Source: Mytilus californianus
Lineage: Eukaryota
DNA: 64,000 nt
Assembly: GCF_021869535.1 (NCBI RefSeq)
Contig: NW_026262679.1
Span: forward strand, 83,328,001-83,392,000
Direction: 5' to 3'
Shown: in pieces, positions 1 to 64,000 of the stretch
Numbering within the stretch: the stretch's first letter is position 1
How the letters are laid out: each line of letters begins with the position of its first letter
Made by a program: the position numbers and the translations under genes
Notes under the pieces: generated by a model
The model's input: only the letters and a program-made list of their open reading frames with translations
The model's database searches: none
Told to the model about the DNA's origin: nothing

Positions 1-600
1 ACAGAAGTCGATATTCCAATGGGTGTTTATTGTGCACCACTCCTGTCAGTCTTGTTTTGCACTCATATGGAACAGAATTCACACAGAGCCTTCTCAAAGA
101 CAAATATAATAAGCATTTTGCATAGTTTTTAAATTTCACTTTCAGATATATTGTTGATGTTCTGTCACTTAATAACCTACATTTCAACGATTGCTTACAT
201 CTCACATATCCCCGTGAACTTGAAATTAGGGATATACCAATAGTAGAAGGTCTTTTTCATATTTTGATCTTTTCTTCGATATTGACACAGATGGACGACT
301 TCAAACAAAATCTATGACAAACTTGGTGATTTCAACTTTCCAATTGTCCACTTCCCATTTCTCAGCAGTAACATACCTTCGTGGCGTTTTCAAATATCAG
401 TTAACTCGTTACGCTATTGCATGTTCACACTATACGGACTTCATTAATAGGGGTGTTCTCTGTACACAAAAACTGCAGAGTTGTGAGGAAGGACGATTGA
501 AAATCGACACCGCATAAGTTTTACGGTTACCATCACGAATTGTTTGACCAATACCATGTGTCAGAATCTCTCACTAGCAACACTACTTAGATCTGTAGGT
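1..600 (+). mobile_element. Degenerate Penelope-like (PLE) reverse transcriptase fragment
   Basis: Frameshifted translation gives V-D-I-P-M-G-V-Y-C-A-P-L-L (the GIPMG..APL motif), F-R-Y-I-V-D-V-L-S-L-N-N (YIDD mutated) and KIYDKLGDFNF. Boundaries approximate. Confidence 0.75.
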
Positions 601-3600
601 ACCAGTATAGTCGTCTGATTTGTAATTTTACCGATTGTGACATTTTTAATGAGTATGAATTCTCATGGCATTTGATGTATGCATAGCAGGAAACGTTTAC
701 CCTGTCGACTTACATGGTCTCGCCCCTTTTGAAGTGCATACGATTCTCTCAGTTTCTAATTGTAACCTTGATTGGCTCTTCCTAATAGGTTATTATGTGT
801 CGTTTATGTTTCTGTTTTGTGCTTTTACTTGGGTGTGTTTGATCACATGGTTACTTTATGCAGTACCGAATATATTTCTAGCGAACCTGTGTTTCCATTG
901 ATTGATACTGGTCGATATTTGAACATTGTATAGGACTGTATATTTTTTCCACACCACAATCAGTTTACTAGTACTTTTTGCTATGTTTCTTTAAAACATT
1001 AAAACACAAATTTTATTGTTTTTAACGGCATCCTTGTGAGGATGTCTATTTAAAAAGAAACTTTGATGACCCTAGTAACAAGTCTATTGCCTAAATAGTG
1101 TTAGGCATTAATCTTAAGTCCTAGGATTTCAGCTTAAATCCTGAAAAATGTGTCCAGGCATTAATCTAAATGCCTAAAATGTTAATGCGAGTAAATAAAA
1201 AAGACATTTGTTCAAAATTAAAACACATTTGGTACATAATAACATGATAAGAACTGAAGTTTAAAATGTCAACTCCTTGAAATAAAGTCACCAGTTCTGA
1301 CCACTTTATTTTTAAACTCGGATATAACCAAAGCTGTAAATTCACGACCATTGTGATAATGCAGTTTATGGGACGCACTTAAAAAATAAAAACATTAAAA
1401 ATATGAAACCCTTAATTAAAACAAAAGTCACCTCTATTTAATCACATTTTGACGTACAAAATCTAATGTTAAAAACTTTTGTAAGTTGATTTTGGTATGC
1501 TATAAGACATTTATAGTTTCCATTTTGTTTCAATTGGAAATCCATTAAATCAATGTCCTCTACTGTTGAACTCTTCGGATAAAATGGCTTTCCATTCTAC
1601 TCCCTTTCCTAAATACCTTTTCTTCATGTTACAATTTTCCCAAAGTGAAAAACATTGTTTAATGTTGATAGCCATGGAATCAGAAGAAATATTTATATTG
1701 ACATTGTTGTATTCTTGTCTTTCATTTCTGCTTATGTACTTTGTCTATAAAGTGTCTATATGCCATTTCGTCTTTCTTTGTTGAAATTGTTATTATTTTT
1801 TATAGTGAATTAGATTATAACATAATGTTGACTGCTGTACCCCAATTTTTGATCTTTTACCTAAAATGTCTGTTTGTTTTGGTAAAACATTGTTGTCATA
1901 CGAGTGAAAGGATTAGCTAGCTGTAAAACAAGATTTTCTACAGAAGGAATATGACAGTTGTTTTCCATTCGTTTGATGTGTTTGAGCTTTGATTTTGCCA
2001 TTTGATAAAGGACTTTCCGTTTTGAATTTTCCTTGTAGTTCGGTATTTGTTGTTATTTGACTTTGTATATAGTCACTACTAGGTTGTTTAAATCATACGG
2101 TCTCTGTCGCCATGACCTGTTTATATAAAAAAGGAGATGTGGTATGATTGCCAGTGAGACAACTATCCATAAAAATTCAAATGAAGTTGGTGTAAGCAAT
2201 TATAGCCAACATTACGACTTTCAACAACGAGAAAAACCCATACCATATAGTCGACTATGAAATAAACGCCCAAACAAGAAAAATATTAAATGTTCCTTTT
2301 TCCAAAGTACCACGATAAAGAAAAAAAATAATTTTGAATTTTTTTCTCATCATTCTCCTTTACTCTACTTATCAATCTTTCAAAGTCCCCTAAGGTGAAA
2401 AAATGTCATACGTTTTTTTCTAATTGCAGTAGTCTATAGTTGCCATCTTTTCTGGGGATTCTAAAAGTTAAAAGTTAAAAAATTATCATTGTAAAATCTG
2501 TTAAATTAGACCAAGTGTATATCAATATTTGGAATTGTTTGACCAATACCATGTGTCAGAATCTCTCACTAGCAACACTACTTAGATCTGTAGGTACCAG
2601 TATAGTCGTCTGATTTGTAATTTTACCGATTGTGACATTTTTAATGAGTATGAATTCTCATGGCATTTGATGTATGCATAGCAGGAAACGTTTACCCTGT
2701 CGACTTACATGGTCTCGCCCCTTTTGAAGTGCATACGATTCTCTCAGTTTCTAATTGTAACCTTGATTGGCTCTTCCTAATAGGTTATTATGTGTCGTTT
2801 ATGTTTCTGTTTTGTGCTTTTACTTGGGTGTGTTTGATCACATGGTTACTTTATGCAGTACCGAATATATTTCTAGCGAACCTGTGTTTCCATTGATTGA
2901 TACTGGTCGATATTTGAACATAGTATAGGACTGTATATTTTTTCCACACCACAATCAGTTTACTAGTACTTTTTGCTATGTTTCTTTAAAACATTAAAAC
3001 ACAAATTTTATTGTTTTTAACGGCATCCTTGTGAGGATGTCTATTTAAAAAGAAACTTTGATGACCCTAGTAAGATTTTACTCTCAGATTACTAGTATAA
3101 AAAATGGCATCATTCAGATTGTTCCGGGCTCAAAGGACACAGTTAATAAATCAAACGGACTTCACTTGAAGAAAATAATATTTTAGAACGTTTGAACTTT
3201 AAATGATGAAATTATTGAAAGTAGATTTATCCAAGTCTATCAAAAGGATGTTAATTTTATTGATTTACGAACAGGTTGATATAACATGGACACTAAATGG
3301 CAGAATGTTCACATAGCTGTCGCCCTGGTGCCATAAACATGTCGAGATGTTTGACCTAAAAAAATTACACATCGTTTTCGGACAAAATATGTGTGAGCAA
3401 AGGCTTTACTAATAAAAAGATATTTTACACACATTAACAATTACAATACTTGGTATATAAATCATGGAGCAAACAATCTTTTTGAGTAAAACCTTGGCTC
3501 ATAACTAAATACCAATGACAAGATTTCAAAATCAGGGTATTTTGACAGATTAGCCCTTTGTTTGATAGTCAAGAAAAAATTCAAATTATAAATAAAGATG

Positions 3601-5187
3601 TCTGACAGATACCTTCTTCGATATTAGAGTCGGGTTGCTCAATTATAACATTCATTTGGATATGTTAGCGGCAATAAGTGAAATTAGGCATTAAGCTTAA
3701 ATCCTAGGCAATAAGCTAACGCCTAGGCAACAAGTCTATTGCCTAAATAGTGTTAGGCATTAATCTTAAGTCCTAGGATTTCAGCTTAAATCCTGAAAAA
3801 TGTGTCCAGGCATTAATCTTAATGCCTAAAATGTTAATGCGAGTAAATAAAAAAAACATTTGTTCAAAATTAAAACACATTTGGTACATAATAACATGAT
3901 AAGAACTGAAGTTTAAAATGTCAACTCCTTGAAATAAAGTCACCAGTTCTGACCACTTTATTTTTAAACTCGGATATAACCAAAGCTGTAAATTCACGAC
4001 CATTGTGATAATGCAGTTTATGGGACGCACTTAAAAAATAAAAACATTAAAAATATGAAACCCTTAATTAAAACAAAAGTCACCTCTATTTAAGCACATT
4101 TTGACGTACAAAATCTAATGTTAAAAACTTTTGTAAGTTGATTTTGGTATGCTATAAGACATTTATAGTTTCCATTTTGTTTCAATTGGAAATCCATTAA
4201 ATCAATGTCCTCTACTGTTGAACTCTTCGGATAAAATGGCTTTCCATTCTACTCCCTTTCCTAAATACCTTTTCTTCATGTTACAATTTTCCCAAAGTGA
4301 AAAACATTGTTTGATGTTGATAGCCATGGAATCAGAAGAAATATTTATATTGACATTGTTGTATTCTTGTCTTTCATTTCTGCTTATGTACTTTGTCTAT
4401 AAAGTGTCTATATGCCATTTCGTCTTTCTTTGTTGAAATTGTTATTATTTTTTATAGTGAATTAGATTATAACATAATGTTGACTGCTGTACCCCAATTT
4501 TTGATCTTTTACCTAAAATGTCTGTTTGTTTTGGTAAAACATTGTTGTCATACGAGTGAAAGGATTAGCTAGCTGTAAAACAAGATTTTCTACAGAAGGA
4601 ATATGACAGTTGTTTTCCATTCGTTTGATGTGTTTGAGCTTTGATTTTGCCATTTGATAAAGGACTTTCCGTTTTGAATTTTCCTTGTAGTTCGGTATTT
4701 GTTGTTATTTGACTTTGTATATAGTCACTACTAGGTTGTTTGAATCATACGGTCTCTGTCGCCATGACCTGTTTATATAAAAAAGGAGATGTGGTATGAT
4801 TGCCAGTGAGACAACTATCCATAAAAATTCAAATGAAGTTGGTGTAAGCAATTATAGCCAACATTACGACTTTCAACAACGAGAAAAACCCATACCATAT
4901 AGTCGACTATGAAATAAACGCCCAAACAAGAAAAATATTAAATGTTCCTTTTTCCAAAGTACCACGATAAAGAAAAAAAATAATTTTGAATTTTTTTCTC
5001 ATCATTCTCCTTTACTCTTTTTATCAATCTTTCAAAGTCCCCTAAGGTGAAAAAATGTCATACGTTTTTTTCTAATTGCAGTAGTCTATAGTTGCCATCT
5101 TTTCTGGGGATTCTAAAAGTTAAAAGTTAAAAAATTATCATTGTAAAATCTGTTAAATTAGACCAAGTGTATATCAATATTTGGAAT
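537..5187. repeat. Near-identical tandem segmental duplication (537-2535 and 2532-5187); the second copy carries 657 bp extra
   Basis: Identical ORFs at 665/2660 (offset 1995) and 1566/4218 (offset 2652). GAAT is shared at the junctions. Only scattered SNPs differ between copies. Confidence 0.95.
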
Positions 5188-5406
5188 ACAATTTAAAAAA
5201 ATACTTTAAATTAAGAACATTTTATCGATTGTAATCTACTTGGAAGATTAAAAAAAAATCTCAAAATTCACTTATTGCCTGAAATGATGGTTGGCAATAG
5301 GTTGAATAGTCATCATTATATTTCAGGAAATAAGCGTAATGCCTGAAAATTAGCTTATTGCCTAGGATTTAAGCGTAATGCCTAATTTTACTTATTGCCG
5401 CTAACA
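3663..5406. mobile_element. Non-autonomous TIR DNA transposon, Ginger-like (TGT...ACA ends, 4-bp TSD)
   Basis: 57-bp TIRs with 2 mismatches (tgttagcggcaataagt...ccgctaaca), flanked by GATA at 3659-3662 and 5407-5410. The superfamily is inferred from the TGT termini and 4-bp TSD. Confidence 0.7.
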
Positions 5407-5659
5407 GATATATTCTAAACATTTTAAAGCGGTCGGTTGTATTCATTGCGGGAACCAGGTGGTTGAGCGATAATGATTGCTTTACAGGATAAAGTAGATG
5501 CGCCGAGCGGACGAGGTCTATCACCTACCAACACAACCTGAAATTTAAGCCCAACAAAATCATATGTTTACACCTAGATAATACCAAACAACAAGTCCAT
5601 AACAGCGACTTGATATTTTATCCTCAAAGTGGTTTGTCCTGAAAATGCTAAAAAATTTA

Positions 5660-6848
5660 TTAGGTCTTTCCACTTTTCTGTGGAAAGACCTATTGTATTT
5701 TTCTGATTATTATTTTTTTCTTCTGCCAAATTTTGTTATCGCGTAAAATTTTTGTTTCGCAATATGTCGCTAAGATATTTCTTATATAGTATCATACAGT
5801 TTATGCGCTTTTTATTTTCACCCATTTTAAGCCGAACAATTTTCTTTGTAAGAGTTATCTCCCTATTCACTGTTTATCAAGTGTGTGCATCTCTTTCGTA
5901 ACAAAAAAAGATATCGACAAAATTCTTTTTCTAAATTGTTCGTTACATCCTCAGAAATTTTTGGCTAATTTGGATTGAAGCGATTCGATGAAATTTTAAA
6001 GGAGTTATCTACCTTTACCAAATAAATTTGTCGGTATGTTTTTTTAACTCATAAACCGTTAACCGTATAACCCTGGAATCTTTTTATTTGAGGTCCCTGG
6101 GTCCTAACTTAGAAAATGAGGTCAAGATCAAAGGTCATGTTCAAGTTCTCAATTTTGACTTTTCCTTGTTTTTGCATTTTCTCAAACACTTTTAAAGATA
6201 TATATGAAACAACAAGTGCAAAATGTTTGCTTTATTATAATGAAGATATGTTACATTTGGTCTGAAACAATCGAATGGCATCTTATAGGAGTAAGTGCCC
6301 CTGAAATGTCCAATTATAAGGTTTATTGATTATTACTTCAACTTGGTTCATTATAAAGCCATATGAGATTTAACAAAAGGTTGGATGACATATGACCTTG
6401 AAAAATGACAACCGGAAGTGACCTTGAGAAAATCGGAAGTAGCCATTCGTGCACTTTCTTCATAGAAAAGTACTCGGAATCCATGTATTTTGTAATTTTA
6501 ATACATTAACTTATCACTGAAGACTAGAAATGACTTTCGATAAGCCGGAAGTGGCCAATTATCTCCTGGTTTACCAGCAAAAATATATAGAAACTATATA
6601 TTTTTGGGATCAGTGTGAAAGAAACTATCATATGAGACCGGAAGAGACATTTACTTCACCGAAATTAGCTAATTATCTCCCTTATTTCACTCAGAAGTAT
6701 ATAAAAACCACTTATTTATCGCATCAGTATGAAGAAACTGATGATAAGATGCCAATTTTAACTTGAGTAAACACGAACTAGCTTCTTTTCAATAAATTTA
6801 AAAATTGCTGTGGAAAGACCTTCAATTGTTCTCTGAACAATTGGTTTT
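5660..6848 (+). mobile_element. Helentron/HINE (DINE-1-like) non-autonomous element
   Basis: 5' inverted repeat aggtctttccac-ttttct-gtggaaagacct (5662-5691). 3' subTIR gtggaaagacct (6810-6821) followed by the stem-loop caattgttc-tct-gaacaattg (6823-6843) and a T-run. Confidence 0.7.
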
Positions 6849-7279
6849 TAATTTTATTGAATATTCTTTTGTCACAGTATACTTTTTGTTTGTCCACTGA
6901 CCGAGATTAAATGAGGGAGGGTTGTGTTTTAGAAAAGAATGTTAAACCCCGCCACATCTTTAAAGGCCAGCCCTTAATAGTTAAGATCCTCGTCAGTGGC
7001 TGTCATGAATTTTTGTTTGAAGAATTTTTGGTTAATGGTATTGTTCCTTAACAATCTCTGTCGAATTTTATTCATGATTTATTAGATTCGGGTCATTTAG
7101 GAAATTTATATACTGTATAGATAGGCGTTATATCTGTTGCTTTTGCTGGTGATTATGTGTTTCGTTACTATTTTTCTTCTAGTTTTATGTTTTTTAAAGG
7201 GGGGGTCTTAGGTTAATATTTAATTGACGTATACTTGTTGATTTCACCTATTACCTCTATTAGACAAAAACTCAACAAA

Positions 7280-7890
7280 GATACCAGGCAAATAATCTGT
7301 TACGCCAGACGAGCGTTTCTTCTTAACTTGCTCGAGGAACTCAATACAAAACAGTTGAAAGGCCAAATCAAGGGTGATGTTATGCTTTGGGTTAGCTGTC
7401 AGTAACTGCGAGTACTCTCAGATCTGTACTTGGTATCTTTTTGTTGTGGGGATGTATATGTACTCTGTCACATCCGGTCTGTGTTTTTTGTCACTTGCTT
7501 TTCTGCTTTGTATATATCTGAGTTAAGTCCTTTTCAACTGAATTTTATAGTTTGTTCATACGTTGTGCTGTTATACTACTGTCCCAGGTTAGGGGGAGGC
7601 GTCAGGAAACATGTTTAAACCCGCAACATTTTGTTTGTACCTGTCCCAAATCAGGAGCCTGTAATTCAGTGGTTGTCGCTTGTTGCTGTTCATCATATTT
7701 GTTTTTCATTCATTGTTTTGTACATAAATCAGCCCGTTAGTGTTCTCGTTTGAATTGTTTTACATTTGTCATTTCGGGGCCCTTTATAGTTGAATATGTG
7801 GTATGGGTTTGGTTCTTTGTTGATGGCCGTACGATGGCCAATATGTCATTTGGTATCTGGTGGAGGGTTGTCTCATTGGCAATCATACCA
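7280..7890. repeat. Dispersed repeat remnant (reverse copy of the gagatgtggtatgattgccaatgagacaac family plus associated tail)
   Basis: gttgtctcattggcaatcataccacatctt near 7867-7896 is the reverse complement of a motif recurring near 2135, 4786, 23390, 23980, 31085, 33295 and 40745. Confidence 0.55.
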
Positions 7891-9068
7891 CATCTTATTA
7901 TTCTTATATGCATGAAAAGTATTACTCGGCAATTGGCAATATATTGCTAACATATCTAGCTTAATACTAGAAGTCCCAACCTCAAGTTCTACTTCCACAG
8001 TTGCCTTCCATCAAATAAATAAAATTGCCGATAGAGCTTGTGTTACTTGTCCTTAAATCAGTTAATATTACCAAAGATATTTATAAAATTGTGTGGAACG
8101 ACGTATTTTAATGTTTCAATCTGACAATGTTAATTACGGACAAGTCATAATTAACATCGCTGTTTTTTTTAAGGTGTGTGTTTATTTATTACGTGAAATG
8201 GAATTGAATGATTTTTTATTGTTTCTCTTATGAATAAATACAGCTATATACTAGGTCAGGAATTCATAAAAAAAATGTTTCTGATTTGATTTTTAACGGC
8301 ATATCATTATGTGTAACGTTATTGTGCCCAAATTAAACCTATTTTGGCAGTTAAATATTAATCCTACGTCACCTTGCTGAATGTGCACAATATTTTGTTT
8401 CCATATAATGTACTCTCATGCCTCTCGGGCCGGGGTAAGACACACATTAATTATTTTAATATCCAAATAAATATATGCTTTGATTTAGGTTTCCTCTTCT
8501 CATTGCGGAAGCACCTACGACTATTCATAATATCACGACCACGAATCTCGTTTTCGTCAACTTGTCTGCCTTTGAGGTATATATAAATATTCCAAAACCC
8601 AAAGCACAATATAAATAAAGTAATCAAAAATCGATATATTTCGTTTTTATTGGACTCATTTTTGCATAAGAGTTTTAAGCGTTTGTGATTTTGATATGTA
8701 CATTGCTCTTATATATATTTTTTCTTAGTTTTATATATACCCAAAGCTCCGCGTTGAACACAATGGCTTAGTCACATTTTTCAGTACTATTTGTTTTACT
8801 GAAATATTATTTTTCATGTAAAAAAATGATGGAAAATGGATGTTTAACCACATTTGAGATTGTGCATGGACAAATTATAGCTAAATATACTGATCATCAA
8901 TAACAGCAGCTTCTACTAGTATATTATAATATCGGAATACCTCATGATACGCCAATATAATAACTTTTTTAATATAATAAATTTATGTCACGAGTATCAC
9001 ATTACAATCTTTTGATTTGAGACATGATAGAAATTATACTATTACTGTAATCGAAGACATTATACAGA

Positions 9069-9477
9069 TTAAATCATAACTGTAATCAGAACTAAGACAA
9101 CTGACAAAATTGTATATCCTCTGAATCGTACAGCAGAACTGGTATCACAAATTTTGCCAAAGTCACATTGTGCTAGCTCTTTGTAGTAAACCTTCACGTC
9201 AGAATATGAACATACCATTCCACCACAAGCAGGTACATTTACTGGTTCTTCATTTACAAATATTTTAAATGCATGTTTTCCATTTGCTCCACATTTGTAT
9301 AAACTAAATGCAACATTTGCAGAAAACGGAGTTATTTCACTCGTACTGAATTTTCGATTAATATTAGCATCATAACTTGCTGCTGTGAATGGTTCAGAAT
9401 CTTTGAACAATCCAAAAGCAGTGAAGATGGGTAAAATTGTATCTTGATGCCCAAAGAAAATGTCAACTGGTTGGATG
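9069..9477 (-). CDS. MINPP1: MINPP1-A exon 4
   Basis: tttcag|C ATC CAA CCA...; FGHQDTILP, ITPFSANVAFSLYKC; TAA at 9069-9071. Confidence 0.93.
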
Positions 9478-12400
9478 CTGAAATTTAAGGTAACATATCA
9501 TAAATACTATAAAGTAAAACATTGCAAACAAGTTTTAGATTATTTTTTTATAAACAAATCTTTGTTTTTATACGTAAGAATAGACAAACAGTTACTAACA
9601 TTTGTGACAACATTTACTTGTTAACCATAATGCTGTCGTCTATAATGCTAGATTATATTATTACAACTTTCGGAACTTGTACAGTGGAAAAATGAGGCGC
9701 GTAGCAGCAGTGTCATCATTTCCCTAAATCTTCGCGAAAGCCATTTCTGACGTTTTTGGGAAGTTTTAAGAAAAATATCCAAAGTGGTCTTTTCTTTTTT
9801 ATGTATAAAATTTATCTATTTGCCTGCCGATTTAAAAAAAATAACAATTTCTCTAAATATTTAAAATTTTTCCCATAGAAAATATTCAAATGGGTTCACG
9901 ATTTCACGTTAAAATATATACTTCATTTAAAGACTTTCTCACCATGAAAACATAGTGGCCATTTATAAACGACGTTTATATTTTCTCTGTTGATTGTTTC
10001 AAAGTGTGTTGTATGTACTTGCCTGTTTGGTTTTTCAGAGTTCGTGACAGCTTCTTCGAATCGTTCAAAAAGATAAGACGTATAAGGGCAAGTCTGTTTC
10101 CAATTGATGGGGTAGCCATATCCCGTTTTATAGTATTCCTGAAAGATTAAGACACATAAAAGTCCAATTTTATGTGTGAAATATGCTACTAATCTGAAAT
10201 TTACAGGTTTATATTATTATATATCATGTGTGAAATAGCTGACAAATAATTCAGGAGCAAGTCTGATATTAAGGGGTACAATTGGTGCCCATAGGAATAC
10301 CTACATTTTTGTTGATAAACTTTATATTGCCGATAAGTACGTTGATGTTGATGGAGGGGTGAGGGATTTCAAGTAAGTGTATCCATTATATTTACCGTTT
10401 TCGTTACAAAAAAAGGCTTTACACGAGTAACAGCAAATAAATTTGCAATCAGATTTTGATTAGGGTCATTTGATGAATAAGAAAACTTCAGTTTGATAAG
10501 CTTGTGTGAAAGTGTAGTGTAGAAACTCGAAAAGTCAAACTGTCGATCGACTCGAAAAGACCATCAAAAGCACGTAATTTATTTAGAACCTTCTAGGCGT
10601 TTTTTTACACTTAAAGGTAATCAATTCCATCATTTTCATATGCTTTTTTAAACAAAAAATATAATATTTTTTTCATTGTAGTCGGGGAACTAATTAAATG
10701 GACCGAAAGATTAGTTGTAGAACACTTACTAGAAACCGAAATAAAACGAAATATGGCGGTTTTTTGTGAAGTGTAAGTAACCAACACGTAGAAGTCAAAT
10801 GTTCAGACGAGACCTTTGGCTGGGGTGCAGTAATTATATGATTGTCTACTATTTGACTTTCTGTACAGCGCAAGACTTTGTACACTTTATTTTGGGGTGT
10901 TTATCAAATGGTAAATGATTAGGAGTTATATGAACAAAAGAGTAAAGTTAAGTTATAGAAAAAATATTCCTAGTGCAGATTATTAATTGATATTGCTTGA
11001 TATTTGAGCAAGTATACGCAGGTGATGTACGTTTTTTTCTAGGAAATCAATTAGCGTTTTGGGTGGTTTTATTTCTAATAGTGCTAAATCAATATAAGCC
11101 TTCTTTTCGGTTGTTGCTGGATTTACGATTGCACACCTTGTGGATTTAGATTAAGAAATAATACCTCTAAGTCATCCCAATAAGATATTACTCGCAGATC
11201 ATCAATATTAAAAAATTGACACCAATCAGACTGTCCATTCAGACCAAGCTCAAAGGCACATATTTGGTGAATTACAAACACGTCATCTGAAACAATCAAA
11301 ATTGTAGAAGATTCATTATAAAATTTAGTACTTTTTTATAATACAAATATTGATGATAAATGTGATATTGAATTTCTTTTCTTTGCTTAAGTGTCCTTTT
11401 ATTTATATTCTTGAAATTTCAAGGCGGACAGTATTATTATATAGTTATAATTCCCTGGTCGATAGAGACTACTGGTATAAAGAACGTTACAATAGCCTCA
11501 CAGATAGAAATCAATTACATACGAAGACAACCAGACAATTTTAAAGTCCAACTTGAGCATATTTTCAGTCTAGTTAATTACAAGCAGACCATACCAAACA
11601 ACAATATATTTACAGCAATTTGTTGTCTTTTATCTTAAAAGCTGCTAGTCCTGTATATGCATAAAACATTTGCTACTAGAACTTTGACAAAAAGTAACCA
11701 ATAAATTATAAATTTTGTATTCATGCACCATCTTTGATAGCTCAATGATTTAACAAGTCGTTTCAAAATGTAAACGATTATGGATGGACAATACCGTTGC
11801 CCCATCGGTTGATATCATTAGTTTATATTTATGATCTTATTAAAATTTACAACGCTAAATATCGATATGTATAAAAGAAGCTGTTGGGTATACGTCTATG
11901 AGACAGTTACCTTACGACACAAATAACCAAAAAGATATCCAGAGGGAGATCAAAAGTCTTCCACAGTAGACATGTGTCTATACAAGATTTAAGATTGTCC
12001 CAATTCTCTAAAACTTGTATATGAATAAAACAAAGGCTATAAAAATCACCTTTCGATACCAATTCATTAAAATAGAAATTTGCTTTAAAAAAAAACATTA
12101 AAGATATAATAAAGACAATCCCTCTATGCAAATGTCTTTTTTAAATACGCGTTAATTGATTCTTAATACGAAATTTTACAAAAAACATTCACTATTTGCT
12201 GTTAAAAACTGCTTGGTCTTTCATAGAAAGATATAGAACTTAATAATTTTTTGGTTTTATAGATACAATGTATGCAGGAAATTGTTGACGAGTTTTTTAT
12301 GCAGATTGTTTGGACTTTTATATTTTCAAATTCCACTAGGTTTCATTGGCGGTCCGATTTTGACCTTGTTAGTAGAACACACACTTGGGAATGTGATCGT

Positions 12401-13670
12401 TCCTCGTTTTAGTATACTATATACCTGTGTGTGACAAGAATTGACAAGGGTGAATCGGACTGCGAATGTTTATTGAATTCATTATCCGCCGTTCAGACAT
12501 TCCTTGCACCTTACTCTTTCATGGACCTATTCGAAGTCAACCCTCCGTGTGCCGACAAAATTTACAAAACTGATAAACTGCTAAATGTTTTACCGTCCTA
12601 AATTTTATTCAAATATTTGACATTGTACGTAAGAAAACAACTGCTAGTTACTTCTAGCAGTTTTCATGGAGATTGAATTCTGTACTATATATTTGCCAGC
12701 CATCAGCTTGTTATTAGGGCGTCAGTATTTGATTATATGTAATAAAAGAAAATAAATCAATCATGTTTTTCCTCGTGTATAGCATATTATTACAAGTTGT
12801 CCAGTTGTCAAACATTTGCAATATAATGTGTCGTCAATATATATGTACGTTAAACTTACAATGAAACAAGGAAATTGTCAGTATAACATGCTTGTAAATG
12901 GTGTTTACCATATTCGTCCACCTGAGATATCGTTACTTACCAAAATCTATCGATATATTGGAGGTTCCAAGTTTTGTCTGTATTTTCTGGACAATATTAC
13001 TTATCTTCGAACCAGCTTCAAACGAATTAGCTTCTTTTAATATCTCGTCGTTATCATCAACTTCTTCCGTGTATTTTGAACATCTCTCATAAAATCTGGT
13101 TTTCGTATTATCTTCTTTTGCTTCGGGTGTGGTTCCACTGCTTGGAGATGTTTCGTTTAATCCTTCGTAAAAGTATTTAAAACTAGATTTTGTTCGATCT
13201 CTATAAGATGTTGCGAATTTTACTTGTTTGAGTTTTCCGTCTAATAATACTTTAAACCTGGTTCCGTATCGTTTGCCTAATCTCTTCATTTCATCAACTC
13301 CAAGGGAACTTAGAAGCCCCTCTTGGCTCTCCAGAAATGGATTGGTCCACTTATTCATAAACGGGTACTTAGAGAGAATAGCTGCATTAGCTTTAAGCTT
13401 AGAATGCAAAGCTGTTATTCGTTTGATCCATTTCAAGGTAGGAAATCGAGAACCGTGCCTAAGTAATATATTCAGGCCTTCCAGTTGACAATTTTCCCCG
13501 TTAAGAATTGTTGTACTGAATTCATTTTCTTGAATAACGTCTGATATATTCCTAACCCAAAAATAAGGAGTTTTCGTATTGAACAATGGTTTCTTAAACA
13601 GATTATCACTATACACAAAAACAAAGCAGAAAATGAATTTTAAAATAACAATTTGCAACAAACACGCCAT
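9069..13670 (-). CDS. MINPP1: MINPP1 paralog A, complete, 458 aa: join(13670-12941, 11286-11165, 10138-10023, 9477-9069)
   Basis: Signal-peptide-like N-terminus, RHGSRFP active-site motif, CAFEL..WC..F (exon 2), YYKTGYGYPINW..C (exon 3), FGHQDT (exon 4). The exons sum to 1377 nt = 459 codons with an open frame. Hydrophobic C-terminal tail. Confidence 0.93.
10023..10138 (-). CDS. MINPP1: MINPP1-A exon 3 (116 nt; GC donor)
   Basis: ctttcag|GAA TAC TAT...AAC AG|gcaagt; encodes EYYKTGYGYPINWKQTCPYTSYLFERFEEAVTNSEKPN. Confidence 0.88.
11165..11286 (-). CDS. MINPP1: MINPP1-A exon 2 (122 nt; not in the ORF track)
   Basis: tttcag|AT GAC GTG...TTA GAG|gtatta; encodes DDVFVIHQICAFELGLNGQSDWCQFFNIDDLRVISYWDDLE. 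Confidence 0.93.
12941..13670 (-). CDS. MINPP1: MINPP1-A exon 1
   Basis: ATG at 13670; RHGSRFP; ends TTT G|GTAAGT (phase 1). Confidence 0.95.
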
Positions 13671-14214
13671 CCTTCAGTAAATAAAAGCACTTCACTGACG
13701 CACAATATAATTATTTAACATTTGACATGTCTCAATTTAATTTTCTTTGCCGTATGTTATTGAGACTTTGCAATGTAATGCGTCACCACACATCTTGCCT
13801 CGAGCATCGTACAAGAAGTTGTAAAAATTACCTTGACCCTAATATATTATTTTGACATGAAGGTGGTTAGGCTACCTATGGTTTTTAATGCATCCTTCTT
13901 TTTTGTGACATCAGTGTATGCCTGTTGTAATAGAAATTTTCTGTTACGTACATCTGGGTTGATGTCGTTACAGATTATCAATTTACATCCGAAGATATCA
14001 TCCGAAAATTAGCATATGCATGCATACAATTGATTAACCTTATTTTAATCATGATCATTTATTCCTTTGGAATTGCCTCCTGCTAGTCATTCAAAAACAC
14101 AAAAAAATGAATTATTAACATAAAATTTATCAGCAACCTAACTCGGGTTTCAAAGTCATTGTGAAACTACCTATTCAAAAGGTGGCGTGAATTAGATATG
14201 GATACTAAAAAATT

Positions 14215-14850
14215 CCAAAAATCTTTCATCTTGGAATAGTATTAAAACACTTTTCTACACTTTACACAAGTATTCCCCATTCCAAACTGAAAGACAAATT
14301 GAAAGAGTTGGTCCCGCTTTGTTTCGTAAAAATGAATGGCCAACGTGGATACAAGTATCTTGTCGTAGGGAGGGATAAATCGTACTGTGTAAAAAATCAC
14401 TCTGATTCAAGAAAAAATATTCTCTGAAACTGACATTATCAAGATGTTTGACTTTTTGATTGACAGCAATTACATTTGGAGGACATGTTTTTAAACAAAC
14501 AATCGGCATTCCCATGGGAACCAACTCGTGTCGACTTGTTCCTTTATTCATATGATTCTGACTTCATACTGGAAGAAAGAAAAGAAGTTTGCAGTATCCT
14601 TTAACTTCACTTTCCGCTATATAGATGATGCTCTCTCACTATATGATTCAAAATTTGGTTTGAACGCATCTATCCAATCGAACTTGAGATAAAAGATACA
14701 ACAAATACAGTTAAGTATGCCTCGTATCTTAAGGTACATCTAGAAATTGACAATGAGGGTCGGTTGGAAACAAAACTTTACGACAAAAGAGATGATATCA
14801 GCTTCCCAAATTGGCAATTGTGAACTTTCCATTTCTATGTACTAACATTC
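14215..14850 (+). mobile_element. Degenerate Penelope-like RT fragment
   Basis: FSTLYTSIPHSKLK from 14251, QTIGIPMGTN, FRYIDDALSL and KLYDKRDD, with frameshifts. Followed by a ggagcaggatctgcttaccct-family tail to about 15170. Confidence 0.8.
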
Positions 14851-15242
14851 GATCGTAACTACATCCCGTCCCCTTTTCCCCGAATGTGACCTACCTAATT
14901 AGACTTATCATCGGGTTTGTACTTACACGAGCAACACGACGGTGCCACATGTGGAGCAGGATCTGCTTACCCTTCTGGAACACCTGAGATCACCCTCAGT
15001 TTTTTGTGGGGTTCGTGTTGCTCAGTCTTTACTTTTCTATGTTGTTTTTATGTACTGTTGTTTGTTGGTTTGTCTTTTTCTTTTTTAAGCCATTGCGTTG
15101 TCAGTTTATTTTCGACTTATGAGTTTGAATGTCCGTTTGGTGTCTTTCCCATCTCTTTTATCATAGAATTCTGAAATATAAATCAAGTTTATTTAATCGT
15201 AAAAATTGATCATTTATTTAGTTGGTCTATCGAGCTCGATTA

Positions 15243-15632
15243 AATGTAAAACAGTTGAACCTGGTCTTATCTTACGGAGCCTATGATTACCCCTACTATA
15301 TATGTCAAACCGTTAAAACTGGACCCATCCTACTGAGCTTAAGTAGCCCTACTCTACGTGTCAAACAGTTCTAATATTACTTAGTCATGATAGTAGCCCT
15401 ACTTTATGTGTCGAACAGTTAAAACTGGTACAATATTACTGAGCCTAAGTGCCCCTACTCTATTTGTCAAACAGTTAAAATTTAGTACAATCTTACTGAG
15501 TCTAAGTAGTTTTACTCTATATGTCAAACAGTTAGACCTGGTCCAATCTTACTGAACCATATTAGTCCCATTCTATATGTCTAAAAGTTAAAACTGGTTT
15601 AATCTTACTGAGCCATAGTAGCCCTACTCTGT
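15243..15632. repeat. Diverged minisatellite, unit about 56 bp, about 7 copies
   Basis: Recurring gtcaaacagttaaaactggtacaatcttactgagcctaagtagccctactctatat. Confidence 0.85.
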
Positions 15633-16436
15633 ATTAACCTCCCTTTTCTTCTTTAAACTTTATTCACATTGTGAGTATATAATGTAGAAAAAAGCACATG
15701 GTGATAATGCCCAACAAAAGAATTGTAAACCGATGCCATTAATGATATGGAATTTCTTTTCATAAAATATATATAACGCCAAATTCTAACTTCAAACCAA
15801 CAAGAAATTTTTATATAAAGCAAAAACTCTTCGTTGTCTTTTTACAAACGCACGTGTACCTACATGAATGATATGTTCGAGTAATTTTTGCTAAGCAATT
15901 ATACTTGTACATGTATATCAAAAAATATATTACCGTTTGTGTCTTCGACCTGACTTCAACGTTCCATGCGAAATATATATAGTCCAGAGGGCTAAAATGA
16001 TTTTTATTTATAAAAAAAAAATCTCAAGACCAAAATTGATTGATAGTAGCTATTAAATGTTCAAACCGTAGTAATATTTTTCTCGTAAGGCTTTTTAATC
16101 AGCCAAAGAACTAATATTTGTTCCAAAAAAAAGTCAATATGTTTATGTATTTTTTTCTAATATAGCGGTATGATGATATTAAGAATTACCTTTTAAGCAA
16201 ATTCCTAAATTTGTATGCAAAAAAACCCGAAAGAACTCATTTTATCTAATGGAAATGTCGAAATAGTGTTCATGTACAACCCCATTAAAAGGCCTCTGAC
16301 AGATTTTTATTGCGTAAAATCATTGTTATCGATAGTCATTGACAAATACGATATATGTTATTGTTCGGTAAAATAAACAACTACTTGATACGCATATCTA
16401 AGCTGTTATGAATTTCATCCTATGCTATTTACTTTC

Positions 16437-16800
16437 CTATCCAAACGCTGGTTTGTGTGGATCATTTTGACATATTTGGTCAAAATTACAGTCTACCAGT
16501 TTACTGTAGTATTTCTTAAAATCACTGTATCCACACATTGTCTTCCCACAAGCCGGTATAATTACTGGATCTTCGTTGACAAACATTTGAATCACGTGAT
16601 CACTGTTTCCGTCACATTTGTACAAAGCGACTGCTAAATTTGCCGAAAACGGTCCAATAACAGCACCGTGAAATGTTCGGTTTTTATTAGCATCAAAGTT
16701 ATTTGCCATCAGTGGATCAGCATCGTGAAATAGACCAAATGCTGTATAAACTGGAACTATTGTCTCGCTATGGCCAAATGAGATATCCAACTGTGGAATT
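16437..16800 (-). CDS. MINPP1: MINPP1-B exon 4
   Basis: ttccag|A ATT CCA CAG TTG GAT...; FGHSETIVP, IGPFSANLAVALYKC. Confidence 0.93.
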
Positions 16801-19800
16801 CTGGAATTAGCAGTATAAAGTCATACTAACAAAGTTGCATGTAAATAAAAAAAGAGGCTTCCAGGAGCCTGTATCGCTCATCAGGCATTTTTTGCCAAAA
16901 TAAAAAATCGATGTAATGCAACAAAATTATTTGGTGAAAATTTTAGGAAGGTAGATCATGACATTCTGAGCATTTTTGTCCCTGTCAGATTTTCTCTTGT
17001 TATTATTGTTTAAAGATAAATGACAATTAATGCATTTTACCATTATGCTTCATTGCCAACATGGCGGCCAAGTTTGATGACTGAACAAAAATAATTTATA
17101 CTACATACCCTCATGCACTCTAACTTTTGATGAAAATTGTTCAGTAGTTTCAGAGGGGAAGATCTTTGAAAAAGACTACGATGGACACGAAAATTAGTAA
17201 AAACCGTTATTCTAAGGACAATAACTCCTTACTGAGTCATCCGATGGTTTCGGGTCAATTGACATTTTTGGAGATCTTGTATTGCCGGCCATTCTGCTTT
17301 AACTGTATCTCCCTATTTAATATAATTTTTGAGATAAAGGCAAAAACATGAAAATTTGCCCAAAATCGTCATTTAAGGGCAATAACTCCTTGAGGAGTCA
17401 TATAAAAATTTGGTAAAATGAGAAGTAAGTAGAACCTGACCTTGTGAGCATGTTTGACCCCACAGGTTTTCTCTTTCTAGTATGGTTTACAAGATGCAAG
17501 ACAAGTAATGCATTTAACCCCTATGTTCTATTATTAGCGATGGCTGCCATTTTTTTTGACCGACGGGGGAAATCACAAACTTTATACTAGATACCATAAA
17601 CATGAAATCCCCAAAGTTTGGTTGAAATTGTTTCACAAGTTTCAGAGGATAGGATATTCGAAAAAGTTTACGACGACGACGGACCCCAAGTGATGAAAAT
17701 AGCTCACGTAGCCAAGTCACGAATCAGATGAGCTAAAAAGAAACAACTTGACAAAAATCTTAAACACCGACCTGTTTTACAAGTACAAAACATAAATGCT
17801 TTTTTTTTAAACGGCCATTTTACTTTACAAATATGTGTGGTCTATATAAATTTATGATATATTTATTGTAAATCCTGCATCGTTTTTGTGAACGATAGTA
17901 TTACAATTATTGTGCACCCAACAGATCATTTTAATGTCCTCTAATTCGCGGTCCACTGTCTTGTTATTTCCAAATAATGAATTCCAATATCTATTATCCT
18001 GTTGTCAAGGTATAAGTTGTGCAATATGTTCATTTTTTGTCCGCATAATACAATGAAATGCACTTGGCTTTCAAATATTTGGAAACATACTTGGCTTTCA
18101 GCATTCATGATGAAGATAAATACAAAAAAGTGCCTCGAACGCATACAATTTATCGAGTGTTATTCTGAATTTTTTAATGACTACTACCGGAAGTCCAGTA
18201 AAGAACTTCTGCTATAAAATTGTCAATTTCAAATAGAACCATAGACAAATGTCTTTTATAAAAGACTTCCTTAAAATATCTTTATCTGTAGAAAAAAATA
18301 AAACCCTATATAATAATTTCTTTTTCTCTATTTCTTTTCTTGTAGGAATCGCGTGTTCCTCCAATACTACTTAAATAGACAGCTAAATTTTCACGTATAA
18401 GCTCGATTCACATAAAATTCAAAAGATATATTATAATATCTAACGTGGACATAAATTTTGAAACATTTATGCTATAGACTCTTTATTTCTTACTTATTAT
18501 GCTGCAGACTGGCAGTTGAGACGGTATGGTCGAACGTTTTAAACATGTACGAAGTAAATGGACAACTTTGTTTCCAGTTGATAGGGTAAGCGTATCCTTG
18601 TTCATAATAATCCTACAATAAACAACATATAATTGCTTAAAATCATATATTTTCGCGAAATAAATGGTATTTCAAAACAGAAGTATTTATTGATTAAGTC
18701 ATTTTATATTGTAATACTGCTTGATTTATTGATTGATGGTCGATTGATGGACGCTTTTCGTCACAAAATTACAGAAATATTCTGACCGAGAACAAAAACA
18801 ACAATAAATATTTGGAGTGCTTTGTTATACGTATAACGGCTGAGTTGGTTTCGTAATTTTAAGTGATTGTGACTGTAGCATGAAAGTAACTGGAATAAAA
18901 AATTGATATTTATGAGTAAATTTAGGTTTCTGTAACTGCGAGTGTTAATACGATCCGAACTCTATGTCTTATTTCGTTTATTTGTTTTGTGCTTAGTATC
19001 GACCTGTTGAGCCAAGCTCTTTCCAACTGTTTTTTGTATTTTTTTTCACAAGTCAGAGTGTTGTTAAACAACTGTTCCAGGTTAGGTGAAGGGTTGAACA
19101 CTCTGTAACAAACATATTTAACAAAACATCTTTATGTTCGTCCATAGCCAGGATCTTGTATTCCATTAGTTTCCGTCTTTCTGACCGTGACACGTGTATA
19201 TTTCGTTTATTGTTGTATAAGTCAGGCCGTTGACTTTTTTTTAATGTTTTCTCATTTTGTCATTCTAGGAATTCAAAACTTACTATACTGCATGGGTACT
19301 GCTCATTGTTGAGGGGTACGGTGGTCTGTAATTGTTCACATCTTTGTCTTTATGGGCATTTATATTCTTGAATGTAAAACTATAATCAAAAATACTTACA
19401 TACCCATCGATCGCTAAACTATACAAAACATAAAAGAAGAATGTGTCTGAGGACACGAATGCCCCCGCTCAAGCTTCCTTTTCAAACGAAAACGGAAAAG
19501 ACGGAAAGACGGAAAGACGGAAGGACGGAAAGACGGACGGTCAAGTGCAACACTTAATGCCCCTTCGCCTTTCGGCGGGGGCATAAAAAGAGTATTCAAA
19601 TTTCCGACTCACAAAAGATAGAAAAGTACTTACCTCTATATTTTGCAGGTAGTCAATGACAAGAAGGTCATCTACGTCAAAGAGTTTACACCAATCAGAT
19701 TTGTTGAAAAACCCCAACTCTAACGCACAAATTTGGTTAACAACAACCACTTCAACTAAAAATATAGGAATGGCAAAATGTATAACTTTCACTATTTCTT

Positions 19801-21310
19801 ATAACATTATCTACAGAAACACACAATACAATGACAAAGGGATGCATACGGTATAGATATATATATGTTGTCCGTCCGCCTGTAAATATCTACAGTCAAT
19901 ATCTTCTCACAATTTAAATGGGCTCAGTCTGACTTGTATCTCTTTTTTGTGTAGTATTTGTGTGTATCGTGTATTTGGTTTCTGAATTTATTCAGGAACT
20001 AACTTACTCAAACATCCTTGTTGGCTTTCAACTTTTCGAGTTTGGGCGTTTCTGCTGAAGGTTTACACCACAACAAAGTGTTACATTTTATTTTCATCAT
20101 GGTTTCACGGATTGGATTAGGCAACATTAGAAGACGATTCCGCCATGAGATATACAATCGAATCAATCGAAGGGGACATTTTGTTTGTTATACATATTAG
20201 TAAGATCCATAACAGAAAAGTAGCATTGTTTAATCTGTCTGCATCTAAAAATTATTTGAGGAAAATGTATTTTGTTTTATTATAAGAGTGCTGAAATATT
20301 TCTCTAAAATTACATCCCCGCACACACACACACTCGCAATCTCATTAAAGAAACACACGAACATACCTCATTGTAGTTAAAAAGGTTCACCACTAACAGT
20401 TACTGCCGAAAAATATAACTATTTTTTTATTTCCCTTTTATTTCCATTTTATTTTAGTTAAGGAATTCGACTTGAAATGTCTGTACCTTTCAGAAATATA
20501 ATTGTAAGCCGTTTAAGAGTATCTTCTCACATCCTTCTACTGAAGAAAGCATTGCATACTCAAACCTAATGACTAAATTAGCAATATTATACCTGCAGAC
20601 AAGTTGTAAAATCCTAGCTTAGTCTCAACTTTTCTGATCACGTTTGTCATCTCCTTGCCACGAAGAAAGGCTTCGTACTCAGTGGTAGTGTTATCATTGT
20701 CTTCCACTTCTACACTGTATTTGTGACAGTTATCGTAGAATCGAAGTTTTTCGTCGTCCACTTTAGGCTCTGGTTCCTTTGTATTAGTTTGAAAAGTTTT
20801 GTTAAGTCCTTCATAGAAAAATTTGTAACTGTTCTGAGTTCGGTTTTTGTGAGTAAATGAAAAGTTGATATGATTCAAGTTTCCCTGTAAGGAAGATTTA
20901 AATCTTTTTGCAAATCTATCAGCGAGTCTTAACATTTCGTATTCTCCGACAAGACTTAGGGTCCCCTCTTTAGCTTCCGGGAACGGATTGGACCATAGCT
21001 TAATAAATGGATACCGGGAAATCACATTCGAGTCGCCTCCTAATTTGATTTGCAAAGCTGTCATCCACTTAATCCACTTTATAGTGGGAAATCTGGCTCC
21101 GTGTCTAAATAAAACATTGAGTCCTTCTAGTTGACATGTCTGGCCGTTATGGTTTACCGTATTATATTGATTTTCTGGTATACTTTCAGTTGGATCCTTC
21201 ACCCAGAAATAAAGCGTTTTTGTATTGAACAACGGCTTCATGAATGATTCATTTCCTAGCACAGTTGTACAAAATAAAAACATATAAGCAAAATTAGTAC
21301 ACGGCTTCAT
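16437..21310 (-). CDS. MINPP1: MINPP1 paralog B, complete, 440 aa: join(21310-20593, 19755-19634, 18612-18494, 16800-16437)
   Basis: First in-frame ATG at 21310 (MKPCTNFAYMFLFCTTVLG, signal-like), RHGARFP, FGHSET. All introns GT-AG. The exons sum to 1323 nt = 441 codons. Ends QNDPHKPAFG with no hydrophobic tail. Confidence 0.93.
16848..17739 (-). mobile_element. HINE-like element (tttagctcacct family) in MINPP1-B intron 3
   Basis: On the minus strand it starts tttttagctcatctg and ends gatgagcgatacaggctcctggaagcctcttttt (subTIR plus aggct/agcct stem-loop). Same termini as 57746-59429. Confidence 0.65.
18494..18612 (-). CDS. MINPP1: MINPP1-B exon 3 (119 nt)
   Basis: ttgtag|GAT TAT TAT...AAT AA|gtaaga; encodes DYYEQGYAYPINWKQSCPFTSYMFKTFDHTVSTASLQHN. 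Confidence 0.93.
19432..19589 (-). mobile_element. Short pearl/HINE-like element with an ACGG-type microsatellite
   Basis: atgcccc/ggggcat subTIRs, a gacggaaa repeat run and a terminal gtgtc...gacac hairpin. Same termini as 37274-37836. Confidence 0.65.
19634..19755 (-). CDS. MINPP1: MINPP1-B exon 2 (122 nt)
   Basis: ttttag|TT GAA GTG...ATA GAG|gtaagt; encodes VEVVVVNQICALELGFFNKSDWCKLFDVDDLLVIDYLQNIE. Confidence 0.93.
20593..21310 (-). CDS. MINPP1: MINPP1-B exon 1
   Basis: RHGARFP; ends GCA G|gtataa (phase 1). The ORF-track start at 21346 is TTG. Confidence 0.93.
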
Positions 21311-22139
21311 ACTGAAGGCAGAGCGATGTAACAATATAAATGGCAACGTCTGTGTAAAATGGGTTAAATTCTATCTTCACTATAGTTTTAACTTTATTTT
21401 AGGATAATAAGGAATATGGGTTCACTTTTGATACTATCAATATACTAGTATCTATGCAGTATATCTCTAATCAAACATACTTTAGTCATCTTGATTGTTT
21501 CAAGGACAACAGCGAGTTATATTCATCACGTCTATCAATTTAGCCACATTCTAAAACGTGTTTCTTTTAAAAATTATTCCTCGAAAACCTAAAAATATTC
21601 AAATGTATGATGGAGTTTTTACAAATCGTGGCTATTTATAATAACAGAATAGTATGAGTGTTCAGACAGTGCCAGTTCAAAAGTCTTCCTAACACCTTTG
21701 AATTGTTTCTGCATGATATAACATCTTTTGCATCATAAGTTTTTATATACCCTTACAAGTTTTAGTGCTTATTTCATTAGACCATATGAAAAAGTATGTT
21801 GTTTGCCTTCACTTTCGTTTCACTTTTCCAAAGACTTCACAAATCTTCAATGTACTATGTGTTTCGTCAATGTTTTTTACTCAACGCATACAGTTTCCTT
21901 ATTATTGCTTAAAAAAGATGACATTTTATTTTTCTTTAAATGAAACTATCTAATTTGTCTCGGAGAGAAAAGATGAACAACTAATAAACTGAGGAAAGCA
22001 GCAGTAAAGAAGCATCTACTGTTACGCAAGCTTTACGCCCAGAAGTTATTGAACCAATGGTTCCAAGTTGTAAATTTGAAGTCATCCTTTGAAATTTTTA
22101 GGGACGCCATCACTAGTTGGTTGACTGTTATATAATATC

Positions 22140-24510
22140 TATGTCACAGATGACCAAGTACATGTATATGTTTCCATTGTCGTAACCACAGTACCGTCCT
22201 CTTTTCCTCGATTGTGAATCACCGAAAGAGACTTATCAACGAATTTGTACTTACCATGAACAACATGATGGGTGCCAACTGGAGCAGGGTCTGCTTTCAC
22301 TTCTGGAGCACCTGAGATTACCCCATGTTTGGTGGGGTTCGTGCTGCTCCGTATTTAGTTTTCTATGTAGAATTTTATGGACTTCCTTGTCTTTTCTTCG
22401 ACTATCTTTTATCCCATGGCGTTGTCAGTTTCTCTTCGACTTATAATTTTTGAGTGTCCCATTTGTATCTTCCGCATCTTTTTTTCTCTATCCGCCATAC
22501 GAGTTCAAAATCAGGTACAGGTCCTATAATATAATACCTGACAGGAACATTATGAAACAGAATTTCTAAATCGGTCCATTAGTGAAACGAAGGATTTTAA
22601 CAGAAGGTATATTTCTTACTATGAAAAGTCTTGATAATGTCATATGGACGCTGCAGTTGTGGATATGTGGAATTTATGATATAGTTATTATTTTACTAGC
22701 TAGTAAATTGAGAGACATCCATATACTGTAAATCAACCAGTCCGTGATGGCGCCCGTAGAAATCGAGCATTTGCCTGTCATTTCATTCCAAGATACTGAG
22801 ATGCTGTAAAAATCAACCAGTTCGTGGTGGCATCCGTTGAAATCGCGCATTTATCTGTCATTTCATTTTATCAAGTTTGAAGATGACTATATTCCTTATT
22901 CGATTTGTAATTATGTTTAATGAAAAAAATAGACATTGATTATTTTCTGTTTTTAATTTGTGGTATTTTATCAATAGTTCCGATCTAATATAACGTGCAA
23001 TAAAATCCTCATACCTTTGTTCGGAAAAATAAAAAAAAATGAATAATGGCCGTACTTCAGCTCGGTTGTTAATTTTGTCATAAAAGTAGTATTGATCATT
23101 GCTAAAATCATCAGAACATTTTATGAATAGGATGGCATTAGATGTGGAATATTGAATAACAAAAATGTGATACAGGACCATTGCTTTAGAACATTTAGTC
23201 ATAGGAATATGCACACAAAAAACCCAGATTTTATTGCTTTACGATCCTATAATAGTGTTTGAATCAATACTTTAAGGGAGAAAAATACTTTTCATCAAGA
23301 GCATTTTCAGTATTAATCTGAAATCATGTCACTAGTAAAGCAGGATCTGTTTGCTCTTCTGGAGCACTTGAAATTATCAAACTCAATAAGAAGATGTGGT
23401 ATGAGTGCCAATGAGACAACTCTTCATCCAAGTCACAATGTACAACACAGAGCCTTGGCTCACACCGAACAGCAAGCTATAAAGAGCCCCAAAATGACTA
23501 GTGTAAAACAATTCAAACAGGAAAACCAACGGTCTCATCTATATAAAAAACGAGAAACGAGGTACACCTATGAACCACATCAACAAACAACAAGCACTGA
23601 ACAACAGGCTCCTGACTTAAGTCAGGTGCATAAAAATGCAGCGGGTTTAAACGTTTTAACAGGCGCCAACCTTCATCCTAACCTGAGACAGTAGTGTAAC
23701 ATTACAATATAAAAAGACACACTATAAAATATCAATTGAAACGGCTTAGCTCCATCAAAAAGACATTTAAACAAAAACAAGTAAACATACACTGAACGAA
23801 TAAGTTTGATCTATGACACAATATTAAAACGTAGGTGCCTATATAACATTGACGTTACAGTTAGTAAAAAAGAAAGATGTAGGAAGAGTGTCAAAAAGAC
23901 AAAGTATATTTGTTCCGCCTAACAGAAGTTCCTCAGTTTAGAACTGTTATTAAAAACGCTATCATTATGAAAATAAGGAGATGTGGTATGATTGCCTATG
24001 AAACAACTATCCACCATTTATAATATCGGTTTCTTTTGGAAAACATATTGTATACCCTTATTCCGTTAGGAACAAAACTGTAGTATTTCTTCCAGTGGAA
24101 ATGATATTTTAGAATATTCCTTCCCTTGTGAACTAATATTATAAAGGAACTATTATGCCATGACAAGATAAATCACAGGTTTTGGAGGCTCTCGTTTTGC
24201 AGTCTTTAGTTTTGTGTGTAGTTTTTTGTAGACTGTTGATTGTCTTTGTGTCGTTTTTCTTGTCTGTTTTCCGTCGACTTGTGATTGTTTGCCTCAACGA
24301 GTTTGTACTTACATTAGCATCATGACGAATACCACATGTGGAGCAGGATCGTTTACCCTTCCGGAGCACCTGAGATCATCCCCGGATTTTGTTGGGTTCG
24401 CGTTGCTCAGTCATTATGTTGTGTTTTCTATACTGTTTGTCTTTTGGTCGTTTTTCGGTTTATTCTTCCAGTTTGTCATCGACTTATAAGTTTGAATATC
24501 CGTTTGTTAT
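22140..24510. repeat. Cluster of dispersed ggagcagg...ggagcacctgagat and gatgtggtatga family repeats between paralogs B and C
   Basis: Copies near 22270-22480, 23335-23790, 23975 and 24330-24510 match the copy at 14940-15170. They account for the short ORFs here. Confidence 0.6.
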
Positions 24511-25459
24511 CTTCTGCTTTTCTTTTAGTATCGTCTGCCCCTTTTTAGATAGAAGGGAACTAAATAAGCTTATGAATGAGCTATCTGTTGTTTTTCATCT
24601 TTTTGTCTTTCTTTTGTTATCAACCCCCGGGTTGTTCGTGGGGTTGATTTTTCGTCTTTTTATTTCCCTTTTCTCCAAGAATAATCATATTTTGTGCTTT
24701 TGCCAATGAAACACTGTCCGTCAAACTGACAAATAATGGCATAAGTTAGAATAAATTCAGGTGCAAGGATGAATTTAATTATTTTATTTTATATTTATAA
24801 CAGTAAGGAACAAATAAGCGAAAAGAGGGGCACAATTAGTTTCCGTTGGAATACCAATCACTTTTTCGGTACACTCTATCTCCAAAACGAACATGATTCT
24901 TACTGTATCAAGCATGAACAATAACTTCAATCATTTCTGTTTTGTAAGAGTGCATTAATTAATGTCAGTATTTTATTTAATTGGAAAATCAATGTGTGTT
25001 GGCGTTCAAATGCGTCTATTAATCTTGAATCGTATAAATGTGTAATTATTTCTTACAGAAAACCTGAAATTCCAAAACTAATTTTCTTGAGAAAGTCATC
25101 AAAATGCAAACAAAGCAAAATAACACCAAAGCATACATTGTTGAAGGCCGTTAGGTGAACTATAATTGCTTATATCCACTTCAGTTGAACTCTGGTGAAT
25201 AGTTGTCTCATTGGCAACAATGCCACATCTCTTTACTTTTATATAGTTGTCTCATTAGCAATCAGACAACATCTCCTTATATTTATATACCGTAGATGTC
25301 TTATTTGCAAATATACAACATCTCCTATTTTTTTTTATACTATTACAATTGAAAAATTCAACAAACTGTCCATATAGAATAAATAAATATTGAACAAACA
25401 AGTTTATTCCACTGTTTAAATATATTGATAGTTTAATCAATATTTGATTGGTTGAGACT

Positions 25460-25965
25460 ATCCCACGTGTCATTGAACAAATCTTCATATTCCATTCTGA
25501 GGATCATATTCCCCTCTGAAATGTCGGGATTACTTCGTGCGCACGACGTTACGCGCGGTTAATGTACATAACGTTTTGAACTTCTTATTCTTCTTAAAAT
25601 AGCGATAGCAAAAATCATTATCATGTTCAAATTTATTTCAGACGATAAAACAAAAAGACTTCTAATTAAATTTTGATCCTTACTGTTTATCAATGGGTAT
25701 GCAAAAACAAGCGGATAAGAAAAAAAAATGTATGCAAAATAATATTTAATGTATTGATAGTAAACAAAGCATAGGCAGTGGAATAAAACATTCATTTCCC
25801 TTTGCCTCGGGAGATATGAAGATTTGCTCACCCTCGAAAAATCATAATTCCCTCGGGCAGAGCCCTCGTGAAATATGAATATTCTTGGGTGAACAAATCT
25901 TCATATCTCCCTCCGACACGGGAAATAAATGTATATAGTACTGAATTCATTATGACACATGTCAA
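25460..25965. mobile_element. Foldback/palindromic non-autonomous element
   Basis: Inverted arms gggagatatgaagatttgctcaccc (25809-25833) and gggtgaacaaatcttcatatctccc (25887-25911), plus outer gtgtcat/atgacac inverted ends. Confidence 0.55.
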
Positions 25966-26066
25966 GGTTGTATGTCTGGGACCGTATGTTAGAGGTCGTC
26001 TTTTAATTAGAAATATTAATCATTACTTGAATTTTTTTTGTGTGAAATAAATGATAACCAGAAATA

Positions 26067-26511
26067 TCATTTTAACAGTATCCTTATGCAAGACAGGTAA
26101 GTCAATAGCAATACCAGCATATAGTCTGAACTCAAAATGAAACTGTTACTGGACATGCTGGTATTAATTTTACATATCTGCTCAACATCGCAGTTCGCAA
26201 GATCCTTGTAATATGTTTCAAATTCTGAAAACAGACAACTTCTTTGTCCACATGCCGGAATAACTACTGGTTCCTCGTTTACAAATAATCTAATAAGGTA
26301 GTCCATGGATGTGTCACATTTGTATAATCCAAACCCAAGATTGGCTGAAAATGGACCAATCAAACTTGTTCTAAATGTTCTGTTCTTGTTCATTTGGTAA
26401 TTGTCAGCTAAAAATTTCTGTGAGTCGTTGAACAACCCAAAAGCCGTATACAGTGGAATAATAGTATCAGTATGTCCAAACTGTATTACAAAAGGTTCTG
26501 GGTATGTCTCA
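26067..26511 (-). CDS. MINPP1: MINPP1-C exon 4
   Basis: tttcag|T GAG ACA TAC...; FGHTDTIIP, IGPFSANLGFGLYKC. The first 57 codons of the tracked ORF are intron. Confidence 0.93.
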
Positions 26512-29500
26512 CTGAAATGTATCAAATACAAGTAAAGTAGATTTAATTTTATTTGGCAGCAGTGTTTGACGCAGATAGACAAAAAAATACTAGATTTAGG
26601 AAATAACAAGATTTCTGTAATAACGGGGTAGAAATAATCGATTTCAAATGTCAATTTTAAAGTCATACAGATAACCGTCAAAAGGTGATATAACCAAACT
26701 TACAACATAAATATTTTGCGATATCTTGGACATATATAATAACTTTCAAATTTTCGTTCATAAAATCAAAACTTCGCAGAACGAGTTTGGGAACAAACAT
26801 ATTATCGGACAACAAGGTCCAACAAACATTTCGGTCTACATTCTCGGGAGCAAACATTTATTCTTATGCAATGAATTTTGTTTTCTGTGAAATATTTTTC
26901 AAATGTTATATTTCTGCAATATTATAACAGAAGTATATTTATAAGTTACGGAAGATTAGTTAACTGACGAATATTGAAAAATTATGTTTTGAAACTCATT
27001 GTAAAAAGTTATTGGAACGAAGGGAACTAATTTTAAGTCGATAGACTTACTCTGTCAAAAAATAATTTATGACAAAACATGTTTATCTTGAACAAATACC
27101 AGGTTTAGTAGAAAGTAAACATAACCATAATACAAGGCAAAGGCAAAATGTTTAGAAACTACTATACGGTATGGGTTTTTCTCATTGTTGAAGGCCGTAC
27201 GGTTGCCTTTAATTGCTTACATCCACTTCATTTGTATACTTTGGTGGATAGTTGTCTTATTGGTAATCATACCACATCTCCTTATTTTTATATAGTATAA
27301 AAATTCGCTCATGTTTAGAATTTTCTTTCCTGCAACATTGAAATTATGGGATATTTTAAAAGATACCTGTAAATTTAGACAATGCGAAATCAGGAGGAGT
27401 TTCCCACATATTACTATTTTGGAAATTGCATTGTACAATCTCTCCATGCACGCCTATATACGAGTGAACTCGTGCGCTTTACACTCCCATTTATTTTTAA
27501 GTTATATAGTAGGTTGTGGCCTCCTAGTAATCGATGTGGTGCTATAGAAACAAACTTTAATTATTGTTAACGTTCTCCATTTATGTTAACTTACTTCAAA
27601 TGCTATTGAACTACCTTGCTCATTTTATACAGCGTATTGATGCCTATAGTTTACTTCTTTTAACTGATGATGAAAACAGTACTCTTTCTGTTAACTTCTC
27701 TGTCGCTGGCAATACAATTTTCTTATCAATTGAGGTTCAGAATTATATTTTGAAAAGTAAAAGGTTTATTTCATTTTCCTTATGAAAGCTTTAATTAAAT
27801 GTTTTCCTTGCATTTCGATTATTTTATTCCATTTACTTTTGCCGGCTTTTTTAAAACATCTAATAAATGTTTAAAAAGTTGATATTCGTACAGACAATTG
27901 CACATATAAAATCGTCAAATAATTATAAAGAAGTCTGTAAACTGATGAAACTAAGATCTTTCACTCTGATCAGTTGGATTTGTTTCAATAAGTCTGACGG
28001 AGCTGAGTGAAAGATCTGATTTTGATTAGATTGAATATGTTGGGCTATCAATTTTGAAAGTTACTAACTAAAGATAATCGCTTTATTTTTCTATCGACGC
28101 CAAATGCCTATTTCAGTGCATTCTGATATATGACAGACTATAGGAACACCGACGAGCAATGTATGATAATAGTAATATGCAACGGCCGATTACGCCGATT
28201 GTTCATGTGCAAATTACTTGATGGATGGATTGGTAAACGTCCAGTTACAAACATTACATGCATATCAGAACGATAACCTGTAAATATGATATGAATATGA
28301 ACTCTGCTTTGTACTAGACAGACATGCTGAACTGGATTTTGACGTGCTACAATATACCAGTTCTCAAGAAGACTGTTACCCTTACCGGATAAATTATTCT
28401 GACTTAGAGCCGACGAGTATTTGGTCTTTTTCCTGATGCTGCGGGAAGCAACAAACGCCAAGTGTCAAGTCTTAATATCAACCCGGCCTTGGATCGAACC
28501 CCAGTACTCCCAGTGGCCACACTCGAGGCGATGTGCAATGAGGTGCAATTTACTTGACAAAAGCGTTTAATATTGTTACAAAGTGAAGAAATGTACAATT
28601 TTACGATCGTGGGGTTTTAGACAAACTTAAAGACCAAAAACAATATTGTACTTTTTACTTAGATAGCACTTTAAAATTTAAATACAAGGCACTGGACGGT
28701 ATAATACATCGACCGTGGCAAAATAACGCCTACATAAGTATAAATGGAAAAGGAAATGTCAGATAAATAAAAACCGATTGGCAATTTTTTCCGCTTTGGG
28801 CACTATTATAACAGGTACCATTAGTCATGCTTACTTTTAAGATTAATGTGTTTAGCGATAAAACCGTTTGTTTAAAATACGGTTGCTTGGGGTAGACAAA
28901 TTAAATTGTTTTCTGGATGCTGTTCCGGCGAGATCAACTGATATATTAGACTATTTATCTCGTACAAACATTTATTATAAAGATGTGATATATTGTAAGA
29001 GTTTCATTTCCTTAACATCGACCAATGGTATATTTTTACACAAAAAGGGGGATGTTAATACAATACGGATATGTCTAAGCTAACAACATAAGGAAATTCC
29101 TTAAGAATAGAATTTAGAAATGGTATAAAAAATACACTTTTTCTAATTCATTTTTGATAGTACTATAAAAGAGAAAAAAATAAAAAATCATATATCAGAG
29201 TAAGTATGATTTTCAAAACAACAAAAGATAAGAAAATAACAAATTATGTACAAAACGTAACGGTTAAATGATGACCGAAGACAAGATCTTCAGGTGTGTT
29301 TTGTATGTCTCTTGTGACTGTACTCCTAAAACTAAAGAAAATGTGTGGTAAAGGTTTCATAGTGATATCACTCCTAAAACTAATCAATACACGCAGTATA
29401 CCGATTTGACAGAAAATCATAAATATGTTAAAAACAGCAAAGGAAATAGTGGGTGAGGACCGATTTTATAATGCCATGTAGGTATTTACGACCGCTTCTG

Positions 29501-32500
29501 ATGACCACTACATATCCATATAATGAACACATAACGTCGTTACTAATATCATATACTCACTTATGTCGTTTTCCATCCACAACATTTCTGAACATTTTAA
29601 ACAGCCGTGAAGTATATGGACAAGATGTCTGCCAATTAATTGTGAAGCCGTATCCCATCTCCCAGTAGTTCTAAAGAAGAAATTAGTTTCCATATAAAAT
29701 TAGATACCAGGCGCGGATCCAGTCATTTTGAAAATGGGGGTTCCAACCCCCAGAACAACTAGAAACGTTTAAATGAAAATAAATTTAAAAAAACTATTGA
29801 ATGGTGACTTGGGAATAGAAATAGGGTCACCATTGGTCTTCCTCCGACCGGCAGTTAAACCCTCGCCAAAATGGGGCGTCCGTTTGGCTGCGAGGGGTGT
29901 ACTGTACAAGTTCGCAGCCACGTCCGGTCAGAATGGGTACGTTAAATCCGATGCATCGTGTAACGAGAGTGCCACGCTCTGGGCACGTTAAGAATCCTTG
30001 CAACAACTCTTTGAAGTGTCCGTAGGTCGCATGTTGCAAGGCTAAATTTCTGTCCCTATCTAAAATACACCCATTTTCCCGACCTTCATCCCGGACGGCC
30101 TCTATTACAGGTCCTACCTATCGTATGTATTGTTAATTTGTTCTCGTCCTGAACATGCATGAAATATTTGCCACTGGACGTTAAGCAACCAACAATAAAT
30201 CAATGAACTAATAAAGATAAGACGCAAAAAAAACAGGGATAAACACTGGCACACACAAAAATGCATATGCCTCGGCATTACGAACTACCCTACACTCCAA
30301 TAATGATGTTAGCTATATACCCTGGAATATCTTACTTTCGTGTCTTACTGTCATACTGTTTTACTTATCTCAGAAAATTTTTATAACACTTCGTGATACA
30401 TGAAAGATTAGCTAACATTGACTTCCAGATCTATATATGAGTTTGACCAATATAAAAATAGGAAGATGTAGTATAATTGTCAAGAGACAATTCTCCATCA
30501 GACCAAATGCTGTAAAAGTTAGCAACTATAGGTTAACGTACGGCCTTCAACAATGAACAAAACCCATACCGCATAGCAAGCTATAAAAGATCCGGAAATG
30601 ACAAATGTAAAACAATTCAAACTAAAAATCGTCTCTTTTTTCGTAATTTTATTTTCAACAATGAACAAAACCCATACCGCATGGCAAGCTATAAAAGATC
30701 CGGAAATGACAAATGTAAAACAATTCAAACGAAAAATCGTCTCTTTTTTCGTAATTTTTTTTATGTAGAGATTCCCGTGTTCTTGGTTATTTAACGAAAA
30801 AATATTATCAAGACAAAGGTAAGTGTTGTTTAATTTATCAATTAAATGGAATGCAGACGGGTCTTTACTGAGTTTGGCCATAAACAGTGATTCATAACAA
30901 TACAGTAACAGGTGTGCTCTGAAAGGGGTACTATTGGTGTTCATGTGAATACCCACAACCTGTCAATAAACTTTACTGAAACTACAAAAATTTTGTCAAA
31001 GAGAAAATTTACAGCTTTAATCATCTCATCACACGTTTAATTATATAAAAATAAGGATATGTGGTATTTACTATATAAAAATAAGGAGATGTGGTATGAT
31101 TGCCAATGAAACCACTATCCACCAAAGTTCAAATGAAGTTTATGTAGTTATCATAGGCAACTGTACGGCCTTCAACAATGAAAAAAGTAAGTATATTTAC
31201 CATATTTACCTTAAACTCATGCTTTATATGAGTTGCAGCAGATACATTTTCAATCAGGTTTTTTAAACGGCCATCTAATTAAAGTGTTGTTTGATAAGAT
31301 TCTGTGAAAGTGTAGTGTAAAGAGTTGGAAAGTCATAATTTTGAATCGAATTAAAAGGACGCAATTTATCTGAAACATCCAAAGAATGTTTACACTTCAA
31401 AAATAGTTAATTCCACTATTTTCATAGGATTTGTTCAAAAAGTTAATGATAAGTTCTTTGATAATAGTTTACATGGCTACTATAATTCACATGATTGTAC
31501 TTACACGAATATCAATTAGATAGTCAATGATCAGCAGATCTTCCATGTCAAAGAATTGGCACCAATTTGATTTGTTTAACATACCAAGTTCAAACGCACA
31601 TATTTGTTGTATGGTAACAACATCCACTAGAAAATAAGACACATTAGATTAAAATAGTTCTTAAGTGTGGTAATAGATTACTCTCAGTCGTGTCAAAAGA
31701 ACACATTGCGTGTAATCAAAGTTCAGTGTTAAAAGGCATTACTGCGTGTGATATTAACGACTGGTGAAGAGCAGCAATTCTGTTCTGTATTCTGTTTCTT
31801 TGCTTTTGATTTTATAAGTACGTACATGAAGGAATTTTGTGTCATTATTTAACTTGACTTTTCTTTCGCAGGGTAACTGTTTTGTTCAGTTTGCAAAACA
31901 CAAGTTATGTTTCATTTCAAATTGGTATATTAAGTTTGGATAAATAAAAAAAATTCTGAAGACATAGAGTAAAGGGAAAAACGAAAAACCGATAGAACAT
32001 GCTATCAGATTTCCTTTCAATGTGTATTCATCATGCTGGTGAATGTGTGTTCTCGTGTACATGTGATACAGTACTTTTTGTCCGAAATTTTACCTTTTTG
32101 TTTGATTTCTATTTTGTTCGATAATGTTGCTTAATGTCCGATAAATATCTGTTTCTAAAAGCCCCAGTTATATAGACGTTACGACCGCGATACGACATCT
32201 CTATGACCGCAAAAATTTACGATCACAATGATCTCTACTACGTCTCCACTTCATTTGGTTTGAAGAAAATAGTACATTTTAAAACACACCATGGTATAAA
32301 TAATACTTAACCTATGGTCAGCTGGAAAAAATATCTGTCGTGGTTAAAAACAATAACAATATTTGAAAGTGAGACTGCGAAACATCTATATATAGTTAAA
32401 CCCATCTTATTTCAAAATCGTTGACGGTCGAGAGCAACAGTGACCTAATTCTTTGGCCTTTTGACTCCGAAATCAATATGCTTCTTTCCCTTCCATATAT

Positions 32501-35009
32501 ATTCGTAAAGCAAAATATTACAATGATCACTTCAACTTCAAGGTAATTTTTTGTATAATACGGAAGAACAAAGTCACTTGCAAAAACTGGAAAACACTTA
32601 TATCATATTAGCTGAACCAACAAACGGATACTGACTCGTTCCTTGACATTTTTAAGACGCAGAAGAAGGAAAAATAAATTCAATTAACAGGAAAGTTTAA
32701 AGTACATATATGAAACAATTTCCGGGATATAATTTGAAGTCATTTCTACATTTCTTGTATAGAAATGGACCACGGCAAACAGCTGTGACCGATAATAAGT
32801 TAACAGTTTTGTCAAGAATTGATCCGAAATTTCTGTTTAAACAGATCGGAGTATTTGAGCTTCTGTGAAAGCATAGAGACATGGTAATCTGCTCGTGCGC
32901 TGGAAAGAGTTGATGTTTCCCAAATTTCACGAATTAATGCATATTTCTTTCTTAAAAATGTTCACGTAATTTCTTGTTTTCGCTTTATTTTTTGTACTCC
33001 TAAAGCTTGTCTGTATTCCAACTTTCAATTTATTGCAATGGCAATGTCCAAAATAGTAGTATGGGTTGTTAAAGAGTTATTTTCACACGACGTGTTTGCT
33101 TTTGCTGCTCAATCAATATAAATTAGCGATTTTCTATGTAAAACCGGAAGAACAGATCACCTATTACTTAATTATGATTTTAAAGGGGCAACAAATTTAA
33201 TAACACGAATGACAATCACAATGTATTGTACAGTAAAAAAAGGGTTTGAAATTTTATTAATATGCATATTAACAACGTAACTATATAAAAATAAGGACAT
33301 GTGGTATGATTGCCGATGAGACAACCATCCGACACAAGTTCAAAAGAAGTGATATGCTGCAAAACTATAGTAAGGACACTTCTTCGAATTCTTGTTAATG
33401 TAGTACTTTTATCCAACCGACCATACTTGTATTCGTAAACCAAAATATTACAATATTCTCAATTTCCTCATAGGGACAGGGTCATGATATTTCTGAGATA
33501 CCAGATGGGCGGTATATATCGATTGCTTTAATATACTCGAAATAATGATAGATTGATATAAACTTGCTTGCTTTGAGTCCAGTGGCAAATTATCAAGCGT
33601 ATTTTGAGACCAGAACAATTTAATAATTCATATATATGTAGGTCTGCTAAGTAGGCCAACTGGAGTGAAGGGCCGATAAGTTGGACTGCCACTGGAAAAT
33701 GAAGGCAAGTTAGTTATATATAGGAGCAGAACTTTTGTCTTGCAGCCGGGCACCCAAAAAGGATCCCTCAGAAGGATGTTGCAAAGGTTCTTTAATGTGC
33801 AGTGAGTACGGAACTCGCCTTTATAAACGAGGAATCAGATTTAACGTTCTCGTTCTGACAGGACGTGGCTGCGAATTTATACATCCCGGACAGCCAAACG
33901 GATGTCGCATTTTAACGAAGAGTTTTACTGTCGGACGCGAGAAGTCCAGGGAAGACTTTGTTTCTATACCAAAGAAAACCCTTGGGGGACAAAATACAGC
34001 TACCGCATTAACACCGATTCTATGAAAAAAAATTGATTAAGCAATGTCGGACTAATGGGGTGTCGGATAAATGGGGATGTCGGACTTATTAGGCGTTGGA
34101 TGTTGTGCGAAATATCGGGCGACCCCCAAAAAGTAAAGTTTCGGACAAAAAGCTAAATTTTCGGACATCATGAAAGCAAATCGGACAATAAGCGACTGTG
34201 CCGAACAAAAAGCAAAAGTTGCCGCCAAAAGCAAATTTATTCAGACAAAAAGCAACGTAGGACAAAAAGCACTGTACATATCATAAACATGTTTTACCTG
34301 GTTCAATGTCAGAAGCTCCAATTTTCTGTCTCACTTTATTGACAACAGATGTCATTTCATTTCCATTTAAGAATTTGTAAAATTCAGTTAAAGTTTCTTT
34401 GTTTTGGTCAACATCTCTTATGTATTTACCACAATAGTCGTAATACCTCAGTAATCTATCGTCAGTAGATGTTGTTATTGAATTTTTACCGATTACATTC
34501 TCCAAACCCAGACAAAACTTGCTTTTGCTTTGCTTTGTCCTAGCTTTCGACGTCGTTTCAAACATAAACTTCCCAGCATTTTTACGTACATTGTTTCTAA
34601 ATCGTTTGCCGAATCTCTCCCCGAGTTGAAGCATTTCTTCATCTCCAACGGCAGACTGTTGATACTGTTTGCTTTTTGGAAATGGGGTTCTCCAGTTCCC
34701 TATAAAGGGATTTTGTTTAACAACTAATGTATCCTCTCTTAGAACTGTGGAGATGTTATCCATTTTCTGTATCCATAGTAGAGATGGATATCTGGCACCG
34801 TGTCTGAATAAGTAGTGGAAATTTCTAATATGACACGAATGTCCTCCATACATAAATGATCCATCTCTATTCTCCAGTATAGTTTCATTAATATGTTTTA
34901 CCCAAAAATGCGGAGTCATAGCATTAAAGATTGGTTTCTTCAAATTGTCTTGAGGAATCACTTTGGTAATTGAAAATAACATAACTGTCAATAAAATGAC
35001 ACATTCCAT
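26067..35009 (-). CDS. MINPP1: MINPP1 paralog C, complete, 462 aa: join(35009-34298, 31626-31505, 29670-29561, 26511-26067)
   Basis: MECVILLTVMLFSITKVIP (signal-like), RHGARYP, FGHTDT. All introns GT-AG. The exons sum to 1389 nt = 463 codons. Hydrophobic C-terminal tail. An alternative in-frame ATG lies at 35069. Confidence 0.92.
28220..28545 (-). mobile_element. Degenerate tRNA-derived SINE in MINPP1-C intron 3
   Basis: tRNA-like B-box on the minus strand (reverse complement of ggatcgaacc near 28490). Its 3' tail matches the tail of the SINE at 29835-30204. Confidence 0.5.
29561..29670 (-). CDS. MINPP1: MINPP1-C exon 3 (110 nt)
   Basis: ctttag|AAC TAC TGG...CAT AA|gtgagt; encodes NYWEMGYGFTINWQTSCPYTSRLFKMFRNVVDGKRH. 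Confidence 0.93.
29835..30204 (+). mobile_element. SINE-like dispersed repeat in MINPP1-C intron 2
   Basis: GC-richer body gttcgcagccacgtccggtcagaatggg..., tail tgaaatatttgccactggacgttaagcaaccaacaat. An inverted copy lies at 33551-33957. Confidence 0.6.
30770..30960 (-). mobile_element. Penelope-like RT fragment
   Basis: GIHMNTNSTPFRAHLLLYCYESLFMAKL...LDNIFSLNN, a decayed GIPMG...LYCYES...YLDDI..LNN. Adjacent to a 108-bp direct duplication at about 30551-30760. Confidence 0.65.
31505..31626 (-). CDS. MINPP1: MINPP1-C exon 2 (122 nt)
   Basis: ttctag|TG GAT GTT...ATT CGT|gtaagt; encodes VDVVTIQQICAFELGMLNKSNWCQFFDMEDLLIIDYLIDIR. Confidence 0.93.
33551..33957 (-). mobile_element. SINE-like repeat (inverted relative to 29835-30204) in MINPP1-C intron 1
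   Basis: cagatttaacgttctcgttctgacaggacgtggctgcgaa...cagccaaacgg is the reverse complement of the 29880-29950 core. Confidence 0.6.
34298..35009 (-). CDS. MINPP1: MINPP1-C exon 1
   Basis: RHGARYP; ends CCA G|gtaaaa (phase 1). Confidence 0.92.
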
Positions 35010-37273
35010 TTCTAGAAATGTTGCCAATATTTGCAATTTATAATTAAATATTCCAATATCTACACACATGCCGAGCACATATACATGTGTAATGTAAACA
35101 ATCAGCTGTGCTGTCGGTAGTAACGTTAATTGTTGATTTCAATTAATGTACGTAATTTGTGTATCACTAGAAAATTATTGTATAAGTCAGGGATTTTGTT
35201 ACCACAAATTACATGAAACCTTTGTTTCATAGATTGAAAGATTTGGCTTTAAGTTTGGCTGTAATTACAGGAAATTTATTCGTTTTCTCATTGCCAATCT
35301 TACTTATTGTTATATAGAAGTATAGTCCAGATAATCATGCCGATTGCTGTGGGTATTTTTCGATTTTGACTTTTTTTGATCCCACATTGTCGCAGGAAGG
35401 CGTCAAAGCAAAAAATTAAAATAGCCTTCCTAGACGTCATAATTATTTGGACTAATAGAAGTACTGCGAGCAAAGTGTAACAGTGGTTTGATTCCGCCAG
35501 TTTACTTTATCCGGAGGAAGAAAATCCATTTAACCCATTTATTTATGTAAACAATAAACAATAAACAATAAACAATAAACCGGACTAATATAAACAAAAC
35601 AACGATATCAAGATCGACGCTTTCACACTATTTACATCCAATATTCTCTAGTGAAAAACAGTTACCCAGAATAAATACACGGCGGAATGAAAGTACGCTT
35701 ACAAAAGCTCACAAACTGGTACCCCAACCCTGATGAACCCTGATATAAATGTATGGCAAAATATAAAGATAAAGATAAATTTTATTTCCAATAGAGGACC
35801 CATTATAGGCATAGTCAGTACTTTGATTTTTTATATCACACAATTGCAATAGACAATACACAAGAAAATAAAAAAAAGAAATACAACTGAAAAAAAAAAA
35901 CCATGAAATAATAGTTAATAATACATGTAGTCACGTAAACCAGTATGTTTAGTGTTTATTGACCATGCACCAGAACCAGCATCATATCCATTATAAAAAA
36001 AAAAGCTTTTGAGTCAAGTCCTTCCTCGTGGCTGATGCATATGAACAAATAGTATTGTTGTTGTTCATATGCAGAAGTCACCAAGGGCAGGTGCTTAAAG
36101 GACACTCAAGCCAATACACAGAAATATGAACACTTAAACACTTTACAAAACAAGCATAAACTAATACTTAATATAATTACTATATTATAGTCCTCCTTGT
36201 GGCTAATGCACATAATTAAGATTAATATGTAGTTATCCAAATGAAGGAGCCACCAAGGGCAGGCGCTTAAGGGACATAGAAATATATTGTGTAAAATTTT
36301 TGTGTAAAAATATTTGGATTTGGATGCAGCCTCTAGCACAACTTGTCGCAATGCTCTGAGATAAAAAAGAGAATACACAAAAAACACAAACAATGGTATG
36401 AATTATGAGTATTTTTCATTCTGTTTTATGAAAGCACACATTTCATACAAGATATCCTTGTTTTCATTACTCATTAACCAAATAAACTGATCTTTAATTG
36501 TCAACATATCAAAATTAGCACAATATTTGGCAAACTATAAGAATTGCTAGTCAACCCCAAAACAATTTGGATGAACAATCAAAAAAAGAAAGTACACATA
36601 AGATGACATATTGTATCGCTAAAATTCTGAGTAAGTTTCAATGAATACTAATAAAGGTGAGGAGTTGCAAATACAAAATGTGCCCCCCCCCCTTTTTTTC
36701 CCCTGCGATAAAGCACTGGAAAAATCCATGAATTGCAATAAAATTTGCACATATAGGTACATTTTAATTTTTTTCTAAGACATCCAAATTTTGAAACTCA
36801 AAACGCTTATTTACAAAACTAAGAATGGGTGATTATGACTAACTGGTAGAAATATGAACAAAATCAATTCACATTGACAACAAAGAACGTGTCTAACCTG
36901 TAAACCATCAACACCATAGAAGATAAAAACCACTATTTATTTTTACTTGTCAAATAACAAAAAAATACGCACATATCTCTTTTTAAATGACTTTGACATA
37001 GATAATCCTATATTTCCAAATATTTTCAATACTGAAAATTAGTAATCCTTCTAAATCCCTCAAATCTACATCAAGTATATAAGAAAACCAGGTTTCATTT
37101 TAAAACAGTCTTTAGAGCTGAGGGAGGGGAACTCTTAGTATATACATATTCATATTTTTTTTTTATAATTTTATGATTTGTATTTTTCACAAGATGAATT
37201 ATCATTGTTCTCTTTTAATTATTTCCAGTTAGTTTATAATGAACAACCGAGCATGATGAGAATAACCTTTCAG

Positions 37274-37836
37274 TTTTTCTGCCCCCACCTTGACCGTCCG
37301 TCCGTCCCATTTTCGTTTCCACACTCTAACTTAAGTTTTCCTCATCCAAATTTTATGAATCTCATACACAATGCTAAGAACCAAACCTCGCTGACAGAGT
37401 TCGAATTTGGGCAGTGAGTCACTTACCGTTTTAAAGTTATGTTCCTTTATACTTTGCACTCTTAACTTATATAATAAGTTTGCCTCTTGCAAATTTTATA
37501 AAACTCACACATAATGCTGAAAACCAAAACTAGCAGACAAGAGTTCGAATTTTGGCAGTGAGTGACTTACTGTTCTAGAGTTATACCCCTTTATAAATAG
37601 CAAAATTGCTGAATTTGCCGTTTCCGCAGTCTTACTTTACTTTGCCCAATCAAATGTTATGAAACTTAAATACAATGCTTATTACCACCTAACGCCTATC
37701 AAGTTTGAATTGAAGTGTCGTCACTTTCAGGGTTCTTGAGTTATGTCCCTTTATACATGGGAAAATTGCTGAATATTTGCCATACATTTACAAGCGGGGG
37801 CATCTGTATCCCCATGGACACATTCTTCCTTTATTT
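37274..37836 (+). mobile_element. Pearl/HINE-like element with about 3 diverged internal repeats
   Basis: 5' tttttctgccccc plus ccgt repeats; 3' gcgggggcat followed by a terminal hairpin ending ggacacatt. Internal repeats near 37397, 37541 and 37704. Confidence 0.6.
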
Positions 37837-38595
37837 TTGAATAAAGCACAATTTACACTAAGATGTCATTATTTGTAATTGGATAACCTACATTTATATA
37901 TAAAACCCTCTCCTCAATTAATAACTGCTAGCCTTTTGCATCAGCCATAATATCTTGGTGCAAATTATATAAACCCAATCGGGCCAACGCCCTTATGAAT
38001 GCATCTAATACTTGCATCGTATGTTGTACTTTTGCTTCATTGACTCATCACTATTAGCATTTATAATAATTAAAGACAGACGAATGTATTTCTTAAATTG
38101 CAGTTCCGATGATTCATTTCCTGAGTGGGTTAAACAAGTCACTTCATGCACAATGCAAATTTTGCTATGTATATCATGGACGTTCAAATTTATATTGATG
38201 TCCTCAATCTCTCTTCTTGTCCTTGTAAAGCTGAAGACTGGGAAAACAATACTGCATTATCCCGGCATTTCTTTTCCCTAAGTCTTTGTAAAAAGCGTCG
38301 CTAACCGCTCGATCCCGCCCGACGTTACGCCCGTCCGTTTGTATGTATACCCGAAAAACCTAGGGTAGAAAACTTTCGTCAAAGGTTTCTTGGCTTCTAA
38401 GAAAGGGAATCATTTTATATTTGGTCTTCAGCTTGATAATGTTGAGTTGTAGGTGTAATCAATTTTAAAATCTGCCGTGCAGCCTCTTCCTGCTTGCCGA
38501 TAGTTTAAAATTTTACAACGCCTTTTATACAAGGAAAATTTCATCAAACTTTTCTTGGCTTCAATGATTTAAGGGAATGACCAATCACGCTTTAA

Positions 38596-41500
38596 GGGCA
38601 TCCGATACAGTTTCAAGGGAGTTAACTCTTGGCGCGACGTTATGCGTTTGAATTCCCGCAAAACGTCACTTTTTGCGGGACGTAATGCGTGTAATTTTCC
38701 GTAATAAGAAACGTAATGTGGATTTTCGATGCTTCAATTTCTGTTTCTCCCGCATGCTAACTTCTAAACCATTAATATTAGTGCATTTGATTCTAACAGG
38801 ATAACAGTCTAATAAAATCAGAAGAAATAAAACATATTACTGTTTCTGTCAGATCTTCAACAAAGTATCGTATAGTGAGCAATCTCAAGACGACTGACCC
38901 TTTTTTGATGTTACTAATATAATGCATGTCAATTATCATTTTTATTATCATTCATCATCTATGATTTGGTCCGAATCCGATTTTCTGACATTTTATTACA
39001 GCACAGAAAACCAATGATATTTTAAAACTAATACCGAAAATTTAGGTACACGAAGAAGTAAATTTCCTAACTGAACAATTTACTAAAATAAATAATGGTA
39101 TGCCGCAAATATTAAAAATGATACAACAAAGTTCCTATTTCTTCCACGTTGCACGTATTTTATCTAACAAAAGGCAAAAGTCAACAATATTAACGGCCGA
39201 AAAATTTTGACGGAACGTAATAATGGTATACAAATGTCCGGCGTCTGTCTGTCCGTCTTTAACATAGTACAGCACAAATATCCAAATTTCATTAAACTTA
39301 ACATAGTTGTTTTTTATGATGGTCAAACGATAAGTATACTTTTTGGTGAACGTTTTGAGTTACAGGACTTTGTAACTAAAACAGAGGTGTTTTTTTCACA
39401 GTTCGCGCCGTATCTCAAAAACGAATTATGATTATTGCTTAAAACTGTACACACTTCTTAGTTATATCAATCTGAAGATCTGTGTACTTTTTGGGGATGA
39501 TTCAAAATTTTATTTTACAGTTATTGAGTTTATGAAAAAAGAGGGGGTTTTCACATGTCGCGCCGTATCTCAGAAACTATTTATAATTATTGCATAAAAC
39601 TTCACATACTTGTTACTTAAATTAATCTAAAGATCTGTATACTTTTTCGTGATGATTCTTTAATTCATTTTTGAGTTCTTGAATTTTTATTGAGCTTCAA
39701 TTTGATATCATAGAACACATGATGTGATATATAAACTTCCTATTGAGAAAGAACAAGGAATGAGTCAGGATATACTTAGCATGAATTCCTGTACAACCCC
39801 CGTGTTATTTTAAAAACATTTATTATGGGTTTTTTTCATAAGACGATGGGCGTATCATGCGCTCTTAGCGCAGCTGTTTATTTTGTTCTTTATTTTTTTT
39901 ACAAATATATAAGAGAAATGACGGATTGACATCAAATACAATGCAATTTCCAATATAATTAATATTTCCAAATGGCATAACTCTTTTAAAGAACAGTTGA
40001 TATGCACTGATTTTCGAACGTGTCCATACGATATTAGTTTTATAAAAATTTGGCAAGAATTGTACACTTGAAAAATCTATTAACCAGAAGGACATAAAGG
40101 ACAGACAGAGGAATGGGCGTGTGATATTTTATGTACCCCGCAATGCGTCGCGCTGTGGTGAAAAAATATATATAGTTATTTACCAATAAAATTACGCTAT
40201 GAGAGAAGTACTAGTATTTGGCCATGGATTTTAATCGCAACTTGCTACCCTCTCCCACTCTCTCCCCTCTTCCCCCTAAAAAAACAGCATTAAAAACTGA
40301 AGAGAAAGTATATAATAGTACAAGATTATAAAAGTGACGTGCAGAGGCGTATTCAGGGGGAGGCTCAGGCCCCCCTTTTGAGGAAAAATTTTGGTTGGTT
40401 ATATAGAGAATCACTGAAGCGTGACGAGAGCGGGCCCCCTCTTATGCAGTCAGTGGGCCCCTACTTATGAAAATGTCTGGATCCGCCACTGACTTGCTTT
40501 GCAATCGTACTTTAAGTGGGTATAGTGTGGAAAGTTGGGAGAGGAACAGAAACAAAACCAAAGCTGGGAGTGGGTGGGGGAATAGGTAATATGTCCAGTC
40601 CTTTCGCTATTAATTCAATCGTTTTGCCAAATCAAAAATTTCAAAATTATGGTTTAGTTTCTCTGTCTGGACAAAAGCATCCTTTGGCAAATTGAAGATT
40701 CTCCTTTATAAGATTTTGTTTTTGTTTTCTGACAACATAAAAAAAGAAGATGTGGTGTAATTGCCGATAAGACAACTCTCCACAAGAGACAAACATGACA
40801 CAGAAATTAACAACTATAGGTCATCGTACGGTCTTCAACAATGAGCAAAGCCCATACCGCATCTATTAGTCAACTATAGAAGGCCCCGAAATGACACTGT
40901 AAAACAATTCAGACGAGAAAACTAGCGGCCTAATTTATGTACAAAAAAGAAGTTCCGTTTGCAGGAAAAGACCTCATGTAAGTAACCTTTGTGCTGTGAT
41001 CCAGTGGAGATAATTTTATCAAGTGAACTTTAAAACTATTCAGAAGCCTATAAATTTTATTCAATTGCAATCATTGACCGTAATAAAAGTTTTATTTTAT
41101 GGATAAATGTGAAATTCTAAAAAAATGATTAAAACGTGAATAAAAGGATTTTAAGGAGTATTGTAATGAAACAGCAGCCCACCAAACAAAACAAAACAAA
41201 AAACAACATCTAGAGGTCAACATATTGTAAAAAATAATATACGAGTGTGTACAGTACATGTACCTGTATGTCAAGTTCTAAATTGCCGAGTCTTTAATTC
41301 TAAAAGCCGTAAAATTATCAACAGTCCGTAATAACTTTTCTTGCGATGTTTCTCACTTAGACCACAAACAGAGACAGGTATTTATGATTCACATGATTTT
41401 ATTTCCGAAAACAATTTGACCAATTTATAGGTAGCTGTTTACAAGCAATATTTATACATCATAAAAATGTCGCCGGTAACTTGCAGAGATAACGTCGAAA

Positions 41501-42065
41501 TTGTCTGCCAGCGACGTCGTGCATTTTAGCGCTAACGTTGAGGTTCCAAAGGGGGGGACTCAATTTTTAGGATAACTCGCGTTTATCATGGAACTCAGCA
41601 CGGTGACATATATTTTTTATTTGAGATTTGGAGAAAGCATGACAAAATGCAGTTTATGTAGAAAAATGATAAAAATGACATTTTCAGAAACACTTTATTT
41701 CCCTATTTTTAGGTTAAAAAAAATACCACTTTGAGCATCTGGTCCGCAATGTCAAGCAAGGTTTGCATAATTGTATAGTCATTCGTGTAGGGATTTATTT
41801 TTTCCTTATTGTGTCTTATCACAGCTTCAAATTGAACCCGATCTTAATAATTTACGACGAAGAATATCTGCTCCAAAAATTTTATAACATTGCCTAATTT
41901 TTTTACAAAATTGCACAAATCCCCAATTTTCAGCCTCAATTTTCTCGAAAACAAGCATGGTGACCTATGTTTTATTTTGTGTTTTATTTAATAACTCGCC
42001 AAGGCCTACAACATATTTCAAAATTATAAAAATGACATTATATCGAGAAACTGTATCGGATGCCC
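38596..42065. mobile_element. Kolobok-like non-autonomous DNA transposon with nested insertions
   Basis: Perfect 19-bp TIR gggcatccgatacagtttc / gaaactgtatcggatgccc flanked by TTAA (38592-38595, 42066-42069). Termini start with purines (GG), unlike the CC ends of piggyBac. Confidence 0.72.
40342..40491. mobile_element. Small MITE nested in the Kolobok-like element
   Basis: Imperfect TIR cagaggcgtattcag / ctggatccgccactg; no clear TSD. Confidence 0.5.
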
Positions 42066-44453
42066 TTAAGTATTTACATGTTACCTCAAGCAATTGCATG
42101 CAGCGACGCAGGTTCACAACAGTATGGCTGTAGGTGATTAGACGGAGCTTTCCAGTGGGAAATTGCGCCTTATATTTACATATATTTACTTCAGTAAAAG
42201 TACTTAAGAGGTTTTATTTATTAACTTTAGTTGTGTTTATAATTTTGTGTCGCTAATTTGTTTTTATTTGGAGGATGTAAAATATCAATTGAAATGTGTG
42301 GCTTAAGTTATCTCAGTTGCTCCGGGCAGTGGCCCTGTGCGAATCGTGTTTGCATGCACACTATCCCTCGGAAGATACAAACCATGGTAGTGCAGGTATA
42401 GGTTAATTGTACTCTGGATCCAAACATGGACATGCTTCATGTATGGAGATCAGTCAGGCAGCAAACATGCTCCTGGTCAAATCACCACAATGCTAGTCTT
42501 GTTTATATATATTACACTTGTAAACGTATATAAATATAAGTGCCTAGAAAATCAACCTAACAATGCTAGAGTAGATCTGATTATTTACTTCCTCCCCGAG
42601 CGGGGCTGGAACCTGTACTTTCCACTTCTAACTTCTACGACAACACCGCCTAGTATTGCGCAGACATATTTGGACGTTGTTTTCAATTTAGACTTGTTTA
42701 TATTTTTTCGTTTGGGCTTGTATTATATTTTCCTTTGGGTTTATATGATCCGTTCATCCTATTTCGACTCTTTAAAATTCAAGAGTCTATCCTAAATTGA
42801 GGTGAATTATATGCGGCCTTCCAAATACCGTTTCGATCCCTTACATCACTGAAGAGACATTAATTGTCGAAATCCGGATATGGTGTACAAATTTTTGCAC
42901 CTCATGTTTGCGGTATACCATCTTCTCCGCAAGTTTATTGTTTTCTGTGTGGTATATATATATATGTTTTTATATGTGTGTGTGTGTGTGTAGTTCATTC
43001 ATGTTCAAACTGCTTTTTCTTTTATCTATATGCATACTTGATTATTGTTTTTGTGGCTGTTTAAATAATGTCTTACATTGAAATATACTCTTTGTGAGCC
43101 CATTTAATGGAAATAAAACATCTTCTTCTTCTTCTATACATGTAAATACCAAATTTAAAACATATTCGAAAAATGAGCTGTATAAGTACTAATATAAAAT
43201 GGAGTTCTTGCATTTATTTTTCTGAATTCCTTATGTTTAACTTTTATTATAACACCAATGCCATTTTACAACTTTCATATGTAAATCAGTGAATCATTAA
43301 TTTATTTGTGTTCATCATTATAACAATATCCAAGTTCTTAGGCGATTATGCATAGCAAAATTTATTGGTTATGGGTGTTTATATAATGATTCAGCAGTAC
43401 AAAAGGGTACATCGAGGGCTTGAAATAGCGTACTGTGATTGACCGACCACAACCGAATACCGTGCTAAGGGCTTAAATAAATCCAAGTGAACAAATAACG
43501 TTTATATATATAATTTGTATCAGATATTATGGTAACTGGTTGTTGGTCCTATCATGGAGACCGGCCTCAACGGGATAATGACAATGTCATTAAACACCCC
43601 CGATTAAGTAAAAGTTTTTGGTAAATAAAATTTCGGTCACGGTTGGATACTGAGCTATAAAGTCGATCGTTGTCAGAGTTTGATACTATGAAAAATTGAA
43701 GATTATATTGTAATGTCAAGGCTTTAATATTAAATACTTGCTGGAAATAGAGCAAAACATAAGTCGTAACCCCAACAGAAGGCCGTATACAAAAAGCAAG
43801 AAATTATCGTTTATACCAATAAAAGTATTGACAAATTCGTATATAGTTTCAAGATAACAGATTATTATTGTTTGAGATTAAAAGGTATTGAAATACAAGT
43901 TTTAGACAAGAATAAAGTGAGCAATTAAATATATAAAGTACCTACTTTAAAAAAAACTTACCACAAAGAGCAGTCTAATAGTGTACTGAGTTAATCAGTG
44001 TCTTCTTCCATTCTCATTTTTTAAATTCAATAAAAAAAGTGGGGGAGGGGGGCATTGTTTTCACTTTAGAAATTTGTAGTGGAAGTTAACCCCCCCCCCC
44101 CCCCTTTTTCAAGATTTTTGACCCACACCCCTTTATCAGTTTCAGTAGGGAGGAACTATAAGCCCACAGATAAAAGGGGAAAAATGTAGTAATTGAAAAC
44201 CTAAAAAGCTTAAAGTAAATGTGCATGGTTCACAATTAAGATCTTACCGTACCCTACATTTGTCTAACTTGAAAAAAATACACACGAAAAAGGTAATTAA
44301 AGGACATGATTTCAATGAAAATTTATCGGAAAAGGGTGCTATGTTTTATGTTTTGACCGGGAAACTGGTTTTGATTTTTTATGACTGAGAGGAGAAAGGA
44401 TAATGAGAAAGCGTTATAGTTAATGAGGCGTAAAAATAGAATGTGAAAGGTTT

Positions 44454-44517
44454 GATCACGTGATCGAAAAGGCGCGTAACCCACGCTAACTCGCCATCTT
44501 TTCCAGGTGACTTCCGG
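44454..44517 (+). promoter_or_regulatory. Putative lamin core promoter / 5' UTR motif cluster
   Basis: 12-bp palindrome gatcacgtgatc (E-box, 44454-44465), YY1-type cgccatctt (44492-44500) and ETS-type acttccgg (44510-44517), all within 120 bp of the ATG. Confidence 0.5.
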
Positions 44518-44572
44518 TTTTAAAAGGACCCTGTTGAAAGTGATCAGATAACTCAAGGGAAAGTACATAGCG

Positions 44573-44985
44573 ATGGCAACTAAAACCCCTAGAAGCAGTA
44601 AGAAAACTACTATCACAACCACTACAACACAACGGACGTCAACCCCGTCCACATCTGCAGCATCTTCACCCGGCCGGCGTGCGAGGTCTCCATCACCGGC
44701 ACGCATCTCCCGTCAACAAGAAAAGGAGGAGCTGTCAAGTTTGAACGATCGCTTAGCAGCTTATATCGACAGAGTCAGATATTTAGAAAATGAGAATAGC
44801 CGCTTACAAGTTGCTGTGAAATCAACAGAAGAGACCGTCACCCGTGAAGTATCAAGTGTGAAACATTTGTACGAAACGGAGTTGGAAGATGCACGGAAAC
44901 TGCTTGATGACACTGCAAAGGAGAAAGCCAGATTGCAAATTGAGGCATCCAAACTGAAAGCTGAAACAGATGAATGGAGATCTAA
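44573..44985 (+). CDS. LMNB: Lamin exon 1
   Basis: ATG at 44573; ends TCT AA|gtaaga (phase 2). Confidence 0.95.
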
Positions 44986-47900
44986 GTAAGATTTGGTGAA
45001 TAAAACACATTTTGGGATACCCATTTGTTTTTTTTTTCTGAGGAGGGTAGTGGGTAGTTAGATTTTTGAACTGCATACCTTGGAAAGAAATTAAAAAATA
45101 TCTTGTCTAAGACCAATCTTCCCCACAAAATACAGGGTTTTTATTAAGACAGACACACATGTACTGGACATGTGTCTTAAGTGAATCCTTTCGTGCCCAA
45201 TCACGTTCGCCCCCCCATGCACTTTCGCACCCTACACGTTCGAGCCCAATTTTTATTGGTTTTGTGTTTAATAATTTGTAAACGAGTTTTGGTAAGTGTA
45301 TTGCTATTAATATATGTTTTTTCATTGTTTCTGAATAAAGTGAGATTCTGACAAGGTGTCATGGTAAAAGTATTTCTATAAACATTTTTTTTCATTGATT
45401 TTAAACTGAGACTACTGTTATAAACAGTAGTCTCAGATTTTAAATAAAGTGAGATTCTGACGACCAGTAATTTATTTTTGTGTTGAATAATTTTCAATCA
45501 TGTTTTGGTTAGTGTATTGTTATTTTTTTTATTTCATTGTTTCTAGTAAATAAAGTGCGAATGATCAATCTGACAATTTTATTTTGGTATTGAATAAATG
45601 GTAAGCATGGTAAGGTCAGAGACGGTGTATCGCTATAAGCTGTTTAAAACAATTATCTTCATGTTTTTTATTTAAAATCTTCAAAGTTTTACTCATACCA
45701 AGCTAAAAACATGCAGTATTTTATACATCAAAGCAAGTTAAAACAACAATCATGATTTTTAAACACTCAACAATAACACCAAATTAGGCTGTGTATAAAT
45801 ACCAATTAGCAGTAAGGCCGAGAGAAAAAAATCTGTGTTTCCGGTAACCTGACCGACCCTGTTTTTTTAGCCCCGACCCTGTTTTTGACACAGGCTTCTG
45901 TAAATCGACATAATTATTTATCTAACTTGCTTCTACTGGCACAGAAAGCCAGTAAAACATTTTATTTATGTCAAAAGGTATTCCAAATAGGTTAAAATGC
46001 AAGAAATTTGCACAGCAGGTGCTTCAAAAACATTGCAAATGGCCGCACTTCTGGTATTTGAAACTAATTACGGACCCGGACTTGGAAAAACCATGATGAT
46101 TTTCCGGATTTCGTTTACAAAAAAAAAAAAAAAAAAATCCGACCTACCGACCCTATTTTTCAAAATGATGTTATCGGAAACACAGATATTTTTTTTTTTA
46201 GGCCTAATCATACATAATTAACATTTAATAATTAATCATCAAATCAATTTAAAACAATATTTCATTTAAAAATTCCAGAATTTTTATTTATGAAAATAAA
46301 AACATTTTGATATTTTTTAACAATGTTTACCGTAGTTACATGGAGAAAACGAAATTGACAGAAAGTCGAAAACCATAGTCAACTCGTTAAAAACATTGCT
46401 CTTATTGTTTTCCGTGAAATAAATAGCAAATTAAGATGTATTTTTCATTAACTGCCTTCATTTTTATACGAAAATAACAAAATCGGCCGCCATATTGTTG
46501 ATCGTATTTACATCTTCTGCGTACTATTTATTATCCTCCAAAGAAGGAGCACACCCAAATAAAGAAAGATAACTCAATCTTATTTTTTCCTAGCATTGAG
46601 TAACCTACTAAGATATTATAAAATATGTCTTCATACTTCTGGCTTTAGAATTTATATGTTTAGGTGTTTTGAGTTATGGGAAAAGTTAAAGAGGGTCTTA
46701 GTAGCAGGGTTGGTAGGGTGCCTTGGTCATCTTTTTCTGTATTTTTTATTTTCAATCCAAATTTTCACTGTTCACTATATCCTAACATTGTGCATTTACA
46801 GCTGTTTTGTGCTGTATTGCCATTAAGCACAGAAAAGGTAGAAAGGTGAAATTTGTAAAGTGTGTCAGACCATAGAAACAGAATGAAGCAGGACATTTTT
46901 AAAAAAAATACTGCATATAAAGCATAACTGTGCCAAGCAATGATTTAAAACTTGTGTCACAAGCTGCTTGATAAGTTTTCAGCCTAAAAAGTAGAAAGAT
47001 AGTTTTTCTCTGGGCTAATGATGTTGTTCTTGTATATTTATAACCAGTGATTCAATGAACAAACAATGTTTGATTATAATTTTTATTAAAACATGCCCTT
47101 TTTCATGATTGGCACCCTGCCCTTTTGAAATCCTAGCTGGAACACTGTAATGCTATAAAACCCAAGCATCAAAACTTGTTTACATTGGCACATGTTTTTT
47201 CTGGTAATAAACTTGTAACAGAAGACAATTGATTATTAAATGATTGCCAATATATTACTTTGTAGAGAAATAAGGGATTAGTTCTATTTTATTTGTCAGG
47301 AGAAATGTTGAAAAGATGTAACTGAAAGAAAAATATGAAGTTGAAAAAAAGTTACAAAAATGGTTTTTATTTTTTCAAAACTGATAGGTACATGATTATT
47401 GTTCTGTATTTTGAGAACTATATGAGTTACTGTACTATGGACTTATCACAATCAGCTTGGAACCACCACTTAAAAAAAAGACGAGTCCCAGGACTCACCC
47501 TAAAAATGTCCTTATACAACGTAGTGAAACCCAAAAAATGCAGGAAATGAAAATGTAAAAGAAGTGAAAATCGAAATGATTTTTCCTCCCCCAAAATCCA
47601 GAGATGTTCCAAAAAGTTTGAAAGTCACAAATGAAAATGTATTTACACCACAGTGTAAAAGAGATTGTATTTGAGGTACATTGTTTTTGTATATACATGT
47701 ACAAATGTATGTTCTTGTACATGTGATTCAGAGGTCACAAAACTCAGTTGAAGTTATCATCTACCATGGCATGTTTCTTACTATATAGTGTTTTATTAAC
47801 AGATACTATAAAAGGGACAAGGAAGCTAAGGATGCAGAAGGACAACTACATGGTTTGCAAAAGGACTTGGCAGACTTGGAAGGTAGACTGGCTGTATCTG

Positions 47901-50900
47901 AACAGCAAAGAAAACATTGGGAAAAGGAATATAATGTATGTTATGGTAACCAAGATAATGTATACATAAATATATGTTTGAAAAAATATTGTGCACCAGA
48001 TTAGCTACATGTACTTTAAGTGTGGATATTTTCTAGGGTTGTAAATATATTTCATTATATCAGTGTGAAGGCACTTCACATCTCTAACCAGTGTTCTTGA
48101 AAAGGGGTGGTTTTGACCACCGAAAATTGTAAAATCATATTACAAATACATGCAAGTAATATAGGTTCCTTGTAGCCTCTATTTTAATCATCTTTTTCTT
48201 ACCTGTTCAATGATTTGATTAGTTACTGATAAAAATTGTTGATCTTTCTTGTATCTTGGTCCACCTACATTTTGTAGCAAACAGGTAAACGTATCTTCAT
48301 TAATCTTTTTACACTTAGAAAATAAATGCTGTAACATTCTGAAGCAAAATAACAACCTATAAAACTAGAAAACCAGGATAGTAGAAAGTAGCACTGACAG
48401 AATTCTGTCATATGTTTGTATAATTTTGGACCAAAATGAAGTATGACGATGATGGTCCAAAAGTTAACTCTGTAAATCCAGAGCATCAGAACATGTTCCA
48501 ATCTTTGTAGAATTACACATATCAGTGTGCCTTTATCTGCAATATTGGGAAATAAATAAATTTTGGTAAAAAAAAAAAAGTTAATAAAAAAGTTTGATCC
48601 TTGATTTTAAAGCTTTGAAAGTCCATCTGGCCTCTCTTCACTCTTGAAAATATTAATGAAAATGATGACTGTCAAAAATGCTCTTCTCTGCTCTCAGATT
48701 CTAGATTTAACATTCAGTTTACAAAAAACATGGTTTATGTGTATTTCATTAGATAAAGTTTGATTTTTCCCTTTGCAGAAAATTAAAGGTGATATTGCAG
48801 CGTTGGAAAGACAGCTTGCAACCAGTAAAAAGCAGCTAGAAGAGGAAACCTTAGCTAGGGTAGACCTACAGAACAGATTACAGACCATGAAGGAGGAACT
48901 GACCTTTAAATCTCAAATGCATGAACAGGTATATCAAAGGATATTGTCCAATATACAGACAAAAATAAGTATAATTTTTTGCTTTTGACTCATAGAGCTC
49001 CAATTTTGTATCGTTCATGGATTGTCTCCCTTTACTCCAAAACAAAACAAAATACAATTTTAACATGTTGAACAAGTCAATTTTTGATAAGCCAAAAAAT
49101 TGACCAAAATAAAAATGTTGCAAATAATGACCAAGTTTATTATTTACCAAAATTGGTATATTTCAAGACCAATGTTCAAATATGAAAAGGTGGAGCATCA
49201 ACATGAAATTGTGACAACATTGTTAGGCAAAATTTCGTCTGTGAAAAAAAATATGAGCAAGAGTAAATACTTTTGATGGACTTTCTAATGCAACCATTTA
49301 TAACCACTTAAAATGAAAGAAAACTTACGAGTGAGAAAAAACAGTTCAGTCAGGTTATTACTTATAGAAACATGTAGCTCAGTTCCGTGAAGATTCTCAG
49401 ATTTTTTTTGTCATCGGTGATGATTTTTGTCCTCAAAGTCAAATAAAGTGTTCTCATCCTGTTTTATAAAACACAGATTGGCCTTAACAAGTCTGTTGTA
49501 AACACATTTTTATCACAATACATATTTTCACTTCTGTCAGTAAGAAGCAAAAACAGACTTATTTATGTCTGAGCTCTGACTGACTATCACAATACATATT
49601 TTCACTTCTGTATGTCAGAAACAGAAAAAGACTTCTTTATGTCTGAGCTCTGACTGACTATCACAATACATATTTTCACTTCTGTATGTCAGAAACAGAA
49701 AAAGACTTCTTTATGTCTGAGCTCTGACTGACTATCACAATACATATTTTAACTTCTGTTTGTCAGAAACAGAAAAAGACTTCTTTATGTCTGAGCTCTG
49801 ACTGACTATCACTACATATTTTCACTTCTGTATGTCAGAAACGGAAAAAGACTTCTTTATGTCTGAGCTCTGACTGACTATCACTACATATTTTCACTTC
49901 TGTATGTCAGAAACAGAAAAAGACTTCTTTATGTCTGAGCTCTGACTGACTATCACAATACATATTTTTAACTTCTGTATGTCAGAAACAGAAAAAGACT
50001 TCTTTATGTCTGAGCTCTGATTGACTATCACAATACATATTTTCACTTCTGTATGTCAGAAACAGAAAAAGACTTCTTTATGTCTGAGCTCTGACTGACT
50101 ATCACAATGCATAATTTTAACTTCTGTATGTCAGAAACAGAAAAAAACTTCTTTATGTCTGAGCTCTGACTGACTATCACAATACATAATTTTAACTTCT
50201 GTATGTCAGAAACAGAAAAAGACTTCTTTATGTCTGAGCTCTGACTGACTATCACAATACATATTTTCACTTCTGTATGTCAGAAACAGAAAAAGACTTC
50301 TTTATGTCTGAGCTATGACTGACTATCACAATACATATTTTCACTTCTGTATGTCAGAAACAGAAAAAGACTTCTTTATGTCTGAGCTCTGACTGACTAT
50401 CACAATACATAATTTTAACTTCTGTATGTCAGAAACAGAAAAAAACGTCTTTATGTCTGAGCTCTGACTGACTATCACAATACATATTTTCACTTCTGTA
50501 TGTCAGAAACAGAAAAAGACTTCTTTATGTCTGAGCTATGACTGACTATCACAATACATATTTTCACTTCTGTATGTCAGAAACAGAAAAAGACTTCTTT
50601 ATGTCTGAGCTCTGACTGACTATCACAATACATAATTTTAACTTCTGTATGTCAGAAACAGAAAAAAACGTCTTTATGTCTGAGCTCTGACTGACTATCA
50701 CAATACATATTTTCACTTCTGTATGTCAGAAACAGAAAAAGACTTCTTTATGTCTGAGCTCTGACTGACTATCACAATACATAATTTTAACTTCTGTTTG
50801 TCAGAAACAGAAAAAGACTTCTTTATGTCTGAGCTCTGACTGACTATCACAATACATATTTTAACTTCTGTTTGTCAGAAACAGAAAAAGACTTCTTTAT

Positions 50901-53900
50901 GTCTGAGCTCTGACTGACTATCACTACATATTTTCACTTCTGTATGTCAGAAACGGAAAAAGACTTCTTTATGTCTGAGCTCTGACTGACTATCACAATA
51001 CATATTTTCACTTCTGTATGTCAGAAACAGAAAAAGACTTCTTTATGTCTGAGCTCTGACTGACTATCACAATACATATTTTTAACTTCTGTATGTCAGA
51101 AACAGAAAAAGACTTCTTTATGTCTGAGCTCTGATTGACTATCACAATACATATTTTCACTTCTGTATGTCAGAAACAGAAAAAGACTTCTTTATGTCTG
51201 AGCTCTGACTGACTATCACAATACATAATTTTAACTTCTGTATGTCAGAAACAGAAAAAAACTTCTTTATGTCTGAGCTCTGACTGACTATCACAATACA
51301 TAATTTTAACTTCTGTATGTCAGAGCAGAAAAAGACTTCTTTATGTCTGAGCTCTGACTGACTATCACAATACATATTTTCACTTCTGTATGTCAGAAAC
51401 AGAAAAAGACTTCTTTATGTCTGAGCTATGACTGACTATCACAATACATATTTTCACTTCTGTATGTCAGAAACAGAAAAAGACTTCTTTATGTCTGAGC
51501 TCTGACTGACTATCACAATACATAATTTTAACTTCTGTATGTCAGAAACAGAAAAAAACGTCTTTATGTCTGAGCTCTGACTGACTATCACAATACATAT
51601 TTTCACTTCTGTATGTCAGAAACAGAAAAAGACTTCTTTATGTCTGAGCTCTGACTGACTATCACAATACATAATTTTAACTTCTGTATGTCAGAAACAG
51701 AAAAAGACTTCTTTATGTCTGAGCTCTGACTGACTATCAAAATACATATTTTAACTTCTGTTTGTCAGAAACAGAAAAAGACTTCTTTATGTCTAAGCTC
51801 TGACTGACTATCACTACATATTTTCACTTCTGTATGTCAGAAACGGAAAAAGACTTCTTTATGTCTGAGCTCTGACTGACTATCACAATACATATTTTCA
51901 CTTCTGTATGTCAGAAACAGAAAAAGACTTCTTTATGTCTGAGCTCTGACTGACTATCACAATACATATTTTTAACTTCTGTATGTCAGAAACAGAAAAA
52001 GACTTCTTTATGTCTGAGCTCTGATTGACTATCACAATACATATTTTCACTTCTGTATGTCAGAAACAGAAAAAGACTTCTTTATGTCTGAGCTCTGACT
52101 GACTATCACAATACATAATTTTAACTTCTGTATGTCAGAAACAGAAAAAAACTTCTTTATGTCTGAGCTCTGACTGACTATCACAATACATAATTTGAAC
52201 TTCTGTATGTCAGAAACAGAAAAAGACTTCTTTATGTCTGAGCTCTGACTGACTATCACAATACATATTTTCACTTCTGTATGTCAGAAACAGAAAAAGA
52301 CTTCTTTATGTCTGAGCTCTGACTGACTATCACAATACATATTTTCACTTCTGTATGTCAGAAACAGAAAAAGACTTCTTTATGTCTGAGCTCTGACTGA
52401 CTATCACAATACATAATTTTAACTTCTGTATGTCAGAAACAGAAAAAGACTTCTTTATGTCTGAGCTCTGACTGACTATCACAATACATATTTTCACTTC
52501 TTTATGTCAGAAACAGAAAAAGACTTCTTTATGTCTGAGCTCTGACTGATAGTGATACTGTTTGGCTGGATAATTTTAGCAGGATCATATGAAGATCATG
52601 ATTCCAACAGGATTACATGATTATTCCAAAGACGTCCAAAGTAAAGTTAACACACCAGATATATTAGGACTGCAGACACTTCAGACTAAAATTATATCGA
52701 CAAAAAGGAGGATTCAGATATTTTATGAATTTCTGAGGAAATCACATACTAAAAATTTCTGATATACGAAATAAAGGTTTGCCTTAGTTTCAAGACAGGT
52801 AGCAGAGATGCAGATAATTTTTGTTTTCCCCGTCAGACATTGGGTCCTGCATGTAAGAAATTTTTGCACGTCCTATCAACTGCTTGCATTGCCAGACCTA
52901 CTTTTTTGAAAAATAATCACTAGTTCCCATTTGGATCAAGATACACCATAAAAACCTTGATTAGAACAACCAGGTTAAATAAGGATATGACTTAGACAAC
53001 ATACTGTTCATTAACTTTATGGATTGTTGTCTTATTAATTGGCATAAGAACAATAAGATCAAAAGCAGGGTTTCAGCTAGGATTTTGAGGGCTTTAGTCA
53101 CTTTTGCACGAGATGAAAATCAACCTTTTTTTGGGTAAAAGAAAAGGACCAAAGATATGTATTATGAGCTATGCATCTTTGAAGGACTTAGGCATGCTCA
53201 GGCAGTTATTGCATAATTTGACAGATGTGGTGCTTAAATATGAAGATTATAATAGGATCTAATAAGGATCCGGATTTCTAGTTTACAATTTCACTTCAGT
53301 TATTTTCAGGTGACATTCCTGATCAACAAAAGTTGGGTTCCTTTTTTTTAAAACCAGGAATCACAGCATAAATGAACCTGTAAAGACTATTTCACTACAT
53401 AATCATAATCGTTGTAAAAACGGTTAAATCTATATTTGGAATTCATTTCTATAAACTTGGTACCAAGGATTTGTACAAATCAAAATTGGAACGATTCTAA
53501 TGACTGTATGTTGTAAATTAATCAAGAATAGATCTTGTTTACTTTCGATTTTTAAACAAAATGAAAACAGGAAGTGACAGGAGGATAATAAATTCAGAAT
53601 GAATACAGATTGGTTCGTTTTTAACAAAAGGCAGGAAATTATCATATTTCTAAATCAAGTTGCTTAGTAAGAAATATATTTGTCTCCTTCGTTTATTTTA
53701 TACTAAATGATTTCGTATTTTACGTTTAAATGTCTAATTTATAAAAATACTTTCACGCATGCACAGTACATAGTAAAGGAAGCACCTGTTTGACTCGTGG
53801 AAATATTTCTGAACATTTTGAATAAAGTTCTTTCTCTTTAATCGAAATTGTTGAAAGTTTTTGATGAAAAGTTACTGTGGATTCATTATTATTCGTGGGA

Positions 53901-56900
53901 TACCAATTTTCGTGGATTTCCTGGTTACAGGGGAACCACGAATTTAAATGTTCAACGAATTACAAATTTTCTATAGGATTGTATGCAGACTTTGGCAAAA
54001 CCACAAAATCAAATATCCACGAAACTGCATGTTTTCCTCATTCCACGAAAATTGGTACCCACGAAAATAAATGAATCCACAGTATATAAAATATGACGAA
54101 AACTCGTTCATATGACGAAAATACGACAAACGAACTGCAAATTGTGATCGTTTGAGAAATATTGAAATTAAAATGAGAACTGTCTGCGGGGAAAACATTT
54201 TGTTCAAATGACAAAACTATGATAAACGAACTGCAAATTGTGGTCGTTTGAGAAATATTGAAATTGAAATGCAGACTGACCGATTTTACTGGGGAAAATA
54301 AATATGATCGTCAATTATTTATGAGGTTTTTTAATTAACGGATTATTGACCTATCAGATGGCGATAATCACAACTTATAACACCTGTTGTAAACGTTAAT
54401 TAGATGAGGGTCATAAACTTGTCAAAACCATGAAGACAGGTAGAATTATAGTATTTTCATGCGAAAATATTTTTACACTTTTCAAATTTAAGTGACGAAA
54501 ATGATTTGAAAAACTTTCGTCATTTTGAAAACCTTTTCGTAAATGACAAAAATGACGAGGGCTAGCTAAATCACTGTCAAAAGCAAAGACAGTGGGAAGC
54601 TACATTTACGTTAAAACAAATATATGTGTTCACACATTACTAAAATGAAAAAAACACTCTTAGAAAACCAAAATTTACACTTGTTTTTTTGTTTAATTTA
54701 ATTTACTTAAATCTGGTCATTACGACATTATTTAAAATTTTCCCTAAATAGAACTTTTGGTTTTCAATGCTTTTCAACTACATAATTGATTTGGCCATCA
54801 ATTATTCCAACTGTTGTAATTCATGCACCACTTATTTGTCATATGGAGACGAAACCTGTGTGCTCCGTACTATTAACAATTTTCTCGTTAAAGTGATGTA
54901 TTCACGCCATGGACGCATGGTTTTCTGTCTGGACGCACCATTGCACGAACAGTGCAAGTCCAATTGATGCGTCTGATAACACTTGCTTGTAATCATCAAA
55001 AGTATCCTTCATCTATCAAAAAGAAGCTGAAAACATGCTTCTATTCAATATTTTTACGGAAATTTACTTTCGTTTTCATTTATTCCTATGTGTAATGATA
55101 AATCCCGAGAAAAACGAAAATAATTATGATCACATGACTTATGCTAATTGGATAAACACAGAGAAGATCCAAGTCTGTTTACATCAGCAAGTTTACCTTT
55201 TACCGGCAATAAATGTGTCATTAGAACTTTTGGTTTTCAATGCCTTTCAACAACAAAATTAATTTGGAAGCCAAGGTTACCAGGACCAACAGAAATTTCA
55301 ATTTTGATGGCCCCAAACAGTAAAAAATATTTGCCGTCATTGGGTCTGACTCAAAGAAGTTAATTGCCAGACCCTCTGAATTTCTGCCCCCCTAGGTCCA
55401 ACAGGTCAAACGATTAGTGGCATCACTGGGTAGAAGATAGAATTTACCTCCTCCAAATATGTGTGTAGGTTTAGTAAAAATCATGGTAACAAAAGAATTG
55501 CATTAATACCTGTTTCCAATAGGTCAAACGATTAGTGGCATCACTGGGTAGAAGAAAGAATTTACCCCCTCAAAATATGTGTGTAGGTTTAATAAAAATC
55601 ATGGTAACAAAAGAATTGCATTAAAACCCGTTTTGTTCTGACACCTATGATTAACTTTAGAATAAATTTTAATTGAAGTTTGTTATTACATTTAACTTAA
55701 TATGTCATTTAAATATTACAGAATCAGAATTGCATTGCTAAAAAGAATTATGTTGTATTATAGCATTAAAGACACTGCTTCACTGCTTGTTAACTTACAG
55801 TTCTTTTGACTGAAATATTTTACAGGAATTGAACGAAACCCGAGTAAGAACCACAAGAGAGGTGGAAGAAGTAGATTCAAGTGTGAGAATGGACTATGAG
55901 ACTAAACTGCAGGATGCATTGAGGCAAATGAGAGATGAAAGTGATGAGAAACTGTTTGTTGGCAAACAAGAAATAGAGACAGTTTATGAGAGAAGGGTAA
56001 GAAGTTTTTGATTTTTGTTAACTCAGAAATTTTCCAAGTTTTTTTCATTGGGGAAAAATGCAACAGGATATTATAAGGGGGGGGGGGGGATTGAGAAAGC
56101 GCCCTCTCCCTTCCTTTCCTCCTCATTCAATTAATTTTGGAAAGCCTTTAGTGGTTTTATTTCTATTTTGTCTCGATAAAGTCTTGAATGAACCCCATGC
56201 AATTATTTCATTAATTTACAATGACATATCTGTTAGATACTTTTATAAATGGGTGAGCTATACACAACATCCTGGCAGTTCTTTGAGGTTGAAACATTTT
56301 TGGGATTTTAACATTGCATATATGCAATATTTCAACAGTCAAAACAACAGTTAAGGCAAGTTAAAGATTAGCATTACCACCTAGATTTTAGCCCTGATAT
56401 GCAAATTGTTTGGTCATTTGCAATAAAAGACTTATGATTCTCACAATTCAAGCATAAGCCATATATTTTGAATTAGAAAGCATGTCATAGTTGCGGTCTT
56501 TACCTAAACAAACAAATTATTTATATAGTATTGTCTGTTGGATATTGATGGATTTCTTTTCTTTATATATCGTGTCTTACAGTCTATAGATAAATTTTAT
56601 TTGAAAAAAGGAAATAAAAAGTTATTTTGTAGACCTATCTAAGGCCAAATAAAAATATGTGTGGTTCAGTTCCCCAACTGACCCTAGTTTAAACACCCTG
56701 ACCCTAAAACATTGCATTTTTTGTGTTTCTGAAAAATAAATTTTGAGCGATCCCATTTTATGGTATCTGAATATCAATGAATAAATTCATGGACTTCTGT
56801 CATCTGAATTTCTATTTACAGAAGTATCCACTAACGGCTAGAAATGCAAAAAACCTTAAGGATGTACACCTGGGAGGAGCCAAAAATTTCTAGAATTAAA

Positions 56901-59760
56901 CTTTTTTTCTTAACCTGATTTTTGGTTTTATATAACTGTAAGAAATAAATTGATGAAGAAAAAATCATATGGTGGTGCACTCCTTTTTTTGCTACGGCTA
57001 TTTGAAAGTACCTGTTTTTTATGAATTTCTCATTATTCATCAATTTTTACCCATTTTTGGTCTATTATCATGAAAAAAAAATCACAATTTCACACTTAAA
57101 CTTTATTTCATACTTTCACTAAAAATGATGGGGGACAATCTGAATTTTGACTAAATAAAAAAAAACTAAAGGTTGGTGTTAATATTAGAAAGTTTCATCA
57201 AATTTTGTTCCTTTTTCGTGTCAAATTGACCATGCTTTCAATTTAGTAAATTTGGGATTTTTCTCTATTTTTTAGAACAAAAAGCATATTAATTCAACTT
57301 CTCTGTTATAAATGATTGAAAAAATACATGTCTAAGAATTTTGAACAAATTGATATGGGATGTACATATCTTTAGTAAAATAATTTCTTTGTACCCTCAC
57401 CTATTTTCTCAACATTTTTGCTGATGACACAAGATTGGTTATAAAATTTGAAAATTTTATTACTCAAAAACTACTTAGTATAAGTACACAATTTTTTCAG
57501 AGTTAAGTTTGATTATAATGTTTTTTATATTCATTGATATTTTCCAATTGTATCACATGTTTTGGAAATAATTCCAGAACGAGATTTCAACTAGACTGAA
57601 ACCTCAGAAGAATACATCCTTAACAGAATGCAACAACATTAACAAAAAACATTATATGCCTGTTTATTTTACAACCAAACATATAGAAAATGGTGAACTT
57701 CCGTTAGGAGGTGTATAATAAGGAACCAGACTCTCGAAAACACACTTTTTTTTAGCTCACCTGGCCTTAAAAATCTTTTCTGAAACTACTGGCCCAAATT
57801 TAACCAAACTTGGCCACAATCATCATAGGGGTATCTAGTTTTAAAAATGTGTCCGATGACCCTGCCGGCCAACCAAGATGGCTGACATAGCTAAAAATAG
57901 AACATAGGGGTAAAATGCAAGTTTTGTCTATTATTTTGAAACCATTATAAATAGAGAAAATCTGACAGTGGCAAAAATGTTCAGAATGATGAGCTCTACC
58001 AATTGTCCTTTTACGTCAAAACTATCAGAAGACTTCTTATAAGAGTTATTTCCCTTAAATGACAAATTTTACCATTTTTGTCGAGCCTGCAACTTTTGTC
58101 GCAAAAGCGAGACATAGCAATCCTACATTCCGTCGGCGGCGACGTCCACAAATATTCACTCTATGGTTAAAGTTTTTCAAATTTTAATAACTTTCTTAAA
58201 CTATCCTTGATTTCTACCAAACTTGGACAGAAGCTTGTTTATGATCATAAGATAGTATCCAGAAGTAAATTTTGTAAAAAAAAAAAATCCTGTTTATCCG
58301 TATTTTACTCATAAATGGACTTAGTTTTTCTGCCAGTTAACATTACATTCACTCTGTGGTTAAAGTTTTCAAAATTTTAATAACTATCTTAAACTATCCT
58401 GGATTTGTACCAAACTTGGACAGAAGCTTGTTTATGATCAAAAGCTAGTATCTAGAAGGAAATTTTGTAAAAAAAATTTCCTGTTTTTCCGTATATAACT
58501 TATAAATGAACTTAGTTTTTCTTCCATTTAACATTACATACAGTCTGCCGTTAAAGTTTTTAAAACATTTATTAGATTCATAAACCATCCTGGATTCTTA
58601 CCAAACTTGAACAGAAGCTTCTTACATTCAAAAGATAGTATCTAGAGGAAAATTTTTAATAATTATTTCCCCATTTTTGTTGAGCCTGCGACTGAGGGCA
58701 AAAGTAGGCGAGACACTGGGTTCCGCGGAACCCTTACAAATTTTGTTCATTTTTGCCTATTATCTTGAAAACTATAATAGATAGAGAGAAACTTTAAATT
58801 GCAAAAATGGTCAGCATGATAAGTTCTACAAATAAGTCTGCATGGTTGAAATCGTCAGTCGACTTCTCATTAGAGTTATAGCCCTTTGATGATGAATTTT
58901 ACCAATTTTTTGCGTTTTTGCCTTGTATCTTTAAAATTATAATAGATAGATAGAAACTTAAGTAAGCAAAATGATCAGCAAGACAAGATCTATAATTAAA
59001 ACAATATAGAAGAAATCGTTCAACAACTCCTAATTGAAACTAGTGCCCTTTGATGATGATTTTTACAATTTTTTGTGTTTTTGCCTTGTATATTTAAAAT
59101 TATGATAGATAAATAGACACTTAAATCACAAAAATTATCAACAAGACAAGTTCTACTAGCAAGTCAAATTTTGCCGATATAGTTAGTAGACTGTCACTTT
59201 TTGGAGGAGTGATTGCCCTTAAATTAGGATTTTTTTTTACCCTCTTTTGTGTTTTGAGCAAAAACTAAAACGGGACACTAAACAGACTAAATGATCAGCA
59301 AAACAAGATCAAGAAATCAGAGAATTTTGTCATGAATTCTGTTCTTGTCTACAATATTGGAGAGTGTCCTTTGTTGAATGTGCACATAGACCAAGGTGAG
59401 CGACACAGGCTCTTTAGAGCCTCTAGTTTAGAGATTTTGACAATCCTAAAAATTTATTTAAAAAAAAAAACCTACCTATCGACCCTATATTTTATAGTAT
59501 GTAACTGGAACCACACATACATTTTTATTTGGCCTGATTAGACCTGTAGCCATAGCACTGAGACTTCAGAACTGCACCAGGAAATCAAGATAAAATTTGA
59601 AAAATGTTAATATTTTATTTCCTTTATCAAACAGATTGATGACCTACAGACCCAGTTAGAGAGGACATTGAATGATTCCAGTGTACATAACCATGATGCT
59701 TATACCTATCGTAGACAGGTGGATGAACTCAATTCAGAGCTAGCAAGACTCAAGGACCAG
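44573..59760 (+). CDS. LMNB: B-type nuclear lamin, 5' part (331 codons): join(44573-44985, 47803-47935, 48779-48928, 55826-55996, 59635-59760); continues beyond the window
   Basis: Head with a CDK1-type SPARISR site; coil 1[24 protein letters not shown]; [25 protein letters not shown]. All introns GT-AG and in frame. Exon 4 (171 nt) and exon 5 (126 nt) equal the vertebrate lamin exon sizes. Confidence 0.95.
45816..46204. mobile_element. PIF/Harbinger-like MITE in lamin intron 1
   Basis: taa|ggcc...atctgtgtttccggtaac and gttatcggaaacacagat...ggcc|taa; TAA TSD. Confidence 0.65.
47803..47935 (+). CDS. LMNB: Lamin exon 2 (133 nt)
   Basis: ttaacag|A TAC TAT AAA...TAT AAT|gtatgt; heptad coiled-coil sequence. 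Confidence 0.9.
48779..48928 (+). CDS. LMNB: Lamin exon 3 (150 nt)
   Basis: tttgcag|AAA ATT AAA...GAA CAG|gtatat. Confidence 0.95.
49519..52549. repeat. 74/75-bp satellite array, about 41 copies, in lamin intron 3
   Basis: Unit gtatgtcagaaacagaaaaagacttctttatgtctgagctctgactgactatcacaatacatattttcacttct. Period measured as 74 (49621 to 49695). Confidence 0.97.
53875..54082. mobile_element. Tc1/mariner-type MITE (TA TSD)
   Basis: ta|ctgtggattcatt ... aatgaatccacag|ta; largely palindromic interior. Confidence 0.8.
55403..55624. repeat. Two-copy direct repeat (about 104 bp, period 118)
   Basis: aggtcaaacgattagtggcatcactgggtagaag... at 55403 and 55521. Confidence 0.85.
55826..55996 (+). CDS. LMNB: Lamin exon 4 (171 nt)
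   Basis: tttacag|GAA TTG AAC...AGA AGG|gtaaga; [14 protein letters not shown]. Confidence 0.95.
57746..59429 (+). mobile_element. HINE-like element nested in the Harbinger-like MITE
   Basis: 5' tttttagctcacctgg; 3' ccaaggtgagc plus the hairpin aggctc-ttta-gagcct. Confidence 0.65.
58075..58744 (+). mobile_element. Second HINE-like element nested inside the previous one
   Basis: 5' tttttgtcgagcct; internal repeats of about 190 bp; 3' perfect palindrome gggttccgcggaaccc (58718-58733) followed by a T-run. Confidence 0.6.
59635..59760 (+). CDS. LMNB: Lamin exon 5 (126 nt)
   Basis: caaacag|ATT GAT GAC...GAC CAG|gtatgt. Confidence 0.9.
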
Positions 59761-61106
59761 GTATGTAAATCTGTAACCAAATAAAAAATTTAATGACTTT
59801 ACTCTGTACTGATACAATTACCCTGCGATTCTTAAAAAACAATTTGGTTTTCTATGTCTACTTTATTAACTCCATTTTTAACAAAAATGAATATCTTGAT
59901 TCAATGTCTGTTTTGTAGCCCTATTGTAAAGTCACTTTTTCATTTTTAACAGGATTTTCGAAGGAAATACCGGTTATTGATTTGGGGATGTACGGCGGGC
60001 GGGCAGGCGGCTGCCAAACAATGTCTCTTCAATAACATGAAAATGCTGTGATGATTTTTTTTCAAATTTATATATGTTGTTTCTTGTGACTAAATGAAGG
60101 TCAAGTTCAATTTTCAGGATTTTAGTATTTTTCCTTTTTGAGTTATCACCATTTTTAATATCCAAAAGTGGTATTTTTAAATATTTTTCTCTTGTTATCA
60201 CATTATGACTAAGCATATGGTAAATGTCTTATCTCTCAATTATAATTGGTGTGACAGGTTTATTTGAAAATTTTCTATTTCCTAAGGGGTGATGATTATA
60301 AGCTATATTATTAGACATTTTGAAGTTAATTACATTACTAATTATTATATATGTAATGTTAGAGTACTTACTATGTTAAACCATAGTTCTGTTCAAAGGG
60401 AAATAACCCTTCAGATTTGCAAGTATGATTTTCATTATTAATTAGATCTGGGAAATATCTTAGCATATGATAATAATTGGAGTGACAGATTTATTTGAAA
60501 ATTTTCTGTTTCCTGATAAGATCTGTACGTAGGACTGTATATATAAAGTTTGAAATTTACTAGTAGGACTGTATAAATGAAGTTTGAAATTTACTGTTCA
60601 TTATTAGACACTTTGAAGATAATTACAGATAAGTTTTATAGGTTTTTAAGAGATAGACATTTTGAAGATAATTGCATTACTAATAATTATATATGTAATG
60701 TTAGAGATCTATGTTAAACCATAGTTCTTTTCAAAGGGAAATAACCCTTCAGATTTGCAAGTATGATTTTCATTATTAATTTTTCTTTTCTTTGGTAAAT
60801 TGTTTGAATAATTTTATGGTGTGTTTGTTATTCTGTAAAAACTAATTTTCTGAGTGATATATGTATATAATTGTTTTGTTGTGTCTGTTAATTTTAATTT
60901 TTACTTGATCTTGTTTGGGGTTCCAGATTTGAAAATTCATTAGATAATAATCTATTATTTATAAGTTAAAAAGTTAAAATTAAGATAAGATAAGTTGCAG
61001 ATCTATATTAGTATGTTACAAATGAAAGAAAAAATATTGGGAACTATCAACTATATATATAAAGTTTGATTACACTAAGTGATAAGATAACACACATCTG
61101 GTAATT

Positions 61107-63510
61107 AAGTCTCCCAAACGAAGTTTGGGAAGACTTATTGTTTTTGCTCAGTTCTTATTATTATTATTATTCTTCTTCCTCTTCCTCTTCCTCTTCCGCC
61201 GCTTTTAAATTTGAACTTGTCCGCACCCGTTCTCCAAAACCGCTTGTCAGATTAACTTAGGGTTTCACAATATGTTAGACTAACATGTCTAGTGGTGCAA
61301 TCAGGGTTTTGTTTGTGCAATGGGGTTTATAAAGGGGTACTTTGAGGGGCAAAAAGAAAAGAGGGTTTTACTATAGAACCCTATGGGATTTTATTTTTTA
61401 AAATTTTCAAATGATTATAAATTGAAAACCGTTTGTGATAGACACAATCTTTTTAATTGAAAATGTTCTAAATGATAAAACTCATTAAATGAAATACAGG
61501 GTTAGTCCCCAGGGGTCATCCCCACCCCCTGCCATTAATGAAAGTTCTAATACCTTGTAAGTGGTCAAGATCCCCACCCCTAAACCATATATATTCTGGT
61601 TTGTCATGCTAAGATGGTTTGAATGATATACAGGGTTAGTCCCCAGGGGTCATCCCGACCCCCTGCCATTTAAGAAAGTTCTGATATCTTGTAAATGGTC
61701 AAGATCCCCACCCCTAAACCATATATATTCTGGTTTGTCATGATAAAGCACATGAAATGAAATACAGGGTTAGTCCCCAGGGGTCACCCCCACCCCATGC
61801 CATTTAAGAAAGTTCTAATATCTTGTAAGTGGTCAAGATCCCTACCCCTAAACCATATATATTCTGGTTTGTCATGCTAAGATTATTTGAATGATATACA
61901 GGGTTAGTCCCCAGGGGTCATCCTGACCCCCTGCCATTTGAGAAAGTTCTAATATCTTGTAAGTGGTCAAGATCCCCACCCCTAAACCATATATATTCTG
62001 GTTTGTCATGGGAAGATGGTTTGAATGATATACAGGGTTAGTCCCCAGGGGTCACCCCCAGCCCCTTCTATTTAAGAAAGTTCTAATATCTTGTAAGTGG
62101 TCAAGATCCCCACCCCTAAACCATATATATTCTGGTTTGTCATACCAAGATGGTTTGAATGATATACAGGGTTAGTCCCCAGGGGTCATCCCGACCTCCT
62201 GCCATTTGAGAAAGTTCTAATATCTTGTAAATGGTCGAGATCCCCACCCCTAAACCATATATATTCTGGTTTGTCATGATAAAGCACATCAAATGAAATA
62301 CAGGGTTAGTCCCCAGGGGTCACCCCCATCCCCTGCCATTTAAGAAAGTTCTAATATCTTGTAAGTGGTCAAGATCCCCACCCCTAAACCATATATATTC
62401 TGGTTTGTCATACCAAGATGGTTTGAATGATATACAGGGTTAGTCCCCAGGGGTCATCCCGACCTCCTGCCATTTGAGAAAGTTCTAATATCTTGTAAAT
62501 GGTCGAGATCCCCACCCCTAAACCATATATATTCTGGTTTGTCATGATAAAGCACATCAAATGAAATACAGGGTTAGTCCCCAGGGGTCACCCCCATCCC
62601 CTGCCATTTAAGAAAGTTCTTATATCTTGTAAGTGATCAAGATCCCCACCCCTAAGCCATATATATTCTGGTTTGTCATGTGAAGATGGTTTGAATGATA
62701 TACAGGGTTAGTCCCAAGGGGTCACCCCCAGCCCCTTCTATTTAAGAAAGTTCTAATATCTTGTAAGTGGTCAAGATCCCCACCCCTAAACCATATATAT
62801 TCTGGTTTGTCATACCAAGATGGTTTGAATGATATACAGGGTTAGTCCCCAGGGGTCACCCCCACCCCCTGCTATTTAAGAAAGTTCTAATATCTTGTAA
62901 GTGGTCAAGATCCCCACCCCTAAACCATATATATTCTGGTTTGTCATACCAAGATGGTTTGAATGATATACAGGGTTAGTCCCCAGGGGTCATCCCGACC
63001 GCCTGCCATTTGAGAAAGTTCTAATATCTTGTAAATGGTCGAGATCCCCACCCCTAAACCATATATATTCCTGTTCATCATTTCTCAAACATTTGAATGA
63101 CGTATACGGTCAGTCCCCACTGGGTTCCCCCCACCCCCAATGTTCTAATATCTTGTAAATGGTTGAGATCCCTACCCCTAGACCATATATATTCCTGTTC
63201 GTCGTTTCTCGAACATTTGAATGATGTATAGGGTCAGTCCCCAGGGGTTCCCCCCACCCCCAATGTTCTAGTATCTTGTAAATGGTCGAGATCCCCACCC
63301 CTAAACCATATATATTCTGGGTTGTCATGCCAAGATGATTTGAATGATATACAGGGTTAGTCCCCAGGCATCACTAATGCATTAACTTTACTGGACCAAA
63401 CCAATTTTCACTGGACTTTGTCCAATGTCAGGCGACACTGGGAATTACGAATTATGGGAGCTTCGTTTGGGAGACTTCGTAACAGCATCCTGTTACAATC
63501 ATTTCTTGTT
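61107..63510 (+). mobile_element. HINE/DINE-1-like element carrying a satellite array
   Basis: 5' aagtctcccaaacgaa with an adjacent inverted copy, then an (att)n/(ctt/cct)n microsatellite, then 134-bp tandem repeats. Perfect 3' subTIR ttcgtttgggagactt (63462-63477) followed by the stem-loop gtaacag-catc-ctgttac. Confidence 0.78.
61490..63366. repeat. 134-bp tandem repeat, about 14 copies, in lamin intron 5
   Basis: gttagtcccc recurs at 61501, 61635, 61769 and onward. The last two units are a diverged variant. Confidence 0.95.
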
Positions 63511-64000
63511 GTCAATGCAATCACCCAATTATAATTGGAGGGACAGATTTATTAGAAAACTATTAATTATATTTGATTATAGTTTAAAAATAAATATAAC
63601 ATCATATCTCTTTACATCATATCTAATTTGAGAGTCTATGGTTAAATCATATTTAATTTTAGATTTACATTATTGGTTCATGGAAATAAAGTTTGAGTTA
63701 TTTCCATTTGAACAGAAATGGTTTAACTAAGAAGTATTTCAAAAATTGAATTCTTGGGGTTCTTTGATATGCTGATTCTAGCAATGTACTTAGATTTTGG
63801 ATATTGGACCATAATAGGTAAATGTACAATTTCAAATTTTTCAGTTCTTTGACCACATTTATTTTGTGTCACAAACCCATGCTGTATCAAGTATTCAATC
63901 ACAATCCAAATTCAGAGCTGTTTTAAGCTTAAATGTTGTGTCCATACTTGCTCAACTGTTCAGGGTTTGACCTCTGCAGGAAAATCCGGTTTGCTGTCTC

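Follow-up and report, generated by a model that had tools for sequence, protein, structure and literature searches.

Most studies of MINPP1 treat it as an enzyme of the ER that controls intracellular InsP6; in humans, loss of MINPP1 leads to pontocerebellar hypoplasia. Bacterial MINPPs and fungal histidine acid phytases are phytate-degrading enzymes, secreted or located at the cell surface, with an HAE motif in the former and an HD motif in the latter. To our knowledge, the frequency of extracellular MINPP1 in animals is poorly charted; a GPI anchor is said to have been described on Drosophila Mipp1 by Cheng and Andrew in 2015. The canonical enzyme resides in the ER and its substrate is the intracellular InsP6 pool (PMC7705663). 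The same article, citing Cheng and Andrew 2015, places Drosophila Mipp1 on the external side of the plasma membrane and describes it as not retained in the ER (PMC7705663).

Here, we analysed a stretch of DNA of 64,000 nucleotides from Mytilus californianus (the window). Between positions 9069 and 35009 its minus strand carries three four-exon genes for MINPP-type histidine phosphatases, all of them intact, which are called A, B and C in the following. The features considered are:

9069..13670, minus strand: gene A, MINPP1-like, 458 aa, with exons 13670-12941, 11286-11165, 10138-10023 and 9477-9069 (gene model, RNA junctions and Pfam on exon 1)
9072..9146, minus strand: tail of gene A, candidate GPI-attachment signal, 25 residues past the last conserved Cys (hydropathy and omega-site rules of thumb)
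16437..21310, minus strand: gene B, MINPP1-like, 440 aa, with exons 21310-20593, 19755-19634, 18612-18494 and 16800-16437 (gene model and Pfam on exon 1 and last exon)
26067..35009, minus strand: gene C, MINPP1-like, 462 aa, with exons 35009-34298, 31626-31505, 29670-29561 and 26511-26067 (gene model, mRNA contig and M. edulis P0002)
26070..26171, minus strand: tail of gene C, candidate GPI-attachment signal, 34 residues past the last conserved Cys (hydropathy and omega-site rules of thumb)

An earlier note on this DNA had described three tandem MINPP1 paralogs. The three intact genes of the window stand, but the array comprises four genes, the fourth of which (copy D) starts some 2.2 kb beyond the left edge of the window, and the genome of M. 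californianus contains nine MINPP copies. One of these, on another chromosome (contig C143), is the canonical copy, with the HAE motif and an HDEL ending. Copy D and those orthologues that we found in M. edulis and M. coruscus already carry the annotation MINPP1 or MINPP1-like. The exon architecture that had been reported as common to the three complete genes was confirmed, each of them having a 122-nt exon 2, intron phases 1/0/2 and unbroken frames (the exon-1 open frame of gene A measures 246 aa), and all splice sites are GT-AG with the sole exception of intron 3 of A, which is GC-AG. The canonical MINPP1, represented by the human protein, Mytilus P0006 and the C143 copy, shares with A, B and C the four coding exons, the 122-nt exon 2, the branch-2 fold, the RHGxRxP motif and the conserved cysteines; it differs from them by its HDEL or KDEL ending and its HAE tripeptide. 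An Rfam scan of positions 8000-36000 gave no RNA family match.

A, B and C are MINPP-type branch-2 histidine phosphatases that keep the histidine of RHGxRxP, the substrate-binding Arg and, at the proton-donor position, a His-x-acid tripeptide. Searches were performed with single exons of the three genes, P0001, P0002 and P0019 from the database standing in for the full-length proteins. Pfam His_Phos_2, with a gathering cut-off of 23.6 bits, gave scores of 61.1, 36.7 and 30.5 bits with the first exons of A, B and C, respectively, and of 30.9 and 33.8 bits with the last exons of B and C. The RHGxRxP motif, which had been indicated as intact in all three, reads RHGSRFP in A, RHGARFP in B and RHGARYP in C, and each protein has the substrate-binding Arg in its RT..S block; the alignment has ten invariant Cys columns, and there are 3 to 8 N-glycosylation sequons, as is typical of proteins of the secretory pathway. 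At the proton-donor tripeptide, which is HAE in MINPP, we found HQD in A, HSE in B and HTD in C, that is, B keeps the Glu and the other two have Asp, H-x-D being frequent among bivalve paralogs. Because Asp takes the place of the Glu proton donor, we consider A and C candidate enzymes. Copy D, with RHV at the RHG motif and Val at the position of the substrate-binding Arg, is probably inactive.

The fold was evaluated on P0001 alone, the orthologue of C and 91% identical to it, whose AlphaFold model has a mean pLDDT of 93.1 and a pTM of 0.87. Its best PDB matches were the A. niger phytase and the B. thetaiotaomicron MINPP (probability 1.00), and among the top 30 matches the TM-scores with fungal phytases and bacterial MINPP structures ranged from 0.66 to 0.79. 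The closest solved folds are those of fungal histidine acid phytases and of the MINPPs of Bacteroides thetaiotaomicron and Bifidobacterium longum, with TM-scores of 0.55 to 0.79 and a sequence identity to the mussel protein of only 13 to 18%.

Concerning the origin of the array, the view that these are old duplicates agrees with the whole-protein identities (49% for A-B, 40% for A-C, 44% for B-C) and with exon 2 of A and C, where 22 of the 40 aligned residues are identical. In the phylogeny, the Mytilus HDEL gene and A-D form one clade (UFBoot 100, SH-aLRT 99), within which A-D are the sister clade of the canonical HDEL gene, i.e. in-paralogs and not one-to-one orthologues; the tandem genes are therefore an expansion of the mussel lineage. 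The term "lineage-specific", used in the earlier note, is thus appropriate for the tandem clade, but it does not extend to hydrophobic-tailed and other non-xDEL MINPPs, which are found across bivalves and sharks, and a plasma-membrane MINPP that faces outwards is already known in Drosophila (PMC7705663, citing Cheng and Andrew 2015). Hydrophobic-tailed MINPP1-like proteins of Pecten, Sinanodonta, Mercenaria, Ruditapes, Dreissena and Pinctada, together with shark minpp1b, resemble A and C in having no xDEL and a tail past the last conserved Cys. In most of them a small-residue stretch precedes the tail, the triplet being absent in P0059, P0068 and shark P0106, and most of those from other bivalves fall in a clade other than A-D. 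The tailed bivalve proteins span scallops, clams, pearl oysters and freshwater mussels; a search of the literature on MINPP1 in Mytilus or bivalves gave no relevant study, and no description of these proteins was found in the papers searched. Drosophila Mipp1, the product of a separate insect duplication, is likened to the mussel genes by description: it is a family member that is not retained in the ER, while for A and C anchoring is predicted from sequence alone.

The termini were evaluated with rule-of-thumb hydropathy and omega-site criteria, both for signal peptides and for GPI signals; the omega-site rule asks for small residues at about 17 to 30 from the C-terminal end and, after them, a polar spacer. 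By this measure the N-termini of A, B and C are signal-like, as previously proposed, the best 10-residue hydropathy window within the first 35 residues scoring 2.85, 2.0 and 3.08. The C-termini are exactly those quoted before, and with the endings ITVMI (A), KPAFG (B) and RILLK (C) the absence of a KDEL-type signal is confirmed. In A, the small-residue triplet SSA lies 22 residues from the end and is followed by a short basic spacer and a hydrophobic end of 14 to 16 residues, the uncharged run of 16 residues reaching the final residue; in C, the triplet SNS lies 26 residues from the end, followed by a spacer, a 13-residue hydrophobic core and then RILLK. Under the same rules of thumb, both tails are GPI-like, as had been suggested. 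Spliced RNA contigs of related mussels place both tails inside the mRNA, and other mussels retain them: in transcripts of the related species the tail of A changes only by I-to-M or V-to-I, and the core of C is identical in P0001. In the model of P0001, the globular domain extends to residue 428 and residues 429-442 form a low-confidence linker (lowest at 436-441) that contains the candidate omega site. A and C are thus predicted, and this is probable, to be on the cell surface.

These tails could also belong to type I single-pass membrane proteins, in which the hydrophobic segment would be kept as an anchor with the enzyme facing the lumen or the outside. In this sense speak the charged residues past the core of C (RILLK, and EILLK at the end of P0001), the RNYLD ending that follows a 13-residue core in the A-like homologue P0019, and the 19-residue AlphaFold helix in the C tail, which is separate from the globular domain (443-461 in P0001). 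However, the uncharged cores span just 13 to 16 residues, that of A leaves no cytosolic flank, the M. edulis orthologue of C ends in a fully hydrophobic run of 17 residues up to its last residue, and the small-residue triplets lie in a disordered linker, as far from the C-terminus as expected. We consider a membrane-spanning anchor unlikely, while keeping it as the first of the alternatives. It should be noted that A and C do not form a sister pair, and because of this their GPI signals may have separate origins. Downstream of the stop codons of B and D we found no convincing remnant of a hydrophobic tail, and the history of the tail in the array may consist of one gain and two losses or of two gains.

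The C-terminus of gene B extends 10 residues past the last Cys and has neither a hydrophobic tail nor an xDEL signal. Since its N-terminus is signal-like and both anchor and retention signals are absent, secretion is the default expectation, so that the suggestion of a possibly secreted product was sustained; B is probably secreted as a soluble enzyme. Taking the three genes together, the reading that we prefer, and hold to be rather probable, is that of mussel-lineage MINPP duplicates without HDEL, A and C being GPI-anchored on the outside and B soluble and extracellular, which act on inositol phosphates. The canonical ER-resident MINPP1, with its HDEL ending and its location on another chromosome, would have been duplicated in the mussel lineage to give the tandem genes. 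An N-terminal signal peptide would direct their products into the secretory pathway, from which, because HDEL was lost, they would not be brought back to the ER. By means of their GPI-type signal, A and C would be lipid-anchored on the outside of the plasma membrane, as in the case of Drosophila Mipp1, and B would leave the cell as a soluble enzyme. From these features we infer also substrate and physiological role: the three proteins would dephosphorylate InsP6 and other higher inositol phosphates extracellularly.

It is also conceivable that A, B and C are intracellular proteins of the ER, Golgi or lysosome without xDEL, that is, extra copies of the canonical MINPP1, which is itself an ER enzyme acting on intracellular InsP6 (PMC7705663), and the localisation proposed for A, B and C is deduced from sequence signals alone. 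On the other side, the canonical HDEL copy is still present elsewhere in the genome, HDEL is gone from all four tandem copies, and their non-xDEL endings have been conserved from one species to another. An intracellular location appears to us improbable, marginally more so than the membrane-spanning anchor.

Regarding transcription, the exon joints 9477|10023, 10138|11165 and 11286|12941 of gene A were seen in spliced RNA contigs of related mussels (three runs, three studies), and these contigs continue unspliced past the stop at 9069 to position 8951. For gene C, a related Mytilus provides a 1.7-kb mRNA contig whose alignment to the four exons is exact, the structure recurs in P0002, a RefSeq protein of M. 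edulis, and with a dN/dS of 0.25 the gene is under purifying selection. Transcript support therefore covers A and C, spliced in related mussels, but not the whole set: for gene B neither a transcript nor a close orthologue was found, a word search giving only relatives at 49 to 51%, and the exons of A had zero reads in the own-species RNA run X14, of which 6% of the reads were sampled. A pseudogene interpretation of A and C was rejected on account of splicing, transcription and purifying selection. That one or more members of the set, with B as the likeliest, are silent or decaying behind an intact appearance would fit the missing transcript and orthologue of B and the missing own-species reads of A, but it is very improbable given the intact frames, splice sites and catalytic motifs of genes only 40 to 49% identical, the transcription and splicing of A and C in related mussels, and the dN/dS of gene C.

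As for the possible roles of surface and secreted MINPPs in mussels, InsP6 is a strong inhibitor of crystal growth. An ER MINPP1 could have given rise to an extracellular phytase toolkit, with two surface forms, one soluble form and one dead copy (D), which would obtain phosphate from the phytate of plankton and detritus taken up by filtering, or remove InsP6 where the shell is deposited. We regard this scenario as a long shot, and a role in phytate digestion or in biomineralisation is speculation.

Neither a new kind of enzyme nor a new mechanism is described here; the surface MINPP pattern has a precedent in flies and is frequent among bivalves. What the locus offers is a natural series within one genome, made of copies retained in the ER, others that are probably GPI-anchored or probably secreted, and others again that are probably inactive, and the same spread of C-terminal endings is found again across bivalves and in a shark. 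This makes the MINPP family a convenient test system for extracellular inositol-phosphate hydrolysis in animals.

The three MINPP1-like genes of the window (A, B and C) lie at 9069-35009 on the minus strand, and their models combine open reading frames, splice sites and the similarity of the paralogs to one another; the window itself is about 33% G+C and contains no N.

Coding exons of the three MINPP1-like genes
13670-12941, 11286-11165, 10138-10023, 9477-9069, minus strand: gene A, 458 aa
21310-20593, 19755-19634, 18612-18494, 16800-16437, minus strand: gene B, 440 aa
35009-34298, 31626-31505, 29670-29561, 26511-26067, minus strand: gene C, 462 aa

These models bear out the claim of the earlier note that three complete tandem MINPP1 paralogs of the same architecture lie here: each has four coding exons with uninterrupted reading frames, exon 2 always measuring 122 nt and the introns lying in phases 1/0/2, and splice sites are GT-AG throughout, with the sole exception of the GCAAGT donor of intron 3 in A. 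The C-termini quoted in that note were recovered in the spliced models, together with the RHGxRxP motif described as intact (RHGSRFP in A, RHGARFP in B, RHGARYP in C) and the signal-like N-termini, seen as a hydrophobic starting segment in each protein; for exon 2 of A and C, said to be identical at 22 of 41 positions, we counted 22 identities over 40 aligned residues. Pfam His_Phos_2 scored above its gathering score in exon 1 of all three genes and in the last exon of B and C, and protein identity is 49% between A and B, 40% between A and C and 44% between B and C.

Two further features of the region were observed. A dispersed repeat lies in intron 2 of A (10271-10305, 10387-10655) and in intron 2 of C (31192-31441), with a 270-nt stretch 68% identical between the two introns and no match in Rfam; its 35-nt core (10271-10305) is matched by numerous reads and contigs from each of the four RNA runs, the sequence on either side being unrelated. 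Downstream of the MINPP array, the product of an open frame at 44573-44989 (plus strand) has a Ser/Thr-rich head and then the beginning of an intermediate-filament rod (Pfam Filament, E 5e-24); the frame resembles the first exon of a lamin-like gene.

Concerning transcription, spliced contigs from related mussels were found for A and C. Four RNA runs were aligned to 8300-14200, and three of them, from three studies and one recorded as RNA-seq of a 'mollusc metagenome', gave contigs of gene A about 97% identical to the window, with the joints 9477/10023 (the GC-AG intron), 10138/11165 and 11286/12941. One contig of 765 nt runs without a break from exon 2 of A through the stop codon at 9069 to 8951, and therefore the hydrophobic tail of A is in the mature mRNA and is not spliced out; the sole changes in this tail in the contigs of related mussels are I-to-M or V-to-I. 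In the one raw RNA run from M. californianus itself, zero reads fell on the exons of A in the 6% of reads sampled, and expression of this gene in the sampled run is low or absent. For gene C, the intron-less 1747-nt contig L027 of a related Mytilus aligns to 35045-34298, 31628-31505, 29670-29556 and 26511-25936, in agreement with the modelled exon borders to a few bases, and the NCBI model P0002 of M. edulis has identical junctions. Between the window and L027, dN/dS of C is 0.25 overall, 0.20 in the mature domain and 0.52 in the 34-codon tail, the 13-residue hydrophobic core of which is unaltered. No transcript or orthologue of gene B was found by word search.

The 1.65-Gb assembly, in which the window is C99:83328001-83392000, was queried with two exons, the first of A and the last of B, and nine MINPP copies were found, both exons being matched in each; the four-exon layout is present in 9/9, and in five modelled copies from elsewhere in the genome exon 2 is likewise 122 nt.

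MINPP copies in the genome: location; RHGxRxP position; RT..S Arg; proton-donor tripeptide; ending
M0, canonical, C143, 64.34-64.35 Mb (64338671-64352279): RHGSRSP (from the stand-in P0006); Arg kept; HAE; HDEL
A, window: RHGSRFP; Arg kept; HQD; hydrophobic tail
B, window: RHGARFP; Arg kept; HSE; KPAFG
C, window: RHGARYP; Arg kept; HTD; hydrophobic tail
D, C99:83321439-83325756, about 2.2-6.6 kb left of the window start, same strand as A-C: RHVARYP; Val for Arg; HSY; CRTQ
V1, C99, 57.71 Mb: RHGARMP; Arg kept; HAD; -VG
V2, C99, 57.63 Mb: RHGARMP; Arg kept; HSD; -VG
V3, C99, 112.83 Mb: RHGARMP; Arg kept; HAD; -VG
V4, C99, 110.28 Mb: RHAARFP; Arg kept; RST replacing His-x-Asp; -VG

The canonical copy M0 is 93% identical to P0006, the MINPP1 of M. 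galloprovincialis, and lies on a different chromosome from the tandem array; the endings of V1-V4 are, collectively, QAVG, QIVG, EVVG and PVVG. A, B and C retain the catalytic set, with Asp instead of the MINPP-typical Glu in A and C. The fourth tandem copy, D, is intact (427 aa; exons of 712, 122, 107 and 343 nt), annotated as XP_052101304.1 and conserved in M. coruscus (P0018), and is probably inactive, judging from its RHV (in place of RHG), its HSY (in place of HAE) and the Val at the position of the substrate-binding Arg; V4 also looks like an inactive copy. Existing annotations name D itself, and the orthologues found in M. edulis, M. coruscus and M. galloprovincialis, MINPP1 or MINPP1-like. 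The nine copies share ten invariant cysteine columns, and N-glycosylation sequons number 3 in A, 8 in B and 7 in C, features that fit secretory-pathway proteins.

Genome and database queries were single exons, and full-length database relatives stood in for the window proteins: C was represented by P0001 and P0002, and the A/B lineage by P0019. The structure of P0001, encoded by L027 and 91% identical to C, was modelled from a 46-sequence family alignment (mean pLDDT 93.1, pTM 0.87), and its best PDB matches are Aspergillus phytases and the Bacteroides thetaiotaomicron MINPP (probability 1.00, target TM-scores of 0.73-0.79 among the top matches). In this model the globular domain stops at the last conserved Cys, residue 428, and is followed by a low-confidence linker (429-442), the least confident stretch of which holds the candidate omega site of C, and by a separate helix (443-461). 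In A, the part beyond the last Cys holds S-S-A at a distance of 22 residues from the C-terminus, a brief basic spacer and a hydrophobic run of 14-16 residues to the last residue; in C, S-N-S lies 26 residues before the C-terminus and is followed by a spacer of 7 residues, a 13-residue core and then RILLK. The M. edulis orthologue of C has G-N-S and a hydrophobic end of 17 residues. By rule of thumb, both tails show the textbook features of a GPI-attachment signal (small-residue candidate omega site, spacer, hydrophobic end), and the cores of A and C are short for a membrane-spanning helix. A transmembrane anchor is a live alternative for the same tails: in C, in P0001 (EILLK) and in P0019 (RNYLD), a homologue resembling A, the core is followed by charged residues. 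B terminates 10 residues past its last Cys, with neither a hydrophobic stretch nor an ER-retention xDEL ending, and its predicted fate, by default, is secretion. On the sequence signals, an extracellular set with two anchored enzymes and one soluble is the best-supported mechanism, and on balance a probable one.

A profile built from the nine exon-1 sequences retrieved 1365 relatives at E <= 0.001 from a set of 1.84 billion representative proteins. Of 53 full-length database proteins inspected, about 16 end in xDEL and 19 in a hydrophobic tail; the remainder end otherwise, with -VVG or -IVG seen repeatedly. Hydrophobic-tailed members occur in the bivalves Pecten maximus, Sinanodonta woodiana, Mercenaria mercenaria, Ruditapes philippinarum, Dreissena polymorpha and Pinctada imbricata. 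In shark 'minpp1b' (Carcharodon, Cetorhinus; P0106, P0178) a hydrophobic tail replaces xDEL, and therefore the split between ER-retained and membrane-tailed MINPP paralogs occurs in vertebrates too.

A maximum-likelihood tree of 34 sequences (support given as UFBoot/SH-aLRT) joins the Mytilus HDEL gene to A-D (100/99) and unites A-D in a single clade (92/86); B falls with A and P0019 (100/99), and D with the orthologues of C (91/81), while the HDEL gene of the scallop branches outside the clade of the Mytilus HDEL gene and A-D. From these groupings it follows that the array arose by expansion of the canonical gene in the mussel lineage. V1-V4, with their -VG endings, fall in a different clade, which spans the bivalves and also includes many hydrophobic-tailed proteins; endings like -VVG or -IVG are found in proteins of Argopecten, Mactra, Pinctada and Sinanodonta. 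In the tree, A and C are not sister genes; their tails may stem from two separate gains, or from a single gain followed by losses in B and D, and no remnant of a hydrophobic tail was found downstream of the stops of B and D.

Drosophila Mipp1 is reportedly GPI-anchored, a result credited to Cheng and Andrew in 2015. A passage of PMC7705663, citing Cheng and Andrew 2015, places Mipp1 on the outer face of the plasma membrane, and the protein serves as a membrane marker in fly embryos (PMC9237840). The human MINPP1 is an ER-lumen enzyme limiting intracellular InsP6 (PMC7705663), and in a rumen fluke MINPP genes are reported to have expanded to six copies (PMC11727788); a literature search for MINPP in mussels or other bivalves found no paper. 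The earlier description of the set as lineage-specific holds for the tandem clade, according to the tree, but not for the phenomenon: it is widespread among bivalves, and a precedent has been described in flies. The physiological roles proposed for it, phytate digestion and a function in biomineralising tissue, are best regarded as speculative proposals. The chief value of the locus is that it offers, inside one genome, a naturally occurring series of variants of a single enzyme that differ in targeting.
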